Translations under genes and position numbers: made by a program | IMG/VR virus record: IMGVR_UViG_3300046694_000619 | Reading direction: 5' to 3' (one strand) | Origin: a virus | Taxonomy: Duplodnaviria; Caudoviricetes | Length of the DNA: 64,000 nt | The notes under the pieces: model-generated | Told to the model about the DNA's origin: nothing | Seen by the model: the letters and a program-made list of their open reading frames with translations, nothing else | Databases searched by the model: none | Part shown: positions 1 through 64,000 of the stretch, one piece after another | Position numbering within the stretch: position 1 is the stretch's first letter | How the letters are laid out: each line of letters starts with the position of its first letter

Positions 1-90
1 CCGCATCCTTGTGAATCGCGACAGGAAATTCCATTTCAAAGCTCCTCACCTTTTTACTGAACCCATCGCGCTGCGATGCTCGCCGCGCGC

Positions 91-744
91 TCAAAAACGG
101 TAGGCCGCACCCAGTTTTACGACCGGAAAGAAGCGCACGCGATTCGCCGTGTCCTGCCACTTGGCTTCCTGAGCGGCGACGTTATCGGAGCCCACTGCTT
201 CCTCGAGGCCCACCGGCAGGTTGTACTCCATTTTCGGTTTTCCATACGCAACACCGACGTCAGCGATGAACGAGAAACCCTTCGCGAGCGCGTTGTGGCC
301 GTAGCCAATGCCGATGTATGGCCGGACGGTCGGCATCTTGGCCTTTGCGTAGATGGACTGGCCATAGGTGGAGAGCGTGTGGCCGTTGATGGTAATCGAA
401 CCGTTATTGCCGTCCAGCGAACCATACGCTCTGTCGTTACCAATCAATGCGCCCGCCGTCAGACGCAACCCATGCGCGATGCCACCCAGTGGAAACCAGT
501 CAGCATAGAGACCCGCGTGCGCAAGGCGCGCCGTGGCGTTGTAGCCCGTGCCGTCCAACTCGCCACCGTGGTTGAAGCCGAGGTAGTTGAAATCAGCGCG
601 AACGTCGACCGACTTGCTGATGGAGTAACCGTATCCGAGGCCGACGCCTTCCGAACCGACGGTACTATAAATCTCGTGAGCATGGGACTGAACTGCGGAT
701 ACGGCCAGGACGGCCGCAGCAACTGCGACTGCAATTTTACGCAT
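91..744 (-). CDS. Outer-membrane beta-barrel protein
   Basis: Signal peptide MRKIAVAVAAAVLAVSAVQSHA, amphipathic beta strands, C-terminal YRF; start moved to ATG at 744. Confidence 0.75.
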   Translation of the reverse strand: MRKIAVAVAAAVLAVSAVQSHAHEIYSTVGSEGVGLGYGYSISKSVDVRADFNYLGFNHGGELDGTGYNATARLAHAGLYADWFPLGGIAHGLRLTAGALIGNDRAYGSLDGNNGSITINGHTLSTYGQSIYAKAKMPTVRPYIGIGYGHNALAKGFSFIADVGVAYGKPKMEYNLPVGLEEAVGSDNVAAQEAKWQDTANRVRFFPVVKLGAAYRF

Positions 745-969
745 GTGTGAATACCAGTTTAATTTGGAAATAGTCTCTGGCCGGGATGCCGCCGAGCGGA
801 GCTGTCCTAATGGGATATAGGATGTGGATAGTATACTGTGTAATGCGTCTTTCGCAACTACGCGCGCGAGGAAACCCTCATGAATTTTTGCTTCATTGCG
901 TTGGGCAGGAGAGGGGTGCGGTCGCTTCGCACCTATACGTCCGTAACTGCTTTCAAAGACCACACGACA

Positions 970-3036
970 ATGAAAATGACCATCCTTGCGGCCATTCTGG
1001 CCGCAACGTTCTCGATGGGAGCGTCCGCTTCCAATTACTTCGTCGTCGTCCCCGCTCCGGGACGCACGGCCGTTTCGCCCATCGCGGTCGCGCTGCAGGC
1101 GGGTGTGCTGCCGGACGGCACGAGCGGTACCCGCTATCAGGACTACGACCTACACAGCCTGCTGTCGGTCACCGGGGACGCCAACTTCAATCCAGCCTGG
1201 GTGCGCTGGTATCTGGCATCCGGTGCACTTCCCGCCGGCATGTCCCTTAGCTCCACAGGCACGCTGAGCGGCACGCCTTCAGTCGACGGGTCTTCGAGCT
1301 TCGAAATTCAGGCGCTCTACAAGAGCAAATCGGGCACACAGCGTTACGTGCTGACAATCAAGGCGCGCGGTAGCGTCGCCACGCTCTACGGCGTCAGCAC
1401 GCTTGACTGGGGTAGCGTCGCACGTACGGACCTGCCGCAGGTACGCAGTGTGGCCGTGGGCAATACCGGCGACCGACCGATGACGTTAACGCCGGCGGTC
1501 TCGACCGGACCATTCTCGCTGGTCAGCAATTCCTGCTCGAATGTCGCGCCAGGTGGCTCGTGCGCCGTGAGCTTCCGGGTGGGCGACACGGCACCCGGCG
1601 ACTACGGCCCCGTTCAGGTTTCGCTCGCCGGCGCGACATCCGGTGATTCATCGGTCAACCTCGCCGCACGGGTGCTCGGCCCACTGGCTGCCGCTGATAG
1701 CTCAACATCGCTCGACTTCGGTGGGGTCACGCAGTCCGATTCGGTCGCCAGCAAGAGTGTCACCTGGCACAACAACGGCAACGTAGCGATGAACCTTACG
1801 CCGCTCACGGTGGCGGCGCCGTTCTCGCTCGACAGCAACACCTGCACGAACGTCGCGCCGGGCGCAAGCTGCACTACCACGTTCAGCATGGCCACGTCGG
1901 CTCCGGGGACCTACGGCCCAGCCACTACGACGTTCACAGGCGGTGGCTCCGCGGCCTCGGTCTCTCTGAAAGGGCAGGTGCTCGGTTACAACTTCACGGC
2001 GTCGCTCAACCCGGTGGCTTTCGGTAGTGTCACCGCCAATACCACGGCAACCAAGGTGGTGACCGTCACGAACGCGAGCACGGTGCGAGCTCCTTTGACA
2101 GTCGGTTCGCTAAGCGCTCCGTTTGCGCAGACCAGCACCTGCCCGGCCACGCTTGACGCTGGCGCGTCGTGCGCCGTGACCCTGACGTTCAAGCCGACCG
2201 ACGTTGTAGCCCATGCAACTGCTCTTTCGGTCCCAGGGCTGTCGATTCCTGTCAGCGGCACGGGTGGCGCCATCACCATCGCGACTGCTGACGCGGGCCG
2301 TCGGTGGGCTGATGGCACATATGCGGCGTCATGCAAGGACTATCGCACGCCAGGCGGTAACTATCAGTACACAGGTGTGACAGGCGACGGCGTCTACACC
2401 ATTGACCCCGATGGCGCGGGCTCGCAGGCACCGTTGAACGTCTACTGCGACATGACGACCGACGGCGGCGGCTGGACGCTGTTTGCGAACACTTATCGCG
2501 ATGCTAGCGGCGGCCTGGATATGCTGGCAGGTACCAATGCGGCTGCGGTGCTCAGCCCGACCAGTGGTTCGGGAACGATGGGGGGCGTATTGGGGCTTAA
2601 CAACTTCCAGACATTCCCGTTCACCACCACTCGAATCCAGTTTGTCGCGGGCGACAACCCTGGTCAGGTGGCGACATTCTATAAAGGCGTTACCCGCGCC
2701 AACGTAGCAAGCTGGGCGCAAGTCGGAGCGATTGAGCCGGATACGACCAAGGCCGCCGTTTGTACGGACCTCGCGATGACGCAGAATTGCACATCCCGGC
2801 CATTCGACCACGACTACAACAACAACGGCAGTGCGACTGCGTTCACGATGATGTGGGGGGTCACGGTTGCGAAGTACGGTTACACCGTAACGAGCTATCA
2901 ACCGGTTCACGGAGAAGTGTTTACAGGCGGTAGCGCAGGTTGGTGCTCCACGACGGGCAATGCGAACAACAACGCGTGGAATGATAGCTACGCAGACGGG
3001 CACTGGGGCAACGGACTGAAAATCTGGTTCCGCTAA
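970..3036 (+). CDS. Secreted Ig-like/choice-of-anchor-D repeat protein with C-terminal fibrinogen-like (YCDMTTDGGGWT) domain
   Basis: Signal peptide, putative Ig repeat (LPAGMSLSSTGTLSGTP), three N.G...C....C repeats, VYCDMTTDGGGWTL motif. Confidence 0.8.
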   Translation: MKMTILAAILAATFSMGASASNYFVVVPAPGRTAVSPIAVALQAGVLPDGTSGTRYQDYDLHSLLSVTGDANFNPAWVRWYLASGALPAGMSLSSTGTLSGTPSVDGSSSFEIQALYKSKSGTQRYVLTIKARGSVATLYGVSTLDWGSVARTDLPQVRSVAVGNTGDRPMTLTPAVSTGPFSLVSNSCSNVAPGGSCAVSFRVGDTAPGDYGPVQVSLAGATSGDSSVNLAARVLGPLAAADSSTSLDFGGVTQSDSVASKSVTWHNNGNVAMNLTPLTVAAPFSLDSNTCTNVAPGASCTTTFSMATSAPGTYGPATTTFTGGGSAASVSLKGQVLGYNFTASLNPVAFGSVTANTTATKVVTVTNASTVRAPLTVGSLSAPFAQTSTCPATLDAGASCAVTLTFKPTDVVAHATALSVPGLSIPVSGTGGAITIATADAGRRWADGTYAASCKDYRTPGGNYQYTGVTGDGVYTIDPDGAGSQAPLNVYCDMTTDGGGWTLFANTYRDASGGLDMLAGTNAAAVLSPTSGSGTMGGVLGLNNFQTFPFTTTRIQFVAGDNPGQVATFYKGVTRANVASWAQVGAIEPDTTKAAVCTDLAMTQNCTSRPFDHDYNNNGSATAFTMMWGVTVAKYGYTVTSYQPVHGEVFTGGSAGWCSTTGNANNNAWNDSYADGHWGNGLKIWFR

Positions 3037-3045
3037 TGCCCAATG

Positions 3046-3072
3046 AAAAAGCGCCCAACTGGGCGCTTTTTT
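3046..3072. terminator. Bidirectional intrinsic terminator
   Basis: aaaaagcgccc-aact-gggcgcttttt between convergent genes. Confidence 0.85.
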
Positions 3073-3075
3073 GTG

Positions 3076-3558
3076 TCAGCCGAAAATTACTGACAGGATG
3101 TTCAGAACGATGTCGAGTACCACGAGCGCGATGGCTTCGTCGGGTTCAAGTGCGCTTCGTCTGGGCTGCGGCAGAAGTCGTTTCACCGCAATCCGTTCGA
3201 AGCGGGTGAACGGGCGCTTCTGTTCGTGCACCTGTGCGACGTAGGCTTCGAGCTTGGCGTGCAGCTCGGCATCGTGCTTCACGCTGGAGAAGGGCGGCTC
3301 AGCAGCGGCGGTGAACGCCTTTATCGAGAGATTTCCCAGCCCCTGAAGTAGCATGCCAACGAAGAAGACGCCTCCGCCCGCAATAAATAGCCACGCATAG
3401 TGCGCTTTTTGCGCATCCGGACGCGTGCCGCTCCAGGCTATCCCGGCGAAGCCCGCCAGCATTAGTGCGGCTGCCGTTACCTGCACCAGCAGGGTATTGC
3501 GCCGCATACGCGCCAGTTCTCGCGCAGTGAGGGGCTTGTCGATATTGAATCTTGGCAT
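3076..3558 (-). CDS. Hypothetical membrane protein
   Basis: 160 aa, two to three hydrophobic segments. Confidence 0.6.
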   Translation of the reverse strand: MPRFNIDKPLTARELARMRRNTLLVQVTAAALMLAGFAGIAWSGTRPDAQKAHYAWLFIAGGGVFFVGMLLQGLGNLSIKAFTAAAEPPFSSVKHDAELHAKLEAYVAQVHEQKRPFTRFERIAVKRLLPQPRRSALEPDEAIALVVLDIVLNILSVIFG

Positions 3559-3613
3559 TGTCGTGCTCGATACGTGGGGAGCGAATGATGCGGCTCCCCC
3601 GTGACGTCGGCAA

Positions 3614-4369
3614 TTACTTGCCTTGCGCAGCGAACCACTGGAGCAGTTCGTCGTCGATGAGAAATTCGTTCAGGTCTTCCGTGCTCATCGCATTGAACTT
3701 GCGCAGGTCCGGAATGGCCACGAAGCCGGTATTGCTGAACTTGTCGCCGATGGATTCCAGGAACGGGAACCGCGAGCCCTGATTGCTGATGCCAAGGAAC
3801 AGGAAGTACACCTGGTCCTTACGCGCTTCCGACTCGCGCAGCACCTGCATGGTCCGTTCTTTATCGCCGTGTTCGTTGTTGTCGCCATCGGTTGCAACGA
3901 TGACGAGAGACGGCTTTTGCTCGCCGTGGACGATTTCGTCCTTCTTGCCGAACAGGCTGCCCAGGATGCCGGCCTTCTTGACCTTATCCTTCCAGCCGAA
4001 GTGCTTCAGGAACGCTTCCAGAACGTGCGAGTATGCGGTGCCGCCGTTGTAGCCCGGGACACCGATGATGTTCCGGCGCACGAATCCCTGGTAGTTCTTC
4101 GCGTCAATCGGGCCGACATCCTGCACACTCGCCGCGCCATTCGAGAACGTGAACACGTCAAGCTTCCGGTCCGGGTCGAAGCAGAGACCCCAAGGCACGA
4201 GGCGCGTCAAAAGCGTTTCGGTCGTACCGTCATTGTGTTCGTCTTCGAACGATTGCGAGACATCCATTGCGAAACCGACGTCCAGCGTCGGGACCTTGAT
4301 GCCAGCCTTTTCCAGGCTCAGGACGAGTGCCTGCGATGCTTTTTCCAGATTCAGTTCGAGTGCCATCAC
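3614..4369 (-). CDS. vWA domain protein of ter (TerF-like) stress clusters
   Basis: MIDAS-like DVSQS, GGT, TDG, YFLFLGI motifs; ter context. Confidence 0.8.
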   Translation of the reverse strand: MMALELNLEKASQALVLSLEKAGIKVPTLDVGFAMDVSQSFEDEHNDGTTETLLTRLVPWGLCFDPDRKLDVFTFSNGAASVQDVGPIDAKNYQGFVRRNIIGVPGYNGGTAYSHVLEAFLKHFGWKDKVKKAGILGSLFGKKDEIVHGEQKPSLVIVATDGDNNEHGDKERTMQVLRESEARKDQVYFLFLGISNQGSRFPFLESIGDKFSNTGFVAIPDLRKFNAMSTEDLNEFLIDDELLQWFAAQGK

Positions 4370-5403
4370 ATTTTCCTTTGAATAAATTGAACAATTTCAG
4401 TCAGCTTCTCAGCGGCCAGGAAGCGCTGGGTGTCGCTGGGTTTTGATACGGCGGACAGCCCTGCCAGCTGGCTGTAGACGGCGGGCAATTGAAGGAGCAC
4501 CCCGTCCTGTACAAGCGTCATCAGCTCTTTCACGCTCTCCTTGTCGAGCGCGAGCGTCTGGATTTGCTCAATCGTCAGCGCCTGCGACGTAGTCATCGCG
4601 AGTTGACGCGAAGTCATCAGCTGCCTGATTTCAGGCGCAACGACATCGAAGAGATAGTCGGCTGCCAGGGCGTGCGCTTGCAGCGCCTCTCCGCCGGCCT
4701 CGTTCTTGTGGATGAGCTTCTCTAGCTCACCGATGAGGGTCACAAGCGAAGCACCCGCCTGGGAGAGCAGCGTTTCGAGCTGGCGAACCTCGCTTACAAC
4801 CGATTCCCACACCTTGGAGACGGACCGGCGGAGCAGGCCACCTTCCATCGCGTCGAGCACTTCGCGCAGCAGCGTATTCAGCCGCGAAAGGTGCTGCGTT
4901 ACAGCGCGGGTTTCAGCCGACTCCAGCAGGGCAAGTCGCGCTTTCACGAGCGTTGACACCTGCTCCTGCGCCGGCACGCCGAAGCGGAGCCACGCGGGCA
5001 TATCCATCGTCTGCGGGCACACACCTGCAAGAACCGCATGAACTTCCACGAGCGTCGCGTTCGACGTACCGGGAAAACGGCGCGTGAGCGTTTCAATCGA
5101 GACGTCCAGTGGTTTGCGTTGGGTGCCGGGCATCACAGATGCTTTCACATGCTCAGCCGGCACCACCGCCGGCGCGGGCGCCTGATAAGGCAACCCGGTC
5201 GGCTTCATGGCAGCGGGCTGTGGTGCTGCCTTAGTGGCGGGTGCGGTGGCACCCGGAATTGCCGTCGGCTTGATGGCTGTCGGTCGCACGGATGGCGCCG
5301 GCTCAGCATGTGTCGCGCCCTCGCCAGCCATACCAACCGTGCGAGTCGGTGCGAGCGTGCTGCCCGTTGCCGGCGTGCTGATGATGGTTGGCTTGAAGGT
5401 CAT
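4366..5403 (-). CDS. Hypothetical coiled-coil protein, TelA/KlaA-like
   Basis: Pro/Ala-rich N-terminus, helical C-terminus, in operon with TelA and TerD genes. Confidence 0.55.
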   Translation of the reverse strand: MTFKPTIISTPATGSTLAPTRTVGMAGEGATHAEPAPSVRPTAIKPTAIPGATAPATKAAPQPAAMKPTGLPYQAPAPAVVPAEHVKASVMPGTQRKPLDVSIETLTRRFPGTSNATLVEVHAVLAGVCPQTMDMPAWLRFGVPAQEQVSTLVKARLALLESAETRAVTQHLSRLNTLLREVLDAMEGGLLRRSVSKVWESVVSEVRQLETLLSQAGASLVTLIGELEKLIHKNEAGGEALQAHALAADYLFDVVAPEIRQLMTSRQLAMTTSQALTIEQIQTLALDKESVKELMTLVQDGVLLQLPAVYSQLAGLSAVSKPSDTQRFLAAEKLTEIVQFIQRKM

Positions 5404-5421
5404 GGCGAGGCGACGCGTCGA

Positions 5422-6057
5422 TTACGAGAAGTGAGCCAGGACTTGATTGAAGTCGTTGTTGAAGCCCACACCGATGAGTGCGAACGACGAGCCGCTTTGC
5501 TCGACCATGATGGAACCGCCTTGCACGCCCACGAACTCGCCAAACTGGTCCGACAGCGACACGTTCATCTGTTCCTCGCCGAGACTGTTTTCGATGATGA
5601 AGCGTGCGTTTTTCACGTCGCGGAACGTCTTGCCGCTGTTTTGCGGGTGAATGGTTGCCAGCAGCGGGATTTCGATGGCGCCGCCGACTGGCGGGTTCAG
5701 GCGGTCCGGCTGGATGGTCACGAATTCGTCGTCACCGGTGGCGCTGCCGTCGAGGGCGTCCGGGCTGTGCACCAGCGCGCCGGCGTAGATTTCGAACGAG
5801 CCATCCGGCTTCTTTTCCAGCGTGCCCACGGCCTGGCCGCGGATAACGCGCTTGACGTTGTAGGTCGACAGGATGTCGTCGAACGACGAAACCTTCGAGC
5901 CCTGGCCGACGTTTACCGCGACGAATGCGTGCAGGTCGAGGTCGACGTCACCTTCCCACGACAGGCGAACCTTGAAGCGTTCGCCCTTGTCGAGGCTCAA
6001 CGAGAGTTTCTGGACGACGTCTTCCGGCTTGGTCAGATTGAGTTGCAGTGCTGCCAT
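5422..6057 (-). CDS. TerD-family stress protein
   Basis: LSW..DVDLDL, HSPDALDG..GDDE motifs. Confidence 0.85.
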   Translation of the reverse strand: MAALQLNLTKPEDVVQKLSLSLDKGERFKVRLSWEGDVDLDLHAFVAVNVGQGSKVSSFDDILSTYNVKRVIRGQAVGTLEKKPDGSFEIYAGALVHSPDALDGSATGDDEFVTIQPDRLNPPVGGAIEIPLLATIHPQNSGKTFRDVKNARFIIENSLGEEQMNVSLSDQFGEFVGVQGGSIMVEQSGSSFALIGVGFNNDFNQVLAHFS

Positions 6058-6090
6058 GATTTTCTGTTTCCTGTTGGTTGGAGAATCTGG

Positions 6091-7332
6091 TTAATACGTT
6101 CGGGCAGCGACGGGCGCGCCCGGAGTAACCCGTTGGCTCAGGTCCAAGACGTCCTGGCGAACTTGGGCCATCGTTTCGCGTGCTTCCTGGAACTTCGCGC
6201 GGTTGTCCTCACGCGCCTTGTCGGTGATGTCTTGCAGTGCAGCCACGTCGGTGACCGCGCGCTTCAGGTTGTTCGCCTGCTGGACACGGTTGTCACCGGG
6301 TGCGTTGGCTGACGTGGCGACAATGACGCCCGTAAGCTTTGCGCGGGCTTCCTGAAGCTGGTTGTCGAGGTTTGCATTGGCCTGGCCGAGACGTTGCACG
6401 TTGCGCACGAGATTCGCGCCATGCAGGCCAATCAGCGTCATGCGGATGCTGGCGAACCGGTCGCCCATCGTCGTCGACAGTTCCAGCAGCGTTTGCGCGC
6501 CGGCGTTCTGAATCTGACGGAGGATGAGTGCTTCGCCAGGCAGGCGCGTCATCATGGCTTCGCGGCTGAGCGCCACCGATTCGAGCGCTTGCAGCTTGTC
6601 CTGAATGTCCTGCGCGCGCATCACGTCCTTATCGGCCGCAGCCAGGAGAGCGGGTGCCTGGGCCTTCGCCTTTGCAAGCGCACTGTTCAGGAACACGACT
6701 TCTTCGCAGAATTCAACGAAGGATGCGAAATAAACACCCTTTACCGCTTCCAGATTGCGCAGCTCTTCGTTGAGCTTGTTCATCTCGGTGATGAGCTGCT
6801 TTTCCTGCGCGACGACCACGTCGGAAAGATTCTTGGACTTCAGACGCACCTGCTTGCCGAGCTCTTCGAGCACAGCGTCGAGGCTCTGTTGCAACTTCTT
6901 CTTGCTGAAGAAGCCTAGGGCCCGGTCGAGCGGACCCGGCTTGGCATCCAGAATCTGAATGGCCAGGTCGCCGATTTTCTCTTCCTCGAGCTTCTCGGTC
7001 AGCTTGTCGACCAGCTTGAACAGTTGCGGGTTTTCAGCCTTGTTGATACGCGCCATGAAGGCATCCAGCGCACGATTCAGGTTCATCGTGGGTTGCTGGC
7101 TCAGCGTGGAGAAGTCTTGCAGCGGCAGCTCGGCGAACTCGAACTTCTCGACGCGTGCCACGAGCGTTGCGCTCTGCTGCGCATCGAGGTTCAGCGGGAA
7201 CTTTTCCGGCAGGACCAGCGCCGCCGGCACGACCGGCAGGCTGGCGGGGATGCCGATGTGGCCGTTGCTCAATTGCTGAAGGCCGGGGCTACGGAAGGCA
7301 GGGTTCGCCTGCGCCAAAGAGGTGGGTTGCAT
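6091..7332 (-). CDS. Toxic anion resistance protein (TelA/KlaB family)
   Basis: 413 aa coiled-coil, LILRQIQ pattern, ter context. Confidence 0.7.
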   Translation of the reverse strand: MQPTSLAQANPAFRSPGLQQLSNGHIGIPASLPVVPAALVLPEKFPLNLDAQQSATLVARVEKFEFAELPLQDFSTLSQQPTMNLNRALDAFMARINKAENPQLFKLVDKLTEKLEEEKIGDLAIQILDAKPGPLDRALGFFSKKKLQQSLDAVLEELGKQVRLKSKNLSDVVVAQEKQLITEMNKLNEELRNLEAVKGVYFASFVEFCEEVVFLNSALAKAKAQAPALLAAADKDVMRAQDIQDKLQALESVALSREAMMTRLPGEALILRQIQNAGAQTLLELSTTMGDRFASIRMTLIGLHGANLVRNVQRLGQANANLDNQLQEARAKLTGVIVATSANAPGDNRVQQANNLKRAVTDVAALQDITDKAREDNRAKFQEARETMAQVRQDVLDLSQRVTPGAPVAARTY

Positions 7333-7357
7333 GGTATATGTGTCCTTGGGACGAGAC

Positions 7358-8083
7358 TTACTTTGCGTCGGAAGTCGTGGCGTTGGCGCTCTTGCTCACG
7401 CCCTTGGCGATGAGGACAGCGACAATCACTGCGACAAAACCAGCGGCATTGAAAATCAGGTGAGCGTGCTCGCCAATCGAATCCGTGACGCCGGCCATGA
7501 CGTTGACCAACTTCGGGTCCGAGACAACCATTTCCGCGCCGACCGAGCCAAGCAGGCCCGCTCCGAGCCAGATGATGACGGGGAATTTCGCCATGAGACC
7601 GGTCAGCAGGTTTGCGCCGAACACGATGACGGGAATCGAAAACACGATGCCTGCGATGGCGTACAGCGTGCTGTGTGCGCCAGCGCCCGTTGCGGCCGCC
7701 GCAACCGCAAGCACGTTGTCCAGGCTCATCATGAAGTCCGCGATGATGATGGTTTTCACCGCAGCAAACACACGTTCCGACGCGTTCACGTGCGGCTCTT
7801 CGTCACCTGCATCGGTCAGCAGCTTGAAGCCGAGATACAACAGGTAGGCGCCCGCCACCAGTTTGACGAACGGGATACCCATGAGGAATCCAGCAAACGC
7901 GAGCAGGATGGCGCGAAGGCCAACGGCGCCTGCCGTGCCCCAGAGCAATGCACGCATGCGCAGTTCTTTCGGAAGAGCGGCGCACGCGAGAGCCAAGACG
8001 ACAGCATTGTCGACACCCAACATCAGGTCGACGCCGATAATTTTGAGAATGGAGCCCCAGTCGATGGTGGCGAGAAAGTTCAT
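7358..8083 (-). CDS. TerC/YjbE-family membrane protein
   Basis: DLMLGVDNAVVLA and ADFMMSLDNVLAVA motifs. Confidence 0.9.
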   Translation of the reverse strand: MNFLATIDWGSILKIIGVDLMLGVDNAVVLALACAALPKELRMRALLWGTAGAVGLRAILLAFAGFLMGIPFVKLVAGAYLLYLGFKLLTDAGDEEPHVNASERVFAAVKTIIIADFMMSLDNVLAVAAAATGAGAHSTLYAIAGIVFSIPVIVFGANLLTGLMAKFPVIIWLGAGLLGSVGAEMVVSDPKLVNVMAGVTDSIGEHAHLIFNAAGFVAVIVAVLIAKGVSKSANATTSDAK

Positions 8084-8127
8084 ATGGCCTCTTGTTGTGT
8101 GGTCAGGTGTGCTTCTAGTGTTTTTGT

Positions 8128-8155
8128 AGTATACCTGTATTCGTGCATATGTCAA
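8128..8155 (-). promoter_or_regulatory. Sigma70-like promoter of the ter cluster
   Basis: TTGACA-N16-TATACT on the minus strand. Confidence 0.65.
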
Positions 8156-8313
8156 GTCAATACAGCCAGCATGGCTTGAGATTTTCGTATTCGTGCGATT
8201 GGTATAACGTAGAACGGTGTTACGACCGGTTACAACCTCTGTGCCGCGTGGCATTGCTGGAGCGTCTATACGGGAGCGCAGGCATGTGCCTGTTCTCACG
8301 GAGTAATACCCAG

Positions 8314-8679
8314 ATGCACAAGAAACTGTTGGTCGCGGCAATGCTCGCTCTGACCGCGTCGGCAGGCGCATTCGCCCAAACTGCTGCCAGCGGTGCGGTT
8401 GCCGTTCATCCGACGGCCGTAAAGCCCGCCATCTTCGTGGCTGAAACGCCGCAGGCGGCCAGCGCCGGTCAACCCGCACGCGAAGTGCACACCGTCACGC
8501 GCTCGGAGTTCCTCACGAAGGCTGCTGAGCGCTTTGACGCGATGGACGCAAATCACGACGGCACGCTCACCCCTGACGAACGCCGCGCCTTCTTCAAGGC
8601 CCATCTCGCAGAGTTGCGCGAGCACCACGGTCCCGAGCTGCCGGCATCGGGCGCACAAGCGCCGCGTCTGCCGAAATAG
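8314..8679 (+). CDS. Secreted EF-hand domain protein
   Basis: Signal peptide; FDAMDANHDGTLTPDE EF-hand. Confidence 0.8.
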   Translation: MHKKLLVAAMLALTASAGAFAQTAASGAVAVHPTAVKPAIFVAETPQAASAGQPAREVHTVTRSEFLTKAAERFDAMDANHDGTLTPDERRAFFKAHLAELREHHGPELPASGAQAPRLPK

Positions 8680-8697
8680 CCGGCACGGCACAAAAGA

Positions 8698-8722
8698 GAA
8701 AGCCCCTCGCGAGGGGCTTTTT
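8698..8722. terminator. Bidirectional intrinsic terminator
   Basis: aaagcccctc-gc-gaggggctttt. Confidence 0.75.
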
Positions 8723-8724
8723 CA

Positions 8725-11163
8725 TCAGATGTAGTCGGCGTCTCCGAAATCTACTGAGGCCGTCGACTCACCGGGTGAGGACTCGACGGCCTCTGGCCTG
8801 GGTGCCGCAGCTTCTGCATCCGGGACACGCTCGAGCGGCGCAACCGCGTCGCCGAGCGTTGCCTGGGTGGCGAGTGCAACCGCCTTGTCCGGCAGTGCCG
8901 CGCCAGCCCGCGCCCGTTTCCCGCGGTGCGCGTCGAGGTCCTTGCCGGTCAGCGTGACCTGTGTGTGCTTCTTTCGCGCCGAGGGCGTGGTCGACACCAC
9001 CAGCTCCGTCACCGGCCGTTCATAGGCCGCGACTGACTTCACCGTGTCCTTCCCGCTCAGACTGATGAGCTGCATGCCGCGGCCCTTGGCCATCTGTTTG
9101 AGCTCGACGAGCGGAAACAGCAGCACCTTGCCCGAACTCGCGCCCACGGCAATTTCTCCGCCATCGCGCAGTGCCCTCACGGCGGTCGGAGCCAGAATGG
9201 CTTCACCGTCTTCGAGTGTCATCACCGCCTTGCCGGCCTTCTTGCTCGTGACCAGCTCCGCGCCCGGGCAGAGGAAGCCATAACCGCCGCTGTTGGCCAG
9301 CAGGTAGTGCGTATCAGTGTCGAGCACGAACGCGTGCACAAGCTTGTTCGAGCCAATTTCGACGAATGAGGAGAGCGGCGAGCCGTCACCGCGGCCAGTC
9401 GGGAATACCGACGCCGCGACGTTGTAAGCGCGGCCCGTGTGGTCGAACATCACCACCGTCTGCGTGCTGCGCGTCTCAATTACCGCGAGCGCTTCGTCAC
9501 CCGCTTTCCAAGTGAGCGCGGACAGGTCGACCTTGTGACCGGTGCGCGCGCGCAGCCAGCCCAGTTTCGAGATAACGAGCGTGACCGGGTCATCACTGGT
9601 TGCCACCACCGACGAGGTGGTGATGCGCTCGGCCGACTCGATGAGGGTACGACGCGCGTCGCCATACTTCTTGCGGTCGTCGCCCAGTTCATTGAGCACC
9701 TGCTTCGTCATCGCGCCACGGTCATCGAGCAGGCCTTGCAGCACAGCCTCTTCCTTGCGTAGCTCGGCGAGTTCGCTCTCAATCTTGATGCGCTCGAGAT
9801 TGGCGAGCTGGCGCAGGCGGATTTCAAGAATGTCTGTCGCCTGAATATCGGACAGCCCGAACCGGCTCATGAGCTGTGCCTTGGCATCCGCTGAGTCACG
9901 GATAACGCGGATGACTTCGTCGATATGGAGGAACACCGTCAGGCGGCCCTCGAGGATGTGCATGCGTGCGCGAACCTGGTTCAACAGGAATTGCGTACGG
10001 CGCGTCACGGTCTCGAACCGGAAGGCGACCCATTCTTGGAGCACCTGAAGCAGCCCCTTCTGGCCCGGCGCGCCATCCGCGCCAATGGTCACCAGGTTCA
10101 TCGAGAAGTTCGATTCGAGGCTCGTGTGTGCGAGCAGAACCTGCATCACCTCATCCGGGCTCTGGCGTGAGCTACGCGGCTCTATGATGAGCCGGACCGG
10201 ATGCTGCGCATCGGAATCATCCGAAATCTTGTCGACCACCGACAGCACGAGCGCCTTCAGGTTTGCCTGGTCCTGCGTGAGGCTCTTCTTACCCGCCTTG
10301 AGTTGAGGGTTCGACAACTCTTCGATTTCGGCCATGACCTTCGCCGTGGACGTCCCCGGCGGCAGCTCGGTAATCGCAATCTGCCATTGCCCACGCGCCA
10401 GTGGCTCAACAGTCCAGCGCGCACGCGTGCGCAGCGACCCGCGACCGGTCGTGTAGGCCTTGGCCACTTCGTCCGCCGACGAGATGAGTTGCGCGCCGCC
10501 CGGGAAATCCGGACCCGGCATGATGGCCAGGATGTCTGCGAGCATAGCTTCCGGATGACGGATGAGGTACTCGCAAGCAAGCGCCACTTCAGTCAGGTTG
10601 TGGCTCGGAATTTCGGTGGCCATACCCACAGCGATACCCGATGCGCCGTTCAGAAGCAGCACGGGCAGGCGAGCAGGCAGCAAACCCGGTTCCTGGAGCG
10701 AGCCGTCATAGTTGGGTGCGAAATCCACCGTGCCCTTGTCGAGCTCGCCCAGCAACAGCTCGGCAATCGGCGTCAGGCGTGCTTCGGTATATCGCATTGC
10801 CGCTGGCGAATCGCCATCGCGAGAGCCAAAGTTTCCTTGGCCGTCGACGATGGGGTAGCGCAACGAGAAGTCCTGCGCCATCCGCACCGCGGCGTCATAC
10901 ACCGACGAGTCGCCGTGCGGGTGGTACTTACCGATGATGTCGCCGACGAAACGCGCACACTTCACAGGCTTGCTCTTGTCGTTCAGCCCCATGCGGTGCA
11001 TCGAATAGAGAATGCGCCGTTGCACGGGCTTCTGGCCGTCGCGGACATCCGGGAGCGCGCGGCCCAGCACCACGCTCATTGCATAGGCGAGGTACGCATT
11101 CTCCGCGTAGTCGCCGATGTCGACGGCGTTCGACGAGTCAGCGGGTTCAAGCACTTCAGACAT
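8725..11163 (-). CDS. parC: DNA topoisomerase IV subunit A
   Basis: [26 protein letters not shown] catalytic Tyr; no GyrA-box seen. Confidence 0.93.
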
Positions 11164-11166
11164 GAT

Positions 11167-11556
11167 TCAGACTTCCTGTGCGGGTTGTTCTTTGGCGGCA
11201 GCTTCACGGCGCGCCGCCTTTGCGCGATTCACGGCTTCCTGCGCCGCTGCGCGGTCTTCTTTCATTGCTACAGCCAGCTCCAGCTCGGAAATGGGCGTGA
11301 AGCGCGAGGCCCACATCACGGCCGGCCGTGCCCACGGGATGTCAGCCGTTTCGAACGGCCAGACATGCTCGTACAGATACAGCAGGCTCTCGTCTTCGGT
11401 GTGCCGCGCCGGGCTGATGAAGCGGTAGATGCCCCCATCCGTGTGACGAACAAGCTGTCCCCGCTCGAGCGGCTTGAAGTACCGCGCCGTGACTGTCGGG
11501 GTAAAAATGAGTTCGCCGATAGCGGCACTCAGGTCGGTGTTATAGGGTGCGTCCAT
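11167..11556 (-). CDS. DUF1653-like protein
   Basis: RH.DGGIYR...ARHTED...YLYEH...WARP...RF pattern. Confidence 0.75.
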   Translation of the reverse strand: MDAPYNTDLSAAIGELIFTPTVTARYFKPLERGQLVRHTDGGIYRFISPARHTEDESLLYLYEHVWPFETADIPWARPAVMWASRFTPISELELAVAMKEDRAAAQEAVNRAKAARREAAAKEQPAQEV

Positions 11557-11559
11557 GAA

Positions 11560-11946
11560 TCACTCATCGTTTGTGTCTTCGGTGTCGTCCGAGCCCAGCA
11601 GCTCCCCATCCTGACCGGTCACCATCTCGCCACCTTTGACGCTTTGCCACGGACGATGCGCGTGCAGGGAGCAACTCTTCACGCCGCAGTCGCGCACGCG
11701 GAATTTCGCGCCCGGGTCGGCATCCGCGCCCACGCACGTCCAGCAGAACGCCTTGATGGCCGCCTTCAGCGAATTCGGGTTCGCCTCCGCCTGCTCGACG
11801 GGATTGCGGTGCACTGGCTTCCAGCCGGCGGCCCGCAGCTCACGCATACGCTCCTGGCCCTTCGCAAGCTGGGCGCGCAGTTGGGCCTTGCGGTCTGAGG
11901 CTTCCGCCGACTCGTTGGTCGCAGGAATGTTGTTGATGTCAGTCAT
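11560..11946 (-). CDS. Hypothetical Cys-rich (metal-binding) protein
   Basis: AIKAFCWTC...VRDC...CSLHAHRP. Confidence 0.65.
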   Translation of the reverse strand: MTDINNIPATNESAEASDRKAQLRAQLAKGQERMRELRAAGWKPVHRNPVEQAEANPNSLKAAIKAFCWTCVGADADPGAKFRVRDCGVKSCSLHAHRPWQSVKGGEMVTGQDGELLGSDDTEDTNDE

Positions 11947-11957
11947 TTCTGTTTTGG

Positions 11958-12836
11958 TTACTCGCTGTTTTTGGTTTTCAGGTCCAACATGGACATCCCG
12001 GTGCCGGGAAGAGCGAACACAAGCTTGTGATACTCGTCTACGAACACCGTCTTGCGCTGTTCTTTAGCGCGGCGCGCGGCCTTTGCATTCGTGATGGCGG
12101 CTTGCGCCTCCGCTCGAGGCTGCTGCTGTGCTTCGCGCAGGTCGTTGTTCGTTATTGGCGTGAACCGGCTCGGCCACTCTTGCGCGGGGCGCGCCCACAC
12201 CTGACCGGTCGCAAACGGCCAGACGTGCTCGTAGATGACGAGCTCGCCTTGGTCTTCCGTGTGGTGCGCGGTGGAGTGGTAGCGATAGATGCCGCCATCC
12301 TGATGGCGCACCAGTTGCCCCGGCACCAACCTGGCTGTCTCAACGCGTGCAAATTTCTCGACGCGTTGCAGTCTCGTGCCCGCAGGCAGCTCACCAAGGT
12401 CGACATCACCCATCATCTGCATGACGCCACAGAATCCGGCGTTCAGTTCCGCACCTTGTTGCAGCCAATCCAGCAAGCCAGGCAAAGTCCGCGTCACATG
12501 CCACAGGTCGTCGACCAGCACAAAAGTCGTCGCTGAAATGGCGAACAGGTGGGGCAGTTTCTCGATGTCGACGGGCTGTTTAGGGTGGTCCAGTTCATAA
12601 ACGGTCAACGGCAGACTTCCGAAACGCTCGACAGCAATGGCCCGCGTATAGTCCACGGTTACAACCGTGCCACCGAGCGCGCGAGCGAGATGCCGGTATG
12701 AGCGGCTACCGTCGAAAACCAGCGCCGTGTTGCCGTCGGCCAGACTATTCATCAGCCGTTGCGCAGCGAAAAGATGCTTGCCAGAGCCCGAGGGGCCGAC
12801 AATGAGGAGGTTTTCTTGTGGGTTTGTGTAAAGCAT
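11958..12836 (-). CDS. VirB4/TraC-like P-loop fragment fused to a DUF1653-like domain
   Basis: Walker A GPSGSGK, VFDGSRSY..L...LGG; C-terminal half similar to 11167-11556. Confidence 0.6.
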   Translation of the reverse strand: MLYTNPQENLLIVGPSGSGKHLFAAQRLMNSLADGNTALVFDGSRSYRHLARALGGTVVTVDYTRAIAVERFGSLPLTVYELDHPKQPVDIEKLPHLFAISATTFVLVDDLWHVTRTLPGLLDWLQQGAELNAGFCGVMQMMGDVDLGELPAGTRLQRVEKFARVETARLVPGQLVRHQDGGIYRYHSTAHHTEDQGELVIYEHVWPFATGQVWARPAQEWPSRFTPITNNDLREAQQQPRAEAQAAITNAKAARRAKEQRKTVFVDEYHKLVFALPGTGMSMLDLKTKNSE

Positions 12837-12847
12837 GTCTGATTCCT

Positions 12848-13366
12848 TCAGTCAGGTATCCGGCTCGCGAGCTTTTCTTTTTTGCCGAAAATGGCACATC
12901 CCAGCAGACGCCAGTCGCGCTCGCGAAGAGCACGAAACAGCGCGGCGCCACGCAGCTGGTTGACTACCCACGGGTTGGGCTCCAGCACGTCGGTGCCGAC
13001 AAGCAGCAACGGGCGATTGAGCCAGGCAGCCAGGAAGAGGCCGACACCGACCGAGCGCGAGGCGCCAGCTTCGCAATGGACCATCAAAGGGGCGTCTTTA
13101 TGTTTCGCGCCGAATTCGAGCGCCGCTTTCGCGTGCTCGCGCGACATCACCGTGAAGTTGCCGCCAACCTGGTCCGTGTCATGGAAGCCCAGGCGCAAAA
13201 TGTCGGCGTAACCCTCGAGCGTCGGCTGCGACTGGCGCGGGTTCGTGATGGAAATGCAAACCTCGCCGGCGAGCGGTGTACGGTTGACGGCGGCGCGGCG
13301 CGGCAGTACCCGAACGAGACGTTGCTCTCGCTCAGGGGTGGAATCGTGTGAATCGTTAAATCGCAT
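12848..13366 (-). CDS. Predicted protein-tyrosine/dual-specificity phosphatase
   Basis: VHCEAGASRS CX5R motif, LGFHD, PN..V. Confidence 0.85.
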   Translation of the reverse strand: MRFNDSHDSTPEREQRLVRVLPRRAAVNRTPLAGEVCISITNPRQSQPTLEGYADILRLGFHDTDQVGGNFTVMSREHAKAALEFGAKHKDAPLMVHCEAGASRSVGVGLFLAAWLNRPLLLVGTDVLEPNPWVVNQLRGAALFRALRERDWRLLGCAIFGKKEKLASRIPD

Positions 13367-13413
13367 CTTCGTTTCGCAAACAAACGGCTCACGAGGAGCC
13401 GTTTTGAGGTGAA

Positions 13414-13953
13414 TCAGGTACGCGGATGGCCAAACTTGGCCGCTTCAGTTTCAATCCAGTTGCGGGCTTCCTCGACCGTCTCGACATACCGGAATCCAGC
13501 CGTACGCCCCGTTTCCTTTGCGACAACAACGCAATGGATGGTGCCGGGCTCAACGGTCTGGCGGTCGTCGTGGCGATAGTCTGGGCCGTAGTCCAGGTAG
13601 TGCCCGGCACACAGCGTCTTGCCGTGCCGTGTACTGCTGCGCGGCCAGTACCAGCCACGCGCCGTGGAAGCACCTTTGGGCTCGTCCCAAATCTTGTTCG
13701 TCTCATAGACCGACGAACGCGTCGCCGACGTCAACAGGTCCTGCTTTTCGCGTTCGGCCTTCATGACCGGATGCGACGTTGTCGCCACAAGGTACGTGTC
13801 GAGCGTTCCAACCTGGTTGGGGTTGCGAATGGACACAACATTGTTCGGATACAGTTCGTTGTCGATGAGCCAGTCCAGCTCGGCATCCGACATCACGGCT
13901 GCGCTTCCTGCGATAACTTCGGCAATCTTGCTGCGGGCGATATTCGTGTTCAT
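13414..13953 (-). CDS. Hypothetical protein
   Basis: ORF with GGAG RBS, in operon after parE. Confidence 0.55.
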   Translation of the reverse strand: MNTNIARSKIAEVIAGSAAVMSDAELDWLIDNELYPNNVVSIRNPNQVGTLDTYLVATTSHPVMKAEREKQDLLTSATRSSVYETNKIWDEPKGASTARGWYWPRSSTRHGKTLCAGHYLDYGPDYRHDDRQTVEPGTIHCVVVAKETGRTAGFRYVETVEEARNWIETEAAKFGHPRT

Positions 13954-14000
13954 GGTTTCCACTCCGTGGTTAGTTGGCCTGTATCCGTATAGGAAAGGCA

Positions 14001-15971
14001 TCACACGTCGAGGTCCGCTTCCTTGCCGCGCACTTCCAGCCAGGAGCGCCGCGCGCTCGCTTCGCCCTTGCCCATCAGCAGCGTGAAAATGCGATTTACG
14101 TCCTTCATCTCGCCGACCGTGACCGGCAACAGCAAACGCGTATCCGGACTGAGCACGGTGTCTTTCAGCTGGTCGGGGTTCATTTCGCCCAGACCCTTGA
14201 AGCGCGACACTGTCAGCTGCTCGAGCCGGAAGCCATCGCGCTGAAGCTGTGCCACGTTGTCATCGCGCTCCTGCTCGGTCAGGCAGTAAATTTTCTGTGC
14301 CGGACGGCCCTTGCCCTTCGACGGCGCATCGACACGGAAGAGCGGCGGCTTGGCGATGAACACATGCCCGCGCGTCACGAGCTGCGGGAAGTGGCGGTAA
14401 AAGAGCGTGAGCAGTAGCGTCTGGATGTGCGAGCCGTCAACGTCAGCGTCCGAGAGGATGATGACCTTCCCGTAACGCAGGTTGTCCAGCACGCTCGCCG
14501 GCGCTTCGACGTCATGCGGGTCGATACCGAGCGCGACGGAAATGTCGTGCACTTCGTTGTTCTCGAACAGGCGGTCGCGCTCGGTCTCCCACGTGTTGAG
14601 CACCTTCCCGCGCAGCGGCAGGATGGCCTGATACACCCGGTCGCGAGCCACCTTGCAGCCGCCGCCGGCCGAGTCGCCTTCCACGAGGAACAGTTCGTTG
14701 CGCGTGATGTCAGTCAGCTGACAATCGGTAAGCTTTCCGGGCAGGGTTGCCACGCCGGAGCTCTTGCGCTTCTCGACGACCTTGCCGCTACGCAAGCGCG
14801 CAGTCGCCTGCTTGATGACGAGTTCGGCAATCTTCTTACCCGAATCCGGATTGGCCAAAAGCCACTGCATGAAGGGGTCTTTCACGACGGAAGACACGAC
14901 GCGCACAACTTCGCGGCTCGTGAGCTTGTCCTTTGTCTGACCCTGGAACTGGGTGTTGACGATGTGGGCCGACAGCACGAAGTGCGCGCGGCTCCAGACA
15001 TCTTCAGCCTGCAGTGTGATGCCGCGGGGAAGCAGGGCGTGATGCTCGCAGTAGTCACGCATCGCCTCAAAGAGCCCCGTGCGCATGCCCGCTTCGTGGG
15101 TGCCGCCAAGCGGAGTAGGGATAAGGTTCACGTACGACTCGCCCTTGCCCGCTTCCGTGGTCCAGGCCACGGCCCACGCGGCACCATCGCCCGCGACCAC
15201 GTCTTCGCCGTCGGCTACCTTCAGGTGGCCTTCGCCCTTGAAAATATCGCCGACCTGCTCGAGGCCTTCCATGCGCTCTTTCAGATACGCTTTCAGCCCT
15301 TCCTGATAGCACCAAGTCTGTTCTGCGCCCGTGACCTCATTGACGTAGGAGACCGTGATGCCCGGCAGCAACATCGCCTTCGCGCGCAGCAGGTGTTCCA
15401 GCTTCGCGAGCGGGAGATTCCCGGTGTCGAAGTGCTTTGCGTCGGGCCAGAAGCGAACCTTCGTGCCGGACGTGCGAGGTCCGCACTCGCCGATTTGCTC
15501 GACAGGCGAAATCTCGCGGTCGCCTTCGACGAAGCTCACCTTGTAGACCTTTCCTTCGCGCTTCACCTCGACTTCGAGCTTGTGCGAAAGGGCGTTCGTC
15601 ACCGAGACGCCGACACCATGAAGGCCACCCGAGCGAGCGTAGCTATTGCCCTTGCGGAACTTCGCGCCTGCGTGCAGCTTGGTGAATGCGAGGACCACCG
15701 CCGGGATGCCCAGCTTGGGGTGCAATCCCACCGGGATACCCCGGCCGTTATCGGCCACAGAAATGGACCCATCCTTATGCACCGTCAGGGACACCTTGGA
15801 GGCATGGCCGTTCTGGGCCTCATCGACGGCGTTGTCGAGCACCTCCTGGGTGATGTGCAGAGGTGATTCCGTGCGGGTGTACATCCCCGGCAGCTTGCGC
15901 ACGGGGTCCAGCCCTTCGAGAACGTCGATGTCGGATGCGTCGTAGACCTTCTGGTCTTCAGTCGTTGCCAT
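14001..15971 (-). CDS. parE: DNA topoisomerase IV subunit B
   Basis: EVLDNAVDE, GLHGVG, EGDSAGG, PLRGK, DADVDG, RFKGLGEM. Confidence 0.93.
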   Translation of the reverse strand: MATTEDQKVYDASDIDVLEGLDPVRKLPGMYTRTESPLHITQEVLDNAVDEAQNGHASKVSLTVHKDGSISVADNGRGIPVGLHPKLGIPAVVLAFTKLHAGAKFRKGNSYARSGGLHGVGVSVTNALSHKLEVEVKREGKVYKVSFVEGDREISPVEQIGECGPRTSGTKVRFWPDAKHFDTGNLPLAKLEHLLRAKAMLLPGITVSYVNEVTGAEQTWCYQEGLKAYLKERMEGLEQVGDIFKGEGHLKVADGEDVVAGDGAAWAVAWTTEAGKGESYVNLIPTPLGGTHEAGMRTGLFEAMRDYCEHHALLPRGITLQAEDVWSRAHFVLSAHIVNTQFQGQTKDKLTSREVVRVVSSVVKDPFMQWLLANPDSGKKIAELVIKQATARLRSGKVVEKRKSSGVATLPGKLTDCQLTDITRNELFLVEGDSAGGGCKVARDRVYQAILPLRGKVLNTWETERDRLFENNEVHDISVALGIDPHDVEAPASVLDNLRYGKVIILSDADVDGSHIQTLLLTLFYRHFPQLVTRGHVFIAKPPLFRVDAPSKGKGRPAQKIYCLTEQERDDNVAQLQRDGFRLEQLTVSRFKGLGEMNPDQLKDTVLSPDTRLLLPVTVGEMKDVNRIFTLLMGKGEASARRSWLEVRGKEADLDV

Positions 15972-16056
15972 AAAACCTTGCTCGGCTATTCGTTGATGAT
16001 GATGACCATGGGGTATAGCGAGATTGAGAGGGGCCGCACCACAGGCGCCCCGCCAA

Positions 16057-16545
16057 TCAATCTGACAACCGCACCAGGTCAGCGACATTGACCATGCGCA
16101 GCGTCAAGCGCCGGGCAGGGTAGAAAATCTGTTTGGTTTGCACGGCATCGTCGACCAGCACGACCTCCGTGTCGTCGAACTCAGGGCTCATCTCGATGAA
16201 GTGCTGAAATCCGAAGTCCTTGCCATGAAACAGCATGCATTCGTTGTCGCTCTCGAAAACCGTGCCCCGGCTCAGGCAGAGATGAAAAAGCTTCTCTGTC
16301 GTGAAGGTGTCCGCCAGGTCGAGCGTCACGCCGAGCGCCCGGTTGAGCCTTGCCTCAAAGAATTCGCGAAACAGTGCGACCCGGTGCTCATCCCATAGCG
16401 CAAAGGAAAAGAGCCGTACCGCCTCCGGCGCTTCGTCTTCGATAAAACCCCGGACAGGCTCCACGTTCACAAGCCGTGCGAGCGCCGCGGCATCGAATTC
16501 GTCGATGACCGTGTCTTCCAGGTCCAGGAACACGACTTTCTTCAT
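16057..16545 (-). CDS. HAD-like hypothetical protein
   Basis: VVFLDLEDTVI and VLVDD motifs. Confidence 0.6.
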   Translation of the reverse strand: MKKVVFLDLEDTVIDEFDAAALARLVNVEPVRGFIEDEAPEAVRLFSFALWDEHRVALFREFFEARLNRALGVTLDLADTFTTEKLFHLCLSRGTVFESDNECMLFHGKDFGFQHFIEMSPEFDDTEVVLVDDAVQTKQIFYPARRLTLRMVNVADLVRLSD

Positions 16546-16677
16546 GGGAGCGAGCAACGCATCAAGTTATTCTGTAATATACCATTTATTGCGCCACCCG
16601 TCAATTTTGGCGGCGTTAAATTGGCATCTGCAATATTGTACGGTATACTTTATGCCTCTCATGTTTTAAGGCTTCGA

Positions 16678-16953
16678 ATGTCCGATTCAGTTTCTCGTGC
16701 TGATGCGACCGCGCGCACCGGCGTGCCTGCTGGTGATGCGCAAGCGATACCCGACCGCGGACCGTGGATGGTGACCGTCTGGCCCGGTCAAAAGGTCGTG
16801 CTGCAGTCGGACGACTTCACGCACGACGTCGCCCTCGAAATTTCGGGCGATTTCGGCTCACACGATGAAAAGCGCGCCTACGCGAAAGCCCTGGCGGACT
16901 GGATGAATTCGAATCTCCCCGCGGCGAGCCGCCGCGCAGCAGCATCAAACTAA
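16678..16953 (+). CDS. Hypothetical protein
   Basis: Short ORF immediately upstream of the glutamate synthase-family gene. Confidence 0.55.
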   Translation: MSDSVSRADATARTGVPAGDAQAIPDRGPWMVTVWPGQKVVLQSDDFTHDVALEISGDFGSHDEKRAYAKALADWMNSNLPAASRRAAASN

Positions 16954-16958
16954 CTACC

Positions 16959-18635
16959 ATGCGCACGCAATATCTGATTCTCGTACCGATTACCGTCATG
17001 TTCAGCCTGCTGCTCGACAGCTGGGCCCTGGGCGCGACGCCGCTCATCTGTGCCGTCATCCCTGGCTGCCTGTTGCTGCTCGGACTGCGCGATGCGATGC
17101 AGACCAAGCACAGTGTGCTGCGAAACTACCCAATCATTGGGCACATCCGCTACATCATGGAAGAGATGCGGCCCGCCATTCGGCAGTACCTCGTCGAGGG
17201 CGACCTCGAGGAAACGCCGTTCAGCCGCTCGCAACGCAGCGTCGTCTATCAGCGCGCAAAGAACACTGTCGATTCGCGTACGTTTGGCACTGAGCTGAAC
17301 GTCAACCAGATTGGCCACGAGTTCCTTGCTCACTCGCTGAGCCCAACGACCATCGCTGACCAGGATTCGGACTTCCGCGTCGTGATTGGTGCGAATCGTG
17401 AGAAGCCGTATGCGATGTCGGTCTTTAACATTTCGGCCATGAGCTTCGGCGCGTTGTCGGCCAATGCCATTCGCGCGCTCAATCGAGGCGCGAAGATGGG
17501 TGGATTTGCGCACGACACGGGAGAAGGCTCCCTCTCGAAGCATCACATTCAGGAGGGTGGAGATACGATTTGGGAAATCGCCTCCGGCTACTTCGGCTGT
17601 CGCACGGCTGAGGGTCGGTTTGACCCGGAAGCGTTCCAGCGGCTCGCGACGCTCGACCAGGTTAAAATGATTGAAATCAAGCTGTCGCAAGGCGCGAAGC
17701 CTGGCCACGGCGGTGTGTTGCCGGCGGCGAAGATTACGCCTGAGATTGCTGAGACGCGTGGCATCCCGATGGGCAAGGATTGCATTTCGCCGTCGGCACA
17801 CCCTGAATTTTCGACGCCTGTCGAAGCGCTTCGCTTCCTGCAGCTGCTTCGTACACTGTCCGGCGGCAAGCCCACGGGCGCGAAACTCTGCATTGGCCAG
17901 CCGCACGAGTGGATGGCGTTCCTCAAGGCAATCCTGCTGACGGGTATCTATCCTGACTTCGTCGTTGTGGATGGCGCAGAAGGCGGTACGGGTGCGGCTC
18001 CGGTCGAATTTGCGGACCACGTCGGCATGCCATTGCAGGAAGGTCTGCAACTGGTGCACAACTCCCTCATCGGCGCCGGATTGCGCGACAAGATTAAGGT
18101 TGGCGCGAGCGGAAAAATCGTCACCGCGTTCGATATTGCGCGAGTGATTGCGCTCGGCGCGGATTACGCAAATAGCGGGAGAGCGATGATGATGTCCATC
18201 GGTTGTATACAATCTAACACCTGCAACAGCAATAAATGTCCTACGGGCGTCGCCACGCAAGACCCGAAACGGCAAGAAGCGCTGGTTGTCCCGGATAAGG
18301 CCGAGCGCGTTTATCACTTCCACCGCAACACACTGCACGCGCTCAAGGAGCTGTTGCAAGCCGCCGGGTTGATGAATCCCGCTGACCTGCGCCTGCATCA
18401 CATCATGCGACGTGTGTCGACGTTCCAGGTCGAGCCGCTTTCGAACCTGCTCGAGCATATTGGACCCGGCTCGCTTGTGGATGGCACCTGTCAAAGCCAA
18501 GCCTATACGAACTGGTGGGCCCAGGCGGATGCACATTCGTTCCAGCATCAGAACGCGCGAGCTGTGGTTGGCAAGCGAGTTATCTGGATGCAGCGCATGA
18601 GCGACCTCGAAGCAAAGCCTGCGGCCGTCGAATAA
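16959..18635 (+). CDS. FMN-binding glutamate synthase family protein
   Basis: ISAMSFGALS, DTGEG, EIKLSQGAKPGHGG, GCIQ..C..N.CPTGVATQ. Confidence 0.92.
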   Translation: MRTQYLILVPITVMFSLLLDSWALGATPLICAVIPGCLLLLGLRDAMQTKHSVLRNYPIIGHIRYIMEEMRPAIRQYLVEGDLEETPFSRSQRSVVYQRAKNTVDSRTFGTELNVNQIGHEFLAHSLSPTTIADQDSDFRVVIGANREKPYAMSVFNISAMSFGALSANAIRALNRGAKMGGFAHDTGEGSLSKHHIQEGGDTIWEIASGYFGCRTAEGRFDPEAFQRLATLDQVKMIEIKLSQGAKPGHGGVLPAAKITPEIAETRGIPMGKDCISPSAHPEFSTPVEALRFLQLLRTLSGGKPTGAKLCIGQPHEWMAFLKAILLTGIYPDFVVVDGAEGGTGAAPVEFADHVGMPLQEGLQLVHNSLIGAGLRDKIKVGASGKIVTAFDIARVIALGADYANSGRAMMMSIGCIQSNTCNSNKCPTGVATQDPKRQEALVVPDKAERVYHFHRNTLHALKELLQAAGLMNPADLRLHHIMRRVSTFQVEPLSNLLEHIGPGSLVDGTCQSQAYTNWWAQADAHSFQHQNARAVVGKRVIWMQRMSDLEAKPAAVE

Positions 18636-18687
18636 CCCCTGAGCCGGGCATACGTCCGGCTCGCTTACCCAATGGGAGCAATACTCA

Positions 18688-18993
18688 ATGATTGACATCA
18701 ATAACTCCGCCGAGCTTCAGGAAAAACTCCTCGCGGCCGACGTAGCACTCATCGACTTCTGGGCGCCGTGGTGCGGCCCGTGCAAGCAGATGATGCCGGC
18801 GCTGGAGTCCCTCCAGGCGAACAACCCGTCTCTCGTCATCGGCAAGGTCAACTGCGACGAGGCCCAGGAGCTCGCGAAGTCGTTCGGCGTGCGCGCCATC
18901 CCGACGCTGGTGCTGCTCAAGAAGGGCCATGTCGCCGGCACGCACGTAGGCGCCCAGTCGCTCGACGCCCTGAACAAGCTTATCAACGGATAA
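18688..18993 (+). CDS. Thioredoxin
   Basis: DFWAPWCGPCK, IPT cis-Pro. Confidence 0.92.
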   Translation: MIDINNSAELQEKLLAADVALIDFWAPWCGPCKQMMPALESLQANNPSLVIGKVNCDEAQELAKSFGVRAIPTLVLLKKGHVAGTHVGAQSLDALNKLING

Positions 18994-18998
18994 CCAGC

Positions 18999-19313
18999 AT
19001 GTTGAAGGTCGAGACACCTGCGCAGCTGAAAAGCCAGGTGCTGTCAGCGAACAAGGCGCTTCTGTTTTTCACGACGCCCGATTGCCCCGACTCGGCTTTC
19101 GTCAAGGAGCGCCTCGATATGGTGAAGGGGCGCAATGGAAGTCTCACTATCGCGAGCGCCGATATGACCCGCGTGCCGGCGCTTGCCCGTGCGCTGAATG
19201 TCACCGAGGCGCCCACGGTTGTGCTCTTCCGGTGGGGCAAACGTATTTCTCATCTGACCGGAAAAGTGAGTGCCCGGGAAATCCAGAATCTGGTCGACAG
19301 CGTGTTCTGGTAG
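18999..19313 (+). CDS. Thioredoxin-like protein (CxxS)
   Basis: FTTPDCPDS, APTVVLF. Confidence 0.75.
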   Translation: MLKVETPAQLKSQVLSANKALLFFTTPDCPDSAFVKERLDMVKGRNGSLTIASADMTRVPALARALNVTEAPTVVLFRWGKRISHLTGKVSAREIQNLVDSVFW

Positions 19314-19369
19314 AACAGACCGTTAGAGTCACATAATCGGTTGAAAGCGGTACTCCGATTCATCAAACT

Positions 19370-19403
19370 AGCCCCTATCGGTCATCGACTTATAGGGGCT
19401 TTT
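19370..19403 (+). terminator. Intrinsic terminator
   Basis: agcccctat...ataggggctttt. Confidence 0.6.
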
Positions 19404-19498
19404 CCATGCCCGGACTTGAGCGCCACAGACCGGCTGCTTACGGTAGAATTTTGGTCAGCTATGCCGTCTAGTGGTCCGTTCACGCCCAAGGTTTCCAA

Positions 19499-21034
19499 AT
19501 GGCTAAAAAGTCGACGCCAACCCCGCCGCCAACCGATAATCCCATCGACGTATCCAACCTGTTAGCGGGTAGGCCCAGGAATGAGCTTTTGTCGGAAGTC
19601 CTTGCCGCTGAGGAGGCGGGTGACGTCGACCTGGCGGCCAAGCACGCAATATCGGCGCTAGCCAGCAAGATGCCTCGCGAAATGGTCGACGTGCTGTTGA
19701 GCATTGTTCATGACATGGCGGTCATCGAGAGCCACTTTTCGCCAGCCGTCAAATCGCTCCTTTGCAAGGCCGCAGATAAGGGCTACCACCTCTATGCCTA
19801 TGCCGCCGCAAATAGCGTCAGGGACGACGCCAAAAACGTTCGGGACTATCGCCGGGCCGAGCGCTACTACAAACTCGCGATGAGCTGTACCGAGGAGCCG
19901 GCGAGGCAGGCGGCGGCGCATGTCAACTACGGCCGTATGGTGCGGGAGGGCCGGGTATCCGATAAACCGGATTTGCCTGCCGCAATTGAAATTTTCGAAG
20001 TTGCTGGCCGGATGGGACTGGTTAAAGGCATGTTCCATGCGGGTGATACGAGTTCCACTCTCGCCCAGGACGGTGACCGGGCGTATGGCGCCCGCGCAGC
20101 CTACTGGTTCAACAAGGCGCTGGAAACAAGGGCCAGCGGCGTCCCAATATTGGACTATGAAAACGACGCGGAACTGGAACGTCAAGTTTACGAAAGCTGC
20201 GTGTTTGAACTGTCTGCCCTGAACATTGATTCATTATTTGACGGAGCCGATGTTGAGGAAGGAATCCGGTGGGCGCGACAACTGGCCGATAGGGGCAGCG
20301 CGCGTGCTCGCCGCAATCTGCAGATTGCTTATGAACGGCACCTGACCGATATGACCACAAAGCCTGCCAAATCTCCGGGCGGGAACTGGAAATCGGTGCT
20401 AGCCCAGATGGATTGGTCGTTCAAGGGAAAACTGCGGACCATTACCGTCCCGGTCGTGCTCAGTGACTCAGATGAAGAGGAGTCGATGCAGGTCGATGTT
20501 CTGACGGTAAACCTGCACAAGGGTAAGCAGATTGATTTGTTCGTTGTGCACGACCCATGTTTGCCTGCGCAAGGCGGATTCGAGTTGCTGTCCACAGTTG
20601 CGCAGGTACTCTCCAAAATCCATCCGGGAGACTTTTTTCTGCTCAGCCGCAAGGCGCTTTTTATAGAGCAGGACGACATGGCGTACACACCTATCTACGT
20701 CAGACACAACGGTCGTGTTCGGCCACAGGCGCTTTGGCTAGGATGCTCGCCAGCCGAAGTGCTTCAACGCGCAAAAGATGGCGTGGAGTTCCTGGACCCA
20801 CGCTTCGGCAATGAAAATTGCATCCTCCCGATTGCCGTAAACACGTTGGACGAAGGCTACGTGGTAGCAACCGATGCCCGACTGGACCTGCCATGGGTCG
20901 GAGTCGGAGAGCCTTGGTGTATGCCGTTCCTGGACCGGAACCAGCTGGCCGGGCTTGGCATCATTTTTGAGGGTGGGCGAGTCCTCATGCTCTCGCAGGA
21001 CGATTGGGAGCGCAAGGTGCGGTGGCCGGAATAG
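19499..21034 (+). CDS. Sel1-like repeat protein
   Basis: Repeats such as AERYYKLA, AAYWFNKA, GIRWARQLADRG. Confidence 0.7.
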   Translation: MAKKSTPTPPPTDNPIDVSNLLAGRPRNELLSEVLAAEEAGDVDLAAKHAISALASKMPREMVDVLLSIVHDMAVIESHFSPAVKSLLCKAADKGYHLYAYAAANSVRDDAKNVRDYRRAERYYKLAMSCTEEPARQAAAHVNYGRMVREGRVSDKPDLPAAIEIFEVAGRMGLVKGMFHAGDTSSTLAQDGDRAYGARAAYWFNKALETRASGVPILDYENDAELERQVYESCVFELSALNIDSLFDGADVEEGIRWARQLADRGSARARRNLQIAYERHLTDMTTKPAKSPGGNWKSVLAQMDWSFKGKLRTITVPVVLSDSDEEESMQVDVLTVNLHKGKQIDLFVVHDPCLPAQGGFELLSTVAQVLSKIHPGDFFLLSRKALFIEQDDMAYTPIYVRHNGRVRPQALWLGCSPAEVLQRAKDGVEFLDPRFGNENCILPIAVNTLDEGYVVATDARLDLPWVGVGEPWCMPFLDRNQLAGLGIIFEGGRVLMLSQDDWERKVRWPE

Positions 21035-21112
21035 TAGGGCGGTCGTACGGGCCAACGAGCCGTAAAAAAGACTCCCGGGTTTCCAGGAGTCTGAAAGGCC
21101 TCGAACGGGAAA

Positions 21113-23617
21113 TCACTGCTGCCAGGTAACGCTCACCAGGCCATTCAAGCCCTGACCGTTGATGCCGCCCGCACCGGCAGAACCACGCAGCGAAGAACCG
21201 GCGTTGCCCGGCGTGGTGCCCGAGCCGCCGAGCAACGCTGCGCCTGTAGCGCCCGCCTCAATGTAGCCGGAGCCACCACCACCACCCGCGCCGCCCGAGC
21301 AGCCACCGCCGGTACCACCTGAGCCACCGCCGAAATAGCCGCCACCGCCGCCGCCGGATGCGCCGTTGCCAGAAAAGCCATAGCCAGAAATGCCGCCGCC
21401 ACCGTAGTTAAAGCCGGACATGCTGGACGCGGGCCCGCCGTGAAGCGAAGAGCCAGGTTGTCCGCCGCCACCACCTCCGGTCATGGAGCCGCCTGTGCCC
21501 CCGGCGCTTTGATTGCCGCCACCACCACCGCCCGAATTTGTAGGCGCGGTGGACGACGCGCCGCCGCCTGCAACACCAGTAGCGCCACCACCTGCACCGC
21601 CCGCGCCACCGACACCGCCCGCGGGACTAACCGAATACGTCGGGCAGACGGCGGTGCCGCCACCGCTGCCACCCGCACCGCCTCCACCGCCCGCGGCCAT
21701 CGCCAACGTGCCGTTGATATACGCAAATGAACCGCCGCCGCCGGTGCCGCCTTGGTACGTCGAGGCGCTTGTCGTGCACTGACTGGAGCCATATTCGCAA
21801 GTACCGTTGCTGGTGCCGCCTTGGCCCACGCGCACGAGAAGCGTGGCGCTGACGGGCACGGGGATAGTCGCTCCTGCATAACCACCGCCACCGCCTTGGC
21901 CCGAGTATCCGCCGCCACCGGCACCCCACATGGCAATGCTGGCGTGGCCGCACGCAGCTGGCGCCGTTACCGAGTAATCCGAAAGCTGCGTGACGGTAAC
22001 CGTGCCACCCGGGCAGGCCGGCGTCCCTGTCAGCGCGACCGGAACGCTCGTGTCCTGCGAACTGACCATCAGGTTTCCCGACAGCGCCGTCGACGTTCTC
22101 GGCGCGTAGGTCAGGGTCGCCGTGCAGCTTGTCCCTGCAGCTAGTGCCTGTCCGCAGGTATCAGTCTCGGTTACACCAGTCGGCAAGGAGAACGACAACT
22201 TCGTTGTCGCGATATTGCCGTTGTTCGTGAGTGTTACTGTCTTGACCAGGCTGCTTGCAGTGCTGACGCTACCGAAGTCCACGGCCGTCGGCGACGCGAC
22301 CAACTTCGTACCTTGACCTGTGCCGGACAGGTTGACAGTCGTGTCGCCGGAGCTCGCCGATACCTTGACGGTGCCCGTGGCCGCGCCGATTGCGGTTGGC
22401 GTGAAAGTGACGCTGACCGTACAGTTCGCGTTCGCCGCGAGCGAAGAGCCGCAGGTGTTCGTCACACTGAACGGACCGGTACCCGTGATGCCAGTCACGC
22501 CGAGGGGTTTGTCCCCTGTGTTGGTGAGCGTGAGCGTCTTCGCGCTCGACGGTGTGCTTACGGCCTGGTTATCGAAGCTCAGTGCCGTTGCCGACAGCGT
22601 TCCGTATCCGAGCTTGGCCACGAAGAGCTGGTATGCCTGCTGACCAGTCTTTGCCTTGTATGCGGCCTGAATCGTGAATGTGCTAGTGCTGCCCGCCGGC
22701 GGCGTTCCCGCGATGACCCCGTCAGAAGTAAGGCTCAGGCCGACTGGAAGGCTGCCGCCGACCACGCTCCAGGTAACCCCCGCGCCGGTGTAGGCAGCGT
22801 CACCTGAGACAGAAAGACGGGGCTTGAGGTCGTAGCTGTAGGCCGATGACTGGGTGGCGTCGGGCAGTGCCGCGCTAGCCAGCGTGACAGTAATCGCCCC
22901 CACCGCGACCTGGTAGGCCTGCTGACCCGAGCGGGTTTTGTATGCGGCCTGAACCGTAAAGGGCGTTCCGGCGTTTTCTGCCGTCGGGATTCCGGCGATG
23001 ACGCCATTGGCTCCGAGGCTCAGTCCGGCCGGCAGCGCTCCGCTGACGACACTCCAGGTGACGCCCGTGCCTGTGTAAGCCGAATCGCCTGACACAGCGA
23101 GGGAGGGCGTGAGGTCATAGCTGTATGGCGCACCTTGGGTCCCGTCCGGCAGGCCTGAAGCAGCCAGGGAGACGACCAGGTTGTTGATGGTGACGGAGTA
23201 GCTCTGCTCACCGGCCTTGGTCTTGTAGCTCGCCAGCAGCTGAAAGTTCGAGTTGGCCGGGGCTGCCGGCGTACCGGAGAGCTTGCCGTCCGTGCTGAGT
23301 GTCAAGCCAGCGGGCAATGCGCCGCTCGCTACGGACCAGCGCACATTGCTTGCGCTAAATTGCGGGTCACCTTTGACCTGCAGCACCGAGTTGAAGTCGA
23401 AGCCCGCGTACGCCTCCCCAACCAAACCCTGAGGCAGGCTGTACGCACTGAGCGAAACCAGAATGTTGCCAGCCGTTGCGGTCCGATTCGGCACCGGGAC
23501 AACCACGTAATAGTTCGTGGCGAACGACGAGGCCGAGGCTACCAGCAGCGAGGCTGCGAGGAGCTGCTTCAAGCGGGTCAGCCGGAATGGCGAGTGCGAG
23601 GAGGTCGATTGGTCCAT
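21113..23617 (-). CDS. Secreted Ig-repeat/choice-of-anchor-D protein with Gly-rich C-terminal domain
   Basis: Three tandem ~90-aa putative Ig repeats (LPAGLSL...G.I.G.P...YKT..G.Q.Y), two ASH-like domains, WGAGGGG Gly-rich tail. Confidence 0.8.
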   Translation of the reverse strand: MDQSTSSHSPFRLTRLKQLLAASLLVASASSFATNYYVVVPVPNRTATAGNILVSLSAYSLPQGLVGEAYAGFDFNSVLQVKGDPQFSASNVRWSVASGALPAGLTLSTDGKLSGTPAAPANSNFQLLASYKTKAGEQSYSVTINNLVVSLAASGLPDGTQGAPYSYDLTPSLAVSGDSAYTGTGVTWSVVSGALPAGLSLGANGVIAGIPTAENAGTPFTVQAAYKTRSGQQAYQVAVGAITVTLASAALPDATQSSAYSYDLKPRLSVSGDAAYTGAGVTWSVVGGSLPVGLSLTSDGVIAGTPPAGSTSTFTIQAAYKAKTGQQAYQLFVAKLGYGTLSATALSFDNQAVSTPSSAKTLTLTNTGDKPLGVTGITGTGPFSVTNTCGSSLAANANCTVSVTFTPTAIGAATGTVKVSASSGDTTVNLSGTGQGTKLVASPTAVDFGSVSTASSLVKTVTLTNNGNIATTKLSFSLPTGVTETDTCGQALAAGTSCTATLTYAPRTSTALSGNLMVSSQDTSVPVALTGTPACPGGTVTVTQLSDYSVTAPAACGHASIAMWGAGGGGYSGQGGGGGYAGATIPVPVSATLLVRVGQGGTSNGTCEYGSSQCTTSASTYQGGTGGGGSFAYINGTLAMAAGGGGGAGGSGGGTAVCPTYSVSPAGGVGGAGGAGGGATGVAGGGASSTAPTNSGGGGGGNQSAGGTGGSMTGGGGGGQPGSSLHGGPASSMSGFNYGGGGISGYGFSGNGASGGGGGGYFGGGSGGTGGGCSGGAGGGGGSGYIEAGATGAALLGGSGTTPGNAGSSLRGSAGAGGINGQGLNGLVSVTWQQ

Positions 23618-23708
23618 TTGTCAAGGCAAATCAGAGGTTTCGTAGTATAGGAGTCACTATCTGCCGGCCTATACCAGAATGAGTCAAACTTAATTTCTGG
23701 AGGGTCAT

Positions 23709-24032
23709 ATGAACATCATTCGCACAATTCTTTTCATCGTCCTTCTCTCGCTGGGGCTGTCAGCCAAGGCGCAAGTCAAGGAGTACGTGGTCGCACCGGA
23801 TGTACAGGTGCAGTATTTCAACGGCGAAATGCGCTTCTGCGAACGAGCAAACCTGCGCGGCATCACTTGTGGCTCCGAGCGGAAGATTTTCGGCAAGCAC
23901 TTTTTCGCCGCACGGGACTGGTGGAAGCCGGAGACATACGTCCAGGCCGTCACCGGTCTGAACGAATTTACGCTGTGGAGCGCCGAGCCCACGCCCGATG
24001 GCCGCGGCATCGTCATCTATTACAGCCGCTGA
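23709..24032 (+). CDS. Secreted hypothetical protein
   Basis: Signal peptide, GGAGG RBS. Confidence 0.65.
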   Translation: MNIIRTILFIVLLSLGLSAKAQVKEYVVAPDVQVQYFNGEMRFCERANLRGITCGSERKIFGKHFFAARDWWKPETYVQAVTGLNEFTLWSAEPTPDGRGIVIYYSR

Positions 24033-24062
24033 CACACCAAGTTCGACACTGACGTTTCTCTC

Positions 24063-24095
24063 AAAGCCACGGCAATTGCTGTGGCTTTTCTTTTT
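24063..24095 (+). terminator. Intrinsic terminator
   Basis: aaagccacggc-aatt-gctgtggcttttcttttt. Confidence 0.75.
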
Positions 24096-24228
24096 CCGCT
24101 CGGCCATTCACACGACGCTCAGCCGCCGTATATCATCCAACACGTATTCGGTCAAGTCGCGTTCCTATACTCAAGACCTTTGAGCCACCCTTCCCGGTGG
24201 CGTACGAATTCACGAGTAGCAGGTACGC

Positions 24229-26064
24229 ATGGACCTCATTTCAAAACTGCTGGATAGCCAGGAGGCGTCGGCCGCAGCCTTCGGGTTTCTGGCCTACGCC
24301 TTGTTTATTGTGTGGCGCCGCGCGTCGGCGCGCTGGGTGAACTGGTTCCCGCCACTCGCCAAGATTGCTCGCCTCGCGCTCTATGCCTGCGCGCTCGTCG
24401 TCGGCTTCATCGGCTTTCGCGTACTCACCAACGCGGATGCGTCGCCTTACACCTGGCTGCTCGTCGTTGGTGGTGGCTGTACGGGTCCCGTGCTGAACCG
24501 CGTGTCCCGCTTCCTGCGCCCGAAAGAAAAGATTCGCCGCGGCGCGCGCGTGGGCACGCCCGCTGACGTCAACAAGCAGAGTAGCAAGGAGATGCCGTCC
24601 AGCGACTTCAAGGACAGCTTCGAGATGGGCGGCGTGAAAATCCCGCGCTCGGCCGAACCGTATCACTTCTTCGTGGTCGGCTCGACGGGTACGGGTAAGT
24701 CGGTGGCCATCACCAACCTCATGGACGAAATCGAAGCGCGCGGCGACATCGCGCTCGTCGTCGACTCGGGTGGTGAGTTTTCTTCGCGCTACTTCAAGCC
24801 GGGCCGCGACCACATCCTGAATCCGTTCGACGACCGTTGCGCACCCTGGTCGCCTACTGCAGAGCTTGCGGGCCCTTGGGACGCTGAAGCGCTCGCCAAG
24901 TCGATGGTGCCGGACGGTGTCGGAGACTCGAAGGAATGGAACGGCTACGCGCAGACGTTCGTGACGTCCGTGTTGCGTCGGCTCATGGCATTGAACCGCC
25001 TCTCCATCAAGGACCTGCTGTACTACGTCCAGGCCGCGCCCATCGAGGAGCTCACGCCATTGCTGGCCGGCACGTCGGCCGCCGCACAACTGGTTTCGGA
25101 CCGGACTTTCGGGTCCATCCGGACGATTGCGACCAACTATCTGTCGACGTACGCGTATCTGTCGGACAACGACAACCCCTTCTCGGTGGCGAAGTTCATC
25201 CGTGCCGAAAAGCCGGGATTCCTGTTCTTCACGTACCGCGACGACCAGCTCGATTCGCTGCGCAACATGATTGCCTGCGCGCTTGACGTAGCGGCGCGGA
25301 CCATCCTTGCGTTGCCTGCCAATAGTGAGCGACGGGTATGGCTCATCATCGACGAGTTCGCCTCAATCGGCAAAGTGCAGAGCATCGAGGCCGTGGCAAC
25401 CAAGGCACGGAAGATGGGTGGTTGCCTGCTGATTGGTCTGCAGTCGGTTTCGCAGTTGCAGGAACGCTACGGCGAGAAGGGCGCGCAAACCATTCTGTCG
25501 TGCTTGAGCTCCTGGCTCGTGCTGCGCTGCTCCGACGCGGAGACATCTGAGTACGTCTCGAGGTACATCGGCGATACGGAAATCTCCCGCATGACCCGCT
25601 CGGAGTCTACTTCCGACACGGGCGGCGGCTCGGACTCACGCAACGAACAGATTCAGACCCAGCGCGCGGTGATGCCGGTGGAGCTGCAAAAACTTGTCAA
25701 CCTGCACGGCTTCTTCAAGCTCGCCGGCGGCTACCCCATCTGCAACGTCAAGCTGAGCTACCCCAAGAAGCGCGAAGCACGCTCCCAGAAATACGCCGAA
25801 CGCGACTTCATCGCGAAGCCGATGCTCGACCTCATTCCGGCTACCACTCCGGCGAGCCCGGCTGGTGGAAGTGAAGGCGCGGGACAGGGCATGCAACCGC
25901 AGGCCCACGCCGAGGACGCGAACACGTCGGTCGCCGACACGCATCCGACCGCTGAAACCGAACAAGCCACCTTGCGGGTCCGCAAGAGCCCGCTCGAAGA
26001 GGGGCCTGCCGCCCTCGAAGAAATTCTGAATGAACTGGCAGAAGCGTTCGAAAACGATTTTTAA
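24229..26064 (+). CDS. traD: Type IV secretion coupling protein (TraD/TrwB family)
   Basis: N-terminal TM segments, GSTGTGKS, ILNPFD.R...WSP, WLIIDEFAS, LQSVSQL. Confidence 0.85.
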   Translation: MDLISKLLDSQEASAAAFGFLAYALFIVWRRASARWVNWFPPLAKIARLALYACALVVGFIGFRVLTNADASPYTWLLVVGGGCTGPVLNRVSRFLRPKEKIRRGARVGTPADVNKQSSKEMPSSDFKDSFEMGGVKIPRSAEPYHFFVVGSTGTGKSVAITNLMDEIEARGDIALVVDSGGEFSSRYFKPGRDHILNPFDDRCAPWSPTAELAGPWDAEALAKSMVPDGVGDSKEWNGYAQTFVTSVLRRLMALNRLSIKDLLYYVQAAPIEELTPLLAGTSAAAQLVSDRTFGSIRTIATNYLSTYAYLSDNDNPFSVAKFIRAEKPGFLFFTYRDDQLDSLRNMIACALDVAARTILALPANSERRVWLIIDEFASIGKVQSIEAVATKARKMGGCLLIGLQSVSQLQERYGEKGAQTILSCLSSWLVLRCSDAETSEYVSRYIGDTEISRMTRSESTSDTGGGSDSRNEQIQTQRAVMPVELQKLVNLHGFFKLAGGYPICNVKLSYPKKREARSQKYAERDFIAKPMLDLIPATTPASPAGGSEGAGQGMQPQAHAEDANTSVADTHPTAETEQATLRVRKSPLEEGPAALEEILNELAEAFENDF

Positions 26065-27447
26065 ATGAACTCCTTGCTCATCCCAAATCCGAGCCAGCCC
26101 CACGATACTTACCGGATTCTGGTGGCAGACGATTCCCCGGTCCTCCGGGGCGTTTTCCGGTCCTTCAATACCGGTGAGGTGATTGTGCGCGACGTGGTTA
26201 CAGACCGCCCGGCCCTCATTCGAGCCTTGAAGGATGCGCACGACCTTGACGCCGTGCTGTGTTCCGACCATCTGGCCGGCCGCTACGGCGGCGTCCTCGC
26301 CCTCAATGAGCTTCGCGAGAGCAAGCTGCTGCCACACGAAACCGCCTTCATCATGATGAGCGGTGACGCACGCCGGTCCAACCTGATGGTGGACATCGAG
26401 GCGAAGCCCGACAGCATCCTGCTCAAGCCGTTTGCGCCCGCGACGCTTGTGCGCAAGCTGGCTCAAACGGTGCCGGTGCGTCGCGCGCTGGCCCATGTGC
26501 GCCGGCAGGCCGACGCTCAGAACTGGGGCGACGTCCTGCGCGTGACTAACCGGATGCTGGAGGAGGGCACGGACTTCCCGACGGCTGTGCTATCGCTCAA
26601 ACTGGAGGCGCTGAGCAAGCTCGGGCAGCACGATGTAGTCATGGCCCTGTACGAGACCATCCTGGAGAACTCGCCCAGGTCGGTCGCGCTCCTCGAGCCT
26701 ATCGCGCGCTATGCCTACGACCAAGGCCAGCTGGTGAACGCAGAGAAGACGCTTGTGCGCATGTTGGCGCTGCAGCCGGCAAACTGCTTCGCAGCGGACC
26801 TGCTCGCAGACATCAAGCTCGAGCGCGGCGACTCGGTCGGGGCGCAGCTCCAGCTGCATCAGGCACTGCGGCACTCGCCTAATAGTATTGGGCGCCACCG
26901 TGCGCTCGGTCACATTGCGCTGCTCAACAACGACCTGGTTACGGCACAGCGCGCATATGCGGCCGCGATGCGACTCAATGCGGAAACATTCGGGCTCAGC
27001 GAGGTCGACGTCGCGAACGTTGTACGTGCTCTGTTGCTTAACGGCGACAACCTGCACGCCAATCGAGCCATCCGCGACGCACGGCATGTATTGCGGGAAA
27101 ACCTGGTGCTCGACGTGCTTCAGCAGCTCACCGAGGCTATGCTGTATCGCGAGTTTGACTCCTTCGGCCGGACGCAGCAACGCGTACAGCAAGGCATCGC
27201 GCTCCTGGAGCGCACCATCCTGCCCGACAATGGCGTAATGCTTTTGGCAGCCACGGAAGCGAGCTTGATGGCGTCACTTGCACATCGCGGGTACCAGCTC
27301 AGTTCTGCGTTACTGAACAAGCGTTCGCATGTTAAGTTGCATCCTGCACAAAAAAGATGGGCCGAGAAGCTTCACAAGTGGTCCAGAGATGTGCACAATG
27401 AAGTTCTGCCGGAAGGCATGTTGCAGTATCAGCAGTACATGCAGTAA
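26065..27447 (+). CDS. Response regulator receiver + TPR protein
   Basis: ILVADDS, LLKPF, TPR-like helices. Confidence 0.75.
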   Translation: MNSLLIPNPSQPHDTYRILVADDSPVLRGVFRSFNTGEVIVRDVVTDRPALIRALKDAHDLDAVLCSDHLAGRYGGVLALNELRESKLLPHETAFIMMSGDARRSNLMVDIEAKPDSILLKPFAPATLVRKLAQTVPVRRALAHVRRQADAQNWGDVLRVTNRMLEEGTDFPTAVLSLKLEALSKLGQHDVVMALYETILENSPRSVALLEPIARYAYDQGQLVNAEKTLVRMLALQPANCFAADLLADIKLERGDSVGAQLQLHQALRHSPNSIGRHRALGHIALLNNDLVTAQRAYAAAMRLNAETFGLSEVDVANVVRALLLNGDNLHANRAIRDARHVLRENLVLDVLQQLTEAMLYREFDSFGRTQQRVQQGIALLERTILPDNGVMLLAATEASLMASLAHRGYQLSSALLNKRSHVKLHPAQKRWAEKLHKWSRDVHNEVLPEGMLQYQQYMQ

Positions 27448-27528
27448 GTAACTCATTGATTTTGTTGGTGAGTTAAGTGTTAACACTTAGACGCGCGAAA
27501 ATATTTTCAACTTTTTTGAATTTGAGTG

Positions 27529-27556
27529 TTGACATGCAGGTTGGTGGTGCTATACT
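27529..27556 (+). promoter_or_regulatory. Strong sigma70-like promoter of the tRNA island
   Basis: TTGACA-N16-TATACT with extended -10 TG and upstream A/T tracts. Confidence 0.75.
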
Positions 27557-27632
27557 AGCTCACATGGTCCTCATAACCGAGGACTGAAACCAGCAGTAAA
27601 CCCAATTTACGAACATTTACGGAATCGAAATC

Positions 27633-27809
27633 ATGACACGCAGCCTCCGCCCAATCAACGCCGCCTCCACGCTTAATGCGTGGAATGGCGTTGTGCGCGT
27701 CGGATTCTCGCCGTCGAAAGATTGCGGTTTTAGCGCACTGAGCCTGGGCTTGGGTTATCAACCCGAGCATATTCAGGAACAGGTGCATTCCGGGAGGAAG
27801 GGCAGATAA
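27633..27809 (+). CDS. Putative attenuator leader peptide (58 aa)
   Basis: MTRSLRPINAASTLNAWNGVVRVGFSPSKDCGFSALSLGLGYQPEHIQEQVHSGRKGR, between promoter and terminator. Confidence 0.6.
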   Translation: MTRSLRPINAASTLNAWNGVVRVGFSPSKDCGFSALSLGLGYQPEHIQEQVHSGRKGR

Positions 27810-27838
27810 TATCGCCTAGACCTCAAGGTTCAAGACAG

Positions 27839-27878
27839 AACCCCCGGAATGCGCAAGCACCCGGGGGTTTTTGTTTTT
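27839..27878 (+). terminator. Attenuator-type intrinsic terminator upstream of the tRNA array
   Basis: aacccccgg-aatgc-gcaa-gcac-ccgggggtt followed by a U-tract. Confidence 0.8.
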
Positions 27879-28126
27879 AACCACCAAACAACGTGCCAAA
27901 CGGAACGAGACCGTGGCCAGCACGATACCGGCAAAGCCGGATGGCAAATGGGCGGGGTCCCGGATTGAAACTGCGGAGGAAACGCAGGAGTAAAATGGGC
28001 ATGCGGAGGGACGACCTCCGCACTTTTTCAAGGGTCTTGTCGACTTGTTAACCCGAGTAGGGTCCTTGAAAAAGCGATGACGCAGTCGCTTGATTGCGAA
28101 ATTTACGTTTTCATGTGATACATGAC

Positions 28127-28202
28127 GCCGGTTTAGCTCAGATGGAAGAGCTACTGTTTTGTAAACAGAGGGTCACGGGTTCGAATCCTGTAGCCGGCAC
28201 CA
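28127..28202 (+). tRNA. tRNA-Thr(TGT)
   Basis: Cloverleaf, loop TT-TGT-AA, CCA. Confidence 0.9.
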
Positions 28203-28213
28203 CCCATCACGCT

Positions 28214-28290
28214 CGGGGCATAGCGCAGTCTGGTAGCGCGTCTGCATGGGGTGCAGAAGGCCGCAGGTTCGAATCCTGCTGTCCCGACCA
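28214..28290 (+). tRNA. tRNA-Pro(GGG)
   Basis: Cloverleaf, loop AT-GGG-GT, CCA. Confidence 0.9.
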
Positions 28291-28300
28291 ACGGTTCAAT

Positions 28301-28376
28301 GCGGGTGTAGCTCAGATGGTAGAGCAGAAGCCTTCCAAGCTTAGTGTCGCGAGTTCGATTCTCGTCGCCCGCTCCA
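28301..28376 (+). tRNA. tRNA-Gly(TCC)
   Basis: Cloverleaf, CT-TCC-AA, U73, CCA. Confidence 0.9.
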
Positions 28377-28507
28377 GTTCCTTGTTGTCGCAGTCATGCG
28401 TTAAATGGCGTCTGCCGGTTGTCCTCTCTCCGGCGCGGTCACTGCGATAAGTGACGTGCTGGCAGGCAAGCTGCAAGCCGTGCTGACGGGAATCAGCGCG
28501 CAACGCT

Positions 28508-28591
28508 GCCCAGGTGGTGAAATGGAAGACACGCTGGTTTCAGAAGCCAGTGGCGAAAGCTGTGAGGGTTCGAGTCCCTCCCTGGGCACCA
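28508..28591 (+). tRNA. tRNA-Leu(CAG)
   Basis: Class II cloverleaf, TT-CAG-AA. Confidence 0.9.
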
Positions 28592-28644
28592 TTAGTACAA
28601 CTTACATGTAGTAGGTCGCAATCACTGCATGTTTTCGCTTCAAC

Positions 28645-28730
28645 GGGGATGTGGCTGAGTGGCCGAAGGCGGCGGACTGTAAATCCGTTCTGTAAAAAGC
28701 GCGATGGTTCGAATCCATCCGTCCCCACCA
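28645..28730 (+). tRNA. tRNA-Tyr(GTA)
   Basis: Class II cloverleaf, CT-GTA-AA. Confidence 0.9.
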
Positions 28731-28745
28731 CGATTTTTTTGCAAT

Positions 28746-28822
28746 GCCTAGGTAGCTCAGCATGGTAGAGCGCCGTCTTGATAAGGCGAGGGTCGCTGGT
28801 TCAAATCCAGCTCTAGGTACCA
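28746..28822 (+). tRNA. tRNA-Ile(GAT)
   Basis: TT-GAT-AA, CCA. Confidence 0.88.
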
Positions 28823-28832
28823 GTTTCACAAT

Positions 28833-28909
28833 TGGCCAGTAGCTCAGTTCGGTAGAGCGCTCCGCTGTTAACGGAAGGGTCACGGGTTCGAAGCCTGTCT
28901 GGCCAGCCA
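28833..28909 (+). tRNA. tRNA-Asn(GTT)
   Basis: CT-GTT-AA, G73, CCA. Confidence 0.88.
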
Positions 28910-28918
28910 ATTTACGAT

Positions 28919-29004
28919 GCACGTGTGGCCGAGCGGTTGAAGGCACTGGGCTGCAAACCCAGCGATGAAACTCCACGCCAGTTCGAATCTGGCCACGTGC
29001 TCCA
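28919..29004 (+). tRNA. tRNA-Cys(GCA) with long variable region
   Basis: CT-GCA-AA, U73, 14-nt variable region. Confidence 0.85.
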
Positions 29005-29031
29005 GTCGCTGTTGCTAGTTGTACGAATAAT

Positions 29032-29117
29032 GCACGCGTAGCCAAGAGGTCGAAGGCACAGGTCCGCAAAACCTACGACGCAAGTCCACGTCAGTTCGAA
29101 TCTGACCGCGTGCTCCA
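29032..29117 (+). tRNA. tRNA-Cys(GCA), C33 variant with variable arm
   Basis: CC-GCA-AA, U73, gac-gcaa-gtc arm. Confidence 0.82.
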
Positions 29118-29140
29118 GTAGTTCCTGAAGTTTGCTTTGC

Positions 29141-29214
29141 TCCGGTGTAGCTCAGTTCGGTAGAGCGCCTGGCTGTTAACCAGGATGTCGGTGGTTCGAA
29201 CCCACTCTCCGGAG
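29141..29214 (+). tRNA. tRNA-Asn(GTT), no encoded CCA
   Basis: CT-GTT-AA, followed by CAA. Confidence 0.85.
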
Positions 29215-29231
29215 CAAAGCAAAGTTTCAAT

Positions 29232-29308
29232 GCTCGGATAGCTCAGTTTGGTAGAGCGCCGGCCCGATAAGCCGTAGGTCGCTGGTTCAAATCCAGCTCC
29301 GAGTACCA
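29232..29308 (+). tRNA. tRNA-Ile(GAT), C33 variant
   Basis: CC-GAT-AA, CCA. Confidence 0.85.
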
Positions 29309-29316
29309 AGTTTTCT

Positions 29317-29392
29317 GCGGGAATAGCTCAGTTGGTAGAGCGCAACCTTGCCAAGGTTGAGGTCGCGAGTTCGAGACTCGTTTCCCGCTCCA
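29317..29392 (+). tRNA. tRNA-Gly(GCC)
   Basis: Canonical proteobacterial-type Gly-GCC sequence. Confidence 0.93.
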
Positions 29393-29403
29393 GGTTTGCC
29401 CTT

Positions 29404-29480
29404 GCAGGGGTAGCTCAGTTGGCTAGAGCATCTGCTTGCCATGCAGAAGGTCGCGAGTTCGAGTCTCGTTCCCTGCTCCA
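29404..29480 (+). tRNA. tRNA-Gly(GCC), divergent copy
   Basis: TT-GCC-AT, U73, CCA. Confidence 0.88.
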
Positions 29481-29488
29481 GTTTCATC

Positions 29489-29586
29489 GCCGAGATAGTC
29501 CGGTCGGTGCCGGTACGAATCCATAAGAGTTGTCGCTTGGTGACCCAGGCGCAGCCCACGCAGTTCGACTCTGCGTCTCGGCTCCA
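29489..29586 (+). ncRNA. Sec/allo-tRNA-like RNA, anticodon unclear
   Basis: GCCGAGA(T)/(G)TCTCGGC acceptor, CGGT D-tetraloop, long variable arm, TTCGACT T-loop, TCCA. Confidence 0.65.
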
Positions 29587-29595
29587 GCTTCATTT

Positions 29596-29672
29596 GCGGT
29601 AGTAGCTCAGCTGGTTAGAGCGCCGGCCTGTCGAGCCGGGGGTCACGGGTTCGAGTCCCGTCTGCCGCGCCA
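29596..29672 (+). tRNA. tRNA-Asp(GTC)
   Basis: CT-GTC-GA, G73, CCA. Confidence 0.9.
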
Positions 29673-29684
29673 GTTTCACCCGAT

Positions 29685-29760
29685 GTTCCGTTGGACTTTT
29701 GGTAAGGTCAGCAGGCTTTCAACCTGCGCAAGCTCGGTTCGAATCCGGCACGGAACTCCA
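29685..29760 (+). tRNA. tRNA-Glu(TTC)
   Basis: CT-TTC-AA, CCA; divergent D arm. Confidence 0.82.
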
Positions 29761-29769
29761 GATTACATT

Positions 29770-29845
29770 GCTCCGTTAACTCAGCGGCCAGAGTGCGTCC
29801 CTGTCCAGGACGAAGCCGAGGGTTCGACTCCCTCACGGGGCGCCA
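29770..29845 (+). tRNA. tRNA-Asp(GTC)
   Basis: CT-GTC-CA, G73, CCA. Confidence 0.88.
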
Positions 29846-29855
29846 GTTTCACAGC

Positions 29856-29931
29856 AGGGGGTAAATCGATTGGAGCAGATACTTGGCTTTGACCCAAGGT
29901 GAGTCGGGTTCGATTCCCACACCCCCTTCCA
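29856..29931 (+). tRNA. tRNA-Gln(TTG), atypical D and T arms
   Basis: CT-TTG-AC, AGGGGGT/ACCCCCT acceptor, CCA. Confidence 0.75.
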
Positions 29932-29943
29932 AAAAATCACAAC

Positions 29944-30019
29944 GTGCGCTTCGTCTAGTGGCCCAGGACCCCGTCTAACAAGGCGGGAGACACAGGTTCG
30001 AATCCTGTAGCGCGCTCCA
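29944..30019 (+). tRNA. Glu-like tRNA body with 6-nt anticodon loop TAACAA
   Basis: TCGTCTAGTGGCCCAGGAC D arm as in tRNA-Glu; CCGTC-TAACAA-GGCGG. Confidence 0.65.
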
Positions 30020-30039
30020 GTAACAACAAAGCACATTGC

Positions 30040-30112
30040 ATGACTGTGGCGCAATTGGCAGCGCAGCGGTCTCCAAAACCGAAGGTTGAGAGTTCGACCC
30101 TCTCCAGTCATG
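30040..30112 (+). tRNA. tRNA-Trp(CCA), no encoded CCA end
   Basis: CT-CCA-AA, followed by CAA. Confidence 0.87.
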
Positions 30113-30131
30113 CAATGTGTTTTCCCCCTGT

Positions 30132-30208
30132 CTGGGCGTAATGTCAGTTGGTAGACGGCCGGCTTTGGAAGCCGGAGGCCGCAGGTTCGAGTCCTGTCGC
30201 CCAGACCA
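30132..30208 (+). tRNA. tRNA-Pro(TGG)
   Basis: TT-TGG-AA, CCA. Confidence 0.87.
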
Positions 30209-30220
30209 AATTTTTTCAAC

Positions 30221-30297
30221 ACTCGGGTCGTCTAGCTGGCCTAGGACACCGCCCTTTCAAGGCGGGCACGCGGGTTCGAATCCCGTCCCGAGTACCA
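30221..30297 (+). tRNA. tRNA-Glu(TTC)
   Basis: CT-TTC-AA, CCA. Confidence 0.9.
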
Positions 30298-30313
30298 AAT
30301 TTCGAGGACAGTC

Positions 30314-30859
30314 ATGTTGACGTGCGTGAATTATAGGCCCGGCTTCGTGGCCAATCCGAATCCGATTTTCGATGCGCTGTGGTCCGAGCTGGACTGGGAG
30401 CGCAGAGGCTCGACGCCCAGGCGTGAGTATTACTGCAACGACGTCGGCGTGCCGTATGTCTATGGCCGCGGCGCCGGCGTACGGGAATACCTGCCCAAGG
30501 CCATGCATCCCGCCCTGGCTGCCCTGAAAGGCGAGACGGAAGCCGCACTGAGCACCAAGTTCGAAGTGGCCTTTCTGAACGGCTACGAGGACGCCCGCGA
30601 CAGCTTGGGCTGGCACGCGGATGACAGCGAGTCGATGGATGACAATCGTCCCATCGCCATCCTGACGCTGGGCGCGGAACGCGAAATCTGGTTCTGCCGC
30701 AACACCGACCGCTCCGACATCACGAAGCTGGTGCTGGGCAACGGCAGCCTGTGCGTCATGGCGCCGGGCATGCAAGATACCCACCTGCACAGAATCCCCA
30801 AGGCGGGGTTCGAGTGCGGCCCGCGTATCAGTATTACATTCAGGGGTTACGTAGCGTAG
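30314..30859 (+). CDS. AlkB-family 2OG-Fe(II) dioxygenase
   Basis: FLNGY.D.RDSLGWHADD, H.IPK, RISITFR. Confidence 0.9.
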   Translation: MLTCVNYRPGFVANPNPIFDALWSELDWERRGSTPRREYYCNDVGVPYVYGRGAGVREYLPKAMHPALAALKGETEAALSTKFEVAFLNGYEDARDSLGWHADDSESMDDNRPIAILTLGAEREIWFCRNTDRSDITKLVLGNGSLCVMAPGMQDTHLHRIPKAGFECGPRISITFRGYVA

Positions 30860-30980
30860 TCCTGAAGGGGTTGCTTCATGCTGCCCTGGCGCCAGGTGTA
30901 GACCATCTGGCGCCGTCTCTACAAGTTGTCGTAGTGCCTATTGCATGGTATATTAAACTCCCCATCATAAGGAGTTTCCC

Positions 30981-31169
30981 ATGAATTACTCGACGGCTCT
31001 GTCGTTTGCTGTTCCGGTCTTGATGCTCATTGCAACCGTGAATCTGGTTGCGTACTGGGCTCGTAACGCAAAGAAGGTAGCTGACGCCCGGCTGCGTGCG
31101 CATTACGATGCGCACCCCGATAAGGCTGAAGCTCGTGCGCTGATGCGCGCAGCAGGCTACAACGTCTGA
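30981..31169 (+). CDS. Small membrane protein
   Basis: AAGGAG RBS, one TM segment. Confidence 0.55.
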   Translation: MNYSTALSFAVPVLMLIATVNLVAYWARNAKKVADARLRAHYDAHPDKAEARALMRAAGYNV

Positions 31170-31227
31170 GCGTAACGCCGGCGTTGTGCTCCGTCCCAGG
31201 TCGGCCAACACCTGGAAAGAACACCTT

Positions 31228-31303
31228 GGGGGTGTAACTCAGTCGGTAGAGTGCCTGACTCTTAATCAGGAAGTCGCGAGTTCGAGCCTCGCCGCCCCCA
31301 CCA
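31228..31303 (+). tRNA. tRNA-Lys(CTT)
   Basis: CT-CTT-AA, CCA. Confidence 0.9.
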
Positions 31304-31311
31304 CGATTACT

Positions 31312-31402
31312 GGAGAGCAAACCTGGCAGGGCTGGGCGCCGATTCGAAATCGGTTGGAGTGGCGAAAGCTGCTTGGGCTTCGAGTGCACCTGCTCTCCGC
31401 CA
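31312..31402 (+). tRNA. tRNA-Ser(CGA), (8/4)-type fold
   Basis: 8-bp acceptor GGAGAGCA/TGCTCTCC, 6-bp D stem, long variable arm, G73. Confidence 0.8.
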
Positions 31403-31408
31403 GACAAT

Positions 31409-31486
31409 AGGACCGTAGCTCAGTTGGACCAGAGCGCCGCGCTACGAACGCGGAGGTCGGGGATTCGAATTCCTCCGGTCCTACCA
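31409..31486 (+). tRNA. tRNA-Arg(ACG)
   Basis: CT-ACG-AA, CCA. Confidence 0.88.
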
Positions 31487-31497
31487 TTTCATTTCTT

Positions 31498-31573
31498 GCC
31501 TCGGTAGCTCAGCTGGTAGAGCACTGCACTGAAGATGCAGGTGTCGCTGGTTCGATTCCAGCTCGAGGCACCA
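31498..31573 (+). tRNA. tRNA-Phe(GAA)
   Basis: CT-GAA-GA, CCA. Confidence 0.9.
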
Positions 31574-31590
31574 CCTTCCGGAGCTTGTCT

Positions 31591-31917
31591 ATGGTCGCGT
31601 ATCCCGTGAACTACACAGACGAGCAGCTTGGAAAAGCCTACGCGGCCGGGATGCTGCGAAAGACCAAGCTTGAGGATGGCCGCTATTACAGAGGCGAATG
31701 TCGAAACGCGAGCGTCGCGCGCTGGTGCGCCGAACTGCAAGCATTCGTGCACTGGACCTTCACGATGGGCGGCTGGCATCTGGACCTCATCCATCATCCC
31801 GACGACGAGAAACGGTATGACGTGTTTCTCGCGTTCGAACGCGTTGAACCTTCCGCAGACGACGTCATCGCTGACGCCGAATACGAAGGGTTCGTCGCGA
31901 TGTATCGCAAACAATGA
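31591..31917 (+). CDS. Hypothetical protein
   Basis: GGAG RBS; GRYYRGECRNASVARW motif. Confidence 0.65.
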   Translation: MVAYPVNYTDEQLGKAYAAGMLRKTKLEDGRYYRGECRNASVARWCAELQAFVHWTFTMGGWHLDLIHHPDDEKRYDVFLAFERVEPSADDVIADAEYEGFVAMYRKQ

Positions 31918-31928
31918 GACTGCAGCGG

Positions 31929-32005
31929 GGTGGCCGTCGCCAAGTGGTTAAGGCCCGCGGCTGTGACCCGCGCATGCATGGGTTCAAATCCCATCGGTCA
32001 CCCCA
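31929..32005 (+). tRNA. tRNA-His(GTG)
   Basis: G-1:C73, CT-GTG-AC, CCA. Confidence 0.9.
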
Positions 32006-32068
32006 CTGCAGTCTCGGACAAAACGTTTTTTCAGTCAGGTTTTTCAATCAACCAACAGGAGCTTCGAT

Positions 32069-32320
32069 ATGCATCGAAAACCGAAGCTGGCGCCGCGTAA
32101 CCCGTTCGTGGCGTCCAGTCTGTTTCGCAAAGCGGGTACGCATGACAAGCCGCACAAGGCCACGCGCCGTGCGGACAAGATGGACTTACGGCGTGTAGCT
32201 CAACTGGCAGAGCAAAGGGCTTTTACCCCTGAGGTTCTGGGTTCAACTCCCAGTGCGCCGACCATCCGAGACATCAAACACATACCGATGTGCAGCAGCA
32301 TTGCGCAGCTATCTGTTTGA
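32069..32320 (+). CDS. Small basic protein whose ORF reads through tRNA-Lys
   Basis: AGGAG RBS; 40 K/R/H-rich codons precede the tRNA 5' end. Confidence 0.55.
   Translation: MHRKPKLAPRNPFVASSLFRKAGTHDKPHKATRRADKMDLRRVAQLAEQRAFTPEVLGSTPSAPTIRDIKHIPMCSSIAQLSV
32189..32264 (+). tRNA. tRNA-Lys(TTT)
   Basis: CT-TTT-AC, CCA. Confidence 0.85.
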
Positions 32321-32348
32321 GGTTTCTCGTGTCGCAAGACACGCGATA

Positions 32349-32484
32349 GGTTTTGAATCGGCGGCGTGGATGGACACGCAGCAATCCGGACAAAGGCGAA
32401 TACGACTAGCCAAGCCGGATTGTGTGGAAGTTGGCCAGTCGTGCTAGCACCAGCGGGTGTCGAAACCTGCACGTTTCAAAACCA
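32349..32484 (+). ncRNA. tRNA-like structured RNA (GTG-GATGGA-CAC class)
   Basis: ggttttgaa/ttcaaaacc closing stem, D-like and T-like hairpins, ends ACCA. Confidence 0.55.
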
Positions 32485-32487
32485 CAT

Positions 32488-32561
32488 GGGGGTGTAGCTC
32501 TAAGGTAGAGCGCCTGCTTTGCAAGCAGAGGGTCCGAATTCGATTTTCGGCGCCTCCACCA
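32488..32561 (+). tRNA. tRNA-Ala(TGC)
   Basis: G3:U70, TT-TGC-AA, CCA. Confidence 0.87.
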
Positions 32562-32569
32562 ATCTTCCT

Positions 32570-32699
32570 GGTGACGTAGCTCAGTCGGTAGAGCGCGGAA
32601 TCCTGGGCCGGCTTCGCGTGGCGCTCCTTCGCTGCGCGGTGACTAATCGGCTCTTGGTTTGTTCCGAGGTCGGATGTTCGAACCATCCCGTCATCGCCA
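32570..32699 (+). ncRNA. tRNA-like RNA with ~60-nt hairpin replacing the anticodon loop
   Basis: Canonical acceptor, D and T arms, GCCA end. Confidence 0.75.
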
Positions 32700-32711
32700 A
32701 ACACGTTGTAT

Positions 32712-32802
32712 GGAGAGTAAACCTGGCAGGGCCGGGCGCCGGTTGGAAGCCGGTCGGAGCGGCGAAAGCTGCTTGGGCTTCGAGTGCACCTACTCTCCGC
32801 CA
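32712..32802 (+). tRNA. tRNA-Ser(GGA), (8/4)-type fold
   Basis: GGAGAGTA/TACTCTCC, TT-GGA-AG. Confidence 0.8.
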
Positions 32803-32811
32803 TTCATTTTT

Positions 32812-32888
32812 GCTTCGGTAGCTCAGTCTGGTAGAGCGCTGCGTTGAAGGCGCAGGCGTCGTTGGTTCAATTCCAACCCGAAGCACCA
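32812..32888 (+). tRNA. tRNA-Phe(GAA)
   Basis: TT-GAA-GG, CCA. Confidence 0.87.
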
Positions 32889-32909
32889 CATACAGGAGGT
32901 TTTCTTCTC

Positions 32910-33107
32910 ATGGGAACGGTAAGCCTTCACGGCCTGCGTGTGCTACGCCTTGAAAGGGCGTTGCGTGCGAGAGGCGTAAAAGATGTGAAGCTGGTGGTCA
33001 ACCCATCCGCTCACGTATCAAGAGACGCACTCACAGAGAGCGTTTGCCGGGTGCTCGAGGCCTACCTTGCGGGGAAGGTCACGGCGCTACCGCGCGGCAG
33101 CTTCTGA
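32910..33107 (+). CDS. Small hypothetical protein
   Basis: AGGAGG RBS. Confidence 0.6.
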   Translation: MGTVSLHGLRVLRLERALRARGVKDVKLVVNPSAHVSRDALTESVCRVLEAYLAGKVTALPRGSF

Positions 33108-33314
33108 GTGCGTTTCTTGAGGTCATAAACCGGGGGCAAGATAGGGCCATCGCGCGAACCCGTCACGCGTCGAGTAGCTGGCGTAAGCAGCTAATACTTC
33201 TTCGAAACTCCTTCGGGGTGTGCTCCGCTCATGCGAGTCTGTGCACTCCAAAGCAGTTTTGATTGTCCGGCCGTCTTCTCTGGCAGCCAGGGCTGTGCGC
33301 TTGCGCACGACCAT

Positions 33315-33391
33315 CTCCGTGTAGCTCAGTCTGATAGAGCGCCTCGTTCGGGACGAGGAGGTCGCAGGTTTGAACCCTGTCTCGGAGACCA
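33315..33391 (+). tRNA. tRNA-Pro(CGG)
   Basis: TT-CGG-GA, CCA. Confidence 0.85.
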
Positions 33392-33460
33392 TTTTTGAGG
33401 GAAGCGTCGCGTGTCGACGCATGCGGCGCCCCAGCGCGTAATCTGGGGCAACGATTTCTT

Positions 33461-33550
33461 GGAGGGTGAACCAGACAGGGTTTGGGCTCGCCTGCTAAGC
33501 GAGGCGTTTGGCGAAAGCTGAATTCGGTTCGATACCGACTCCCTCCTCCA
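33461..33550 (+). tRNA. tRNA-Ser(GCT), (8/4)-type fold
   Basis: GGAGGGTG/CTCCCTCC (one mismatch), 4-bp T stem TCGG/CCGA, CT-GCT-AA. Confidence 0.8.
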
Positions 33551-33559
33551 GGTTTCAAT

Positions 33560-33634
33560 GCTCGTGTAGCGCAGTGGTAGCGCACCGCTTTCACACAGCG
33601 GGGGTCGCTGGTTCGATGCCAGCCTCGAGCACCA
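33560..33634 (+). tRNA. tRNA-Val(CAC)
   Basis: TT-CAC-AC, CCA. Confidence 0.88.
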
Positions 33635-33642
33635 GTTCAATT

Positions 33643-34383
33643 TCACCTCAGGAGCGACATGACGGATTTGTCAGCCCAGAGTTGCGCACACAAGGCTGCG
33701 CGGTCGGGGCGGACCGTGGAGTCCGACGGTGCCGCAGATTCGATTCGCTCCCGCAGCGCTGCCATTCGTTCGCGCACCAGTGCTTCGTCGGCAGGAACGT
33801 AGCGACCCTCAGCATCCGCCAGGGGCAGCAGGGCAATGGGCTCATCACCAAACAGGTCGGCAGCGATGTCCGCGACAAAGCGCTCGTTGCCGTCGTCAAC
33901 CTCGACCCAATAGTGAGCGTGGCAGTTGCCCGCAGCATCGAAAAAGCCGGTGACTTCGCCGTCACCGGCACGAATGCAGGAGCTCATCTTCGGCAGGGAT
34001 TTCTTGACCTGCAGGTCGGCGAGATAGGCGGCGAACGCACAGCTCCCAGCGACCTGACCCAAGAATCCAGATTCGCACGCGCGGTCGAGAGCGCCGATGG
34101 TCTTTGTCAGCGCCGCGTGCAACGCTATCGAACTCGCCTGGCGCCCTTCGCGAATGGTCGCGCCCGCGGCATCAATCTGATTGCCAATCTCGCGGGAAAC
34201 CTCTCGCGCGTCGAACGAATCCTTGGCAGCGAATTTCACCTTGACTGTCAAATCCTCGCCTACCGGGTACCAGCGCTCTTGAAATCGGATACGCGCGCCT
34301 GCATAGAGCGGGGCGCGGACGTGTGCGGTAAAAAGCCACTCTCCGTCAACGCGTGTGGTTGTCGAGGTTACGAAGTACGACAT
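33643..34383 (-). CDS. Hypothetical protein (possible Cys-His-Asp papain-like fold)
   Basis: AGGAG RBS; GSC...HYWVE...ADIAADLFG. Confidence 0.6.
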   Translation of the reverse strand: MSYFVTSTTTRVDGEWLFTAHVRAPLYAGARIRFQERWYPVGEDLTVKVKFAAKDSFDAREVSREIGNQIDAAGATIREGRQASSIALHAALTKTIGALDRACESGFLGQVAGSCAFAAYLADLQVKKSLPKMSSCIRAGDGEVTGFFDAAGNCHAHYWVEVDDGNERFVADIAADLFGDEPIALLPLADAEGRYVPADEALVRERMAALRERIESAAPSDSTVRPDRAALCAQLWADKSVMSLLR

Positions 34384-34456
34384 GATTTCTCCTGAAACAT
34401 GTCCGTAGTATACAAAGTAATTTGCGTAGCGACAACTACGCAGAGAGTTGATGAAT

Positions 34457-34532
34457 GGGTACCTAGCTCAGTTGGAAGAGCATCGCCTCGACACGGCGAA
34501 GGTCGGCGGTTCGAACCCGTCGGTACCTACCA
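34457..34532 (+). tRNA. tRNA-Val(GAC), C33 variant
   Basis: TC-GAC-AC, CCA. Confidence 0.87.
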
Positions 34533-34540
34533 GTTTTGAT

Positions 34541-34619
34541 AGGGGAGTGGCGCCGAGCGGTCTAAGGCACCGGGTTCTGACCCCGGGTTTCGCAGGTTCG
34601 AATCCTGCCTCCTCTTCCA
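34541..34619 (+). tRNA. tRNA-Gln(CTG)
   Basis: TT-CTG-AC, CCA. Confidence 0.85.
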
Positions 34620-34626
34620 GCTTTAC

Positions 34627-34705
34627 AGGCCCGTAGCTCAGGTGGATTGAGAGCGCGACACTACGAATGTCGAGGTCGGGGGTTCAAGTCCCTCCGGGTC
34701 TACCA
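34627..34705 (+). tRNA. tRNA-Arg(ACG)
   Basis: CT-ACG-AA, CCA. Confidence 0.88.
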
Positions 34706-34769
34706 TTAAAGCATAGTTGCCATTAAGCATTTTTAATGATATAATGCAAAGCATCAGTAGTGCACACCT

Positions 34770-34856
34770 GCCCAGGTGGCGGAATTGGTAGACGCGCAGC
34801 GTTGAGGTCGCTGTGTCCGAAAGGACGTGGGGGTTCGAGTCCCCCCTTGGGCACCA
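34770..34856 (+). tRNA. tRNA-Leu(GAG)
   Basis: Class II, TT-GAG-GT. Confidence 0.92.
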
Positions 34857-34872
34857 TTTTTTGAGGTATGTC

Positions 34873-35073
34873 ATGGCCAACGATGAAGTCGTCGTCGAGC
34901 TGAACTTCAATGCGGCACCGCCGCCGAAGTGCAAGCGATGCGGCCGCGACAAGGGAAGTCACAAAGCAGTGACGCTGCATTGTCCGATTGGACGCGGCAA
35001 TTTCCCTTCTTTCGCGATGGCCAAGCTATACGAGCCCCGCACGCCGCGCTTAAAGCGGTCAAAAGCGGGCTGA
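34873..35073 (+). CDS. Small Cys/His (zinc-finger-like) protein
   Basis: GAGG RBS; CKRCG...H....HCP. Confidence 0.55.
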   Translation: MANDEVVVELNFNAAPPPKCKRCGRDKGSHKAVTLHCPIGRGNFPSFAMAKLYEPRTPRLKRSKAG

Positions 35074-35084
35074 AGTAGTACAAC

Positions 35085-35169
35085 GCTCCGAATGGCGGAA
35101 TTGGTTAGACGCCTTGGTCGTACCAGGGACCGCAAGGTCGTGTGGGTTCGAATCCCGCTTCGGGCACCA
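35085..35169 (+). ncRNA. tRNA-Leu-like RNA with shrunken anticodon loop
   Basis: Leu-type D arm, variable arm and A73-CCA; anticodon arm CTTGG-TCGTA-CCAGG. Confidence 0.7.
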
Positions 35170-35336
35170 GATTCATCTCTTTGTATGGCACTTGCGGCTA
35201 TACCTGGGGATGATGTCGAGCCTTCTGGCTGTTAGACCTGCGCGACATAAAAGGAACTGCAGGCGAGTCATCCGCACTTTCAGTAGGAGTCGGCGGCAGG
35301 GGGAGTGCCTGCATCCTTTCAACAAGGTTTTTGAAC

Positions 35337-35612
35337 ATGCGCTCGTTGGTTTTCGCTTTTTTGGTTTCGTGCAGCCTCCCGCTCGCCGTCCTTGGATGCA
35401 GCAACGGGAATGCGGTCACGTCCCAGCACATTGCTTTGGCATCGGACAAGTGCGCGGCAAACGGTGGCCTGAAGCAGGTCGAGCGGGCCGACGCCACTCG
35501 CATGAGCGAGAGCTGCGGCTACAAGTGCAGTCGCTACACCGGTCAGATAGAGTACGAGGCCCAGTTCTCTTGCAAGAACGGCGCGCACTTCGACCTGACC
35601 TGGCAAGAATAA
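35337..35612 (+). CDS. Putative lipoprotein
   Basis: Lipobox-like VLGC, Cys-rich. Confidence 0.6.
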   Translation: MRSLVFAFLVSCSLPLAVLGCSNGNAVTSQHIALASDKCAANGGLKQVERADATRMSESCGYKCSRYTGQIEYEAQFSCKNGAHFDLTWQE

Positions 35613-35620
35613 GGAGCAGC

Positions 35621-35854
35621 ATGAGCGAGCGCAAGCAGGAGTGGCAGGCGTACCGCGTGCGCCGGTTCTTTCGGACGCGGCACTATGTGGCGTGTTGGAT
35701 AAACGGTTATGAGTTCCTGTATGCCCATGCCGGCAAGCCTCGCTACTTCGCAGAAGCGGCTGACGCAATAAAGTTTGCTGAGTATCTGAGTCTGCCTGAA
35801 GCGGAGCGGCAGCTCATTGACTATGCGGAAGCCTACGGCGCGTTCTACGCGTAA
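35621..35854 (+). CDS. Hypothetical protein
   Basis: AAGGAG RBS. Confidence 0.6.
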   Translation: MSERKQEWQAYRVRRFFRTRHYVACWINGYEFLYAHAGKPRYFAEAADAIKFAEYLSLPEAERQLIDYAEAYGAFYA

Positions 35855-35894
35855 GAGCGTTAAGCCTTCGACCGCAAGCGCACTAAAGATTCAA

Positions 35895-35980
35895 GCCCTT
35901 TTGGTGGAATGGAAGACACAGGAGATTCAAAATTTCCCGCCTTAAAAAGCGTGCCGGTTCGAGTCCGGCATAGGGCACCA
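35895..35980 (+). tRNA. tRNA-Leu(CAA)
   Basis: Class II, TT-CAA-AA. Confidence 0.88.
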
Positions 35981-35990
35981 AGTTTAATAT

Positions 35991-36068
35991 CGGGGATTAA
36001 TGTCAGTCCGGTAGACGGCCTGCTCCGGAAGCAGGAGGCCGCAGGTTCAAATCCTGCATCCCCGACCA
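35991..36068 (+). tRNA. tRNA-Pro(CGG), C33 variant
   Basis: TC-CGG-AA, CCA. Confidence 0.83.
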
Positions 36069-36227
36069 AATTTCGACCGCAGACTACGCGGTATCTCGCC
36101 GTCGTCCTGGGAAATCGCATCCGCGAAAGTACAATCGGCAGGGCTAGGAGCAGCGATGAAATAGCCGCCATCGCGCTCGACGCAAGAGGCCGGGCTGGTG
36201 GAATGCCAGTCGCGAATGCAACACGAT

Positions 36228-36303
36228 GCGTCCGTAACTCAGTGGAAAGAGTGCCACCCTCCGAAGGTGGAAGCCGGCCGTTCGATTCGGTCCGGACGCG
36301 CCA
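36228..36303 (+). tRNA. tRNA-Arg(CCG)
   Basis: CT-CCG-AA, CCA. Confidence 0.87.
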
Positions 36304-36551
36304 GAACTCTGGCTCAGCCAAGATTTCGCTGGGCTGGTACGAGCACCAACCTCTCGGCCCCGGTCATCTATCGGGAAAGTACTGGGAGGTCGTCTGCCCC
36401 GACGTGAGTTAAGTGGGCATGGCGCTCCATAGGAGCCCGCTGGGAAGCCATACCGCAGGTCGCCCCTGTGGCCAAAATCCCGGCACACAAGAGCTGTACG
36501 ACAGAAGGGGCCGTTCGATTCATCGGACGGCCCCTTTTTGCATTCCGCGCT

Positions 36552-36639
36552 GCCTGCGTGGTGAAATTGGTAGACACACCTGGCTTAAGACCAGACGCTG
36601 CTAGTCAGCATAAGGGTTCGAGGCCCTTCGCAGGCACCA
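36552..36639 (+). tRNA. tRNA-Leu(TAA)
   Basis: Class II, CT-TAA-GA. Confidence 0.88.
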
Positions 36640-36712
36640 GTCTCTACGCAAAACGCTCATTATTTGATATACTAAAAACACATAAGCTCAATTCGCATGG
36701 CCCGTCAGCACG

Positions 36713-37390
36713 ATGACCTTTTTGTCTTCCATCCATCTCGGCGCATTCCTCAAGCTGGGTCTTCTCGACCTGACGCTCGGGCTGAACAACGCCGTGCTCA
36801 TCGTGCCGACAATCATGTCGATTCCGGCGGCCATCCGTCGGCGCGCGATGCTGTGGGGCACGCTTGGCGCCATCGGTGTTCGCGCGCTGCTGTTGCTGTT
36901 GGCGGGAGCCCTTGTCGGGCTGCCGTGCGTCAATCTTCTGGCGGGCGGATACCTCGTCTACCGGGGCTATCGCATGCTCGTGTCGCACGACGCCGCGCCG
37001 GCGAGCGTCACGCCGCACCGAAGCCTGTTCCTGGCTGCAGCGGCCATTGCCGCGGCCGACATGACCATGAGCGTCGACAACGTGCTCGCACTGGCGGCTA
37101 CCGCACATGCACAGGGCAGCATCGTGTATGCCCTTGGAGCCATCTGCATGAGCATACCCGCCATCATGTTCGGGTCGAAGATGCTCTCGCACGTTGGTCA
37201 CAGGCTGCCGCTGCTCGTCTGGCTCGGCGGCGCCATGCTCGGCTATGTCGGCGCATCCATTGCTCTTTCAGACGTCGTAATGCCCGACAGCGACAGCTGG
37301 TTCGCGGATTACACGCCATGGCTGCTGGCGCTCTGCGTTGTTAGTCTGGCGACGCTTGAACGGCGTCGTGCAATGGCAACCGTGGTCTGA
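36713..37390 (+). CDS. TerC/YjbE-family membrane protein (second, divergent copy)
   Basis: DLTLGLNNAVLI, ADMTMSVDNVLA. Confidence 0.8.
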   Translation: MTFLSSIHLGAFLKLGLLDLTLGLNNAVLIVPTIMSIPAAIRRRAMLWGTLGAIGVRALLLLLAGALVGLPCVNLLAGGYLVYRGYRMLVSHDAAPASVTPHRSLFLAAAAIAAADMTMSVDNVLALAATAHAQGSIVYALGAICMSIPAIMFGSKMLSHVGHRLPLLVWLGGAMLGYVGASIALSDVVMPDSDSWFADYTPWLLALCVVSLATLERRRAMATVV

Positions 37391-37590
37391 GTACCAGGGC
37401 CTCCCGGTGAGATAAGTGTCATAGCTTGTCGCATGTGCTAAAAATCACCCTGCCGTCAAGCCAAGTATTTTGCTCACCAGCCATTGTGGCGAGCGCGTCC
37501 TCGATGTTAACTTTCTCCTGCGCGCCGCCCGGTGCGTAACCCATGCGGATGGTCCTGGAAACAGACCATCGCCACTAGGAGACGGAAAAT

Positions 37591-38733
37591 ATGCTGACGT
37601 CCACCGGCTATAAGAGCGCGGCTGAGCTTGCTCCGCTGGAAGCCAAAATCAACAAGATGGCGTCGCTCGCCAGCAAGCTTGCCGAGGTCGGTGACAACAT
37701 CCAGGACTTCCCGGCGCGCAATGCTGCTCGAACCTGGAACGCGCAACTCGCGCATCTCATCACCGGCTACCTCGAGTCCGGCCGGGATGACGCGCTCAAC
37801 AGTGCGCTCGCCAATCTGGTTTCGCCGACGATGGAGCCGACCGAAGGCTGGACCACGCTTCGGGACTACATCCGTACGTACGCCAGTTGGGAGCTGGTCG
37901 ACGACGCCGGCACAGATGTTCCGCACGAATATTATCTGTGCAGCATTCCCGTCATGCTGGGGCCGCACGCGCCGCAGGTGAATGGTGACAAGCTCGCCGC
38001 GCTGGAAAGCGTCTTGCGGCAATCGGGTCTGGTTGGCGTGGGTGCCGAGGTGACGCTCGTCCCGTGCGGCCTGGTGCCTGCGGAACTGGTCACCACGCTG
38101 TCGTTTTCGCAGGTCAAGCAGCTTACGCAGCTGCTGGCTCACTGCAAACGAACGGGGAAATGGCGGCTCGCGAGCGATTTCCTTGCGTCCCGGCTAGGCC
38201 AAATCGACCGGTCAGTCGCGCCCACCAATCTGCACTCGATGCTGCTGCTCTATCGGACCGAGGACCGCTCTCAGCCCTTTGCCTATGGCAGCATGAGCGC
38301 GGAGGTCGTGGAGACCGGCCACGGGTCCGCTGAGGCCATCTACGAGTCACTCTGTACGGACTGGCGCCGTAACGCGGAAGCTCATCTCGCTGACGCATTC
38401 AGTCTCCCACTCGAGCAAATCTATGTCGGCGACCCGCAGCCTTATTTCCAAGGTCAGGAGGAACTCGACGAAGAGCTGCGCAAGCGCCAGTTCCTGATGC
38501 GCACAGGCGGTGTATTGGGCGACCAGGACGAGACGTACGAAGCCGTGCGCGCCGGCATCTTGCCCATGGCGTTTTGCCGGGGGTTCTCGGTTGTCTACGA
38601 GCGAGAAGGCGCGCGCGCGGGCAGTGTCGACTTCCTCAGCTTTCCGGCGGAGTCGACGGAGGATGTTCTCGAGATGCTCGTCGAGGCGCTAGCAACCCTG
38701 AACATCGAGCCGAAGCGCGTCGCCCAGGCTTGA
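37591..38733 (+). CDS. Hypothetical protein
   Basis: 380-aa ORF with typical codon bias. Confidence 0.7.
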   Translation: MLTSTGYKSAAELAPLEAKINKMASLASKLAEVGDNIQDFPARNAARTWNAQLAHLITGYLESGRDDALNSALANLVSPTMEPTEGWTTLRDYIRTYASWELVDDAGTDVPHEYYLCSIPVMLGPHAPQVNGDKLAALESVLRQSGLVGVGAEVTLVPCGLVPAELVTTLSFSQVKQLTQLLAHCKRTGKWRLASDFLASRLGQIDRSVAPTNLHSMLLLYRTEDRSQPFAYGSMSAEVVETGHGSAEAIYESLCTDWRRNAEAHLADAFSLPLEQIYVGDPQPYFQGQEELDEELRKRQFLMRTGGVLGDQDETYEAVRAGILPMAFCRGFSVVYEREGARAGSVDFLSFPAESTEDVLEMLVEALATLNIEPKRVAQA

Positions 38734-38794
38734 GCGGCCGGGTCGGTTCTATACAGCCGTGCCCGCCGCGTCACGACGCACTCGGGCAGCTGAC

Positions 38795-41506
38795 CTAGCC
38801 GGCCCGGCTACCCGGTTTCGGGGCTTGCGTGAGCCCCGACAGGTCCTCAAGCAGCCTCCTCGCCTGGTCGTATCCCGGGATGTCCTCGCGAAGCGTATCA
38901 ACCAGTTCGCCGAGATGCTCCGAAACCTGGCCGCGTATGACGGCTTCTGATGGATTACCGACCGGACGGAGTCGCAAGAACGGGATGCCCGCCGTAGCAA
39001 ACAACCGGTCCTTGCGTTCATCCTTGGCCAGTTGCTTTTCCGTGTCATGCCAGACGCTATCGACTTCGATGGCCAGCATCGGCAGATATGTTGTGGTGGA
39101 GACGACCACAATGTCGACACTCGCCCTAAGGTAGTAGCCAAAGTCCTCGTCCTCGACCAACTCCTTCATGCGGTCAAAGCTCATGATGCTCTGCAACGCG
39201 CAGTTTGGAAACACCATGTGATTGGGGCACAGCTGCACCAGAATCTGGTAGATGCTGAACTCGCGCTGGCTGTTGAAGACTTGCTTGACCGCATTGGTGC
39301 CCGTTCCGCGCACGATGCGGCCGATTACTGCGTGCTGCGACTCGCGCTCGAGAAGCGGCGCGATATGCGGATTGATTTTCCAGCTGTCTTTCGACTCCAG
39401 GACCATCCCTTCTTCCACGAGCTTGTTGTAGTGCCGCTCGGCCCAAACCGCATCCATGCCGGCATAGCGGCCCAGTTCATCGAAGCCGTGATAGCCCTGA
39501 ATCTGGTGGAGCACCGACAGGACCTTTCGTGCGGGCGCCGTCAGGGACGGCCATCGATTGACGGCCGTACGCTCAAACTGGTCCTTGCTTCTCAGCGGCT
39601 TCAGCGGCTTCAGCCGCTTCTCCGCTTCGCGCAGGAGGCCGTTGACGGTATCGGCATGGACCCCCGTTTTGGCGAAATCCCGAAGACGCTCAATGAGCTC
39701 TTCGGCCACGAGCAGGTCGGTGGCCTTCGCACAGAGCAGTTTCACGTTCGACGTGAGGCTTTCACCCGGCGTCTTCCGGAGTCTCAGGGACTCGAGGTAG
39801 GCGACCAGCGCCGCCGCCGGGGACCCGGCGACCTGCTCCAGGTAACCAAGCAGGAACAGGCCGTCCGCTGTAGCCAGGTCGGCTGCAAACTTGCGGGCCA
39901 GAACCAGCGACTTCTCAAGCGATTCGCGCTTTGACCCATCCAGCATCTGGAAGATGCCGGCGGCCGCGCTTCGCCAGAGCTTCGCCGTTGCATCATCAAG
40001 CAAGCTTCGCTTCGTGGAAAAGTCCTCCAATAAGTCCAGAACCTGCTCGGTATCATCTGGGTTCAACTTTTCGTCCGGGATGTGATTCAGGTGGCCCCGT
40101 AATAGGCTTGCCGAGTCGGCGGCCCGGATAAGCGCACCCACTGCCAAAACAACGAATTCGAACGGATGCTCAACGGTATCCGCGACCATCCATTGGAACT
40201 GGATGTTTTGCTTGCACAGCCAGACGAACTCCTTCGACTCAAGATTCGATGAACTTTCCAGGCTACCGTAGGCGGAAGCAACGTCATACAGGGTGTAGAA
40301 CGCCAGCAGTTCTTCCCGTCTCGGATAGCCGGCCGGCGCCCTCTCAGCCAGGCGTAATATCAGTCCCGGTGCTTCAGGGCACTGGATGTCGCTGTACCCG
40401 AACGGAAGGGCCTTCGACCCATCCGGGCTGGCGACAACCATGCAGTTGCCCATACTATGTTCGCCACTATCCACGTAGCGGGTCAGGCAGGTCATCGCCT
40501 GGACGAAGTGTGTGTCAATGGCCGGGCCATCCGAGTTGATGCTTCGAAGAAAATGAGCCAGTCCATCGCACAGGTCGCTACCGAAGCCGTCCGGGTACCG
40601 GGAGGCCAGGGCTTTGAACTCGCTTCCCGGCGTCATGCTGAGCTCCCACAGGAAGCCCCAGCCCCTTGGCGTAAGCGAGGCCCAGGGGCCGTCCATATCG
40701 CCTGTTTTCTCCCGGTCACTGGGTGATGGCGAGGGCACGTCGGCGAGGCTACGACGGATGGTGTCCAAATCCCATGGCTCGGCCGTCATCAGGTCCAGCT
40801 CGATGCGAAAGAGCTGCAGCCGAAGCCGGTCATCCGGCTCCAGATTCGGAATGTCACAGGCTCGCGCGTAGGCCTGCTTGAGAGCCAGGTCAATGTCCGG
40901 GAGTTTTGCAATCTGCGCCCGAAGCGCGTCGGTCAGCTCATCATCCTCATCATCATCCGCCGCCCAGGCGTCAGGGTTCATCAGTCGAAGGCCAAAGCTG
41001 CGGAGACGCTCGACCCAATTGAAGTCCAACGGCTGGCGACAAGCGCGGTCCATGACTTCGAAGCCTTGAAGCGCGTCAGCCACGGTATATCCGAAAGACC
41101 GGTAGTAGAGGGCAAACTCGGGCATTTGATGGAAATCGTCCATCAATCCGTCGAGCTCACGCATCGCATCCTGCAACGGCTGCCGGTCCGCCTTGTCAAC
41201 GCTATGCCAGGCGTCCAGCTCACCTTTTGCCAGTGCCCACACCTTCGTACGCAGCAATTGAACGCGGGCGTCGTAGCGCTCGTCCGGTGCGAAATGCGTG
41301 AGGGGCGTTGCGGCCAGTTCCAGGAGCTTTTCCAATAATCCCGTGGACGCGTATTCGCTGGCCTGCTTTCGCACCTCGTCCAGCGACACTAAAGGACCCC
41401 CGGGAGCCAGTTCAGACTCCGGAGCGGCGGCACTGGACGGCGGCAGCTCTGACAGTTTGTAAACTACGACCGGCCCGTTCTTTCTGTTCTTCCTTTTTCG
41501 GCTCAC
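38795..41506 (-). CDS. Large protein with C-terminal DUF2726-like (restriction-endonuclease-fold) domain
   Basis: VFNSQRE...VFPN...VDIVV...LAIEVDSVWHD...KDERKD...AGIPFLRL; GTG start with GAGGA RBS assumed. Confidence 0.7.
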   Translation of the reverse strand: MSRKRKNRKNGPVVVYKLSELPPSSAAAPESELAPGGPLVSLDEVRKQASEYASTGLLEKLLELAATPLTHFAPDERYDARVQLLRTKVWALAKGELDAWHSVDKADRQPLQDAMRELDGLMDDFHQMPEFALYYRSFGYTVADALQGFEVMDRACRQPLDFNWVERLRSFGLRLMNPDAWAADDDEDDELTDALRAQIAKLPDIDLALKQAYARACDIPNLEPDDRLRLQLFRIELDLMTAEPWDLDTIRRSLADVPSPSPSDREKTGDMDGPWASLTPRGWGFLWELSMTPGSEFKALASRYPDGFGSDLCDGLAHFLRSINSDGPAIDTHFVQAMTCLTRYVDSGEHSMGNCMVVASPDGSKALPFGYSDIQCPEAPGLILRLAERAPAGYPRREELLAFYTLYDVASAYGSLESSSNLESKEFVWLCKQNIQFQWMVADTVEHPFEFVVLAVGALIRAADSASLLRGHLNHIPDEKLNPDDTEQVLDLLEDFSTKRSLLDDATAKLWRSAAAGIFQMLDGSKRESLEKSLVLARKFAADLATADGLFLLGYLEQVAGSPAAALVAYLESLRLRKTPGESLTSNVKLLCAKATDLLVAEELIERLRDFAKTGVHADTVNGLLREAEKRLKPLKPLRSKDQFERTAVNRWPSLTAPARKVLSVLHQIQGYHGFDELGRYAGMDAVWAERHYNKLVEEGMVLESKDSWKINPHIAPLLERESQHAVIGRIVRGTGTNAVKQVFNSQREFSIYQILVQLCPNHMVFPNCALQSIMSFDRMKELVEDEDFGYYLRASVDIVVVSTTTYLPMLAIEVDSVWHDTEKQLAKDERKDRLFATAGIPFLRLRPVGNPSEAVIRGQVSEHLGELVDTLREDIPGYDQARRLLEDLSGLTQAPKPGSRAG

Positions 41507-41634
41507 CGGAATCCTCGATGTGTTGTCGCGGTGCTGCAGCACCAGTTGTGGTTGGCATTCTACCCGCGACATGGCCGGTGCGGCTTGCCGGGCAGGTGCC
41601 CTATACCTCCTTAGGCAAACACGGAGGAGTAGGT

Positions 41635-41832
41635 ATGGAAGCGATTGTCGAGGTTGACCCCGCGAGCCCCTGCAAACGGCAGTGCCAGCTGACCGAGTGC
41701 AGGACGTGCATGGGCTGCGGCCGCACGGTCGATGAGATTTCAGGCTGGCGCGCAATGACGGTCGAACAGAAGCAGAAGACTGTCGATGCGGCCGCCGTTC
41801 GACTGGATGTGATGGGAATGATGGCGTTTTGA
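41635..41832 (+). CDS. DUF1289-like small Cys protein
   Basis: SPC...C.....CMGCGRTVDEI..W. Confidence 0.8.
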   Translation: MEAIVEVDPASPCKRQCQLTECRTCMGCGRTVDEISGWRAMTVEQKQKTVDAAAVRLDVMGMMAF

Positions 41833-42210
41833 CTCAGGAGCTCAGCGATGCTGGGCTCTTTTTCTTGGATGTGGCGGCGAGCTATACCGGGATGTACCAA
41901 CCCATCCAAGGAAAAATCTCATGTCACATGCCGCCATCCCGGCCGCCGTCGAGTGGCCACGTCTTGCCTTCGCTCCCATCAACCTGTGGAGTTTTCCCGC
42001 AGCCTGGAAGCGTGAATCAACGGATTTCCGCGCCGCCCCGGTGCAGGTGACCCAGGTCAGCAATGCCCAGCATCAGGTCAACCCGCATATCCGGCGGCTC
42101 CTGGCTCACCGGTAACTCCCCGAACGCCTCTCGATTTTATGAGAGGCGTTGTCTTTTGGTGCGTTTGGCACAACACAGCCGAGCAAACATGCACTTTTTC
42201 ACTCGCACTA

Positions 42211-42239
42211 TTGAGTATGACAGCATTTGGTGTTATACT
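42211..42239 (+). promoter_or_regulatory. Sigma70-like promoter
   Basis: TTGAGT-N17-TATACT with TG extension, 20 nt before tRNA-Val. Confidence 0.6.
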
Positions 42240-42259
42240 GTCATTTCAGTAGTTAATTC

Positions 42260-42335
42260 GGGTCCTTAGCTCAGTTGGTAGAGCGGTTGCCTTACAAGCA
42301 ATAGGTCGGCGGTTCGACCCCGTCAGGACCCACCA
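42260..42335 (+). tRNA. tRNA-Val(TAC)
   Basis: CT-TAC-AA, CCA. Confidence 0.92.
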
Positions 42336-42339
42336 CCTG

Positions 42340-42490
42340 AATCATGAGTTCTGCTGTCTGACGATGAAAGCGAGGCGGTGGCGCCGCTTGCCTCAGTAGT
42401 CGGCAGAAGTAACGCCAAGTTGACCGGACAGGGTTTCGCGACCAGACGCCGGCAAGCAACGGAGCTTCGTGGACGGCAGAACTCATGATT
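42340..42490 (+). ncRNA. Unknown structured RNA closed by a 19-bp stem
   Basis: aatcatgagttctgctgtc / gacggcagaactcatgatt. Confidence 0.55.
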
Positions 42491-42737
42491 TAAAGGTTTT
42501 TTCGCGAAAAGAAAGGGGATTCCGGTGGTCCTACCGCGGTGGGGACTGTAAAAGCCGGGACGCGTCCGGGGTAAAACTCCATACGCCGCAACAGTTTTGT
42601 TTTTGGAGCTCGGTTTTGCCAAAAGACCGCAGTTACTCTGACGATGCGCTGAAAGGTGCTATAGAAAAGGCTGTGTCTTGGACTCAAGTTTCAACGCTTT
42701 TGGGTCGCTTGTCGGATTTTCAGAAGTTGTAGTTCAT

Positions 42738-42856
42738 GGTCATCTAGCTTAATGGCAGAGCGCCGCAGTAGGGCTGCACCCCGTTCGATTCGGGTGAGAG
42801 AATGGTTCGCGTAAGTCCGCATGCGGAGGAGTGGTTCGAAACCAAAATGACCTCCA
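42738..42856 (+). ncRNA. tRNA-like RNA with ~54-nt insert in place of the anticodon loop
   Basis: D arm GCTT-AATGGCA-GAGC, CCGCA/TGCGG stem, TTCGAAA T loop, TCCA. Confidence 0.65.
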
Positions 42857-42881
42857 GGTTTTATGCGGTACAGCAGTATTC

Positions 42882-42957
42882 GGGGGCTTAGCTCAGTTGG
42901 GAGAGCATCTGCTTTGCAAGCAGAGGGTCATCGGTTCGAACCCGATAGCCTCCACCA
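42882..42957 (+). tRNA. tRNA-Ala(TGC)
   Basis: G3:U70, TT-TGC-AA. Confidence 0.92.
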
Positions 42958-42962
42958 GCTTT

Positions 42963-43171
42963 ATCAATTCTGGAAATCGGTAGGAGCAGAGCCTTGTGGA
43001 TGGGCGGCCGGCCGACTGACGGGCACGAACGCGCGAGCGAGGCGCGTCACGGTCCAGACGAGCGGGCAATGCCTTCTCGTCGCATGCGTGCAGTGCGGGC
43101 GACGGTAAAACGGAGTGGCGGGTAGGTTTTCGCAACCGATGTGTCCACACCGGCCGGTTTCCAGAATTGAT
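42963..43171 (+). ncRNA. Unknown structured RNA (AGGAGCAGA class, copy 1)
   Basis: 19-bp closing stem; motifs shared with 49383-49567. Confidence 0.55.
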
Positions 43172-43430
43172 GAAGTCCTGTAGTCAGCGTCGGTGTGGAT
43201 GGACACACTAAGCACGGTGCAGAAACATTAAACCTGTTCTCCCGTAGGGGTCACCGCGACCGTCGAACTCCCAAATGCGAAAGCCTTCGGGAGTCGAGCC
43301 GGAAAGGGACAGGCTGCGAAGGTGCCGAAGGAAAACGGAGTGGGCAATGCGGACGCGCAACCCACCGCAGGCCACTGGCAGTGTGTGGCTGACCCGGAAT
43401 CAAGCCCGGGGCGCTGTCTACAGGGCTTCA
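43172..43430 (+). ncRNA. tRNA-like structured RNA (GTG-GATGGA-CAC class, long copy)
   Basis: gaagtcctgtag/ctacagggcttc closing stem, D-like and T-like hairpins. Confidence 0.55.
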
Positions 43431-43815
43431 TCAACAACGAGTAGTGCCCGCAAGGTACTACCATCTGCGCAGCGTCAGCGGGCTGAGTTTCCCGCACGAT
43501 TCATGGTGACGTTTGCAGGGGGGCGAGGTTCGATGTCCTCAAGGCGACCCGGTTCGAGTCCGGTGCCAGTGGCTGAACCTGCAATGCTGGCGATTGTCCA
43601 GCACGCTGCGCAGATGGGTGAAAAGCGAAAACGACACGGAAGCCTGGAGCCGACCGGAAACGGCGCCAGGTGGAAGGACTGGAAGTAGCTGGTTCAGGCT
43701 ATCCGAACACGGGGACTCGACGCGAGTACGCCAACTGGGTCAATGAAAACAGTACCGGACCCCCGTGATGCCGCTGGTTCAACCTCAGCCTCATCGTCCA
43801 ACATTCAATCCTGAT

Positions 43816-44082
43816 ATGACCAAGTACGTGTTGCTCTACACAGGCACGCAAGGCGCGAAGGTCCCTGCTGTAGACATCAAAGCCATCAAGGCGTTGCCCG
43901 GTATCGTCGTCTCGAAAGAGATTCCGATGAAATCCGCGTACATGATGCACGTCGAAGGCCCCGTCACGGTTAAACGCGCCGTCAACAAGATGGCTTGCTG
44001 GGTCGCATCAGAAGTGCACACGTACGAAAGCCCGGAGCCACGTCCGGGGTTTCAGGTATCGGCCGGCAAGCGCACGAAGTAA
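43816..44082 (+). CDS. Hypothetical protein
   Basis: ORF with plausible codon usage between RNA genes. Confidence 0.5.
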   Translation: MTKYVLLYTGTQGAKVPAVDIKAIKALPGIVVSKEIPMKSAYMMHVEGPVTVKRAVNKMACWVASEVHTYESPEPRPGFQVSAGKRTK

Positions 44083-44105
44083 CGCTCGGCCGCAGTATCA
44101 ACTTT

Positions 44106-44196
44106 GGAAGACGAACCCGCCAGGGGTGGGACCTGATTTGAAATCAGTGGGAGTGGCGAAAGCTGCTTGGGCTTCGAGTGCACCCGTCTTCCGCCA
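44106..44196 (+). tRNA. tRNA-Ser(TGA), (8/4)-type fold
   Basis: GGAAGACG/CGTCTTCC, TT-TGA-AA. Confidence 0.8.
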
Positions 44197-44229
44197 AACA
44201 ACATCACTCTTCCTCGACTTCCCGCGTAC

Positions 44230-45108
44230 ATGGCAAGTGCCCTTCGTTCCCTGAGCTTCAAAGTCTTCATCGCTGACCTCGTTAGCTCGGAGGATGATGG
44301 ACCAGGTCTGCCATATCGCCTCCTCGAAGCACGTCCGCTCGTCGACGGTGAGCCTCTGCTGAAGGGCTATGTCTTCGACATTGCCCCGCTTATCGGCTAT
44401 GGGCTGCGCGACGTCGACACGGACCTCTACACGTGCGGCTGCGGGGTCGCCGGTTGCGCGGGAATCCATGACCACGTCCAGCTGCGCGTTGACCGCGGCT
44501 TGATGACCTGGACGTTTCCAGAAGACCCGTTCCGCAAGGGGTTCGCAGCAGAACTTTTCCCGGCCGAGGCACCGCTCACCCTGCGCTTCGCCAAGAAACA
44601 GTACCGGCAAGCGCTCAAAAGCGTGGAAGCCGAGCTGCTCGCCCTGGCTGCCGATGGCGGCGCGCCGGTGGTGCTGGCGGCTGGTTCGGCCTATCCGGAC
44701 CTGAATACGCCGCTGAAGAAGGTGCTGAAATCGGTTCGCAAACACGCGAACCGCTGGCTTGCGAGCGTCGCGCGCGAGAAGCAACTCTTTGGCGAACTGC
44801 TCAACCAGGAGGTGCTGGTGCGCTTCCCGAACGGAGCGCTGCGCATTATTCCCGTCACCAACTTCGCCTATCACCTCGCATACGAAGAAGAGGAGCGGAC
44901 AGGCGTCGCAAGAGACGACATTCTCGCCGATACGTACCTGCCCGAATGGAAGCGGGACACGGGGAGCCTCATAGCCGCAGTGCGTGCCACCAACTGGGAC
45001 CTCATCCGCGAGGTGATGTTCCGCACGTCCCGCGGCGGCGATGACATCGAGCCAGCGCGCGAGCAGTGGGCTGCGGCCGTGTTCACGCTCGAGCAGTCAC
45101 TCTCGTAA
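44230..45108 (+). CDS. Hypothetical protein with TCGCGVAGC motif
   Basis: Long ORF, Cys cluster. Confidence 0.65.
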   Translation: MASALRSLSFKVFIADLVSSEDDGPGLPYRLLEARPLVDGEPLLKGYVFDIAPLIGYGLRDVDTDLYTCGCGVAGCAGIHDHVQLRVDRGLMTWTFPEDPFRKGFAAELFPAEAPLTLRFAKKQYRQALKSVEAELLALAADGGAPVVLAAGSAYPDLNTPLKKVLKSVRKHANRWLASVAREKQLFGELLNQEVLVRFPNGALRIIPVTNFAYHLAYEEEERTGVARDDILADTYLPEWKRDTGSLIAAVRATNWDLIREVMFRTSRGGDDIEPAREQWAAAVFTLEQSLS

Positions 45109-45129
45109 CTCACCCCCGGAGCGCACCCC

Positions 45130-45645
45130 ATGAAAGTCTGGTTCACACGACCCTCGACCTGGGACCTCTATGTACGCGGCGTCGAGCGCTGCGAACTCTG
45201 GCTGCAAAAGCCGGAGTTCGACCATTCGCCACGCGGCAAAGAGCGCGACTCCATCCTGCCGAATCTCCCGATTGGTTGGCGCGCGCTGGACCCGGAATAC
45301 GGTGACATCACCGGGCAGGTACGCGTCACCGTTGGTGAGGCTATCCCGACAGGGCAACACGACGCAGTCTTGCATGCGCTCTGGGACGCCTTGTGTCGTT
45401 CCGTCGATGGCCGCGGCGCTCTTGAGGGCGCGCCGGCGCCACAGCGCTGGGAGCAGGGCCTGGATGATGGCTCGTTCAGCGAGGCGGATGAGCGGACTCT
45501 CGCGAGCTTCCTCTTCGAATCTGACGTGTCGCCGGAGTTATGGTTCAAGGCTGCGTTGCTCAATGGTCTCGAATACCAGACCGCGGCGGGACGCTGGGCT
45601 CAGAAATTCTTCCCGCTCGACGATGAACTGGGCGTCACTTCCTGA
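45130..45645 (+). CDS. Hypothetical protein
   Basis: GGAG RBS, operon arrangement. Confidence 0.6.
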   Translation: MKVWFTRPSTWDLYVRGVERCELWLQKPEFDHSPRGKERDSILPNLPIGWRALDPEYGDITGQVRVTVGEAIPTGQHDAVLHALWDALCRSVDGRGALEGAPAPQRWEQGLDDGSFSEADERTLASFLFESDVSPELWFKAALLNGLEYQTAAGRWAQKFFPLDDELGVTS

Positions 45646-45661
45646 AAGAGAACAATACAAA

Positions 45662-46207
45662 ATGACCTGGACTGGCATCGCCACTGACCTGACGCTTCAC
45701 GACGTGATTGGAGCCGCCGACACTGGCTCGCACCTGCCGCCACCCGCGGCTTCTGCCATCGCGGCTGCCAATCCGAAGCCCAGTAGCTTCCGCCTCTTCC
45801 TCCGACGCAATCGCGAACGACTGTTTCTCACCGCCGCCGCGCTGTTCGGCCTGGTGGCCGTCCAGTCGTATTACTGGATTACGGACGCAGTAAAGGAGTA
45901 CCGGTTCGAGCGGGAAAGAGCGGCACAGGACATCGTCGACCAGCAGGCAATCAAGGCCGCGGAGGCTCGCGAGAAAGCGAAGTCGGCCACAGGGGGCCCG
46001 GCAGCACCGTCAAGTATGGCGGCGCCGGCGCCGACCGGCCCGCAGGAGGTACCCATCACTCCGCAGGTCGCGCAGACGAAAAAAGCGGTGCCGCACAATC
46101 ATGCGGCGGTGACACCGTCGGCATCGGTGACTGGCGGCGACACGCCGGTTGAAAGTGGCTCAGCGATGAGCCTGGAACATTTCCGGGAACTATCGGGGAA
46201 GCTTTGA
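45662..46207 (+). CDS. Hypothetical membrane-anchored protein
   Basis: Single TM segment, Pro/Ala-rich tail. Confidence 0.6.
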   Translation: MTWTGIATDLTLHDVIGAADTGSHLPPPAASAIAAANPKPSSFRLFLRRNRERLFLTAAALFGLVAVQSYYWITDAVKEYRFERERAAQDIVDQQAIKAAEAREKAKSATGGPAAPSSMAAPAPTGPQEVPITPQVAQTKKAVPHNHAAVTPSASVTGGDTPVESGSAMSLEHFRELSGKL

Positions 46208-46208
46208 A

Positions 46209-46784
46209 ATGAAAATGAAACCAATATTTGTCGGCGCGGTGCTTGCGCTCAGCGCATTCGTAGCAAACGCTGCAGAGCTCACACTATTCGGCGAGACCGT
46301 CAGTACGGTGCACCGGGATGAAATGAGGACCGCGGCCAAGACCAATGGCGCGCGGCTCATCAAGTCAAGCGGGACCTCGGATGTATTCGACGCCTCACGA
46401 ATGGGACTGCCGGGCGCTCAGACACTGGAAATAGTCTACCTCGACGGACAGCTGGTAATGGCGCAGTACGCGCTCGAGAAGGACAGCCCCACCGACGAAA
46501 AGCTTCGCAAGATGCTGGTCTCCAAGTATGCCTACCCGACGGGCGGCACTCCGGACCCCTGGGCTAAGACTCCGCGAAAGTTCGACGACGAATATGTCGG
46601 TGAGGGCAAATATCGCTGGAAGTTCGATAACGACATGGAGCTGGTCTACACGAAAGAGTTCTTCGGCGAGCGGTTTCTGACGTACGCGAACAAGACCGCG
46701 CAAGCGAAGATGCAGCGATTGCTCGATTCAGCCGACAAGAGCGGCGTGTCGCAAGCGGCGAAAGCCAAGAGCAACCTCTTTTAA
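46209..46784 (+). CDS. Secreted hypothetical protein
   Basis: Signal peptide. Confidence 0.65.
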   Translation: MKMKPIFVGAVLALSAFVANAAELTLFGETVSTVHRDEMRTAAKTNGARLIKSSGTSDVFDASRMGLPGAQTLEIVYLDGQLVMAQYALEKDSPTDEKLRKMLVSKYAYPTGGTPDPWAKTPRKFDDEYVGEGKYRWKFDNDMELVYTKEFFGERFLTYANKTAQAKMQRLLDSADKSGVSQAAKAKSNLF

Positions 46785-46794
46785 GGAGCGCCCG

Positions 46795-47409
46795 ATGTCA
46801 GAACTGCAATGGCATGACCAGGCCGTCATCAATGGCATCCAGGTGAAGGCGTTCTTCTTCGACGGCAACGCAGCCAAGGCCGAAACCGACCTGGTACGGC
46901 GCGCCGTGCCGATGCTGGCCAACGCGCCCGTCAAGCCCGCGGTGCTCGCCACCGAGCAGGACCGCAAGAATTTCTACCACGACATACTTGTCGCCCAGCC
47001 CGACGCTGTGTTCGCGCACGGGCAGGGCCTAGTCTGTGTCGAATATAAGTTTGTTGGATTTAAGGACCACTCGCGTCAGAACTGGCGCAACGAAATCCGG
47101 CTTGGCGACATGCTGCAGAACATCGTGGCGAGCTTCGTGGTGGCGCAGTCACAACGCAAGGTCACCGCCTGCATTCTGCGGTATCACAACGTGGCGTATC
47201 TGCTCACGCCGGGCGAGGCGGTCATCAATATGGTGGTCGGCCTGGCACCGATGGCGATGGCGTACTACGCTGAAACCCGGCGAGTCGCCGCCAAGCAGCT
47301 CGCGAAGTTCGCCTTGGAGCGCGTGCAGAGCGCATTCCCGCGGGCCGAGACGGAACGTGCAGCAGAAGGGCGGGTCGCTCACGACACCTTGCTTCGCCGG
47401 GATAGTTAA
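46795..47409 (+). CDS. Hypothetical PD-(D/E)xK-like protein
   Basis: AQPDAVF...CVEYK. Confidence 0.55.
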   Translation: MSELQWHDQAVINGIQVKAFFFDGNAAKAETDLVRRAVPMLANAPVKPAVLATEQDRKNFYHDILVAQPDAVFAHGQGLVCVEYKFVGFKDHSRQNWRNEIRLGDMLQNIVASFVVAQSQRKVTACILRYHNVAYLLTPGEAVINMVVGLAPMAMAYYAETRRVAAKQLAKFALERVQSAFPRAETERAAEGRVAHDTLLRRDS

Positions 47410-47486
47410 CAAACCAGAAAGTGTTGTAAAAGGCCGACGCTTTCAACCTCGAGGCAGTTAACTTTAAAAAAGTTTGCGTCGAGGCG

Positions 47487-47514
47487 TTGACACGCGCGCT
47501 GTTGGTGCTATACT
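47487..47514 (+). promoter_or_regulatory. Strong sigma70-like promoter of the GOLLD/tRNA block
   Basis: TTGACA-N16-TATACT; same TGGTGCTATACT as at 27529. Confidence 0.75.
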
Positions 47515-47593
47515 GCCAACACTGACTGATTCAAACAGTCTTCGACAGGTAGCAATACTGTCTCGCTCTTAAACAATTTGGCTCTCAATTTTT

Positions 47594-47762
47594 CTCTCTC
47601 TTCTGGGGGAATCACGGCTAGGTAGGTAGGACCTACGATGACGTGCGCTGGCAGGTGGAAAGCATGGGCCTTGGCCCCTCTGCAACCCGAAGTTGTCCGG
47701 AAACACAGGCCGGACTGAGCAAGCATACCGACTTGCAACTGTGGTTCCCCGAGAAGAGAGAG
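47594..47762 (+). ncRNA. Unknown structured RNA closed by a long stem
   Basis: ctctctcttctgggggaatcacgg / ctgtggttccccgagaagagagag. Confidence 0.5.
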
Positions 47763-47899
47763 TTTTGCATCGGTAAGTGTCTCCATGTAGCCGATGGGTT
47801 CGCGTTGCACCTGCGTCTTCCTTCGGGCGGATGTGGGCTCAGCTTCTGCCTTCGGGTGGAAGTCGGCTCCGCGAGCTGTCTATGGAGAAAACATCCCGC

Positions 47900-48787
47900 C
47901 TGGGGGAGACAGCCGTAGCGATACGGTCAAAGCGAGGTAGCCCACTAACTCGCGCCAAGCCTGGCCTGCACTTCGGTGCGGGTGAGGATGGTCAATCCAG
48001 GCAAGCCTCCTCGACCTCGCAAGGGGTTCGTCATCGACCAGCGGTGGCGATAAGGATGAAGCATGTGGCTGGGAAAGAACGTTGGCCGACAAGCCCAAAG
48101 TGCCCTTCGGGGGCTGCGGGGAACTTGGGTCGACGAACAGCAGCGGGTGGTGCCGCGGTCCAGCCTTAACCAACGTGCGAATCTGTACGGGAAAGGGTAG
48201 CGCTGTTGTCGTAGATGCCCTCAATGGCGACAGCGCAGTTCCAGGGGTAATGGGTTCGTTGCAAAACGCGCCCGGAGTCCTGAAGAACCGTCGAGTATCC
48301 GGCAGGAAAAAGACATGATGCGGGTGACATTGGGATGGTCAAAAGCCATTTCAGTCACGGACACGCCCGTATCGGTGGGTTGCAACTAGCTCAATTGGAT
48401 AGAGCAACGGCCTTGAAAGCCGTGGGTTGAAGGTTCAATTCCTTCGTTCACTAAAACGCAAAGTCGTGTCCGGCATTTCGCAACAGTGGCTTAATCCTGT
48501 CCGGGGAACCCCGAAGGCAGGCGCCTGAAATCCGCAAGATGGAGGGTGTTGATTGGATTCCGCACGTAGAGGCTGCAACCTCGAACGGCTCGCAAGGTCG
48601 GCGGTAGGAAGAGAATCGAGTAGCGAGATGCGACAGGGAGAGTTCGCCAGCCCTGGGGTAACCCGAAAGACGGCAGCCATGGCGCTAAACCGGGCTTGAG
48701 CTCGGTGGATACAGGAGGCAAGGTGGGCCGCAAGCTCACTATAATCCTCCTAAGTGGAGCGTCGATTCCGGCTGTAATCTCAGGCCT
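47900..48787 (+). ncRNA. GOLLD-type large RNA with embedded tRNA-like domain (5' end uncertain, may begin ~47770)
   Basis: Motifs recalled from GOLLD: GCGGGTGGTGC, CGAGTA, GAATCGAGTAG, GTGGAT...ATAATC, terminal GGCTGTAATCTCAG; many GNRA/UUCG hairpins; tRNA context. Confidence 0.7.
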
Positions 48788-48850
48788 GAATAACCCAGTG
48801 CGAAAGCACTTGGGTCTGCGAGCAAAACCGCTTTCAGACCGAAGTGCTTT

Positions 48851-49041
48851 CACCGTTACGCACGTTAGATGTGCAGCCAGCTTTAATCTGGCCTTAGTCA
48901 TGCTTGTAGGAGCGTAACCTACCCTGCGCCTGGTAGCGAACTTGGTGCATGTCGTTCGTAGTGAACAGCAGCAGGCCGCTAATTACTCATTGGCCTGCTG
49001 TTCAACACATGACATAGTCGGGGCAGTACCGACGACGGTGG
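48851..49041 (+). ncRNA. tRNA-like RNA with TTA anticodon and ~125-nt variable insert
   Basis: CACCGTT/GACGGTG acceptor, GCAC/GTGC D stem, GCCAG-CTTTAAT-CTGGC, GTCGG-GGCAGTA-CCGAC. Confidence 0.6.
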
Positions 49042-49055
49042 AAGTATTTTAGAAT

Positions 49056-49142
49056 GGAGAGGTGGCAGAGCGGTCAAATGCGCTGTCTTGGAAAGGCAGA
49101 GTCGGAAACGGCACCTGGGTTCGAACCCCAGTCTCTCCGCCA
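49056..49142 (+). tRNA. tRNA-Ser(GGA), canonical fold
   Basis: Class II, TT-GGA-AA, G73. Confidence 0.9.
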
Positions 49143-49299
49143 GCTATACCCCATCATGTATCCACTAACTAACGAGGTCGATGCTTGATGAAAAAGAATA
49201 CAGTACTGCCAGGTTTTCACCACGAAGGATGGGACCTGTGATGCAGCGAAAAGAATTAGCCCGTTTCGCCCGTGAAGGCTGGGACGGTTGACTGTTTTT

Positions 49300-49375
49300 G
49301 GCGGGGTGGCGCAGTTGGTAGCGCACGGGGCTCATAACCCTGGGGTCGATGGTTCGAATCCATCTCCCGCAACCA
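49300..49375 (+). tRNA. Initiator tRNA-fMet(CAT)
   Basis: 1:72 mismatch, GGG/CCC anticodon stem, CT-CAT-AA. Confidence 0.85.
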
Positions 49376-49382
49376 GTTTTTG

Positions 49383-49567
49383 CAGTGGGAAGGAGCAGAC
49401 CGCAGCCTATGCGTGCGGGATGACAGGCCCCGCTCGGACGCATGAAGTTGGGTGCGGAGAGTCGACGGACTGAGCATAAACGGAGTCGAGGGTAAGGCCG
49501 CGGACGTGTGATGTAGGGCACGAGAGCGGTTCCGAGGTTACGACACCGGCCCACAGCAGATTCACCA
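49383..49567 (+). ncRNA. Unknown structured RNA (AGGAGCAGA class, copy 2)
   Basis: Shares three ordered motifs with 42963-43171. Confidence 0.5.
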
Positions 49568-49606
49568 TTTTCAAGAGCGGCACTTGTGCGGCTCGAGTAG
49601 TTCAAT

Positions 49607-49684
49607 GGCGGGGTAGCTCAGCCTGGTAGAGCGACAGCCTCATAAGCTGAATGTCGTTGGTTCGAATCCAACCCACCGCAACCA
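49607..49684 (+). tRNA. tRNA(CAT), Met/Ile2 or variant initiator
   Basis: CT-CAT-AA, 1:72 mismatch, bulged acceptor. Confidence 0.8.
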
Positions 49685-49689
49685 GTTAC

Positions 49690-49958
49690 CCGGGTGTCCT
49701 GGCCCGTAATTTACCAGGCTCGGCACTCCTGCCGGCCTACCGTTGGCTATGGAGCGGAACCTGCGGTATATCGGGGGCAACCTCGGTAAGCCATCCCGAA
49801 AGGGATTCCGACAGGAGTAACGCAGGCAGCTTGGTGTGAGCTGAAACGCAAAGGATAGCGTATCTGTTGAGCCTCCCGGGGAGGCTCTTCGTGAGCGCCG
49901 CACATCTGACTGGTAAAGCGCCCACGTGCCAGCTGTTGGTAGCAGCGTGGCACACCGA
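49690..49958 (+). ncRNA. Unknown structured RNA
   Basis: Closing pairs tttaccag/ctggtaaa, several GNRA hairpins, no credible ORF. Confidence 0.45.
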
Positions 49959-49997
49959 TTTTCAGGAGTGGCTTTCGAGCGACTCCAGCAGCTCGAT

Positions 49998-50075
49998 AGC
50001 GGGGTAGAGCAGTCCGGTAGCTCGTCGGCCTCATAAGCCGAAGGTCATGGGTTCAAATCCCATCCGCCGCAACCA
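49998..50075 (+). tRNA. Initiator-like tRNA(CAT) variant
   Basis: fMet-type D arm GAGCAGTCCGGTAGCTC, 1:72 mismatch, CT-CAT-AA. Confidence 0.82.
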
Positions 50076-50266
50076 AACGTAGGTCGTTGTGAATGCAACG
50101 ATTGAAAGACAATCCGGCCACGCTTGCCATCTTCACAAGGGATGGCGTGCCTTAAGAGGCAGCGCATCTGAAATCGCGGATTTACGCGTGAACCCCAGGG
50201 ACGCCTGGGTCTACGGAACAAGGTGGTCGCAAGACCATCGGCGAGGGGATAACCTTTGCCACCCTT

Positions 50267-50342
<76 letters not shown>

Positions 50343-50675
50343 AATTACTCCGGCCTGGCAGTGTCACCGCATAAGAGGACAGGTGTTCCTCTGGACGATT
50401 TTCGTGCTGCCAGCCCCGAGTGATTTCAGCAGGAAATGCACGGGCGACGTGCAAGAAAGGACGGAGTGTCCTGGCAGTGAGAACTGACCAGCTGTTGCGA
50501 TGAGAGGTCGCAAGACTTTTTCGGTTCGAAAGTAGCATCGGGCCGTCCAAAACCGAAATGCCGGGTTCGCATCCGGCTCCTGTCGATGTCACGCGAATTG
50601 ACTGCTCCAAAACGTGGGACCCGGTCTCCATGGATGTGGCGAAGTATCGGGCTTTGAGCAGTCTTTTCGCAGGAT

Positions 50676-50752
50676 GGTGATGTAGCTCAGCTGGTCAGAG
50701 CGTTGCACTCATAATGCAGAGGTCGTCGGTTCGAGCCCGACCATCACTACCA
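50676..50752 (+). tRNA. Elongator tRNA-Met(CAT)
   Basis: CT-CAT-AA, paired acceptor, CCA. Confidence 0.87.
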
Positions 50753-50760
50753 GTTTCAAT

Positions 50761-50848
50761 GCGGTGGACCTTCGGGTCTAACGTCAATCAGCGGCCTAGG
50801 ATAACGCCTGATTGTCGAGCGCCGGCGTAATGGCTGGACACCGCTCCA
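50761..50848 (+). ncRNA. Small CCA-ended tRNA-shaped RNA
   Basis: GCGGTG/CACCGC-T-CCA with three internal hairpins, one a cUUCGg. Confidence 0.5.
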
Positions 50849-50855
50849 TATCCGA

Positions 50856-50881
50856 GAGAGCCCGCTACATGCGGGCTTTCC
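50856..50881 (+). terminator. Terminator-like hairpin ending the RNA block
   Basis: gagagcccgc-tacat-gcgggctttc. Confidence 0.5.
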
Positions 50882-50896
50882 CATATCAGCAACGCC

Positions 50897-51355
50897 ATGC
50901 ATTCGACGACCGATAAACGACCACTGAACGTGCGTGAGTTGCGCACCAAGCTGAAGATGCTGCGGCAGTATCAGGCGCGCAGCTGCCGGTTCGAGACGGT
51001 GTCATACTACTGCCCGAGGCATCCTGTATTCGAGGACTTCTTCCGGCTGCTGGCTGAGCATGACTGGTTCAGTGACGACTACCGATGGTGCCGTGCACAG
51101 TACCAAGGGGACAGGGCCGCGTACGAAAATGCCATCGACGAAGCCAACGCATACTGGAACCCGAAGGCGGTCTTGTGCCGACAGCCGACGTACAAAGAAG
51201 CGCTGCAGTGTGCCCGGTTCATTTACAGGTGCGGCCGCATCATGGAAGGCTCGCCTTGGCTGCGGGCATTGTCGATGGGTGTCGTGCAGTGGATTATGGA
51301 TGGCATCATCGAGGGTCCTGCTGATTGCGGGCAGCACGCGCAAGCCGAGCAATAG
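50897..51355 (+). CDS. Hypothetical protein
   Basis: 152-aa ORF. Confidence 0.55.
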   Translation: MHSTTDKRPLNVRELRTKLKMLRQYQARSCRFETVSYYCPRHPVFEDFFRLLAEHDWFSDDYRWCRAQYQGDRAAYENAIDEANAYWNPKAVLCRQPTYKEALQCARFIYRCGRIMEGSPWLRALSMGVVQWIMDGIIEGPADCGQHAQAEQ

Positions 51356-51410
51356 TGGCTTCGTAGACTGTCGGTCGTCGGCAACAACGATGCTTAACAG
51401 GCTAAGCATT

Positions 51411-51680
51411 TTAGCTCCATCGTTGTAGACCGCGTTCAGGTGGCGGCCTTGATTTGCTGTGCTGCGAGCGGCGCCATCTTTGTTTGGACTGCCAGTCCTC
51501 TGCGCGAAGCACGTATTCCCCGTCTTCGCGGGCTTCGGCTTCCGAGCCGAATCCTTCCTCGCTGAAGGCGACGACTTTGATGCCTGTGCCAGTCGACCTC
51601 TCGATGGTAATGCCCCAGTGCCACTCGCCTTCCTGCTCGAAGACGTGAAGCGTCGGGTCCGACGACGCGAGCGCGGCCAT
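51411..51680 (-). CDS. Hypothetical protein
   Basis: AAAGGAG RBS; WHWGITIER...VVAFSEEGF. Confidence 0.6.
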   Translation of the reverse strand: MAALASSDPTLHVFEQEGEWHWGITIERSTGTGIKVVAFSEEGFGSEAEAREDGEYVLRAEDWQSKQRWRRSQHSKSRPPPERGLQRWS

Positions 51681-52358
51681 GGTCAACTCCTTTCAATAGC
51701 GGTTCCTCCGTGAGCCGTCCGCATGGCAACGGATGGTGCACGAATTGTCAGTGCTAGCAGTGGCCTGATACCGCTCCTGTGGCGTTGTTGCTAGGTGCGC
51801 GTAGACCTCGACGACTGCTGTATGTGCGCGGAGCTGGAGAACGCCTGTGCAGGACACGGCGCCGGCGGCGATTCAAGGGCGTCGTCGGCCTCCAGAACGA
51901 CAACTTCGAGGAATTCAAGCGGTACCCGGTCAAGCCGTTCTGGCCGTCGTTCACCATCCGGCGGGAATTCCACGCAAGCATGAGATGCCTTCGGGGTATG
52001 CGCTACGACTTGCCCGATACGCCCTCGAAACCGGCTTGCTGAATGGTCATCGAGCGCGCTCAGGCGGGAAGCGGTAAGTCTTACGAACATGCCTTTCAGG
52101 CGTTGCCTCATATGTACCTCCTCACTTAAAAGCATTTGTTCAGAGGATAGAAAAGGGTCGTGTGAAGCGCAAGGAAAAGAAGGCGCAGCGGTACACAATA
52201 CGGATGCGAGCGTAAAGGACGAATTTTTTACAACCTAGCAACATTGAAGGAGCTTCGAGATGGTTCTCAGGCAGGCATCGGTCATACGACCGGCCGTCAG
52301 CGCTTAAGAGTGCAGGAGGGTCCTGCACAGCTGGCGGTCGACACTCTTCGGAGTCTGT

Positions 52359-52586
52359 ATGACCAAGCCCATGACCCGCGCCCTTCGGCGTCATCATATT
52401 GCGCGCCTCAAGCGCGCCCGCCGGTTCTACTTCGGTAAGGACCTGGCGAAAGACCCGGTCGACCTCGGTATTACCGTGACGACCGCCGCGCGCTGTTCGT
52501 GCGCAATGTGCGGAAATCCTCGTCGCATTTTCCTCGAGCTCACGATGCAGGAACGTCGTCTGTTTCAGGACATCGGTGAAGATTGA
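52359..52586 (+). CDS. Small Arg-rich protein with CSC..CGNPRR motif
   Basis: GGAG RBS; CSCAMCGNPRR...LTMQERR. Confidence 0.7.
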   Translation: MTKPMTRALRRHHIARLKRARRFYFGKDLAKDPVDLGITVTTAARCSCAMCGNPRRIFLELTMQERRLFQDIGED

Positions 52587-52726
52587 GAGCCGAAACGCAT
52601 ATTCTCAACGCGCTGTTGCGAATATGCGTTAAAAACACTATACTGTGTTTGTGTTGGTGGCGGGAGCCGGACAGCAACGGCCCGCCGCGACGGCGAAGTA
52701 TCAAGCCCTGCTGATGCAGTACATTA

Positions 52727-52801
52727 GCCCTTGTAGCTCAGTGGCAGAGCACTCCCTTGGTAAGGGAGAGGCCGACAGTTCAATCCTGTCCAGGGGCACC
52801 A
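52727..52801 (+). tRNA. tRNA-Thr(GGT)
   Basis: TT-GGT-AA, CCA. Confidence 0.92.
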
Positions 52802-52815
52802 GAATTTCGATTCAT

Positions 52816-52891
52816 GCCGGTGTAGCTCAGTTGGTAGAGCAACGCACTCGTAACGCGTAGGTCGGAGGTTCGAATCCTCTCTCCGGCACCA
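52816..52891 (+). tRNA. tRNA-Thr(CGT)
   Basis: CT-CGT-AA, CCA. Confidence 0.92.
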
Positions 52892-52910
52892 GATTTCCTA
52901 CATTTTCATC

Positions 52911-53315
52911 ATGACTGCAGACACGACGACGGCGGTGTACGCGCTTCGAGAGCAGGTCACCGACCGCACCGCGGGCTATGCCGTACGGCATCCGCAGTCG
53001 GGCGCGCTCGTGTCCAATCGCAGTTTCGATAACGGCTATTGCGTCCAGCCGCTGACGTTCCCGCGCGACGAGGCTGAGGCCCATCTGGCGGAGCTCACAG
53101 CGGAAACCCGCGTCACCTGGATGCTCGAGCTGGCACCCGGTCCGTGTCCCGCATGCAAGCGCGTCATCTGGGCTGACGACCTTGACTTCTGCTACCCGCT
53201 GAACCGGGAACGCACACTCTACCGCGCCGGCTGCAACAAGCATGACTTCGGTTGCGGGCTAGAGGTCGAAAGCGATTCTTTCGAAGGTGCCATCAGGCGC
53301 TGGAACGGGCAGTAG
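52911..53315 (+). CDS. Hypothetical zinc-ribbon protein (Lar-like C-terminus)
   Basis: PCPAC...C....GCG...AIRRWN. Confidence 0.6.
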   Translation: MTADTTTAVYALREQVTDRTAGYAVRHPQSGALVSNRSFDNGYCVQPLTFPRDEAEAHLAELTAETRVTWMLELAPGPCPACKRVIWADDLDFCYPLNRERTLYRAGCNKHDFGCGLEVESDSFEGAIRRWNGQ

Positions 53316-53335
53316 CTCAGCTCATCTGTCTTCAC

Positions 53336-53411
53336 GCGCCTGTAGTTCAACGGATAGAACAGTGGTCTTCTACACCATAGGTTGGGGGTTCAAATCCCTC
53401 CGGGCGCGCCA
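53336..53411 (+). tRNA. tRNA-Arg(TCT)
   Basis: CT-TCT-AC, CCA. Confidence 0.9.
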
Positions 53412-53476
53412 CAATTGCCAGTTTTAAGCGTTTTGTGCTATAATATCGACACTTTAGGTTAGCTTGGAGCATTATT

Positions 53477-54112
53477 ATGTCGGTATTGTCCCTTGCTCGA
53501 TTCCAGGAATCAGTCACCATTCTCGGCGGCGGCAACGCTCAAGACTTACACTCGCGGCTGCTCACTGCCTGGGCCGAACCGGCGCGTCGTTACCATACCC
53601 AACAGCACCTCGAAGAAGGCCTCACCCTGGCCGACATCTGGGGCGAGCAGCTCTCGCGGCACGAGAAGGCTGAGCTTGACCTGGGATTCTGGCTTCATGA
53701 CGCCATTCTCGACCCACGCGGCACTGAGAACGAGCGTAAGAGTGCTGATATGGCCCGCGCAGAGCTCGCCAAGCTCGGAATCCACGAGCAAACACCGGAA
53801 CGCATCGCCGCGCTGGTCATGGCCACGGCACACGGCACCCCGGTGCCCGCGGGCGACTACGTGGTGGACCTGCTGCTCGATATTGACCTCGCTATCATCG
53901 GCGCGCCAGCCGCACGCTTTGCGCAATACGAGGCACAGGTTCGGGATGAGTACAGCTTCGTCGACGATGCGGCCTATCAGGTCGGCCGCGGCAAGGTGAT
54001 GGGGCATTTCCGCGCGATGGCGTTCAACGAACCGTCCACGCTATACCGTACAGTCTACGGTAGCACGTTGCTTCCGCAGGCGCGCGTCAACCTCGCCAAG
54101 TACCATCACTAA
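53477..54112 (+). CDS. HD-superfamily metal-dependent phosphohydrolase
   Basis: RRYHTQQHL, WLHDAI, NERKSA, LLDIDLAI. Confidence 0.85.
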   Translation: MSVLSLARFQESVTILGGGNAQDLHSRLLTAWAEPARRYHTQQHLEEGLTLADIWGEQLSRHEKAELDLGFWLHDAILDPRGTENERKSADMARAELAKLGIHEQTPERIAALVMATAHGTPVPAGDYVVDLLLDIDLAIIGAPAARFAQYEAQVRDEYSFVDDAAYQVGRGKVMGHFRAMAFNEPSTLYRTVYGSTLLPQARVNLAKYHH

Positions 54113-54291
54113 TGCTCATCCTTTACCGACAACACGGCCGCGTGCGCATCGTGCGCACACCGCAAGCGGAGACTGGCGAAAAGTTGTGTCCGCCGGATGA
54201 CGCTTACGGGATGCCGTATTCCCAACTGCCGCCGGAACAGAAGGCGCTCCTTGCCGCTGAAGAGCGCGAACGGAACGCAAAAGAACAATAA

Positions 54292-54798
54292 ATGGTAAAT
54301 CTCGACGACTGCTACATCAATCTCGACCTGGATGGTGTCATGGTCGACTTCTACGGGGAAACCTCCCGCATTCTGGGCGCGAACTACAAGAGCCTGCCTT
54401 CCGCGCAAGCGTGGAGTGTGCTCGAGAAGATTCCGCATTTCTTCGAAAAACTGCCGATGCTCCCCGATGCACTCGAACTCTGGAAGGGACTCGAGGGTCG
54501 TGGGCGTCCGTCTCGTGTCCTGACCGCGGTTCCGAAGCCAACGGGCCTGCTCAATACGGCGCCCGGCGACAAACGCATCTGGGTGCGCGAGAACATCAGC
54601 CAGACCGTCCCGGTGCTGATTGCGCCGCACGGCGCTGCGAAGGCGGAGTGGGCCCGGCCGGGCCACATCCTCATCGACGACCTTCAGCGCAACATCGACG
54701 CCTGGGTCGCCGCTGGCGGCATTGGCATCCTGCATCGCAGCGCGCGTGAGACACTCGAGCAGCTCGATGAGCACGCGCCGCTGCTGCAGGCGGCCTGA
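54292..54798 (+). CDS. 5'(3')-deoxyribonucleotidase-like HAD protein
   Basis: LDLDGVMVDF, K..W, ILIDD...N...W...GG.GI.H. Confidence 0.8.
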   Translation: MVNLDDCYINLDLDGVMVDFYGETSRILGANYKSLPSAQAWSVLEKIPHFFEKLPMLPDALELWKGLEGRGRPSRVLTAVPKPTGLLNTAPGDKRIWVRENISQTVPVLIAPHGAAKAEWARPGHILIDDLQRNIDAWVAAGGIGILHRSARETLEQLDEHAPLLQAA

Positions 54799-54816
54799 GC
54801 ATCTGACCCTACAACG

Positions 54817-54848
54817 AAAAAAGCCCTCACACCGGAGGGCTTTTGTTT
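54817..54848. terminator. Bidirectional intrinsic terminator
   Basis: aaaaagccctc-acaccg-gagggcttttgttt. Confidence 0.75.
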
Positions 54849-55212
54849 AGTGAAGGCAGGGCGGTTGAACATACCGTCCCCGGTTAAGCGTCTTGTGGTG
54901 GTCGTCGTGCAGGTTTCCCCACACGGTCTTCACCCTCCCATCTACCATCACCACCCATACCAGGTCGAGACGCGCCGTGACCTGGTGCCGAATGACTCGT
55001 TTGAGTATTCGACCCGTCATGGCGCACTCAACTTCCACGATTTCGCTCGAAGCAACGACAAGCTTCGCGGAAAGGTGGCCGGTCAGGTCGCCGTAGCGGT
55101 CCTCGTGTGCGGCCAAAAGTGCATGGCGGGTGTAGTGCAGCGACAAGGCTCCAGGGGTCTGGAACAGCCGCACCGGCGCATAAACATCCTTATGAAAAAG
55201 CATAGTTTGCAT
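54847..55212 (-). CDS. Hypothetical protein
   Basis: YTRHA...DRYG...VKTVW.N..DDHH.TL..Y. Confidence 0.6.
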   Translation of the reverse strand: MQTMLFHKDVYAPVRLFQTPGALSLHYTRHALLAAHEDRYGDLTGHLSAKLVVASSEIVEVECAMTGRILKRVIRHQVTARLDLVWVVMVDGRVKTVWGNLHDDHHKTLNRGRYVQPPCLH

Positions 55213-55407
55213 GATGTACCTCAAAATGGATTTGGCACTCACTGACACGTACACTCGAACAAGGGGATACCCAGCGGTTTCCTCGAATTCGTATAGCTCA
55301 GAGAGTGCCCATCGCAGAGGTAACAACCGCGCAGGTCTGCCACATTTCGGATATTGCATTCAGAGGGGTCTAACGCGTTAATGCTGTTTTATGATATAAT
55401 GCAACTT

Positions 55408-55714
55408 CAGTGAGTCAGACTCATGGGCGGTAGGCTTAGAAGCAGCCAGCGGCGTGAAAACCCGCGTACCGATAATGAGTGGTGATAGGCGCGTGTGACC
55501 GTGGAACTGTTCACCCTGATGAACACCACAGACCCGTGAGATTCGCGGGCACTGGAAGCAGGGCGAGGATGGCAGATACCGAAGGACTGATGCTGCATGG
55601 ACGTGGAGCGGCATCGGAGAAGGCAAGCCATCAGGAAAAAAGGTTGCGAGGGCGTTGTCCCCTGAAATGACCAATAACCTTTGGCGTGAAAGCACACCTG
55701 GGTTTGACCTGCTG
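55408..55714 (+). ncRNA. 23S rRNA GTPase-associated centre (H43/H44) mimic RNA
   Basis: GGCTTAGAAGCAGCCA (55433-55448), ATAATGAGT, GGCGTGAAAGCACAC (55683-55697), closing stem; TGATATAAT promoter element upstream. Confidence 0.7.
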
Positions 55715-55789
55715 ACGCCCTGGACTCGCGGGCGTTAAAACGAGGAGGGAGTCCGGTGGAAGCCCGGCACCGAATACACGGAGAAGCCA

Positions 55790-56128
55790 ATGGCTGAGAA
55801 TTTTGATACCACGCCGTACTACCGCAAGCTGGCCAGCAATGAGCCTCTCACCGAGGACGAAATCGTCTCGCTGCTAAAGGCTGTGGATTCGTTTCGAAAC
55901 GCGACCGCCTATCTGGCGGACTGCCATGCCGCAACGCTCGAGAGCATGCCGCGTTCTGCGTCCAAGTCCGCGCGTACGCGCATGGAATCCATCTGCAAGA
56001 CGTCGGCCGAGCTGCTCGACGGCGGCTACAACCCGTTGACTCATCGCTCCACGCCCGACGCCGCGCAGAAGCGCTGTTTGCGAGTCATCGAAGAAAGCAA
56101 GGCGCTCGTCGGGCCGGTCGGTACCTGA
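55790..56128 (+). CDS. Hypothetical protein
   Basis: GGAG RBS. Confidence 0.6.
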   Translation: MAENFDTTPYYRKLASNEPLTEDEIVSLLKAVDSFRNATAYLADCHAATLESMPRSASKSARTRMESICKTSAELLDGGYNPLTHRSTPDAAQKRCLRVIEESKALVGPVGT

Positions 56129-56222
56129 GCCATCGTTCGAGCCCAGATTATGCGCGGGCGCGGAGCGTGCTAGCCGTTGCAGAGGAGCCGGTGACGTCTG
56201 CCTGAAAACACAAAGAGGTGGC

Positions 56223-56624
56223 ATGAAAAACTACATTCTCGCTGTCATTTCTACAGTCTTGATGAATAGTGCATATGCCACGTATGCCAATGGCATCATC
56301 CCCGCAGGCGCCATGCTCCCCGCTCGAGTGAGCCGCATGGATGAGCATTCGGTCCGGGCGCAAGTTGTTGCGCCGAAAGAGCAGGGGTTGTCGGACACGA
56401 TTGCCGCCGCTGTGACAGGGTGTGTCGTATATGGGTCGCGCGCTTTCCTTACCCACGACCGCATTCACATGCAGTTCGACATACTCAAGTGCGCAGGAAG
56501 GCGGGCAATACCCATCAAGGCTGTCGCGGTATCCCGCGGGGACCACCAGGTTGGCTTGCATGCTCTGGCGGACGTGGGCACCCCGATGAGCATCCTGCTC
56601 CTCGACAGCGTGAAAACGCCATAG
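56223..56624 (+). CDS. Secreted hypothetical protein
   Basis: Signal peptide, GAGG RBS. Confidence 0.55.
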   Translation: MKNYILAVISTVLMNSAYATYANGIIPAGAMLPARVSRMDEHSVRAQVVAPKEQGLSDTIAAAVTGCVVYGSRAFLTHDRIHMQFDILKCAGRRAIPIKAVAVSRGDHQVGLHALADVGTPMSILLLDSVKTP

Positions 56625-56699
56625 TCGTCAGCCTGCTTAACCCCGTCAAAGAAGACAAAAACACCAACCCATAAGGCATAAAAGCCAAAGGAAAGCATC

Positions 56700-57146
56700 A
56701 TGACCACATTGCTCGAACGCATCCGCCAGGACTCCCTGGCTGCCCGCAAAGCGCGGGAATCGAACAAGGCGCTATTCCTGACGACGCTGTTGTCGGAAGC
56801 CGGCCGTGTCGGTAAGGACGATGGCAACCGCGAGTCGACCGACGCGGAAGTTACCGCGACCATAAAAAAGTTCATTAAGAACACCGACGAAACGCTGCGC
56901 GTGCTGCCGGCTGGTTCGGCCGCTCGAGTGCAACCCGAAGCCGAGCTGGCCATCCTGAATGCCTACCTTCCGCGCCAGGCGAGCGAAGATGAAGTGCGCG
57001 CCGCCGTGGCCCGTTACGTCGCCGAGCTCGCCGAGCGCAACCCGAAGCAGATGGGTGTTGTGATGGGCAAGCTCAATGCCGAGTTCGAAGGCAACTTCGA
57101 CAAGGGGGTTGCGAGCAAGCTGGTCAAGGAAGCGCTCGCAGGCTAA
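56700..57146 (+). CDS. GatB/YqeY domain protein
   Basis: TLLERI..D...ARKA, E.AIL.AYLP.Q.SEDE, KQMG.VMG. Confidence 0.9.
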   Translation: MTTLLERIRQDSLAARKARESNKALFLTTLLSEAGRVGKDDGNRESTDAEVTATIKKFIKNTDETLRVLPAGSAARVQPEAELAILNAYLPRQASEDEVRAAVARYVAELAERNPKQMGVVMGKLNAEFEGNFDKGVASKLVKEALAG

Positions 57147-57289
57147 CGGTCTGTCCCGATTGCCGAAACCACTTTTGACGAAACCGGCGAACGGTCGCTG
57201 CCAGGACAAGGCATTGGGCGCCTCCTAGAGGCTATACGGGGTTAGGCCAAATCTGTGGGCCACAACCCATCTCTATGAGGACCCGAGTA

Positions 57290-57523
57290 ATGAAAACCAT
57301 CCCGCAAAAGCTGTTTGACGCTGCCGACAACCACGGCGAGGATTCCGAGCCGGACCACACCGTCGGCGACCTGCAGGACCTTTTTTCTGCAGCATGGAAC
57401 CTGATGACCGCCGAGCAGAAGCAAGCGCTGCTGATATGCGACGCTGTCGAAAACATCGTCGACATGGGTGCTCGCAGCGAGTTCGAGGTCGCAGACCTGC
57501 TCAACCAGCTGGATTCGGAATAA
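57290..57523 (+). CDS. Small acidic hypothetical protein
   Basis: GAGG RBS. Confidence 0.55.
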   Translation: MKTIPQKLFDAADNHGEDSEPDHTVGDLQDLFSAAWNLMTAEQKQALLICDAVENIVDMGARSEFEVADLLNQLDSE

Positions 57524-57699
57524 CGGGCAACCCGTCTCATACCCCGCGCAACGCTGTTGCCGGGGTTTTTTAACGTCCACCGTGCCACCGGACAATGGTA
57601 TGGCGGCTGCCGTTGTAAGCATGTCTCGAAAGGTCACGATGCGATAAAATGGCGGTCGACGTCCACAGATTGCGTGGCTTCGAATTTAAGGAAGGGTTC

Positions 57700-58203
57700 A
57701 TGTTTCGTTTCAAATGCGGCAACTGCGACGAATGGCACGAGGGTGCACCAAGTCTGGCCTGCCAAGTTCCGGATATGCTTCTTGCCGTACCGCCAAAGGA
57801 ACGCCGGGCGCGGGTTCAAATTGGCTCCGAAGTTGCAGTTCTGGACGAGAAGCATTTCTTTATTCGCGCCTGCATGAACGTGCCTATCCAGGGCACCGAA
57901 GCTCACTTCACGTGGGGTTTGTGGGCAGATGTTTCCTCGCGCGACTTCTTCGACTACTGCGAACTGTCAGAGAAGGGTGCCGTCGGCGGCCCGTACCAGG
58001 GCAGGCTCGCGAACTCGCTGCCGTTCTACCCCGACTGCCTAAGCATCCCGGTCTCGGTTCAACCCCAATCCGGCGACCAGCGGCCGTTGCTGCTCACGCC
58101 AGATGGCGAAAGCAGCCTTGCACGGCATCTCAGAGAGGGCATGCCCGAGCAGGACGCTAAAGCGTATTTCGAGCGCGTGTTGCACCCAGGTGCCCCGCAC
58201 TGA
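57700..58203 (+). CDS. DUF2199-like protein
   Basis: FKC..C.EWHEG.P, HFFIR...P, FTWGLW..VS, GRLANSLP.YP. Confidence 0.8.
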   Translation: MFRFKCGNCDEWHEGAPSLACQVPDMLLAVPPKERRARVQIGSEVAVLDEKHFFIRACMNVPIQGTEAHFTWGLWADVSSRDFFDYCELSEKGAVGGPYQGRLANSLPFYPDCLSIPVSVQPQSGDQRPLLLTPDGESSLARHLREGMPEQDAKAYFERVLHPGAPH

Positions 58204-58488
58204 CAACCAGGAGAACACCATGGCTGATTGCTTCTATCATGGCCAATCGCTGCCGGGCCCGTGCCCCGATTGCGACCGCGCACAACAGCTCAAGCTGGCG
58301 CCTCAATGTGTCGAGTCGACCATCACGCCGATTCCGATGGAAGAGCGATACGACGCTCTGGGCCGGCTCTTCCTTGAGCAACTGCGAACGGGCGGCAAGT
58401 CCGCAGTTTGATGGTCCAAGCGACTCTTACCTGTCTGGGCCGGACGAAAGAAAACCCCGCACGTGGCGGGGCGTGTAGAGAAGGGCGG

Positions 58489-59157
58489 TTAGTCCTCGAT
58501 GCAAAACGTGACTATCAGCTCCTGTAGCGCGGTACCGATATTTGTCACGCCACCCTCACCCATGGTGGTTTGGCACTGAACGATAGCTTTCTTCAAAAAG
58601 TCCGGCCTGTACGGGCCGTACACCGAAAACATCTCGGACAGCGCAATGGCCGCTGCCGTGACATCCATCACACCGCGCTCAGCTTTAAGCACGGCCTTCA
58701 GCACCATCAAGCCAATGTCGACTTGCGGATTCGTGTGCAGCAACACGCGCGCACGGTCGAGTTCAACCTGTGACACCGTCAGCCCGTCCTCAGCGATTGC
58801 CTGGTCCTCATCGGAGTGGTCCGGTTCGCCATGCAAGTTTCCGTCGAGAAAGGCCTGGAAGTTGTCGCCCATTATTCCGATGACTTCCAGCGCGCCATAG
58901 CCTGTTTTCTGCATGTCGCGGAAAGTGCGGATGCGCGGATACAGAAAATCGACCGGGAATTTCGGGTTGCGGTCCGAAAGAATCTTCGCAGCTGCTGCGT
59001 AGAAACCGGGTGTGCCTTCTGGCTCGTGGACAACGACAAGGCCCATCATGCCGGCCATGAGCGTCTGCAGCAGACTGTCGAGAAACGTCTGAGCCTGCGC
59101 AAGCTCATGTTCCGTGTAGCCAGGCATCGTGTCGTACTGTTCGGGTTTGCTCATCAT
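58489..59157 (-). CDS. Hypothetical protein
   Basis: C-terminal part of a long ORF, start at MMSKPEQ. Confidence 0.55.
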   Translation of the reverse strand: MMSKPEQYDTMPGYTEHELAQAQTFLDSLLQTLMAGMMGLVVVHEPEGTPGFYAAAAKILSDRNPKFPVDFLYPRIRTFRDMQKTGYGALEVIGIMGDNFQAFLDGNLHGEPDHSDEDQAIAEDGLTVSQVELDRARVLLHTNPQVDIGLMVLKAVLKAERGVMDVTAAAIALSEMFSVYGPYRPDFLKKAIVQCQTTMGEGGVTNIGTALQELIVTFCIED

Positions 59158-59218
59158 GTTCCTCATCAAAAGTTGGGTACCTGCTGTCGTATAGCCGCCG
59201 CACGCTCGCCAAAAAAGA

Positions 59219-59244
59219 AGAAAGCCCGCTTTGGCGGGCTTTTC
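59219..59244 (-). terminator. Intrinsic terminator
   Basis: aaagcccgc-tttg-gcgggctttt. Confidence 0.7.
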
Positions 59245-59249
59245 ATCGT

Positions 59250-61877
59250 TCAGGTCAGGCTCCGCTTGAGCCGGCGCAGCTTGATGCGCGCCATCCGCGG
59301 CAAGACGAACGGGTCCCAGCGCAGTTCGGTCAGGCCGACCATCATCAGGCCGGCGACATAGGGCAGCGACAGGATGACCAGCACGCTCGTCCATGACTCG
59401 ACTTCCAGCGACTCCTCCGGATAGATGGTCAGCGCGCCGCATGCCGCGGCAATCAGCAGCGTGCCCAGCCAGATTTCGCGCTTGATGGCCGGGAACGACG
59501 TCACCGAACCTGCCTTCTTCTTCGCCGTCACGATGAACGCCGCGTGCTTGCCGAGCAGCCCGGTCAGGACGCCTTCGGCAATCGCGTAGGTCAGCGCCAC
59601 GCTGGCGAGCGCCGCGCCGAATGTGTCGCTCCAGGACGTGCCTACCTTCCGCTTGAAGAGCCATACGCCCATCACTGCGCGGAACACCGGTACGACGAAC
59701 ACGAGCGCGACCATGGCAGGCGCCGGCGGGCCGAACACCCGGGGGTACGCGGCCATGCCCATGGTCCACGCGAGCGCAACAATAGACCCCATGACCTGCG
59801 CAGCTTCGCTGACCCACGGCAACCACCCCGCGACGAAGTGGTAGCGCTGCGCGAGTGTCAGTTTGCTGCGGCCGAAGATTGTCTTCGCATGCCCACGCAT
59901 AATCTGCATGGCGCCAAGCGCCCACCGGCGACGCTGGCTGCGGAACGCCGCGAAGGTCGCCGGCGCCAGCCCGCGGCCGAACACTTCGTCGACGTAACGG
60001 GTCTCGTGACCAGCTGCCAAGATGCGCAGGCCCAGCTCTGCGTCTTCGCAGATGGTCCACGTCGCCCAGCCGCCCAGTTCACGCAGCACGCTCGCACGCA
60101 TGAGCGCCATCGTGCCGTGCTGAATAATACTGTCGCGCGCCGCACGGTGGTGCATACCCACCCGGAAGAAGCCGTCGAACTCGTACGCGGCCCAGCGCGC
60201 AAGGCGGTCATTCTCGAAATCACGGTGCGCCTGCGGTGCCTGCACGAGCGCAACCGGAGCCTCAGCAAAGTGCCCTACGAGGTCGTGCAGCCAGTTCGGC
60301 TCGACCACGTAGTCCGCGTCCACCACGCCGATGACATCAGCATCCGTGTGCGTTTGTTCCAGCGCGTGATTCAGCGCTTCCGCCTTGAATCCAGGGCAGA
60401 ACGGCAGATGCCAGAAACGAAAATGCTCGGCGTGCTCGGCTACCCACGCCTGCACCGGCCGCCACAGGTTCTCATCCTTCGTGTTGTTGTCGACCACCAG
60501 GACTTCGAAGTTGCGATAGTTCAGCGCGGCAAAGCTTTCGAGCGTAGCAATCACCATCTCCGGCGGCTCGTTCGCGCAAGCCAGATGAAGGCTGACGAAC
60601 GGCTCCGGCTCGCCATCAGCAAGCGGCTTGCGCTGATGCAACTCCGTCACGCCCTTGCGACCGAGCACCTCGAGACCTTCGAACAACTGCACCCAAAGCA
60701 CGACGACACAAAGCGCAGTCATCGGCGTCAGCAAGCCATACAGAACGAGTCGCGATGCGGAGTACAAGCCATCGAAGGACAGGGCGTACGAGCCCAGATA
60801 GGCCGCGCCGCCAAATAGCGCCATTCCCATCAACAGTCGGCACCCGACGTTCCAGGTGCGCGCAAGATACATGGCCAGCAGGACAAACGGGGCAACCACG
60901 ATGAATAGCCGGGAAGCGAGAAGCGGAAAGTTAGCCGTTTTCCAGACGGTGCCTGCGGCATGAATCTTCAGATGGCGGTCGCCATCCCAGATGCCCCAAA
61001 ATGCACCCGCACGACCCTCAATTTCAGATTTGTACGGCTGGTCGAATGCCTCGATGATGTAATAGTCCGCGCCGACGGCAGCAGCCTGCTGCACAAAGGA
61101 GCGCAGATACATAGTTTCGTTTTGCAGACTCGCTTTCGCGTGACCCACCGTATCGCCGGCTGACGGCCAGCCGGTTTCGGTCACCACGATTTTCTTGCCC
61201 GGAAACTTCTCCTGCATCAGCTTCAGCCGCGAAATCGAAAAATCTACGGCCTTGTCGGCAGGGACATCATCCCAGTAGGGAAGCAAGTGCACCGCGATGA
61301 AGTCAACGTGCTTCGCAAGCTCGGGCTGCGTGAGCCACATGGTCCACGGCTCAGCCGTCGACACGGGCTTCTTTGTTTTCTTCTTCACTTCGTCGAGGTA
61401 GCTCGCCAGTTGCTCCGCGGTGATGTCGCCGCGCACCAATGTTTCGTTGCCCACGAGCAGCCGGCTGACGTTGGGGAGCTTCGAATTTTCGATGAGCGCA
61501 TCGAGCTCGCGCCGGTCGGTACCCTGGTTGCCCTGGAGCCAGGCGCCCGCGGTCACGTCGATGCCGTAGTCGTTCGCGATGGCGGCCACGTTCGGGCCTT
61601 CATTCGAGGCATAAAGGCGCAGACGGTGCGTGTGCTTGGCAAGGATGGCCATGTCATCACGAACCTGAGCTTCGGAGGGATACCGCCCCTTCAGGGGGTC
61701 CTGGTCTGGCCGATAACCGGAGTAGGTGACGCCGGCGAGCTGACCGTCCCATGAGGGCGCGGTCACAGGCGCTTGAGTCCAGGTCCAGACGGCGAGCACC
61801 GCGGCGGCGGCCACAGCGCATAGAATGGTTGCGACGAGCAGATGCCCGCATCGCTTGAAGAACGACGGAGAGGTCAC
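59250..61877 (-). CDS. GH17 + GT2 fusion, NdvB-like beta-1,3-glucan synthesis protein
   Basis: VGNE, VHLLPYW, ETGWPS (GH17); DADY, CED, QRRRW (GT2). Confidence 0.88.
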   Translation of the reverse strand: MTSPSFFKRCGHLLVATILCAVAAAAVLAVWTWTQAPVTAPSWDGQLAGVTYSGYRPDQDPLKGRYPSEAQVRDDMAILAKHTHRLRLYASNEGPNVAAIANDYGIDVTAGAWLQGNQGTDRRELDALIENSKLPNVSRLLVGNETLVRGDITAEQLASYLDEVKKKTKKPVSTAEPWTMWLTQPELAKHVDFIAVHLLPYWDDVPADKAVDFSISRLKLMQEKFPGKKIVVTETGWPSAGDTVGHAKASLQNETMYLRSFVQQAAAVGADYYIIEAFDQPYKSEIEGRAGAFWGIWDGDRHLKIHAAGTVWKTANFPLLASRLFIVVAPFVLLAMYLARTWNVGCRLLMGMALFGGAAYLGSYALSFDGLYSASRLVLYGLLTPMTALCVVVLWVQLFEGLEVLGRKGVTELHQRKPLADGEPEPFVSLHLACANEPPEMVIATLESFAALNYRNFEVLVVDNNTKDENLWRPVQAWVAEHAEHFRFWHLPFCPGFKAEALNHALEQTHTDADVIGVVDADYVVEPNWLHDLVGHFAEAPVALVQAPQAHRDFENDRLARWAAYEFDGFFRVGMHHRAARDSIIQHGTMALMRASVLRELGGWATWTICEDAELGLRILAAGHETRYVDEVFGRGLAPATFAAFRSQRRRWALGAMQIMRGHAKTIFGRSKLTLAQRYHFVAGWLPWVSEAAQVMGSIVALAWTMGMAAYPRVFGPPAPAMVALVFVVPVFRAVMGVWLFKRKVGTSWSDTFGAALASVALTYAIAEGVLTGLLGKHAAFIVTAKKKAGSVTSFPAIKREIWLGTLLIAAACGALTIYPEESLEVESWTSVLVILSLPYVAGLMMVGLTELRWDPFVLPRMARIKLRRLKRSLT

Positions 61878-62027
61878 GTTGGCCTCGGGTTGCCTCAGCA
61901 ACAAAAGGGGTTGGAATCGCACTAATATAGCATCAAATATGCTATATGCCAACTTCCCCTAGGTGATTGCCCTTTCCCGCTATACGTGGAGAGGCAATAC
62001 CGCCCGGACAACCTGAATGGAATCAAC

Positions 62028-63044
62028 ATGACCAAACCGCATCCGATGGAGCAATTCCACGACCTCGTACGCCGTATCCTGACCGATGGTGTGCGAGAGC
62101 AAAACCGAACCGGCATCGACACGTTGTCGATTCCCTGTGCGGTACTCAAGTTCGACATGGCAGACGGCTTCCCCGCCATCACGACCAAAAAGCTCGCTTT
62201 CAGGTCGGCCGTTGGCGAATGGGTTGGCTTCGTCCGCGGCTACATCAGCGCGGCACAATTCCGTGAGCTGAATTGCAAAGTTTGGGACGGAAATGCCAAC
62301 TCTACGCAGAGCTGGCTCGATAATCCCAAGCGAAAAGGCGAGGATGACCTCGGTCGCATCTATTCGAAGCAATGGACCGACTGGCGTGACTGGAAGCACA
62401 CGCGGTCTTGCCAGGATGCGAAAGCATTGGTCGAAAAGGGCTACGAAATCATCGTCTGGGACGCTGAAGACGACAATTACGTTTTGCGTCGAGGCATCAA
62501 CCAGCTCGAGGAAGTGCTCAAGACACTTCTGACCAACCCGTCTGACCGGCGCAAGGTTGTAACGGGCTGGCGTCCCGACGAGTGGTCGGAGGCTGCACTT
62601 CCGAGCTGCCATACCGAGTACGTCTGGAAAACTGAGATGGGCGCAACCCGAGGCGTTGATGGAACACCGGTCACGTACAAGGAAGGTACGCGCGGCCGGC
62701 TGCACCTGTCGATGCAGATGCGCAGCTATGACGTCGGGCTGGGTTTCAATCCGGCGTTAGCCGGGTTAATGCTCTCCGTCATGGCCAAGCTCTCGGGCTT
62801 TGAGCCCGGCGAAATCGTGATGAGCATCAACGATGCTCACGCTTATTGGGGACATATCACGGGGCTGAAGGAGCTCATTTCACGCGAGCACTATCCGCAA
62901 CCCACGCTGCATCTGGGGGACAGCATTCCGACGCTCACCGATGTGAGCCAGGTGAAGGGCGTGTTCGAGCGTATCCAACCTGAGGATATTCAGCTGGTCG
63001 GCTACAAGCACCACCCGCCAATCAAGATGGACATGGCGGTTTAA
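62028..63044 (+). CDS. thyA: Thymidylate synthase
   Basis: NRTG.DT, FPAITTKK, DLGRIY..QW, ALPSCH, RS.D..LG, DAH.Y. Confidence 0.92.
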   Translation: MTKPHPMEQFHDLVRRILTDGVREQNRTGIDTLSIPCAVLKFDMADGFPAITTKKLAFRSAVGEWVGFVRGYISAAQFRELNCKVWDGNANSTQSWLDNPKRKGEDDLGRIYSKQWTDWRDWKHTRSCQDAKALVEKGYEIIVWDAEDDNYVLRRGINQLEEVLKTLLTNPSDRRKVVTGWRPDEWSEAALPSCHTEYVWKTEMGATRGVDGTPVTYKEGTRGRLHLSMQMRSYDVGLGFNPALAGLMLSVMAKLSGFEPGEIVMSINDAHAYWGHITGLKELISREHYPQPTLHLGDSIPTLTDVSQVKGVFERIQPEDIQLVGYKHHPPIKMDMAV

Positions 63045-63068
63045 ATCGCAGTCGAAGTCCTCTCTCCG

Positions 63069-63105
63069 AACCTCCTATGGTCAGCCCATAGGGGGTTTTT
63101 TATTT
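63069..63105 (+). terminator. Intrinsic terminator
   Basis: aacctcctatgg-tcagc-ccataggggggttttt. Confidence 0.75.
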
Positions 63106-63488
63106 CCAGTCATAGCGCCACGGCTAGGACAGGGGTCGCGCGGCCGATATTTTCTTCAGTTGCCATCGGAAAATAGAAGCGTTCCGTGCCCCACCAGTAA
63201 AGGGTTTGCGGCGAGTTTCACCCACTCCGAAACTCGTGCAAAAGCGTTCCGCGGAAAGCTTTCTTTTTTGGTCCGAAATCCATAGGAGGTTGAGGGGTGG
63301 CGCGGTTCGAGTTGAGCCGACGGCAAATAGCAAATGAAAGTCTTCCGAGTCTTGTCCGGTAAGGGTTTGGCGCAAATTTGACCCCCGGCAAGGAAAGGTT
63401 TCTACCCCGAACCAGGAAAGCTTTCTATTTCCCGGTAACGGCGTTACGGCATTGGCGGGTCCATAGTAGGTAGGGCGCTATACCGGGC

Positions 63489-63776
63489 ATGACCAAAATC
63501 ATCACTGCCATCCTGCTCGCCGCGGTCACGACCCTGGCGCACGCGCAATTAACCAGCCCAGCCGCCATCCCGGCCGTAGACCGGTGCAACGTATTCGCCC
63601 AGACTCTGACGGGCAAGGCCTACGACGACGTCGCCGCGCGCGTCACGGCACAGTCGTTCACCACGCGCGTAGTGGCGCGGGACCACGCCCGATACGCCGC
63701 AACGATGGACTATCGGCCAGACCGCGTGAACCTCCAGCTGGAGCACGGCAAGATTACGCAGGCGTCCTGCGGCTGA
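63489..63776 (+). CDS. Secreted peptidase-inhibitor I78-like protein
   Basis: TMDYRPDRVNL...G.I....CG. Confidence 0.75.
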   Translation: MTKIITAILLAAVTTLAHAQLTSPAAIPAVDRCNVFAQTLTGKAYDDVAARVTAQSFTTRVVARDHARYAATMDYRPDRVNLQLEHGKITQASCG

Positions 63777-63846
63777 CCGTCAAGCAAAAGTCTCTGGCGT
63801 TTACAGCTATTTCACAGTATACTAACGAGAACTCAAGGAGGTTCTC

Positions 63847-64000
63847 GTGATTGACATCAACAAGGTGCTCGTCGTCTATCTCGCCGGCGGCATGAAGACT
63901 GGCTGGGCAGCACGCGTCAAGAAGGCTGTGCCGGGCGTCATCTATATCGACCCGAGCGAGAGCGGGCTGACCGATGAAGAAGGCTACACGGCGTATGACC
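63847..64000 (+). CDS. Nucleoside 2-deoxyribosyltransferase-like protein (partial)
   Basis: AAGGAGG RBS, VYLAGGM...W...IDP; runs off the window. Confidence 0.6.
   Translation, partial: MIDINKVLVVYLAGGMKTGWAARVKKAVPGVIYIDPSESGLTDEEGYTAYD

Follow-up and report, generated by a model that had tools for sequence, protein, structure and literature searches.

A probable leader-peptide attenuator that may gauge overall decoding capacity heads a plasmid-borne tRNA array

The tRNA array of a large replicon related to those of Burkholderia is headed by what is probably a leader-peptide transcription attenuator, most likely one that gauges overall decoding capacity. In the window, by which we mean the whole 64,000-nucleotide stretch of DNA that was analysed, a promoter is followed by a short ORF, by a terminator whose 5' arm can alternatively pair with the end of that ORF, and by a conserved structured RNA that leads to the first tRNA genes. 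The peptide encoded by the leader holds all 20 amino acids in every homologue found, and the leader probably raises transcription toward the replicon's tRNAs when ribosomes decode slowly. From the sequence and its modelled folds we infer the direction and dynamics of the switch, its triggering by any codon, and the extension of read-through to the tRNAs.

Results

The replicon and the relatives of the leader

The window has a G+C content of about 0.6 and carries 52 tRNA genes, all on the plus strand and spanning 28127-53411. When it was compared with plasmids and phages by megablast and blastn, tRNA genes were the sole matches. Many rhizosphere metagenomes contain DNA near-identical to the window. 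Among genome assemblies, those of Burkholderia multivorans (GCA_019039935.1) and Paraburkholderia aspalathi (GCA_016621965.1) carry related loci, others lie on metagenome contigs of 0.35-0.7 Mb, and for Burkholderia ambifaria a homologous leader peptide is on record. Since the relatives lie on large contigs and in Burkholderia and Paraburkholderia, and since conjugation genes are present, we consider the element to be a large replicon of the conjugative type, with Burkholderia-like hosts. The features that frame the leader are the following.

8725-11163 and 14001-16088: topoisomerase IV/gyrase A-like and B-like genes, the replicon's own, further upstream of the leader
24229-26064: type IV secretion coupling protein with TrwB/TraG domains, upstream of the tRNA array
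26065-27447: receiver-TPR protein, between the coupling protein gene and the leader promoter
28127-30297, plus strand: first tRNA block of 22 tRNA genes in close succession, the genes that read-through at terminator T1 would probably reach
34717-34745: strong promoter-like site TTGCCA-17-TATAAT with TG, inside the array and directly before tRNA-Leu(gag)

Homologues of the leader were collected by a protein search (3), a profile search (16) and an exhaustive profile search that added two more distant ones (P0021 and P0022); pattern scans of viral and metagenome sequences contributed L026, L027 and L028 only. Using the receiver-TPR protein as a query against genome contigs, we found nothing. The gene order in 15 loci is coupling protein, (receiver-TPR protein), leader, T1, conserved RNA and tRNA-Thr. 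A conserved 20-mer matched 15 times in unrelated taxa, always as a bare 20-24-mer, and we therefore attribute these matches to chance.

Promoter, ORF and terminator of the leader

The elements of the leader itself, and the segments that take part in its alternative folds, are listed below.

27529-27556, plus strand: sigma-70-type promoter TTGACA-16-TATACT with an extended -10 TG, agreeing with the consensus at 11 of 12 positions
27566-27585, plus strand: 5' stem-loop of the transcript, part of its minimum-energy fold
27633-27809, plus strand: 58-codon leader ORF with all 20 amino acids, ending AGG-AAG-GGC-AGA-TAA
27667-27683, plus strand: hairpin H1 (CCACGC/GCGTGG) inside the ORF, codons 12-17, paired in 96% of cells
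27729-27786, plus strand: segment 1 with hairpin H3, in the minimum-energy fold; the core of H3 (27748-27768) lies over the G-Y-Q-P codons
27783-27797, plus strand: segment 2, the antiterminator strand, formed by the 3' end of the ORF and complementary to the 5' arm and loop of T1
27838-27878, plus strand: intrinsic terminator T1 (segments 3 and 4) with a U-tract, -22.1 kcal/mol alone

The promoter is the sole strong site within 27000-28600 and stands directly upstream of the leader, no gene intervening. Its hexamers and a downstream CTCACAT are conserved in every promoter-bearing relative, and transcription would start near 27563. The 5' stem is maintained with differing sequences in the relatives L010, L027 and L036, as read from the alignments. 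The transcript as a whole (27563-27885) folds far better than its shuffles (z = -7), and in the minimum-energy fold the start region of the ORF is paired with downstream sequence. A promoter-like site on the minus strand (27833-27806) is absent in the relatives. We also considered and rejected a type I toxin-antitoxin small ORF, as the leader peptide is hydrophilic and the antisense promoter-like site is not conserved; a match to rdlD in the Rfam scan had an E value of 0.18 and fell below threshold.

The product of the ORF is MTRSLRPINAASTLNAWNGVVRVGFSPSKDCGFSALSLGLGYQPEHIQEQVHSGRKGR. Its 24 homologues are 56-62 amino acids long and share frame, start and stop down to 26% identity. In the most divergent full alignments the indels within the ORF measure 3, 6 and 3 nt and the stop codon stays aligned, while pairwise dN/dS ranges from 0.25 to 0.46, with dS exceeding dN. 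These in-frame indels, the aligned stop and the dN/dS values indicate that the leader ORF is translated and under moderate constraint. The Shine-Dalgarno sequence is weak, a GGA about 10-12 nt upstream. No family match to the peptide was found in Pfam or PHROGs, and AlphaFold2, run with the family alignment, predicts it to be disordered (pLDDT 58, no secondary structure). The motifs AW, VRG, GYQPEH and HSGRKGR/HSEGWDG are conserved in the family; together with a dN/dS below 1, this might alternatively reflect an independent function of the peptide. Codon runs are absent, many amino acids, among them Trp17, Asp30, Cys31 and Tyr42 of the window peptide, occur once only, and the leader is devoid of any cluster of regulatory amino-acid codons.

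Downstream of the ORF, between the leader and the genes it would regulate, lies T1. Its stem (27841-27847/27861-27867) continues into an inner TGC/GCA and a GCAA loop and is followed by T5GT5; because of the internal loop, a simple terminator scan misses it. Across 18 units, T1 is paired in 92% of cells, and its stem shows compensated changes, the variants being CCCCCGG/CCGGGGG, CCCCTGGG/CCCAGGGG and TCCCCGG/CCGGGGA. The near-invariance of the loop GGAATGCGCAAGC is unusual for a plain terminator; the loop is complementary to an equally invariant segment of the ORF, GCATTCCG. A boxA-like reading of the T1 tail was abandoned, this tail not being conserved.

Mutually exclusive pairings

At the end of the ORF, GTGCATTCCGGG (27783-27794) pairs with CCCGGAATGCGC (27843-27854) over 12 bp, including one G-U, at -22.0 kcal/mol, and the antiterminator pairing extends to 12-14 bp (27783-27797 with 27841-27854). 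T1 and this 2:3 duplex are equally stable and exclude each other, and the antiterminator overlaps the path of the ribosome. The best duplex between the ORF and the terminator arm reaches -27.3 kcal/mol, compared with -17.8 +/- 2.6 in 3000 dinucleotide shuffles (P = 0.0023). Among the 18 units, the antiterminator pairs are kept in 91% of cells, as opposed to 15-61% when the pairing is slid. Synonymous sites are frozen in three codons of segment 2, GTG, CAT and TCC (Ser TCC in 18/18, His CAT in 16/17).

As the antiterminator core, GCATTCCG/CGGAATGC, does not vary, it offers conservation but little covariation. Supportive changes occur at one or two positions only, namely from U-G to C-G or U-A at 27784/27853 and from G-C to A-U at 27793/27844, and some relatives have mismatches. 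The antiterminator covariation that had been proposed as a check is therefore sparse, although the pairing itself is conserved.

Further upstream, the hairpin at 27729-27786 is a putative anti-antiterminator, whose base GCAC/GUGC occupies only GUGC, the 5' end of segment 2. Its closing helix is paired in 83% of cells with one compensated pair (A-U to G-C at 27737/27784), and H3 in 84% with three. Position 27784 changes with both 27737, in the upstream helix, and 27853, in the T1 arm, as expected for a strand with two partners. Hairpin H1 has two pairs with compensatory changes, and its pairing drops to 21-61% of cells when slid.

The first-pass annotation of this DNA had read from the window a promoter, a 58-codon ORF with 20 amino acids and 43 distinct codons, an intrinsic terminator behind it, a 12-bp pairing of the ORF's 3' end with the terminator's 5' arm, and an upstream hairpin that partly sequesters the antiterminator strand. 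All of these are present as described, the hairpin in the minimum-energy fold and as a partial helix conserved among relatives. The annotation would have been undermined if homologous loci had no equivalent ORF and pairing; both are kept in the 15 related loci that we compared.

All 20 amino acids are kept in the leader peptide

All 20 amino acids are present in 24/24 leader peptides, first in 22 distinct peptides and then in P0021 and P0022. Such completeness is found in 4% of random 58-mers with the composition of the replicon and in 4.8% of real 57-amino-acid segments; even with the family's own flattened composition, a 57-58-mer would hold all 20 with a chance of 10%. As the peptides are related by descent, we rooted the inferred family tree on the window peptide and simulated evolution along it under LG+F+G4, with posterior site rates and family frequencies, a null that may miss some site preferences. 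The 21 other leaves were all complete in 0/2000 simulations, and in 0/5000 when Met1 was forced; on average, 6/21 leaves held all 20 amino acids.

The rare residues are retained at shifting positions. Cys is never missing and is spread over 8 alignment columns, the commonest of which accounts for 11/24 peptides; the corresponding column counts are 9 for Ile, 16 for Lys and 19 for Thr, and none of these residues is ever lost among the 24 peptides. The composition entropy of the peptides is 4.03-4.17 bits, which places the family mean in the top 2% and the minimum in the top 6% of local protein segments. By these comparisons, selection appears to keep every amino acid in the leader without fixing the positions of the rare ones. 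Elongator Met often goes unsampled, because many members have Met at the start only.

Codon diversity behaves differently. The 43 codons of the window exceed the number expected from local codon usage (33.4 +/- 2.5) and lie within that expected for this peptide under uniform synonymous use (40.7 +/- 2.3). Across the family, the number of distinct codons per unit varies between 32 and 43, as expected under unbiased synonymous choice. Sampling of nearly the whole code, as proposed for the leader, is thus not a family trait: what is conserved in the homologous leaders is amino-acid completeness, and not codon diversity.

Ribosome position and the choice of fold

We scanned the window sequence at thermodynamic equilibrium with a ribosome mask of 28 nt. 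With no ribosome, or with one placed over the stop or the last 13 codons, the terminator had a probability of 0.98-1.0, while a stall at codon 27, 31-42 or 45 gave the antiterminator a probability of 0.55-0.94. In this model, the logic is the classical 1:2 / 2:3 / 3:4 scheme. Eight relatives scanned in the same way gave inconsistent windows: L010 and L027 had stall windows similar to that of our sequence, some had no antiterminator window, and one was antiterminated by default. The state without a ribosome was the terminator in 8/9 units scanned. Given this inconsistency among homologues, the equilibrium model cannot tell which codons are read. Moreover, since only codons 27 and 31-45 act in the model of the window, codons upstream of them would matter only under kinetic lag.

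Among metatranscriptome contigs of low depth, one covers 27840-28044, across the end of T1 and past the second terminator-like hairpin T2, and another covers 27589-27736. The cover across T1 is a weak hint of read-through, as carry-over of DNA could produce it as well.

Four relatives carry two leader-plus-terminator units in series (L032:2121-2749, L037:2152-2749, L038:1509-2141 and L040:2140-2749), and in each pair both peptides contain all 20 amino acids. In L032 and L038, the tandem loci scanned for promoters, a single sigma-70-like promoter was scored, ahead of the first unit. This arrangement, together with the lack of a scored site from T1 to the first tRNA, speaks for termination that is conditional. 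Two such units in series would sharpen the response.

The RNA between T1 and the tRNA genes

Between T1 and the first tRNA gene, tRNA-Thr, lie two further elements.

27889-28030, plus strand: conserved structured RNA ending in a terminator-like hairpin, T2 (28002-28022 plus T5)
28023-28074, plus strand: long hairpin, read from the sequence, in which the T2 U-tract CTTTTTCAAGG is paired with a downstream A-tract CCTTGAAAAAG

The structured RNA is conserved more strongly than the leader ORF, with invariant junctions, and its indels of 1 and 2 nt mark it as non-coding. P1, P2 and T2 covary and the P2 loop AACGAGA is invariant; there is also a variable hairpin, P3, and P4, whose stem is invariant. 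The U-tract of T2 is degenerate in several relatives. A covariance model of the RNA found one copy per locus. Rfam gave no match for the leader or the downstream RNA (26500-29000 at E up to 1; 27875-28080 at E up to 10), and the idea that 27889-28030 is a T-box or an RNA resembling the RNase P specificity domain was dropped, no covariance model matching at E up to 10. A mini-ORF within it (AGGAG-ATG, at about 27986) was likewise set aside, since its start is not conserved in L010. This RNA may act as a second point of regulation, or it may be a processed sRNA.

The long hairpin keeps its structure with differing sequence in L027, L031 and L032; one possible role is that of a processing stem of the RNase III type, preceding the pre-tRNA. 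No sigma-70-like site was scored from T1 to tRNA-Thr in the window, L032 or L038. A weak promoter-like sequence, TTGCGA-16-TGATAC near 28096-28123, stands just before tRNA-Thr, is kept in some loci only, and may serve as a promoter there.

Discussion

A model for the leader

We propose that, once transcription has begun at the 27529 promoter, a ribosome would translate the 58-codon ORF while RNA polymerase proceeds to T1. A ribosome that keeps pace would cover the last 13 or so codons, and with them segment 2, as the 5' arm of T1 emerges, so that T1 would fold and transcription would stop. If the ribosome lags, segment 2 would be free, with segment 1 masked or melted, and would pair with the T1 5' arm and loop; this antiterminator would let the polymerase read into the structured RNA with T2 and onward to the first tRNA block. 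In the absence of translation, segment 1 and local hairpins would hold segment 2 and T1 would form. The signal would then be the summed decoding time of the whole ORF, a gauge of charged-tRNA supply or decoding capacity and not of a single amino acid.

Every amino acid is kept and the rare ones are not fixed in position, which makes summed decoding time the most likely signal. The mobile rare residues occur also at codons 11-24, outside the equilibrium window, and total transit time through the ORF would therefore best explain completeness.

The reach of the switch is likely to be narrower than first suggested. The first-pass annotation had the leader gating the giant array as a complete backup set, which is too broad, given that the structured RNA and T2 precede the first tRNA. 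In addition, the strong internal promoter at 34717 implies that the array comprises more than one transcription unit, and the leader would govern at most its first block of about 22 tRNAs.

A more elaborate version of the model is tentative, and we consider it rather less likely than not to hold in full. It would make the locus a two-checkpoint sensor of decoding failure, in which the pan-amino-acid leader is followed by the structured RNA with a terminator sensing perhaps tRNA or an alarmone. Replacement tRNAs would then be switched on upon depletion or cleavage of those of the host, anticodon nucleases directed against mobile elements being one possible cause.

Alternative explanations

The most serious alternative is an ordinary attenuator that senses only the amino acids encoded in segment 1 (codons ~31-45: C, G, F, S, A, L, Y, Q, P and E), the presence of all 20 having no sensing role. 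The scan of the window speaks in its favour, as it gives the antiterminator solely for stalls at codons 27 and 31-45 and the terminator for stalls upstream, with similar windows in L010 and L027. However, this reading leaves unexplained that Cys, Ile, Lys and Thr are mobile and always kept, including at codons 11-24 outside the window, nor does it account for the 0/5000 simulations. The lack of codon runs and the differing windows predicted among homologues also argue against it, and we judge it unlikely.

Alternatively, the leader might be a small-protein gene that stands by itself between its promoter and an efficient terminator; the peptide would then function in its own right, and other promoters would drive the tRNAs. 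The constraint on the ORF and its conserved motifs would suit such a gene, as would the strength of the T1 hairpin with its U-tract, the strong promoter at 34717 and the weak site before tRNA-Thr. On the other hand, the peptide has no family match or predicted fold, and a small-protein gene would not call for a conserved terminator loop complementary to the end of the ORF, for synonymous sites frozen there, or for completeness in amino acids. Furthermore, the second tandem units of L032 and L038 have no promoter of their own that we could score. We therefore hold this explanation to be improbable, somewhat more so than the previous one.

Finally, it is very improbable that the ORF is fortuitous and the transcript a structured non-coding sRNA of about 315 nt: although the folding z-score of -7, the covariation of H1 and H3 and the pairing of the start region with downstream sequence would fit it, frame, start and stop are conserved in all 24 homologues, dS exceeds dN, and the indels of the ORF are multiples of three, as opposed to those of 1 and 2 nt in the adjacent non-coding RNA.

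Relation to known regulatory leaders

The leader that we propose as a gauge of decoding capacity resembles trpL, hisL, pheL, leuL, thrL and ilvL/ivbL in having a promoter, a short translated ORF, exclusive 2:3 and 3:4 pairings with a putative 1:2 helix, and an intrinsic terminator; as in those leaders, a ribosome at the end of the ORF would lead to termination and a stall over segment 1 to read-through. Unlike them, it has no run of regulatory codons, and its ORF is long (57-62 codons) and complete for all 20 amino acids. It also differs in its position on a conjugative replicon, where it precedes a structured RNA and tRNAs instead of biosynthetic enzymes, and in being sometimes arranged in tandem. 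As it shares promoter, translated ORF, terminator and antiterminator with the trp, his and ilv leaders and lacks the codon cluster that defines them, we regard it as a variant and not a standard member of this class.

The leaders of vmlR, msrD and bmrCD respond to the slowing or stalling of the ribosome itself through a choice between terminator and antiterminator, similarly to what is proposed here. They differ in being short, in relying on specific arrest contexts and in controlling resistance genes, and we know of no amino-acid completeness in these antibiotic-responsive leaders. T-box riboswitches have a similar apparent purpose, since they couple translation components to tRNA charging, and a similar terminator/antiterminator read-out. 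Nevertheless, they bind one specific uncharged tRNA directly and without an ORF, and Rfam gave no T-box match here.

To our knowledge, textbook accounts of leader-peptide attenuation treat it solely as a gauge of one amino acid, or of a few, in biosynthetic operons. Our search of the literature returned no description of this leader, nor of tRNA genes under leader-peptide attenuation. If the model is true, the leader would sense decoding capacity in general and thereby control how translation components are supplied, and it would help to explain when mobile elements such as phages and plasmids express large tRNA arrays. As a compact natural part, it could also be used to report translation stress. 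The adjacent RNA at 27889-28030 is a motif that deserves study itself.

Other observations on the array

Several genes of the array are unusual in their own right. ARAGORN assigned four-base anticodons (aaca and acca) to two tRNA-like genes, at 29944-30019 and 35086-35169, and a length of 98 nt to a tRNA-Tyr(ata) at 29489-29586. A gene for an AlkB-like 2OG-Fe(II) oxygenase, with the PHROG label 'alkylated DNA repair', is embedded in the array at 30314-30859 and occupies the same position within the array in relatives.

Follow-up and report, generated by a model that had tools for sequence, protein, structure and literature searches.

The 64,000-nucleotide stretch analysed here, which we call the window, carries a real and nearly complete reserve of about 55 tRNA genes, most likely as the tRNA array unit of a large conjugative plasmid-like element from a rhizosphere Burkholderiales, a soil betaproteobacterium. 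On balance, we favor a reading in which the array is a self-contained second tRNA pool, with its first transcription unit switched by an attenuator when translation falters.

The array is flanked by the traD, parC/parE and thyA genes that a first-pass annotation had read there:
8725-11163, ParC-like protein
14001-16088, ParE-like protein
24229..26064, + strand, TraD/TrwB-type conjugative coupling protein (Pfam TrwB_AAD_bind, 1.3e-109), context of a plasmid-like replicon
61986-63044, ThyA

Homology supports the earlier description of the island as plasmid-borne. TraD is 70% identical to that of Achromobacter anxifer, which likewise lies just upstream of a tRNA array, and 54% identical to TraD of a Variovorax megaplasmid, and the AlkB of the window is 71% identical to that of the conjugative Methylibium petroleiphilum PM1 megaplasmid. 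Judged by these matches, the element belongs to the same family as the Variovorax and PM1 megaplasmids and a ~0.5-Mb A. anxifer contig. Syntenic arrays are found in all three and on many metagenome contigs. The A. anxifer contig keeps the order of the window (ParE, TraD, leader, 55 tRNAs, AlkB, permuted tmRNA, GOLLD, ThyA), and all of its tRNAs lie within the array. An 801-kb Variovorax plasmid has 48 tRNAs, and the Variovorax plasmids have been published as 'tRNA-carrying megaplasmids' (PMC7313664). The Methylibium plasmid, typed as conjugative (MPF_F), has 27 tRNAs with HD, AlkB and HNH genes, the HD-domain gene adjoining AlkB.

ARAGORN finds exactly 52 tRNA genes between 28127 and 53411, all on the + strand and together serving all 20 amino acids, the same count that had been read from the sequence at first. 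Of these, 49 reach the gathering score of Rfam RF00005; the misses are a 98-nt gene at 29489, a tRNA-Ser(GCU) of the 8/4 type at 33461 and a gene at 35086, which scores 26.5 bits against a 29-bit cut-off. With 39 distinct anticodons, the array reads 59 of the 61 sense codons under simple wobble rules, leaving only CUA and AUA. The genes are arranged as follows:
28127..30297, + strand, 22 densely packed tRNA genes, spacers of ~10 nt (ARAGORN, Rfam)
31228..36639, + strand, second array part, 19 tRNA genes among structured spacers and small ORFs, broken up by a minus-strand ORF (33643-34383)
42260..42957, + strand, tRNA-Val(UAC) and tRNA-Ala(UGC) (ARAGORN), preceded by a block encoding TerC, DUF2863 and a 986-aa DUF2726 protein (36713-41755)
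49056..53411, + strand, last array part with structured spacers: Ser, four CAU (one initiator-like), Ala, Thr, Thr and Arg

With the chromosomal tRNAs of A. anxifer as a stand-in for those of the host, array tRNAs show a median identity of 75% to chromosomal tRNAs of the same anticodon, and every array tRNA of A. anxifer falls below 95%. The array is most likely, on these comparisons, a self-contained second pool that evolved apart from host tRNAs. Some of its members also have unusual anticodon loops. In the first block, Cys (29032) and Ile (29232) carry C33 and Asp (29770) a pyrimidine at position 37. U33 or purine-37 is missing in 10 of 103 array tRNAs versus 0 of 54 chromosomal ones (Fisher p = 0.016), a modest result that weakens to p = 0.056 on pooling all arrays. 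The arrays that share the C32-C33 Ile(GAU) variant are those of the window, A. anxifer and a relative, L020, and the pyrimidine-37 Asp(GUC) variant occurs in those of the window, L017, L018 and L020; such variants are retained between elements with AlkB proteins just 64-68% identical. They are a minority (~10%) and could be decaying copies. Phage tRNAs escape anticodon nucleases via loop changes (PMC10264068), and the conserved changes seen here may make the spare tRNAs poor substrates for these enzymes. The near-complete decoding set, the divergence from host-type tRNAs and the conserved variant loops make it plausible that the island replaces tRNAs under attack, as had been suggested.

A conserved leader-peptide attenuator may control the first transcription unit, judging from the sequence ahead of the first tRNA:
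27529..27556, + strand, near-consensus sigma-70 promoter (TTGACA, 16-nt spacer, TATACT, extended -10 TG; 11/12 matches)
27633..27809, + strand, leader ORF of 58 codons with all 20 amino acids
27841..27878, + strand, intrinsic terminator, its stem (27841-27847 / 27861-27867) followed by a U run
27880..28027, + strand, conserved and structured part of the leader, with a second hairpin (28003-28021) at its end

The promoter is invariant in a three-way alignment (window, A. anxifer and the relative L019), and the + strand has no further promoter-like site from there to the first tRNA. The final codons of the leader ORF hold the antiterminator 5' strand (27785-27794), to which 27843-27852 is exactly complementary. 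The terminator folds at -22.1 kcal/mol (z -4.4) and the alternative antiterminator at -35.9 kcal/mol (z -5.6), and we observe both alternatives again in A. anxifer. The Methylibium leader has a significant terminator (z -3.8) and an antiterminator fold no better than shuffles (z -1.5), with a one-base change that is matched on both strands. The stop codon lies 12-15 nt past the antiterminator strand in all four elements compared (window, A. anxifer, L019 and Methylibium), which represent three lineages. An ORF at the equivalent position has 58 codons and 20 kinds of residue in A. anxifer and 59 codons and 20 kinds in L019; the Methylibium leader ORF has 60 codons from GTG and 19 kinds, lacking Asp. 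All 20 kinds would be expected by chance in 3-5% of 58-residue sequences, a statistic with only about three independent lineages behind it. The segment at 27880..28027 matches no Rfam family, and it contains long invariant blocks with compensatory changes in its last hairpin. Promoter, conserved leader ORF, antiterminator and terminator precede the first tRNA and lend the earlier idea of an inducible island indirect support, for the first unit only: the attenuator gates ~32 default-ARAGORN tRNA genes, a few extra tRNA-like genes and AlkB, and the rest of the array has its own strong promoter-like sites at 34717 (34717-34745), 47487 and 53415. Such a leader was looked for in the Variovorax array and is absent, so leader control is clade-specific.

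The induction logic that we infer is as follows. The first unit, about 32 tRNAs with the ALKBH3-like AlkB, would be transcribed from the strong promoter through the leader-peptide attenuator. Smooth passage of a ribosome to the leader stop would cover the antiterminator strand, the terminator would form and the unit would stay off. A ribosome lagging anywhere in the ~58-codon leader would instead allow the antiterminator to form, and spare tRNAs would be made. With nearly all amino acids represented in the leader, such a lag could result from the depletion, cleavage or missing charge of any tRNA. Transcription of GOLLD and of the tRNAs further along would start from promoters of their own. As a precedent, translational stress induces the tRNA operon of an Anabaena plasmid (PMC10272220). 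Islands of this kind are already known: Burkholderiales megaplasmid tRNA arrays, GOLLD in tRNA arrays and 8/4 tRNA-Ser have all been published. What is added here is the ~75% identity to host tRNAs, the conserved unusual loops and the leader-peptide attenuator, and a first-unit switch responding to faltering translation is possibly a new regulatory feature.

It is conceivable, although we consider it doubtful, that the array is a codon or gene-dosage supplement, boosting tRNA supply for a large lower-G+C plasmid in high-G+C or many hosts with no link to stress or nucleases. The window has ~60% G+C, and the Variovorax plasmids have 62.5% versus 67.2% for the chromosome, for which enhanced expression was proposed (PMC7313664); codons ending in A or U are served by array tRNAs (UAA, UUU, UCU, UGU, UAC), and Acidithiobacillus ICE-borne arrays have been explained likewise (PMC4758250). 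However, the near-complete 39-anticodon set duplicates tRNAs plentiful in the host, just as the Variovorax plasmid tRNAs are almost all redundant with the chromosome (PMC7313664), and a terminator-gated leader speaks against constitutive supply. Nor are conserved non-U33 and pyrimidine-37 variants, which are expected to be poor decoders, an outcome of selection for dosage.

Besides tRNAs, the island and its downstream edge contain the GOLLD-like RNA and the AlkB, HD, HAD nucleotidase and YqeY genes noted at first reading, the HD assignment resting on a PHROG match and a motif seen by eye:
30314..30859, + strand, AlkB-family Fe(II)/2-oxoglutarate dioxygenase, ALKBH3/ALKBH2-like (Pfam 2OG-FeII_Oxy_2, 9e-16)
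47487..47514, + strand, near-consensus promoter upstream of GOLLD (11/12 matches, extended -10; hexamers as at 27529)
47893..48787, + strand, GOLLD RNA (RF02032, 154.6 bits over 48317-48786; cut-off 150)
53477..54112, + strand, HD-type phosphohydrolase-like protein (PHROG 19425 'phosphohydrolase', 4e-15; H..HD motif)
54292..54798, + strand, 5'(3')-deoxyribonucleotidase, HAD superfamily (PHROG 2643, 1e-26; weak Pfam NT5C)
56700..57146, + strand, YqeY/GatB-C-terminal-like protein (Pfam YqeY, 7.5e-23)

GOLLD has a variable 5' domain (47893-48316) and the Rfam-modelled 3' domain (48317-48786), with a tRNA-like module embedded at 48384-48448; its A. anxifer homologue scores 165.3 bits, 5' domain included. 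GOLLD sequence is present in an RNA library: a soil metatranscriptome yielded a 905-nt contig over 47893-48728 (depth 28, 97.7% identical) from a close relative. Nothing from that run fell on the flanking genes, and apart from GOLLD it gave only short, conserved stretches of tRNA belonging to other organisms. AlkB, embedded in the array, matches PHROG 21963 (6e-66) and carries the HxD..H and R..R motifs. Its nearest solved structures are ALKBH3/2 (~5e-12), and the same search returned no match to E. coli AlkB. A. anxifer, Methylibium and 9 more loci on 8 contigs have homologues placed within a tRNA array or next to one. The protein looks RNA-demethylase-like, with RNA the substrate that we infer. 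Pfam and PDB searches gave no match for the phosphohydrolase (53477..54112). The window ORFs scanned include neither an anticodon nuclease nor an RNA ligase, and neither Pnkp/Hen1 nor a CCA-adding enzyme; because no gene for cleavage repair was among them, the proposed repair of nuclease-cut RNAs is unsupported, and repair survives only as demethylation by AlkB. The inducible replace, repair or decoy system first envisaged is partly supported, as inducible replacement; decoys likewise find no support, and a decoy role is speculation.

A huge-phage or phage-plasmid takeover kit, in which tRNAs, GOLLD and nucleotide enzymes keep late-infection translation going amid host RNA degradation, is quite unlikely. 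AlkB, the deoxyribonucleotidase, the phosphohydrolase and one small ORF do match phage protein families, AlkB homologues occur on IMG/VR contigs 95-580 kb in length, a tRNA cluster being present on some, GOLLD is usually phage-borne (PMC12286853), and ThyA, topoisomerase and thioredoxin are on the replicon, as in jumbo phages. Yet capsid, portal, terminase and tail families are absent among the ~50 window ORFs scanned, TraD is present, TraU is encoded on the A. anxifer contig, which lacks an HK97 capsid gene, and among the relatives, those of Methylibium and Variovorax are isolated plasmids that carry F-type transfer genes.

Relaxed scans recover about ten further non-canonical tRNA-like genes, in agreement with the roughly ten aberrant ones first noted. 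These and other odd or structured RNAs are:
29489, odd tRNA gene of 98 nt
29944 and 35086, tRNA genes with an 8-nt anticodon loop
31312-31402, + strand, 8/4-fold tRNA-Ser(CGA), 91 nt (relaxed ARAGORN)
32712-32802, 8/4-fold tRNA-Ser(GGA), 91 nt (relaxed ARAGORN)
33461-33550, 8/4-fold tRNA-Ser(GCU), in the ARAGORN 52 and missed by Rfam
44106-44196, 8/4-fold tRNA-Ser(UGA), 91 nt (relaxed ARAGORN)
32570-32699, + strand, tRNA body with an insert in the anticodon arm (ARAGORN intron mode, fold)
42738-42856, second, similar tRNA body with an anticodon-arm insert (ARAGORN intron mode)
32349-32484, 43167-43434 and 48842-49049, acceptor-stem-closed RNAs

The inserts in the two tRNA bodies measure 47-57 nt. 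At 32570-32699, a ~57-nt hairpin replaces the anticodon loop, leaving the acceptor, D and T arms and G73-CCA intact; the gene is 87% conserved in L017, where the copy is a tRNA in Rfam (51 bits). About 11.8 kb of spacer is without known genes, and many spacers fold far beyond shuffles, more strongly on the + strand (z -4 to -9). The rRNA-like RNAs first noted are not confirmed: their sole basis is a 16-nt exact match (55433-55448) to 23S helix 43, with no Rfam match and no homologue in relatives, and an rRNA mimic is speculation. Largely neutral accretion, a recombination-prone tRNA pile hitch-hiking on a megaplasmid with pseudogenes and debris for odd genes and spacers, would suit the very different gene order between relatives, the genes with no encoded CCA or with 8-nt loops, a tRNA-Glu-derived gene whose anticodon loop differs in every relative and, in the literature as quoted, the dispensability of the Anabaena and Acidithiobacillus plasmid arrays, but it is improbable given the intact stems, the 49 of 52 genes above the Rfam cut-off, specific variants persisting at 64-68% AlkB identity, strand-asymmetric spacer folds with differences from L017 falling outside paired columns, and a dedicated conserved leader that points to selection.

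The 8/4 tRNA-Ser class has been described by Mukai et al. (PMC5389517), and the eighth acceptor pair of these tRNAs covaries (A-U versus G-C) among the copies of the window, L017-L019 and A. anxifer.

The element is almost certainly a megaplasmid tRNA array unit of the type carried by Variovorax and Methylibium. ARAGORN predicts 52 tRNA genes between 28127 and 53411, all on the + strand and together serving all 20 amino acids, as the first-pass annotation had read them, and a sensitive Infernal search of the region with the Rfam tRNA model supports 49 of these at or above the gathering score. That model does not confirm an unusual 98-nt gene at 29489 or a tRNA-Ser(GCU) of non-canonical fold at 33461, and the gene at 35086 falls below its 29-bit cut-off with 26.5 bits. 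The set holds 39 different anticodons, leaving CUA and AUA alone unread under simple wobble rules; one of the four CAU tRNAs may read AUA. The CCA end is encoded in 48 of the 52 genes. tRNA array units have been delimited by at least 20 tRNA genes at a density of at least 2 per kb (Tran et al. 2016, PMC4758250). Here there are 52 by ARAGORN (49 at or above the Rfam cut-off), at 4.8 per kb for the 41 genes in 28127-36639 and 2.06 per kb for all 52 in 28127-53411. A search of plasmid and phage collections for near-identical DNA returned matches to single conserved tRNAs only.

Two 86-nt tRNA-Cys(GCA) genes, at 28919-29004 and 29032-29117, have a long variable arm on a class-II, tRNA-Tyr-like body with U73, and one of them has C33. 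The tRNA-Cys of bacteria is normally short-armed. Similar long-arm genes are found in two relatives' loci, L018 and L021, and in the Methylibium plasmid array (87 nt).

The window could be read as phage or plasmid, and its gene content is phage-like in large part. A plasmid, as first annotated, is nevertheless the better reading because a scan of about 50 window ORFs gave no match to a virion protein family; TraD and the relatives are also plasmid-like. Genes for plasmid replication and partition and for an F-type mating-pair apparatus were not found in the 64-kb window and are present in relatives. The protein genes named in the first-pass annotation were all located by Pfam or PHROG searches:

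8725-11163, ParC-like protein (Pfam)
14001-16088, ParE-like protein (Pfam)
24229-26064, TraD (Pfam)
30314-30859, AlkB-family dioxygenase (Pfam 9e-16; PHROG 6e-66)
53477-54112, phosphohydrolase with an H..HD motif (PHROG 4e-15)
54292-54798, 5'-deoxyribonucleotidase (PHROG 1e-26)
56700-57146, YqeY (Pfam)
61986-63044, ThyA (Pfam)

The relative that matches best is a 487-kb contig of Achromobacter anxifer LMG 26857, on which ParE (73%), TraD (70%), the leader, 55 one-strand tRNAs, AlkB (68%), a permuted tmRNA, GOLLD and ThyA (52%) follow in that order. The contig has TraU, is without an HK97 capsid gene and has all its tRNAs in the array, and on these grounds looks like a megaplasmid. Its permuted (two-piece) tmRNA, at 20262-20597 of A. 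anxifer contig 5 (262-597 of the piece L013; RF04321, 92 bits), is separate from the host's own. DNA of the island itself occurs in at least 18 rhizosphere metagenome runs.

The class assignment draws on two further groups of replicons, both isolated plasmids of hundreds of kilobases, with Burkholderiales hosts and F-type transfer genes. The Methylibium petroleiphilum PM1 megaplasmid RPME01 (599 kb, conjugative) has an AlkB 71% identical to that of the window, with HD and HNH genes inside an array of 27 tRNAs that includes an 8/4-like tRNA-Ser and a long-arm tRNA-Cys. A 2007 genome paper on this strain reportedly mentions an unusual tRNA island on the plasmid. The Variovorax plasmids, 0.8 Mb in size, carry a TraD of 54% identity and 48 tRNAs, of which about 42 form a single one-strand array for all 20 amino acids; as pSRS16-1, pPBL-H6-1 and pWDL1-1 they have been described under the term 'tRNA-carrying megaplasmids', with tRNAs for every amino acid (Ozturk et al. 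2020, PMC7313664). The window thus shares with these replicons a related coupling protein (TraD, 54%), AlkB (59-71%), the placement of HD and AlkB genes within or close to the array, and a one-strand array for all amino acids. Like the window, Methylibium has a leader ORF and terminator, whereas Variovorax lacks the leader attenuator and has TraD far from its array. The window array is larger than either and richer in non-canonical tRNA-like genes. No GOLLD was detected near the Methylibium array, and a first-look search of a Variovorax plasmid, in which control genomes also gave no signal, found no candidate.

The first-pass annotation proposed that the system is inducible, and this may hold for a part of it: a conserved leader with the anatomy of an attenuator lies 5' of the first unit, but the rest of the array has promoter-like sites of its own. 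An extended -10 promoter at 27529-27556 (11 of 12 consensus positions) precedes a 58-codon ORF at 27633-27809 and an intrinsic terminator, with stem 27841-27847/27861-27867 and a U run (-22 kcal/mol, z -4.4). Late in the ORF, the ten bases 27785-27794 are a perfect complement of 27843-27852, a stretch that overlaps the 5' arm of the terminator, and the alternative hairpin (-36 kcal/mol) excludes the terminator. Promoter, short ORF, terminator and an alternative hairpin made from the 3' end of the ORF and one terminator arm thus form a predicted attenuator. The arrangement recurs in A. anxifer, in a relative's locus (L019) and on the Methylibium plasmid, four elements in all, with ORFs of 58, 59 and 60 codons and the stop codon 12-15 nt downstream of the antiterminator strand across the homologues. 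The Methylibium leader has a matched one-base change on both strands, and its antiterminator fold is no better than shuffles (z -1.5). Neither the Variovorax upstream regions nor that of L020, another relative's locus, hold a comparable leader ORF and terminator. Among 401 Burkholderiales genomes the leader DNA matched A. anxifer only, and 32-nt side matches led nowhere. Four viral-contig matches to the leader motif were discarded as palindromic and without tRNAs, and a second conserved leader block had no match in the viral-contig scan.

The leader peptides are poorly conserved, yet three of the four use all 20 amino acids and the fourth uses 19; among stretches of 58 residues taken from this DNA or its proteins, only 3-5% hold all 20. 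With about three independent lineages, we regard this coverage as suggestive, not decisive. In our model, a ribosome that has arrived at the leader stop codon would cover the antiterminator strand and allow the terminator to form, and a ribosome lagging earlier in the leader would leave that strand free and permit read-through. The reach of the attenuator is the first unit only, which ends at the minus-strand gene 33643-34383; the remaining array has strong promoter-like sites of its own at 34717, 47487 and 53415.

Leaders of the trp/his type and antibiotic-sensing leaders of resistance genes likewise combine a promoter, a short ORF and mutually exclusive antiterminator and terminator hairpins, with the antiterminator strand reachable by a ribosome at the leader stop codon. 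Unlike these leaders, the one described here does not repeat any one regulatory codon in a run and covers nearly all amino acids, and the genes that it would regulate are tRNAs rather than biosynthetic or resistance genes. The proposed logic has a precedent in the plasmid trn operon of Anabaena PCC 7120 (26 tRNA genes), which is silent until translational stress (PMC10272220); there, as proposed for the window, extra tRNAs are switched on when translation is impaired. The Anabaena operon is controlled by a protein repressor, TrcR, whereas in the window the proposed sensor would be a cis-acting leader peptide and terminator. Between attenuator and first tRNA, about 150 nt (27880-28027) are highly conserved with A. 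anxifer and L019, with 20-nt invariant blocks and a final hairpin bearing compensatory changes; they match no Rfam family and may be a second regulatory RNA element.

About ten extra tRNA-shaped genes emerge from relaxed and intron-mode ARAGORN and from folding, in keeping with the roughly ten aberrant tRNA-like genes first annotated. These and related RNAs of the array include:

29944 and 35086, genes with 8-nt anticodon loops
31312, 32712 and 44106, three 91-nt tRNA-Ser genes with an 8-bp acceptor stem and a 4-bp T stem (relaxed ARAGORN)
32349-32484, 43167-43434 and 48842-49049, RNAs closed by acceptor-like stems
32570-32699 and 42738-42856, intact tRNA bodies with a 47-57-nt hairpin instead of the anticodon loop

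Together with the gene at 33461, the three 91-nt genes make up a complete CGA/GGA/UGA/GCU serine set. Their ARAGORN structures have the 8-bp acceptor, 4-bp T stem, long variable arm and G73 of the (8/4) tRNA-Ser and allo-tRNAs, a published class from tRNA clusters of mobile elements (Mukai et al. 2016, PMC5389517), and share with these the serine anticodons and the placement in such clusters. The window differs in having a full isoacceptor set, on a megaplasmid and beside one canonical tRNA-Ser. Across ten homologues the eighth acceptor pair covaries; the 8/4-like copy of Methylibium scores best as tRNA-Sec. Between Gln and Trp, the gene at 29944-30019 has a tRNA-Glu-like body with its 8-nt anticodon loop, and the loop of its counterparts at the same position differs in each relative (UUC with a pyrimidine at 37 in the close metagenomic relative L017; a four-base 'ggag' in L018), so that the anticodon changes fast on a conserved body. 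By shape alone, the bodies with replaced anticodon arms and the tRNA-Glu-derived gene could be decoys, as the first annotation suggested. The gene at 29489-29586 was also considered as a YrlA/Y RNA (RF02553) and rejected: there is no match at the gene, and elsewhere sub-threshold scores of 24-30 bits, against a cut-off of 69, run across adjacent tRNAs.

Spacers with neither tRNA nor obvious ORF make up about 11.8 kb of the island. Many fold far better than dinucleotide shuffles, with the + strand favored (z from -4 to -9), and those of the first half mostly have homologues in L017, the differences falling chiefly at unpaired columns; from two sequences this is weak evidence. As two-sequence RNAalifold gives 'Broken = 0' by construction, only the skew of differences toward unpaired columns was used. 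With only two sequences compared, we go no further than calling the spacers probably structured RNAs.

The array tRNAs differ from those of a host-type control, the 54 chromosomal tRNAs of A. anxifer as stand-in host. Median identity between an array tRNA and the chromosomal tRNA of the same anticodon is about 75%, and A. anxifer's own array contains no tRNA 95% or more identical to a chromosomal one; array tRNAs so diverged were not copied from host genes recently. U33 and a purine at 37 occur in every one of the 54 chromosomal tRNAs, a rule broken in the window by 6 of 50 tRNAs and in the A. anxifer array by 4 of 53 (Fisher p = 0.016); with all arrays pooled the test is weaker (p = 0.056). 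A C32-C33 tRNA-Ile(GAU) stands next to a normal copy in the window, A. anxifer and L020, and a pyrimidine-37 tRNA-Asp(GUC) does so in the window, L017, L018 and L020; C33 variants of Pro and Cys also recur. The loop exceptions are non-random, and the variants have long been retained, since the AlkB proteins of the elements bearing them are only 64-68% identical.

Phage tRNAs can escape anticodon nucleases through anticodon-loop changes (van den Berg et al. 2023, PMC10264068), and by analogy the loop variants match that pattern. As in the phage cases (PMC10264068; for retron and PARIS, PMC11555353 and PMC11464382), host isoacceptors are duplicated with a different anticodon loop, which in the array applies to a subset only, as compared with the stand-in A. 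anxifer chromosome. Unlike for the phage escape tRNAs, the carrier of the array is a plasmid rather than a lytic phage. Taken by itself, hardening of the variants against nucleases is in our estimate rather unlikely.

Repair of nuclease damage, a further role first proposed for the island, is unsupported, since the ORFs scanned include no RNA ligase, Pnkp/Hen1, CCA-adding enzyme or further gene for mending cleaved RNA. AlkB may point to another kind of repair. It has intact catalytic motifs, its nearest solved structures are human ALKBH3 and ALKBH2 (about 5e-12), and E. coli AlkB is absent among the matches. The substrates of ALKBH3 are single-stranded nucleic acids, m1A and m3C in tRNA among them. 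Homologues lie in or beside tRNA arrays at nine further loci, representing eight distinct metagenomic and IMG/VR contigs, and exact copies flanked by the same tRNAs occur on short contigs from public metagenome runs. Because the protein is ALKBH3-like and its clade is placed repeatedly inside tRNA arrays, tRNA demethylation is a reasonable guess at its role, by analogy. PADLOC gave nothing meaningful for ten unknown island proteins, and Pfam at E up to 1 and NCBIfam added nothing for the unknown ORFs to the families listed. Two small ORFs, 41921-42115 (64 aa) and 52359-52586 (75 aa), have homologues inside the A. anxifer array (40-43% identity) and match no family.

The GOLLD-like RNA reported earlier is borne out by a full-length match to RF02032 at 48317-48786 (154.6 bits against a cut-off of 150; model positions 1-416 of 416). 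Rfam places a tRNA-like module within it at 48384-48448, tRNA genes flank it on both sides, and its A. anxifer counterpart reaches 165.3 bits. Beyond the Rfam match, homology to A. anxifer and L020 continues for about 420 nt upstream, which makes the RNA about 895 nt long (47893-48787); the added part, 47893-48316, is consistent with the known variable 5' domain of GOLLD, and architecture and location are those of RF02032. A near-consensus promoter lies upstream at 47487-47514, with the same hexamers as the array promoter. In a soil metatranscriptome, a 905-nt contig (depth 28) covers 47893-48728 at 97.7% identity and starts exactly where the GOLLD homology starts, a hint that a close relative's GOLLD is abundant as RNA in soil. 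When 36500-56400 was compared with this metatranscriptome, nothing fell on 14 kb of neighboring protein genes and the tRNAs proper were uncovered; short tRNA pieces had foreign flanks and thus come from other organisms.

The structure of a cage-forming GOLLD, a 14-mer, has been solved (Kretsch et al. 2025). Its presence within tRNA arrays is known from mycobacteria (Morgado et al. 2020, cited in PMC12286853; Behra et al. 2019, PMC6582537). As presented there, those arrays have about 30-40 tRNA genes, are plasmid- or phage-borne and horizontally acquired, have an HNH endonuclease nearby in some cases, and, like that of the window, enclose a GOLLD gene that itself contains a pseudo-tRNA. They differ in belonging to Actinobacteria rather than Betaproteobacteria and in replicon type, and they are not reported to have AlkB or a leader attenuator. 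Directly 5' of the GOLLD promoter, 44167-47409 holds four co-oriented ORFs (313, 345, 191 and 204 aa), with no Pfam, NCBIfam, PHROG or PADLOC match above noise and no homologue in the fetched A. anxifer, Variovorax and Methylibium loci.

Much of what we describe is of known kinds: Burkholderiales megaplasmid arrays, GOLLD in arrays, 8/4 tRNA-Ser in clusters, stress-induced plasmid tRNA operons and nuclease-evading tRNAs of mobile elements. What could be new is the conserved leader attenuator with its near pan-amino-acid ORF, and the long retention of canonical and variant tRNA pairs. tRNA arrays are common on plasmids and phages, and their function is debated among codon supply, host independence and anti-defence. 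The locus offers two clues, a conserved leader attenuator by which array expression would follow the state of translation and anticodon-loop variants kept across diverged arrays. A spare tRNA pool gated by stress is a tentative reading of the model, to which we give a little less than an even chance.

It is tempting to extend this reading to an emergency translation kit, in which a pan-amino-acid leader sensor frees a near-complete tRNA pool and a demethylase; the scheme as a whole we consider less probable even than nuclease hardening alone. Depleted, cleaved or uncharged host tRNA would make ribosomes lag in the leader of about 58 codons and so open the attenuator, releasing a near-complete set of spare tRNAs together with an ALKBH3-like tRNA demethylase. 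The C33 and Y37 loop variants would partly harden this pool against anticodon nucleases, and GOLLD and the tRNA-shaped RNAs with replaced anticodon arms would act beside it. The carriers would be a clade of Burkholderiales conjugative megaplasmids. If true, the attenuator would be the first of a cis-acting, pan-amino-acid type, and the tRNA pool the first regulated anti-ribotoxin reserve on a plasmid. An attenuator that works as proposed would explain when such arrays are used and provide a simple genetic assay for the anti-ribotoxin hypothesis, and culturable carriers of close relatives exist in A. anxifer LMG 26857 and M. petroleiphilum PM1. If it does not work in this way, the locus is another member of a described class.

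The rRNA-like RNAs of the first-pass annotation come down to one 16-nt exact match, 55433-55448, to helix 43 of 23S rRNA. We do not accept an rRNA-like RNA here because Rfam gives nothing and no relative has the element. A mimic of the 23S rRNA GTPase-associated centre was rejected likewise: the helix-44 half is unmatched, there is no Rfam LSU match, and 54799-55789 is without a homologue in any relative. The match may be due to chance, with an expectation of about 0.001 for the spacer and, by rough extrapolation, roughly 0.1 for the whole window. The hairpin copy lies in a structured, ORF-poor stretch, 55408-55714, found in no relative.

Outside these RNAs, two genes, 880-3036 and 21113-23617, encode large secreted-looking proteins with He_PIG/ASH-type Ig repeats, one with a fibrinogen-like C-terminal domain, and A. 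anxifer has a related gene near TraD. The minus strand at 3614-8479 carries a tellurite-resistance-type cluster (vWA-TerF-like, TerD and TerC), and a second TerC gene lies at 36713-37390, within the tRNA island.

Follow-up and report, generated by a model that had tools for sequence, protein, structure and literature searches.

Within the 64,000-nucleotide stretch of DNA analysed here (the window), a small open reading frame lies between two tRNA genes and ends directly at the second, tRNA-Lys(UUU) (Table 1). The sequence-only reading had described an AGGAG ribosome-binding site, an ATG at 32069 and exactly 40 codons before the 5' end of tRNA-Lys(TTT) at 32189, with the stop codon past the tRNA. 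All of this is borne out: the ribosome-binding site and start codon are present in the sequence, ARAGORN and Rfam agree on the tRNA, and the list of open reading frames places the first in-frame stop 54 nt beyond tRNA-Lys. There are 0 nt between codon 40 and the tRNA 5' end, the RNase P site, and the full frame including the tRNA and the tail behind it (32069..32320) encodes 83 aa. Six of the 40 codons of the peptide itself are for Lys.

Table 1. Features of the window and of related loci; positions are those of the window unless a locus is named.
Feature	Position	Strand	Basis or remark
GyrA/ParC-like topoisomerase subunit	8725-11163		
GyrB/ParE-like topoisomerase subunit	14001-16088		
TrwB/TraD-type T4SS coupling protein	24229-26064	+	TrwB, E 1e-109; directly upstream of the tRNA array
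tRNA array regions	28127-36639 and 42260-53411	+	ARAGORN
AlkB-like 2OG oxygenase	30314-30859		one of several small protein genes between array tRNAs
tRNA-His(GUG)	31930..32005	+	ARAGORN; Rfam 56.8 bits
Shine-Dalgarno AGGAG	32057..32061	+	7 nt 5' of the ATG; read from the sequence
40-codon CDS, basic peptide	32069..32188	+	168 homologues, alignment of 133 cores, codon statistics, AF2 model
tRNA-Lys(UUU), CCA encoded	32189..32264	+	ARAGORN; Rfam 60.4 bits
Non-conserved read-through tail	32265..32320	+	ends at TGA 32318-32320; ORF list
TrwB/TraD-type coupling protein in L001	L001 1120-2949		directly upstream of a related array, as in the window
Toxin/defence cargo upstream of the small gene	L008 2763-5987; L041 4676-6373; L023, L044, L071, L102, L119		
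DUF7230 loci examined	L136-L143 (genomes G302, G035, G218, G134 and others)		ORFs of ~40-70 aa

The flanking tRNAs are part of a large array, as 52 tRNA genes were called in the window by ARAGORN, all on one strand. The ordinary genes of this array are closed by a stop codon of their own and separated by a spacer from the tRNA that follows; the gene at 31585-31917, for example, ends 12 nt before tRNA-His. In syntenic relatives of the locus (L001-L003 and L025), tRNA-His is upstream of the small ORF too. A perfect 10-bp inverted repeat, pairing positions 31916-31925 with 32006-32015 (GAGACTGCAG / CTGCAGTCTC), extends the acceptor stem of tRNA-His, and its arm at 31916-31925 overlaps the stop of an upstream 110-aa ORF, for which relatives were sought and none found. 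Judging from the pairing, the repeat could form a helix for precursor processing, which would also fix where the small-ORF transcript begins.

Several other tRNA calls in the array are unusual. In two of them the anticodon is called as 4 nt (29944-30019, 'aaca'; 35086-35169, 'acca'), and a tRNA-Tyr(AUA) call at 29489-29586 is 98 nt long. On the plus strand at 32570-32699, the anticodon loop of a tRNA-Thr(GGU) is interrupted by a 52-nt insert at position 32/33, which is non-canonical; this gene was called by ARAGORN with introns allowed and missed by the default ARAGORN scan.

The tRNA array appears to be carried by a conjugative element, since a TrwB-type coupling protein is encoded directly upstream of it both in the window and in L001, a close relative of the window array whose 405-kb contig encodes TraT and TrwB beside it. 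The carrier is thus not clearly a phage; it resembles a conjugative megaplasmid or an ICE. A reading of the window as jumbo phage DNA was dropped, as the weak PHROG 'terminase' match is the TrwB coupling ATPase. A BLAST search of the locus against phages and plasmids gave matches to the tRNAs alone.

The small ORF and its relatives

Open frames arise readily in DNA of this kind: random ORFs are long at 59% GC, and many spurious ORFs cross tRNAs in the window. By composition, the small ORF has GC contents of 0.60/0.475/0.725 at codon positions 1/2/3, against 0.63/0.475/0.747 in the long genes of the window, and a codon log-likelihood of +12.3, the sole positive value among the six frames and one that 11% of stop-free wrong-frame windows of 40 codons also reach. 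Composition is therefore only suggestive of a gene, although this ORF, out of all those entering one of the 52 tRNAs, is alone in combining an ATG, a Shine-Dalgarno sequence and a clearly positive score.

Comparison with other proteins is decisive. Searched exhaustively with HMMER, 1.84 billion representative proteins yielded 168 homologues at E<=1e-3, which marks the empty result of a word-index homologue search as a false negative. Among codons not fixed by the DNA search pattern, entropy at positions 1/2/3 is 1.19/1.06/1.67, and the greater variability of the third position is a coding signature. Where a start was called, the start codon is ATG in 92 of 102 family members, and an SD-like motif is present in 74 of the 102. 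Given the 168 homologues and the coding-type substitution pattern, window positions 32069-32188 are a genuine gene. The probability that the ORF is a chance frame in a GC-rich spacer is negligible, this being already refuted by homologues with coding-type substitutions across Betaproteobacteria, plasmids and viral contigs.

In nearly all of the 168 relatives, residues 1-40 of the window peptide pair with the N-terminal residues 1-40 of proteins of 44-183 aa, and in every one conservation stops at residue 38-41, near the residue 40 at which the sequence-only reading had proposed to look for its end. The core motif of the family is PRNPFVA..FRKAG.H.K..KA.RR..K., and when 133 cores are aligned, G23 and H25 never vary, while conservation reaches 90% or more at V14, A22, K27, K30, R33 and R34. 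R10-N11-P12 is invariant as well, in part because sequences were chosen by that motif. Past residue ~40 the tails are mutually unrelated, and many are recognisably translated tRNA, with the anticodon loop of tRNA-Lys(UUU), CTTTTAA or CTTTTAC, read in all three frames.

The family has no match in Pfam or NCBIfam (for the window peptide, at E<=10), the family profile has none among PDB sequences at E<=10, and the members are named only 'hypothetical protein' by their sources. In the AlphaFold2 model (mean pLDDT 84), residues 13-18 and 29-39 are predicted to form two short helices, and the peptide is not a globular domain. It has a basic N-terminus, a short hydrophobic patch and a K/R-rich C-terminal half, with a net charge of about +8, and Lys is frequent across the family.

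Loci were searched for in viral contigs and species-representative genomes with a degenerate IUPAC DNA pattern of the core, which was found in 29 viral contigs and in 87 contigs of the genomes. The carrier genomes are almost all Betaproteobacteria (Thiomonas, Derxia, Curvibacter, Rhodoferax, Thiobacillus, Gallionella, Rhodocyclaceae and Burkholderia), and the range of the family takes in Burkholderiales, Rhodocyclales and Nitrosomonadales-type lineages together with their plasmids and phages. Carriers include Thiobacillus denitrificans DSM 12475 with an array copy (L085), Niveibacterium and Rhodocyclaceae with the hairpin type, and Curvibacter delicatus with an ordinary stop. By these sequence comparisons, the small ORF belongs to a previously unannotated family of ~40-residue basic peptides.

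Gene ends at tRNAs, hairpins and ordinary stops

The gene ends were surveyed by script at 128 loci; 112 of these differ in their core DNA. The sequence-only reading had proposed checking whether homologues consistently run into tRNAs or terminators, and had held that ordinary stops near codon 40 would refute its proposal. The answer to the check is largely positive: ~60% of the 112 loci fit, the ORF entering a tRNA without a preceding stop at 39 and a hairpin at ~30, whereas ~30% have an ordinary stop close behind the core. Since those genes exist, an obligatory non-stop design is ruled out, and the sequence-only reading is partly supported. A few further loci are truncated at a contig end or border on degenerate tRNA-like sequence. 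At one of the latter (L012, 1486-1545), the small ORF enters a tRNA-like 5' half (GGGCATAGCTCAGTTGGTAGAGCAG...) without a complete ARAGORN call, as it does in some viral contigs; this half may be a degenerate or rearranged tRNA.

In 33 of the 39 tRNA-linked loci the tRNA is tRNA-Lys(UUU); a few copies precede tRNA-Phe, tRNA-Leu or tRNA-Lys(CUU) instead. At 35 loci the tRNA 5' end is 28-33 codons past the conserved R10, or 37-45 codons from the start, with junction frames 0/1/2 represented 22, 12 and 1 times. The 11 tRNA-linked loci that were scanned whole all lie among other tRNA genes (2-30 per locus), with at least nine in all but two, and those two are cut at a contig end. The upstream tRNA differs from array to array (His, Arg, Gln, Gly, Phe, Asp or Ala) while the junction between the ORF and tRNA-Lys is kept. 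In one clear tRNA-Lys-linked copy only (L026) does the ORF have its own stop before the tRNA. In many viral copies the frame stops 9 codons inside the tRNA, giving products of 46-47 aa, the same size as free-standing members.

At ~30 free-standing loci, the ORF enters a very strong hairpin just after the core, starting at R10+28 to R10+43, with 22-35 pairs and a folding energy of -29 to -54 kcal/mol. The stop then lies in the loop or the 3' arm, or 7-46 codons past the hairpin at non-conserved positions. The hairpins fall into at least four subtypes with unrelated sequences. In a 17-member subtype, with tails of the form ...SPESWHK...SAM..., pairing in the 23-pair helix is 95.4% and drops to 35-43% if the partner strand is slid, and compensatory changes occur at eight pairs; its covariation score was reached by none of 500 shuffles. 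Stems of at least 20 pairs are found at the gene tail in 22 of 23 loci, compared with only 4 elsewhere in 182 kb.

Other identities were considered for these structures. For two subtypes, a reading as intrinsic terminators within the ORF was dropped after folding, as the T-runs are the 5' arms of long hairpins. Dispersed repeats of the attC or REP type were ruled out, the hairpins being the longest in nearly every locus and gene-specific. They also lack the core sites of attC, and the genes of L008 do not share one orientation.

About 30 of the 112 loci, of the Curvibacter, Thiomonas and Derxia types together with the phage-like L004, have an ordinary stop 6-11 codons past the core and no conserved structure. 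A conserved hairpin across the stop was sought in the short Curvibacter and Thiomonas types and none was found, and in L004 the stop is followed by a normal terminator. The Curvibacter gene lies within an operon, between ogt and a ferritin-like gene, and the neighbours of chromosomal copies are heterogeneous. Hairpin-type members are often found directly downstream of variable cargo: RelE with an HTH protein, a ParE/RelE-family protein with an RHH protein, Fic/Doc toxins, and AbiLi/AbiLii (an AriA-like ATPase plus a RloB-like protein). Such neighbours could point to a role in translation stress or defence, or could reflect mere residence in mobile islands.

Under one explanation of these gene ends, the peptide is an ordinary small basic protein, for example one that binds RNA, ribosomes or DNA, made from the unprocessed transcript with an irrelevant tail. 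The missing stop would then be incidental, the 3' overlap arising from the compactness of the arrays or from the tRNA or hairpin stabilising the mRNA at its 3' end. Genes with plain stops make up ~30% of the family, L004 having a terminator besides; spacing in the arrays is very tight, chromosomal neighbours vary, and many viral copies end within the tRNA at the length of free-standing members. All of this suits an ordinary protein. What such a protein does not lead one to expect is that the other protein genes of the window array keep a stop and spacer before the next tRNA, that 39 loci lack a stop before the tRNA while a single clear tRNA-Lys-linked copy has one, that stops beyond the tRNA or hairpin range from R10+33 to R10+141 and are not conserved, and that four unrelated hairpin types all lie inside the ORF and none after a stop. 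The frame that offers the handiest stop, with U8-A9-G10 of the tRNA read as TAG, is also the rarest (1/35); this depletion was set aside as a signal, being not significant given ~9 independent junction types. On balance, an ordinary protein is an improbable explanation, though one that carries some weight.

The preference for one tRNA raises a second alternative. PrrC and PARIS are host nucleases that cut tRNA-Lys, and the peptide with its tRNA-Lys(UUU) might form a module in which a Lys-rich leader senses how much tRNA-Lys is available and adjusts how the downstream tRNA matures, or in which a counter-defence peptide travels with a replacement tRNA-Lys against such nucleases. The 33 of 39 tRNA-linked copies that precede tRNA-Lys(UUU) do so although the arrays are otherwise reshuffled, which is in keeping with a module of this kind, as are the Lys content of the window peptide and of the family, and the position of hairpin-type members directly behind genes for RelE, ParE or Doc toxins and AbiL-like (AriA-related ATPase) defence proteins. 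However, the conserved residues are not lysines alone, and the invariant R10-N11-P12, G23 and H25 imply a binding function of the peptide's own; two thirds of the loci have no nearby tRNA, a few copies precede tRNA-Phe, tRNA-Leu or tRNA-Lys(CUU), and location in defence islands may only reflect mobility. Such a module seems quite unlikely.

A possible link to ribosome rescue

The mRNAs of arfA and brfA are truncated before the stop codon, and the factor is made only if trans-translation fails (PMC3989581, PMC6881298, PMC11633108). The layout seen here is of the arfA/brfA type because a tRNA or a long hairpin comes between the core and any usable stop, the tails are not conserved and the stop positions vary. 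The family is very probably real and arfA-like in layout.

Under this scenario, a spacer mRNA of 183 nt, with a Shine-Dalgarno sequence, 40 codons and no stop, would remain once RNase P has cut at the 5' end of tRNA-Lys; 3' processing of tRNA-His would set the 5' end of that transcript. In the chromosomal relatives, the equivalent position is occupied by a hairpin of 20-27 bp, of a kind that RNase III cuts. A ribosome reaching the end of the stop-less mRNA would stall. While tmRNA-SmpB is active, the peptide would be tagged and degraded; once trans-translation is saturated, untagged peptide would accumulate, so that its job would be tied to the failure of trans-translation. The tail past tRNA-Lys would be translated only from the unprocessed precursor. 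By analogy with known factors, the basic C-terminal half of the peptide might bind the empty mRNA channel and help to release stalled ribosomes.

The steps of this proposal differ in how likely they appear. Cleavage of the transcripts by RNase P or RNase III, as the position of the tRNAs and hairpins suggests, and production of the peptide from non-stop mRNA under tmRNA control are somewhat favoured. That the peptide rescues ribosomes is a more tentative hypothesis, drawn from analogy, as its build fits a factor that binds the mRNA channel. For the reading as a whole, that of a stop-less arfA/brfA-like gene whose peptide is tied to the failure of trans-translation, the case for and against appears evenly balanced.

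Several observations speak against a rescue function. The non-stop design is not universal, given the plain stops in ~30% of loci and the stop and terminator of L004. The near-exclusivity of tRNA-Lys(UUU) is unexplained, since any tRNA would give an RNase P cut, and the unprocessed precursor could yield protein without a non-stop step. There is also no gap for the peptide to fill in the five carrier genomes tested, since all five have ArfB. Nor does the family have a sequence relationship to ArfA. In favour of the proposal, on the other hand, the ArfA family PF03889 was found in none of the five, while the control E. coli genome matched, and ArfA is rare in Betaproteobacteria, being present in 37 of 1000 genomes (PMC11633108). 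In one sample of 400 genomes, the peptide family occurs in 13, ArfA in 6 and DUF7230, an uncharacterised peptide family treated below, in 8. None of them co-occur, and fewer than 0.3 overlaps are expected by chance, so the complementarity of the family with ArfA or ArfB is uninformative.

The rescue reading also has a bolder form. The peptides would be a new rescue-factor family gated by RNase P removal of the stop and, in the arrays and phages, hard-wired to tRNA-Lys(UUU) as a two-part counter-measure, supplying a replacement tRNA-Lys and a rescue peptide when defences or toxins deplete tRNA-Lys or cut mRNAs. Depletion or cutting would make ribosomes pile up and saturate tmRNA, and the rescue peptide would be made only then. 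We consider this version unlikely.

Among known rescue factors, a close parallel in layout is ArfA (YhdL, PF03889), an alternative, RF2-dependent rescue factor found in Gamma- and some Betaproteobacteria. Like the family, ArfA is small and basic, its C-terminal half is rich in K/R and its conservation ends about 40-50 residues in. In both, the ORF enters a 3'-end-forming element, such as the long hairpin that is an RNase III site in E. coli arfA, which would leave the mature mRNA without a stop, and a non-conserved tail lies beyond. A processing or termination element thus lies between core and stop in the window and in ~60% of loci, as for ArfA, and is missing from the ~30% with ordinary stops. 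The family differs from ArfA in that a large subset has a tRNA, and hence RNase P, in place of the hairpin. The sequences also differ: KGKGSY, invariant in an alignment of six genomic ArfA sequences, is absent from the family alignment, whose invariant residues are RNP, G and H. PF03889 matched none of the 133 family members at E<=1, and hhalign of the family against the six ArfA sequences gave a probability of 0.2% over 9 aligned columns, with ..FR. only in common. On this sequence evidence, the family is not ArfA.

In Bacillus subtilis, BrfA is likewise small and RF2-dependent, and its mRNA is truncated before the stop and repressed by trans-translation (PMC6881298, PMC11633108). BrfA is from a different phylum, and no homologue of it or sequence similarity to it was found in any search of this analysis. 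ArfT of Francisella tularensis has 40 residues and an ordinary stop, and the architecture of the peptides described here matches the description of ArfA and ArfT (PMC6299226). Compared by size and charge only, ArfT is like the family in being basic and previously unannotated, and its ordinary stop recalls the Curvibacter and Thiomonas-type members, whereas ArfT is restricted to Francisella and has a KKGGSTNKK motif. A further parallel is the tRNA punctuation of animal mitochondria, where an excised tRNA abutting a coding sequence makes an mRNA 3' end without a complete stop. Polyadenylation completes the stop there, while bacteria have no such repair, and the product would be a true non-stop mRNA. 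A tRNA-Lys RNase P site acting as an mRNA-truncating element was not found described in the literature searched, and tRNA processing would be a new way of removing the stop in an arfA/brfA-type layout.

To our knowledge, only a handful of alternative rescue systems have been described, namely ArfA, ArfB, ArfT, BrfA, RqcH and PrfH. A family with the arfA layout across Betaproteobacteria, plasmids and phages would be a candidate for a new rescue factor that can be tested directly. If the proposal is true, tRNA excision can act as a programmed remover of stop codons in bacteria, and mobile tRNA arrays carry more than tRNAs, which bears on how plasmids and phages cope with defences that target translation. 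Even if the peptide is no rescue factor, the repeated loss of the stop through three or four RNA elements needs an explanation that involves trans-translation.

The same layout occurs in DUF7230 (PF23876), an uncharacterised family of ~42-aa peptides from phages and Gammaproteobacteria that emerged as a lead from the ESM Atlas (feature similarity 0.82). It shares with the present family a basic N-terminus with an RNPxA motif and a stop-removing layout, as in 4 of 8 members examined (L136, L137, L138 and L141) an in-ORF hairpin of 15-25 bp or an intrinsic terminator follows the core. The C-terminal halves differ, with FRDKTKY.RK.KH in DUF7230 and FRKAG.H.K..KA.RR in the peptide family. PF23876 matched none of the 133 family members at E<=1, and a comparison of DUF7230 with ArfA was not significant. 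Profile alignment of the family with DUF7230 by hhalign gave a probability of 28% (E 6e-4) over 34 collinear columns, and DUF7230 may be a distant sister family.

Follow-up and report, generated by a model that had tools for sequence, protein, structure and literature searches.

The window, by which we mean the whole 64,000-nt stretch of viral DNA analysed in this study, carries at 55408–55744 on the plus strand a free-standing gene that specifies a structured non-coding RNA and has its own predicted extended −10 promoter. The positions in brackets below follow the numbering of E. coli 23S rRNA (rrlH), which is consistent with that of the 60-nt construct used in PMC1802607, and the gene is made up of the following parts.

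55392–55400, plus strand: extended −10 promoter TGATATAAT, read directly, without a recognisable −35 hexamer
55408–55744, plus strand: predicted non-coding RNA of about 330 nt, its extent taken from the promoter position and the 3′ hairpin, both ends being predicted
55414–55426, plus strand: 5′ strand of the closing stem P1, which corresponds to the top of H42, pairing with 55697–55708
55428–55432, plus strand: 5′ strand of the H43 lower stem, CGGUA (1057–1061), pairing with UACCG at 55467–55471
55433–55447, plus strand: H43 top stem and loop GGCUUAGAAGCAGCC (1062–1076, with the A1067 loop), identical to E. coli 23S
55448–55466, plus strand: junction A and inserted hairpin GCGGCGUGAAAACCCGCG, with a purine-rich loop of consensus U-G-R-R-A-A/U
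55467–55471, plus strand: 3′ strand of the H43 lower stem, UACCG (1077–1081), pairing with 55428–55432, with covariation (helix 2)
55472–55480, plus strand: junction AUAAU (1082–1086) and GAGU (1087–1090, with the bulged A1088)
55481–55679, plus strand: 199-nt domain between 1090 and 1091, closed by GGUGAUAG/CAAUAACC
55680–55683, plus strand: linker UUUG between this insert and H44, without a counterpart in true 23S rRNA
55684–55697, plus strand: H44 hairpin GCG-UGAA-AGC and ACAC (1091–1104)
55697–55708, plus strand: 3′ strand of P1, with covariation (helix 1)
55715–55735, plus strand: 3′ hairpin ACGCCC-N9-GGGCGU, without a U tract, read directly and kept in loci L220, L225, and L197

The extended −10 element that the original prediction had placed just upstream of the RNA is present as TGATATAAT, and its spacing to the closing stem is kept in relatives: TGnTATAAT stands 8–10 nt 5′ of that stem in the window copy and in L220, L225, and L197, and the same slot is occupied by TGGTATAAT in L216 and by TATAAT in L195. 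The position of this promoter predicts a transcription start at approximately 55407–55410. At the other end of the gene, the hairpin at 55715–55735 is a possible terminator or processing stem, and canonical terminators are found at the equivalent 3′ position in L191, L195, L223, and the Xanthomonas phage XacN1. Scans for consensus promoters and terminators called neither the −10 element nor the 55715–55735 hairpin. Contigs from four RNA-labelled libraries, each from a different study, covered 55440–55744, 55437–55698, 55520–55691, and 55461–55667 with 95–99% identity to the window; such contigs give neither strand nor ends, and DNA carry-over is possible. Three of the four runs contained no contig on the flanking genes and the fourth, X21, contained one 281-nt contig in the upstream gene, the uncovered parts being uninformative. 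This coverage is a hint that the element is expressed.

Genomic setting of the RNA gene

The DNA of the window recurs in rhizosphere metagenomes, and its source is a large tRNA-rich mobile element of rhizosphere soil, likely a jumbo phage, with a plasmid as the alternative. A total of 52 tRNA genes are located between 28127 and 53411, all of them on the plus strand, which is also the strand of the RNA element, and the element itself lies 2022 nt past the last gene of this array. According to ARAGORN, two tRNAs of the array have four-base anticodons (aaca at 29944–30019 and acca at 35086–35169), and the array also contains a 98-nt tRNA-Tyr(ata) at 29489–29586 and five tRNA-Met(cat) genes. A GOLLD RNA, detected at 48317–48786 (+) with 154.6 bits against a gathering threshold of 150, shares the strand of the element and precedes it by 7 kb; a tRNA-like match is embedded in it at 48384–48448.

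Among the protein-coding genes of the window, those for two topoisomerase II subunits, at 8725–11163 (−) and 14001–16088 (−), match the phage families phrog_551 and phrog_543. The scan of 28 window ORFs against PHROGs revealed no clear capsid or tail gene, and the terminase-like matches were weak. A YqeY/GatB-like protein is encoded 1 kb downstream of the RNA, at 56700–57146 (+), with a match to PF09424 (E = 7.5e-23) and the PHROG description “tRNA amidotransferase”; the same region holds genes for a DUF2199 protein (57649–58203, +) and a 900-aa family-2 glycosyltransferase (59250–61952, −). On the upstream side, a hairpin with flanking A/T runs at 54819–54844, located between the convergent genes 54292–54798 (+) and 54847–55359 (−), looks from its sequence like a two-way terminator.

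Correspondence with the ribosomal GTPase-associated centre

The element shares GGCTTAGAAGCAGCCA, at 55433–55448, with positions 1062–1077 of E. coli rrlH 23S rRNA, with identity at all 16 positions, and this 16-mer is its sole significant match to the whole E. coli 23S (E = 2e-4). Further downstream, ATAATGAGT at 55472–55480 corresponds to 1082–1090, and the last 14 nt of GGCGTGAAAGCACAC, at 55683–55697, correspond to 1091–1104, where GCGUGAAAGC is the H44 hairpin (1091–1100) and ACAC represents 1101–1104. All of the sequence blocks on which the original prediction was based, as well as the closing stem, whose core is formed by gtcagactca (55414–55423) and tgggtttgac (55699–55708), were found where it had placed them. 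Two of its readings had to be corrected: the H44 loop, given as UAAU, reads UGAA, which makes position 1095 a G, and position 1101, given as U, is an A in the window copy. The window contains a single occurrence of the 15-mer and a single occurrence of the 3′ block; when up to two mismatches are permitted, the 15-mer occurs once against 0.17 occurrences expected, and the expectation for an exact 15-mer in 128 kb (both strands counted) is, by simple arithmetic, about 1e-4.

The elements of the ribosomal fold are present in the window copy as well. A three-way junction is formed by the H42-type stem together with the H43 lower stem, 1057–1061/1077–1081, with compensatory changes in both, and the H43 hairpin carries the loop UUAGAAGCA on a GGC/GCC stem. 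The H44 hairpin of the type GCG-NNNN-AGC, the pair G1087–C1102, and the bulged A1088 are all in place (55684–55693 and 55477–55480), and the bases of known tertiary contacts are kept, namely, U1060, A1088, G1071, C1072, G1091–C1100, and C1092–G1099. Three bases are unlike those of rRNA: A1101 (U in rRNA), G1095 (A in rRNA), and A1061. The last of these is the same base as in the U1061A variant, a change that stabilises the fold of the isolated domain in an NMR construct (PMC1802607). In addition, the usual non-canonical pairs U1060·U1078 and U1061·A1077 are replaced by Watson–Crick pairs in the window copy.

The comparison with LSU rRNA and Rfam models that had been proposed as a check returned no match for the element itself. 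In Rfam 15, nothing reached the gathering threshold, and the search at E values up to 10 produced only a chance match to pemK (E = 9.6); the LSU rRNA model (RF02541) had no match in the window at the gathering threshold or at E values up to 10. The LSU model in Infernal does match the short-insert family member L026, at model positions 1092–1152 (28.8 bits, E = 3.7e-5).

Homologue family, covariation and grafted domains

The same split design was found in over 100 different contigs from viruses and metagenomes. It consists of an H42-like closing stem, H43, a variable domain at 1090/1091, the linker UUUG, and the H44 hairpin GCGUnnnAGCACAC, and the window copy has every one of these features, including A1101 and the covarying closing stem. 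Scanning IMG/VR with the exact 15-mer gave at least 120 loci, and after chance matches in coding DNA had been discarded, at least 84 distinct elements were left with the same flanks and with the GCGUnnnAGCACAC block 15–364 nt downstream; scanning with the 3′ block gave at least 50 further members, in which H43 differs at one to five positions. The failure of homologues to keep the H43/H44 blocks had been named in advance as an outcome that would speak against the proposal; the blocks are conserved, in the same split architecture, in more than 100 of them. The insert at 1090/1091 is 15–364 nt in length and belongs to several recurring types. Over the whole family, the inserts bear no relation to each other, and the core is nearly invariant, including the tertiary-contact bases. 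The insert is absent altogether from at least one stand-alone member, L085, and the blocks of L236 are only 39 nt apart. When the ORFs within 4 kb of 104 members were clustered, no shared protein neighbour was found, the largest cluster consisting of four closely related loci.

The element is also present in the cultured Xanthomonas phage XacN1 (L228, AP018399.1, ~150230–150600), where it was verified in full. This copy is unannotated and fills an unannotated 360-nt gap directly 3′ of a gene annotated as 2′-5′ RNA ligase, and a strong intrinsic terminator follows right after its closing stem. The phage-collection search with the element and the 14 kb around it yielded tRNA-sized matches only. 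In the scan of bacterial genomes, among the matches listed, approximately 81 of 120 were due to chance and at least about 35 were true members; this collection provided no evidence for a chromosomal bacterial gene, and the true members, where checked, were located in metagenome-assembled or draft contigs. Two copies are present on some contigs: L068 contains a tandem pair (5138–5152 and 5456–5470) 318 nt apart, and L206 contains a hairpin-subtype copy together with a plain copy (1673–1692 and a second site). Two other candidates, the Paenibacillus phage Pd_22F (L229) and L204, were rejected as family members, both being true 23S rRNA. The Pd_22F record (MZ092003.1, ~83400–84070) includes several hundred bases of genuine 23S near one end, probably host DNA or an assembly artefact.

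Counts taken over 104 members reveal how the core varies. The pair 1057–1081 is A-U in 77 and C-G in 20 of them, and 1058–1080 is found as G-C (45 members), U-A (33), A-U (13), and C-G (8); G1059–C1079 is kept in 101/104, and U1060 is invariant. The pair 1082–1086 is U-A in 51 members, C-G in 29, and A-U in 12, the last being the state of the window copy. GAGU is present in 94 and the UUUG linker in 88 of the 104. The H44 loop is UGAA in two members and UAAU or UAAC in most, with variable bases at 1096 and 1097. The closing stem is long throughout the family and different in sequence between members. Since the members found via the 3′ block alone constitute a sample unbiased for H43, the conservation of this helix was read from them: G1063, U1066, G1071, C1072, and C1075 are conserved at 99–100%, the loop is looser (G1068 80%, A1070 83%, and A1067 88%), and the top stem covaries (GGC/GCC, AGC/GCU, and GGA/UCC). 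Fold bases at 99–100%, set beside looser H43 loop bases and a variable H44 loop, indicate that selection acts on the fold, and these sequence comparisons point to selection on the fold that is tighter than that on the listed H43 loop bases.

The window copy represents a derived subtype of this family, in which the 3′ strand of H43 carries an extra hairpin and H44 a conserved domain of 199 nt. When metagenomes were searched with the subtype’s 5′ block, the number of distinct two-insert sequences rose to 18, including the window; the others are all metagenomic, and these relatives are 52–96% identical to the window. The subtype pattern GAGTGGTGATAGGYG, when tried as a finder, returned L031 and 60 chance matches in coding DNA. 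The RNA is 96% identical to that of L220, and several neighbouring proteins are only 57–67% identical. The structure, comprising 67 pairs in 14 helices, was set by hand because RNAalifold with default settings mispaired H43 and H44. Over the 18 sequences, 87.3% of cells are paired in the hand-set fold against 32–41% when the partners are slid, 41 of the 67 pairs change on both sides, and the observed values were reached in none of 500 shuffles. Compensatory changes were found in all nine tested pairs of P1 (helix 1), and covariation was likewise observed in the H43 lower stem (helix 2), at 1082–1086, and in the insert; G1091–C1100 and C1092–G1099 (helix 14) are invariant among these relatives.

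The first of the two inserts consists of an A and an 18-nt hairpin that follow C1076 and precede the 3′ strand of H43 (1076/1077), and its stem is compensated in relatives (CCGG/CCGG, CGAGG/CUUGC, and CUGGG/CCCAG; helix 4). An insert of 19–32 nt occupies the same site in 37/104 members of the family. An insert of about 20 nt after the first block had been foreseen, and a hairpin of 18–19 nt does exist at 55448–55466; its placement had to be revised, since it lies inside H43, of which cggta/taccg is the lower stem. The larger structured insert, predicted at about 200 nt together with its closing stem, proved to be 199 nt long (55481–55679) and closed by ggtgatag/caataacc, with covarying helices, at least five in number. 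Helices 6–13, which belong to this domain, are 76–96% paired among the 18 relatives, with compensatory changes in most pairs, and two purine-rich strands are conserved, CAGAUACCGAAGGA at 55573–55586 and AGAAGGCAAGCC at 55618–55629. No significant similarity was found between the 199-nt insert and the whole E. coli 23S, including the sarcin-ricin loop. The sites 1076/1077 and 1090/1091 are the two places at which natural members bear large extra domains.

The split-architecture homologues, the covariation, and the LSU model match to L026 bear out the central claim of the original prediction, namely, that a stand-alone RNA reproduces H42–H44. The transcript is almost certainly a real structured RNA belonging to a family of mimics of the GTPase-associated centre.

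Possible functions and related systems

The best explanation for such an RNA, to which we give an even chance of being correct, is that it serves as an off-ribosome decoy or sponge of the GTPase-associated centre, folding alone into the shape of the ribosomal site. For its function, the original prediction had likewise suggested titration of uL11 or the stalk, modulation of RelA or translational GTPases, or a decoy role, all of which are hypotheses at present. It would probably act via its ribosome-copying fold rather than via the inserts, the core being what the members share and hence what selection acts on. Host uL11 would be the most likely ligand because this protein binds the isolated rRNA domain; both uL11 and thiostrepton bind the isolated 60-nt fragment (PMC1802607). 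A search of five carrier phage genomes detected neither a gene nor a domain of uL11, so any uL11 partner would be that of the host. Alternatively, the ligand could be a factor, toxin, or antibiotic that recognises the GTPase-associated centre. The bacterial toxin Tre23 ADP-ribosylates H44 at 1095–1098 (PMC8661411), which means that this centre is attacked in bacterial conflicts. Capture of uL11 could leave the cell with ribosomes poor in this protein and with a blunted RelA response; in the other case, the real ribosomes would be shielded from an agent aimed at their GTPase-associated centre.

Several features of the window copy bear on the choice of ligand. The region contacted by the C-domain of uL11 is 1075–1083 (PMC1802607), and with a hairpin inserted within it and with Watson–Crick pairs in place of the non-canonical ones, the canonical docking of uL11 may be altered or blocked. 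Direct binding of uL11 by this copy is put forward tentatively, at somewhat less than an even chance. G1095, which is A in rRNA and in most members, would weaken contacts of the thiostrepton type as well as those of factors, and both the hairpin and this base make host uL11 a less convincing ligand. The closing stem lacks the conserved sequence of H42 and the uL10 site, so sequence provides no support for binding of the stalk base. Moreover, the linkage of the family to tRNA arrays receives no explanation from the uL11 decoy model.

A decoy that needs no protein can also be envisaged, though we regard it as unlikely. The hairpin in the uL11 footprint would replace the stabilising role of uL11, and the RNA would present its A1067/H44 face and thereby capture a Tre23-type toxin or interfere with the host uL11/RelA pathway. 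If true, such a protein-free decoy would be the first viral RNA known to counter its host through mimicry of a ribosomal functional centre.

The position of the family next to tRNA genes suggests another role, in which the A1067 face would bind, chaperone, or shield the element’s own tRNAs, or the RNA would be a processing or stability module of array transcripts. The family is one of large phages, and most often its members are located within arrays of tRNA genes that have the same orientation. On the ribosome, the A1067 face contacts the elbow of the incoming tRNA. A tRNA gene is located within 300 nt in 45/104 members and within 100 nt in 33/104, all 258 tRNA genes found within 2 kb of members are co-oriented with the element, and several members (e.g., L001) are sandwiched between two tRNA genes with spacers of a few nucleotides; the window itself has its 52 tRNA genes and GOLLD on the strand of the RNA. 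However, the window copy stands 2 kb beyond the last tRNA gene with its own predicted promoter, the copy in XacN1 forms an independent unit that lies next to an RNA ligase gene and has its own terminator, A1067 is conserved in only 88%, and the co-location may reflect merely the shared expression of stable RNAs. We consider a tRNA-linked role to be rather improbable.

A low probability is also assigned to the core being no more than a stable three-way-junction chassis, with the activity residing in the grafted domains through protein binding or through the formation of multimers, as in GOLLD/ROOL. The 199-nt insert of the window copy, well structured, conserved within the subfamily, and provided with its two purine-rich strands, would fit such a scaffold, as would the recurrence of insert types over the 15–364-nt range of lengths. 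The mutually unrelated inserts on a near-invariant core speak against it, as do L085, which dispenses with the insert, and L236, with 39 nt between its blocks.

It is very unlikely that the element is a cis-regulatory leader, comparable to the leaders of r-protein mRNAs, of the 112-aa ORF at 55790–56128. This ORF begins about 80 nt after the element and shares its strand, the closest relatives (L220, L225, L197, and L211) have retained it, and no U-rich terminator separates the two. Nevertheless, its product, which matches nothing in Pfam or PHROG, is not a ribosomal protein, and it is only 57–59% identical where the RNA is 95–96% identical; other neighbours or tRNA genes flank the RNA in distant members of the subfamily and elsewhere in the family, terminators directly follow the RNA in relatives, and no Rfam r-protein leader matches the element.

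Finally, a degraded rRNA fragment, an assembly chimera, or a protein-coding region, for which one could cite the 16-nt exact 23S match, the three ORFs of 63–127 aa that overlap the element region, and the true rRNA fragments that do occur in “phage” records such as Pd_22F and L204, is refuted by the covariation and by frame breaks in the tblastn matches to this region in L205, L223, L193, and L195, while the lack of flanking or other 23S similarity, the lack of an LSU match in the window, the presence of the same DNA in many independent rhizosphere runs, and the more than 100 homologues with the split design and compensatory changes agree with the original view that the element is not an rRNA pseudogene.

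Viruses are partly defined by having no ribosome, and yet one functional centre of the ribosome is preserved, as a near-exact copy with covariation support, in a large family of phage RNAs. No description of this mimic family was found in open-access papers and preprints, nor does Rfam 15 contain such a family. Binding to uL11, RelA, a translation GTPase, or a ribosome-targeting toxin, if it occurs, would make the RNA a means of manipulating host translation or evading defence at the RNA level and would help to explain the enigmatic stable RNAs of phage tRNA islands. The cultured carrier XacN1 makes the question directly testable.

The closest known structure is the GTPase-associated centre of 23S rRNA itself (the top of H42, H43, and H44; E. 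coli 1051–1108), from which the 58–60-nt fragment binding uL11 and thiostrepton is derived. Both are three-way junctions, and the phage RNA keeps the top of H43 (1062–1077), the GCG/AGC stem of H44, G1087–C1102, A1088, U1060, the triple-forming G1071/C1072, and, through covariation, the 1082–1086 pair. It differs in being a separate transcription unit on a mobile element, outside any rRNA gene, and in having the 199-nt domain with UUUG, A1101, the hairpin inserted in H43, and the UGAA loop; its closing stem has no rRNA sequence, no Kt-42, and no uL10 site. Compared with the rest of the mimic family, the window copy is distinguished by its two inserts, by its position 2 kb outside the tRNA array with a predicted promoter of its own, and by its UGAA loop.

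The leaders of r-protein mRNAs, such as the L10 leader (RF00557), are likewise non-rRNA transcripts that imitate an rRNA site of protein binding. They are partial mimics that act in cis, in front of r-protein genes, in feedback control, whereas the phage RNA reproduces a near-exact, whole rRNA domain and stands alone, with no r-protein gene nearby; neither L10_leader (RF00557) nor other r-protein leaders of Rfam matched the element, and the neighbouring genes do not encode r-proteins. GOLLD and ROOL are also large structured non-coding RNAs of phages that are situated in tRNA regions, prophages included, and a preprint describes them as forming RNA-only multimers (bioRxiv 10.1101/2024.12.08.627333). 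In contrast to the present RNA, they do not imitate rRNA; their models revealed no similarity to the element, and the GOLLD match in the window is confined to 48317–48786. With regard to the proposed mode of action, the nearest parallel is pseudo-ToxI, a phage decoy RNA that imitates the repeat of an antitoxin RNA and has a proven target (PMC3475682). In both cases, a phage RNA would imitate a host RNA in order to capture a protein, the capture being proposed for the window RNA by inference, and the difference lies in what is imitated, which is a ribosomal domain here and an antitoxin repeat in pseudo-ToxI.
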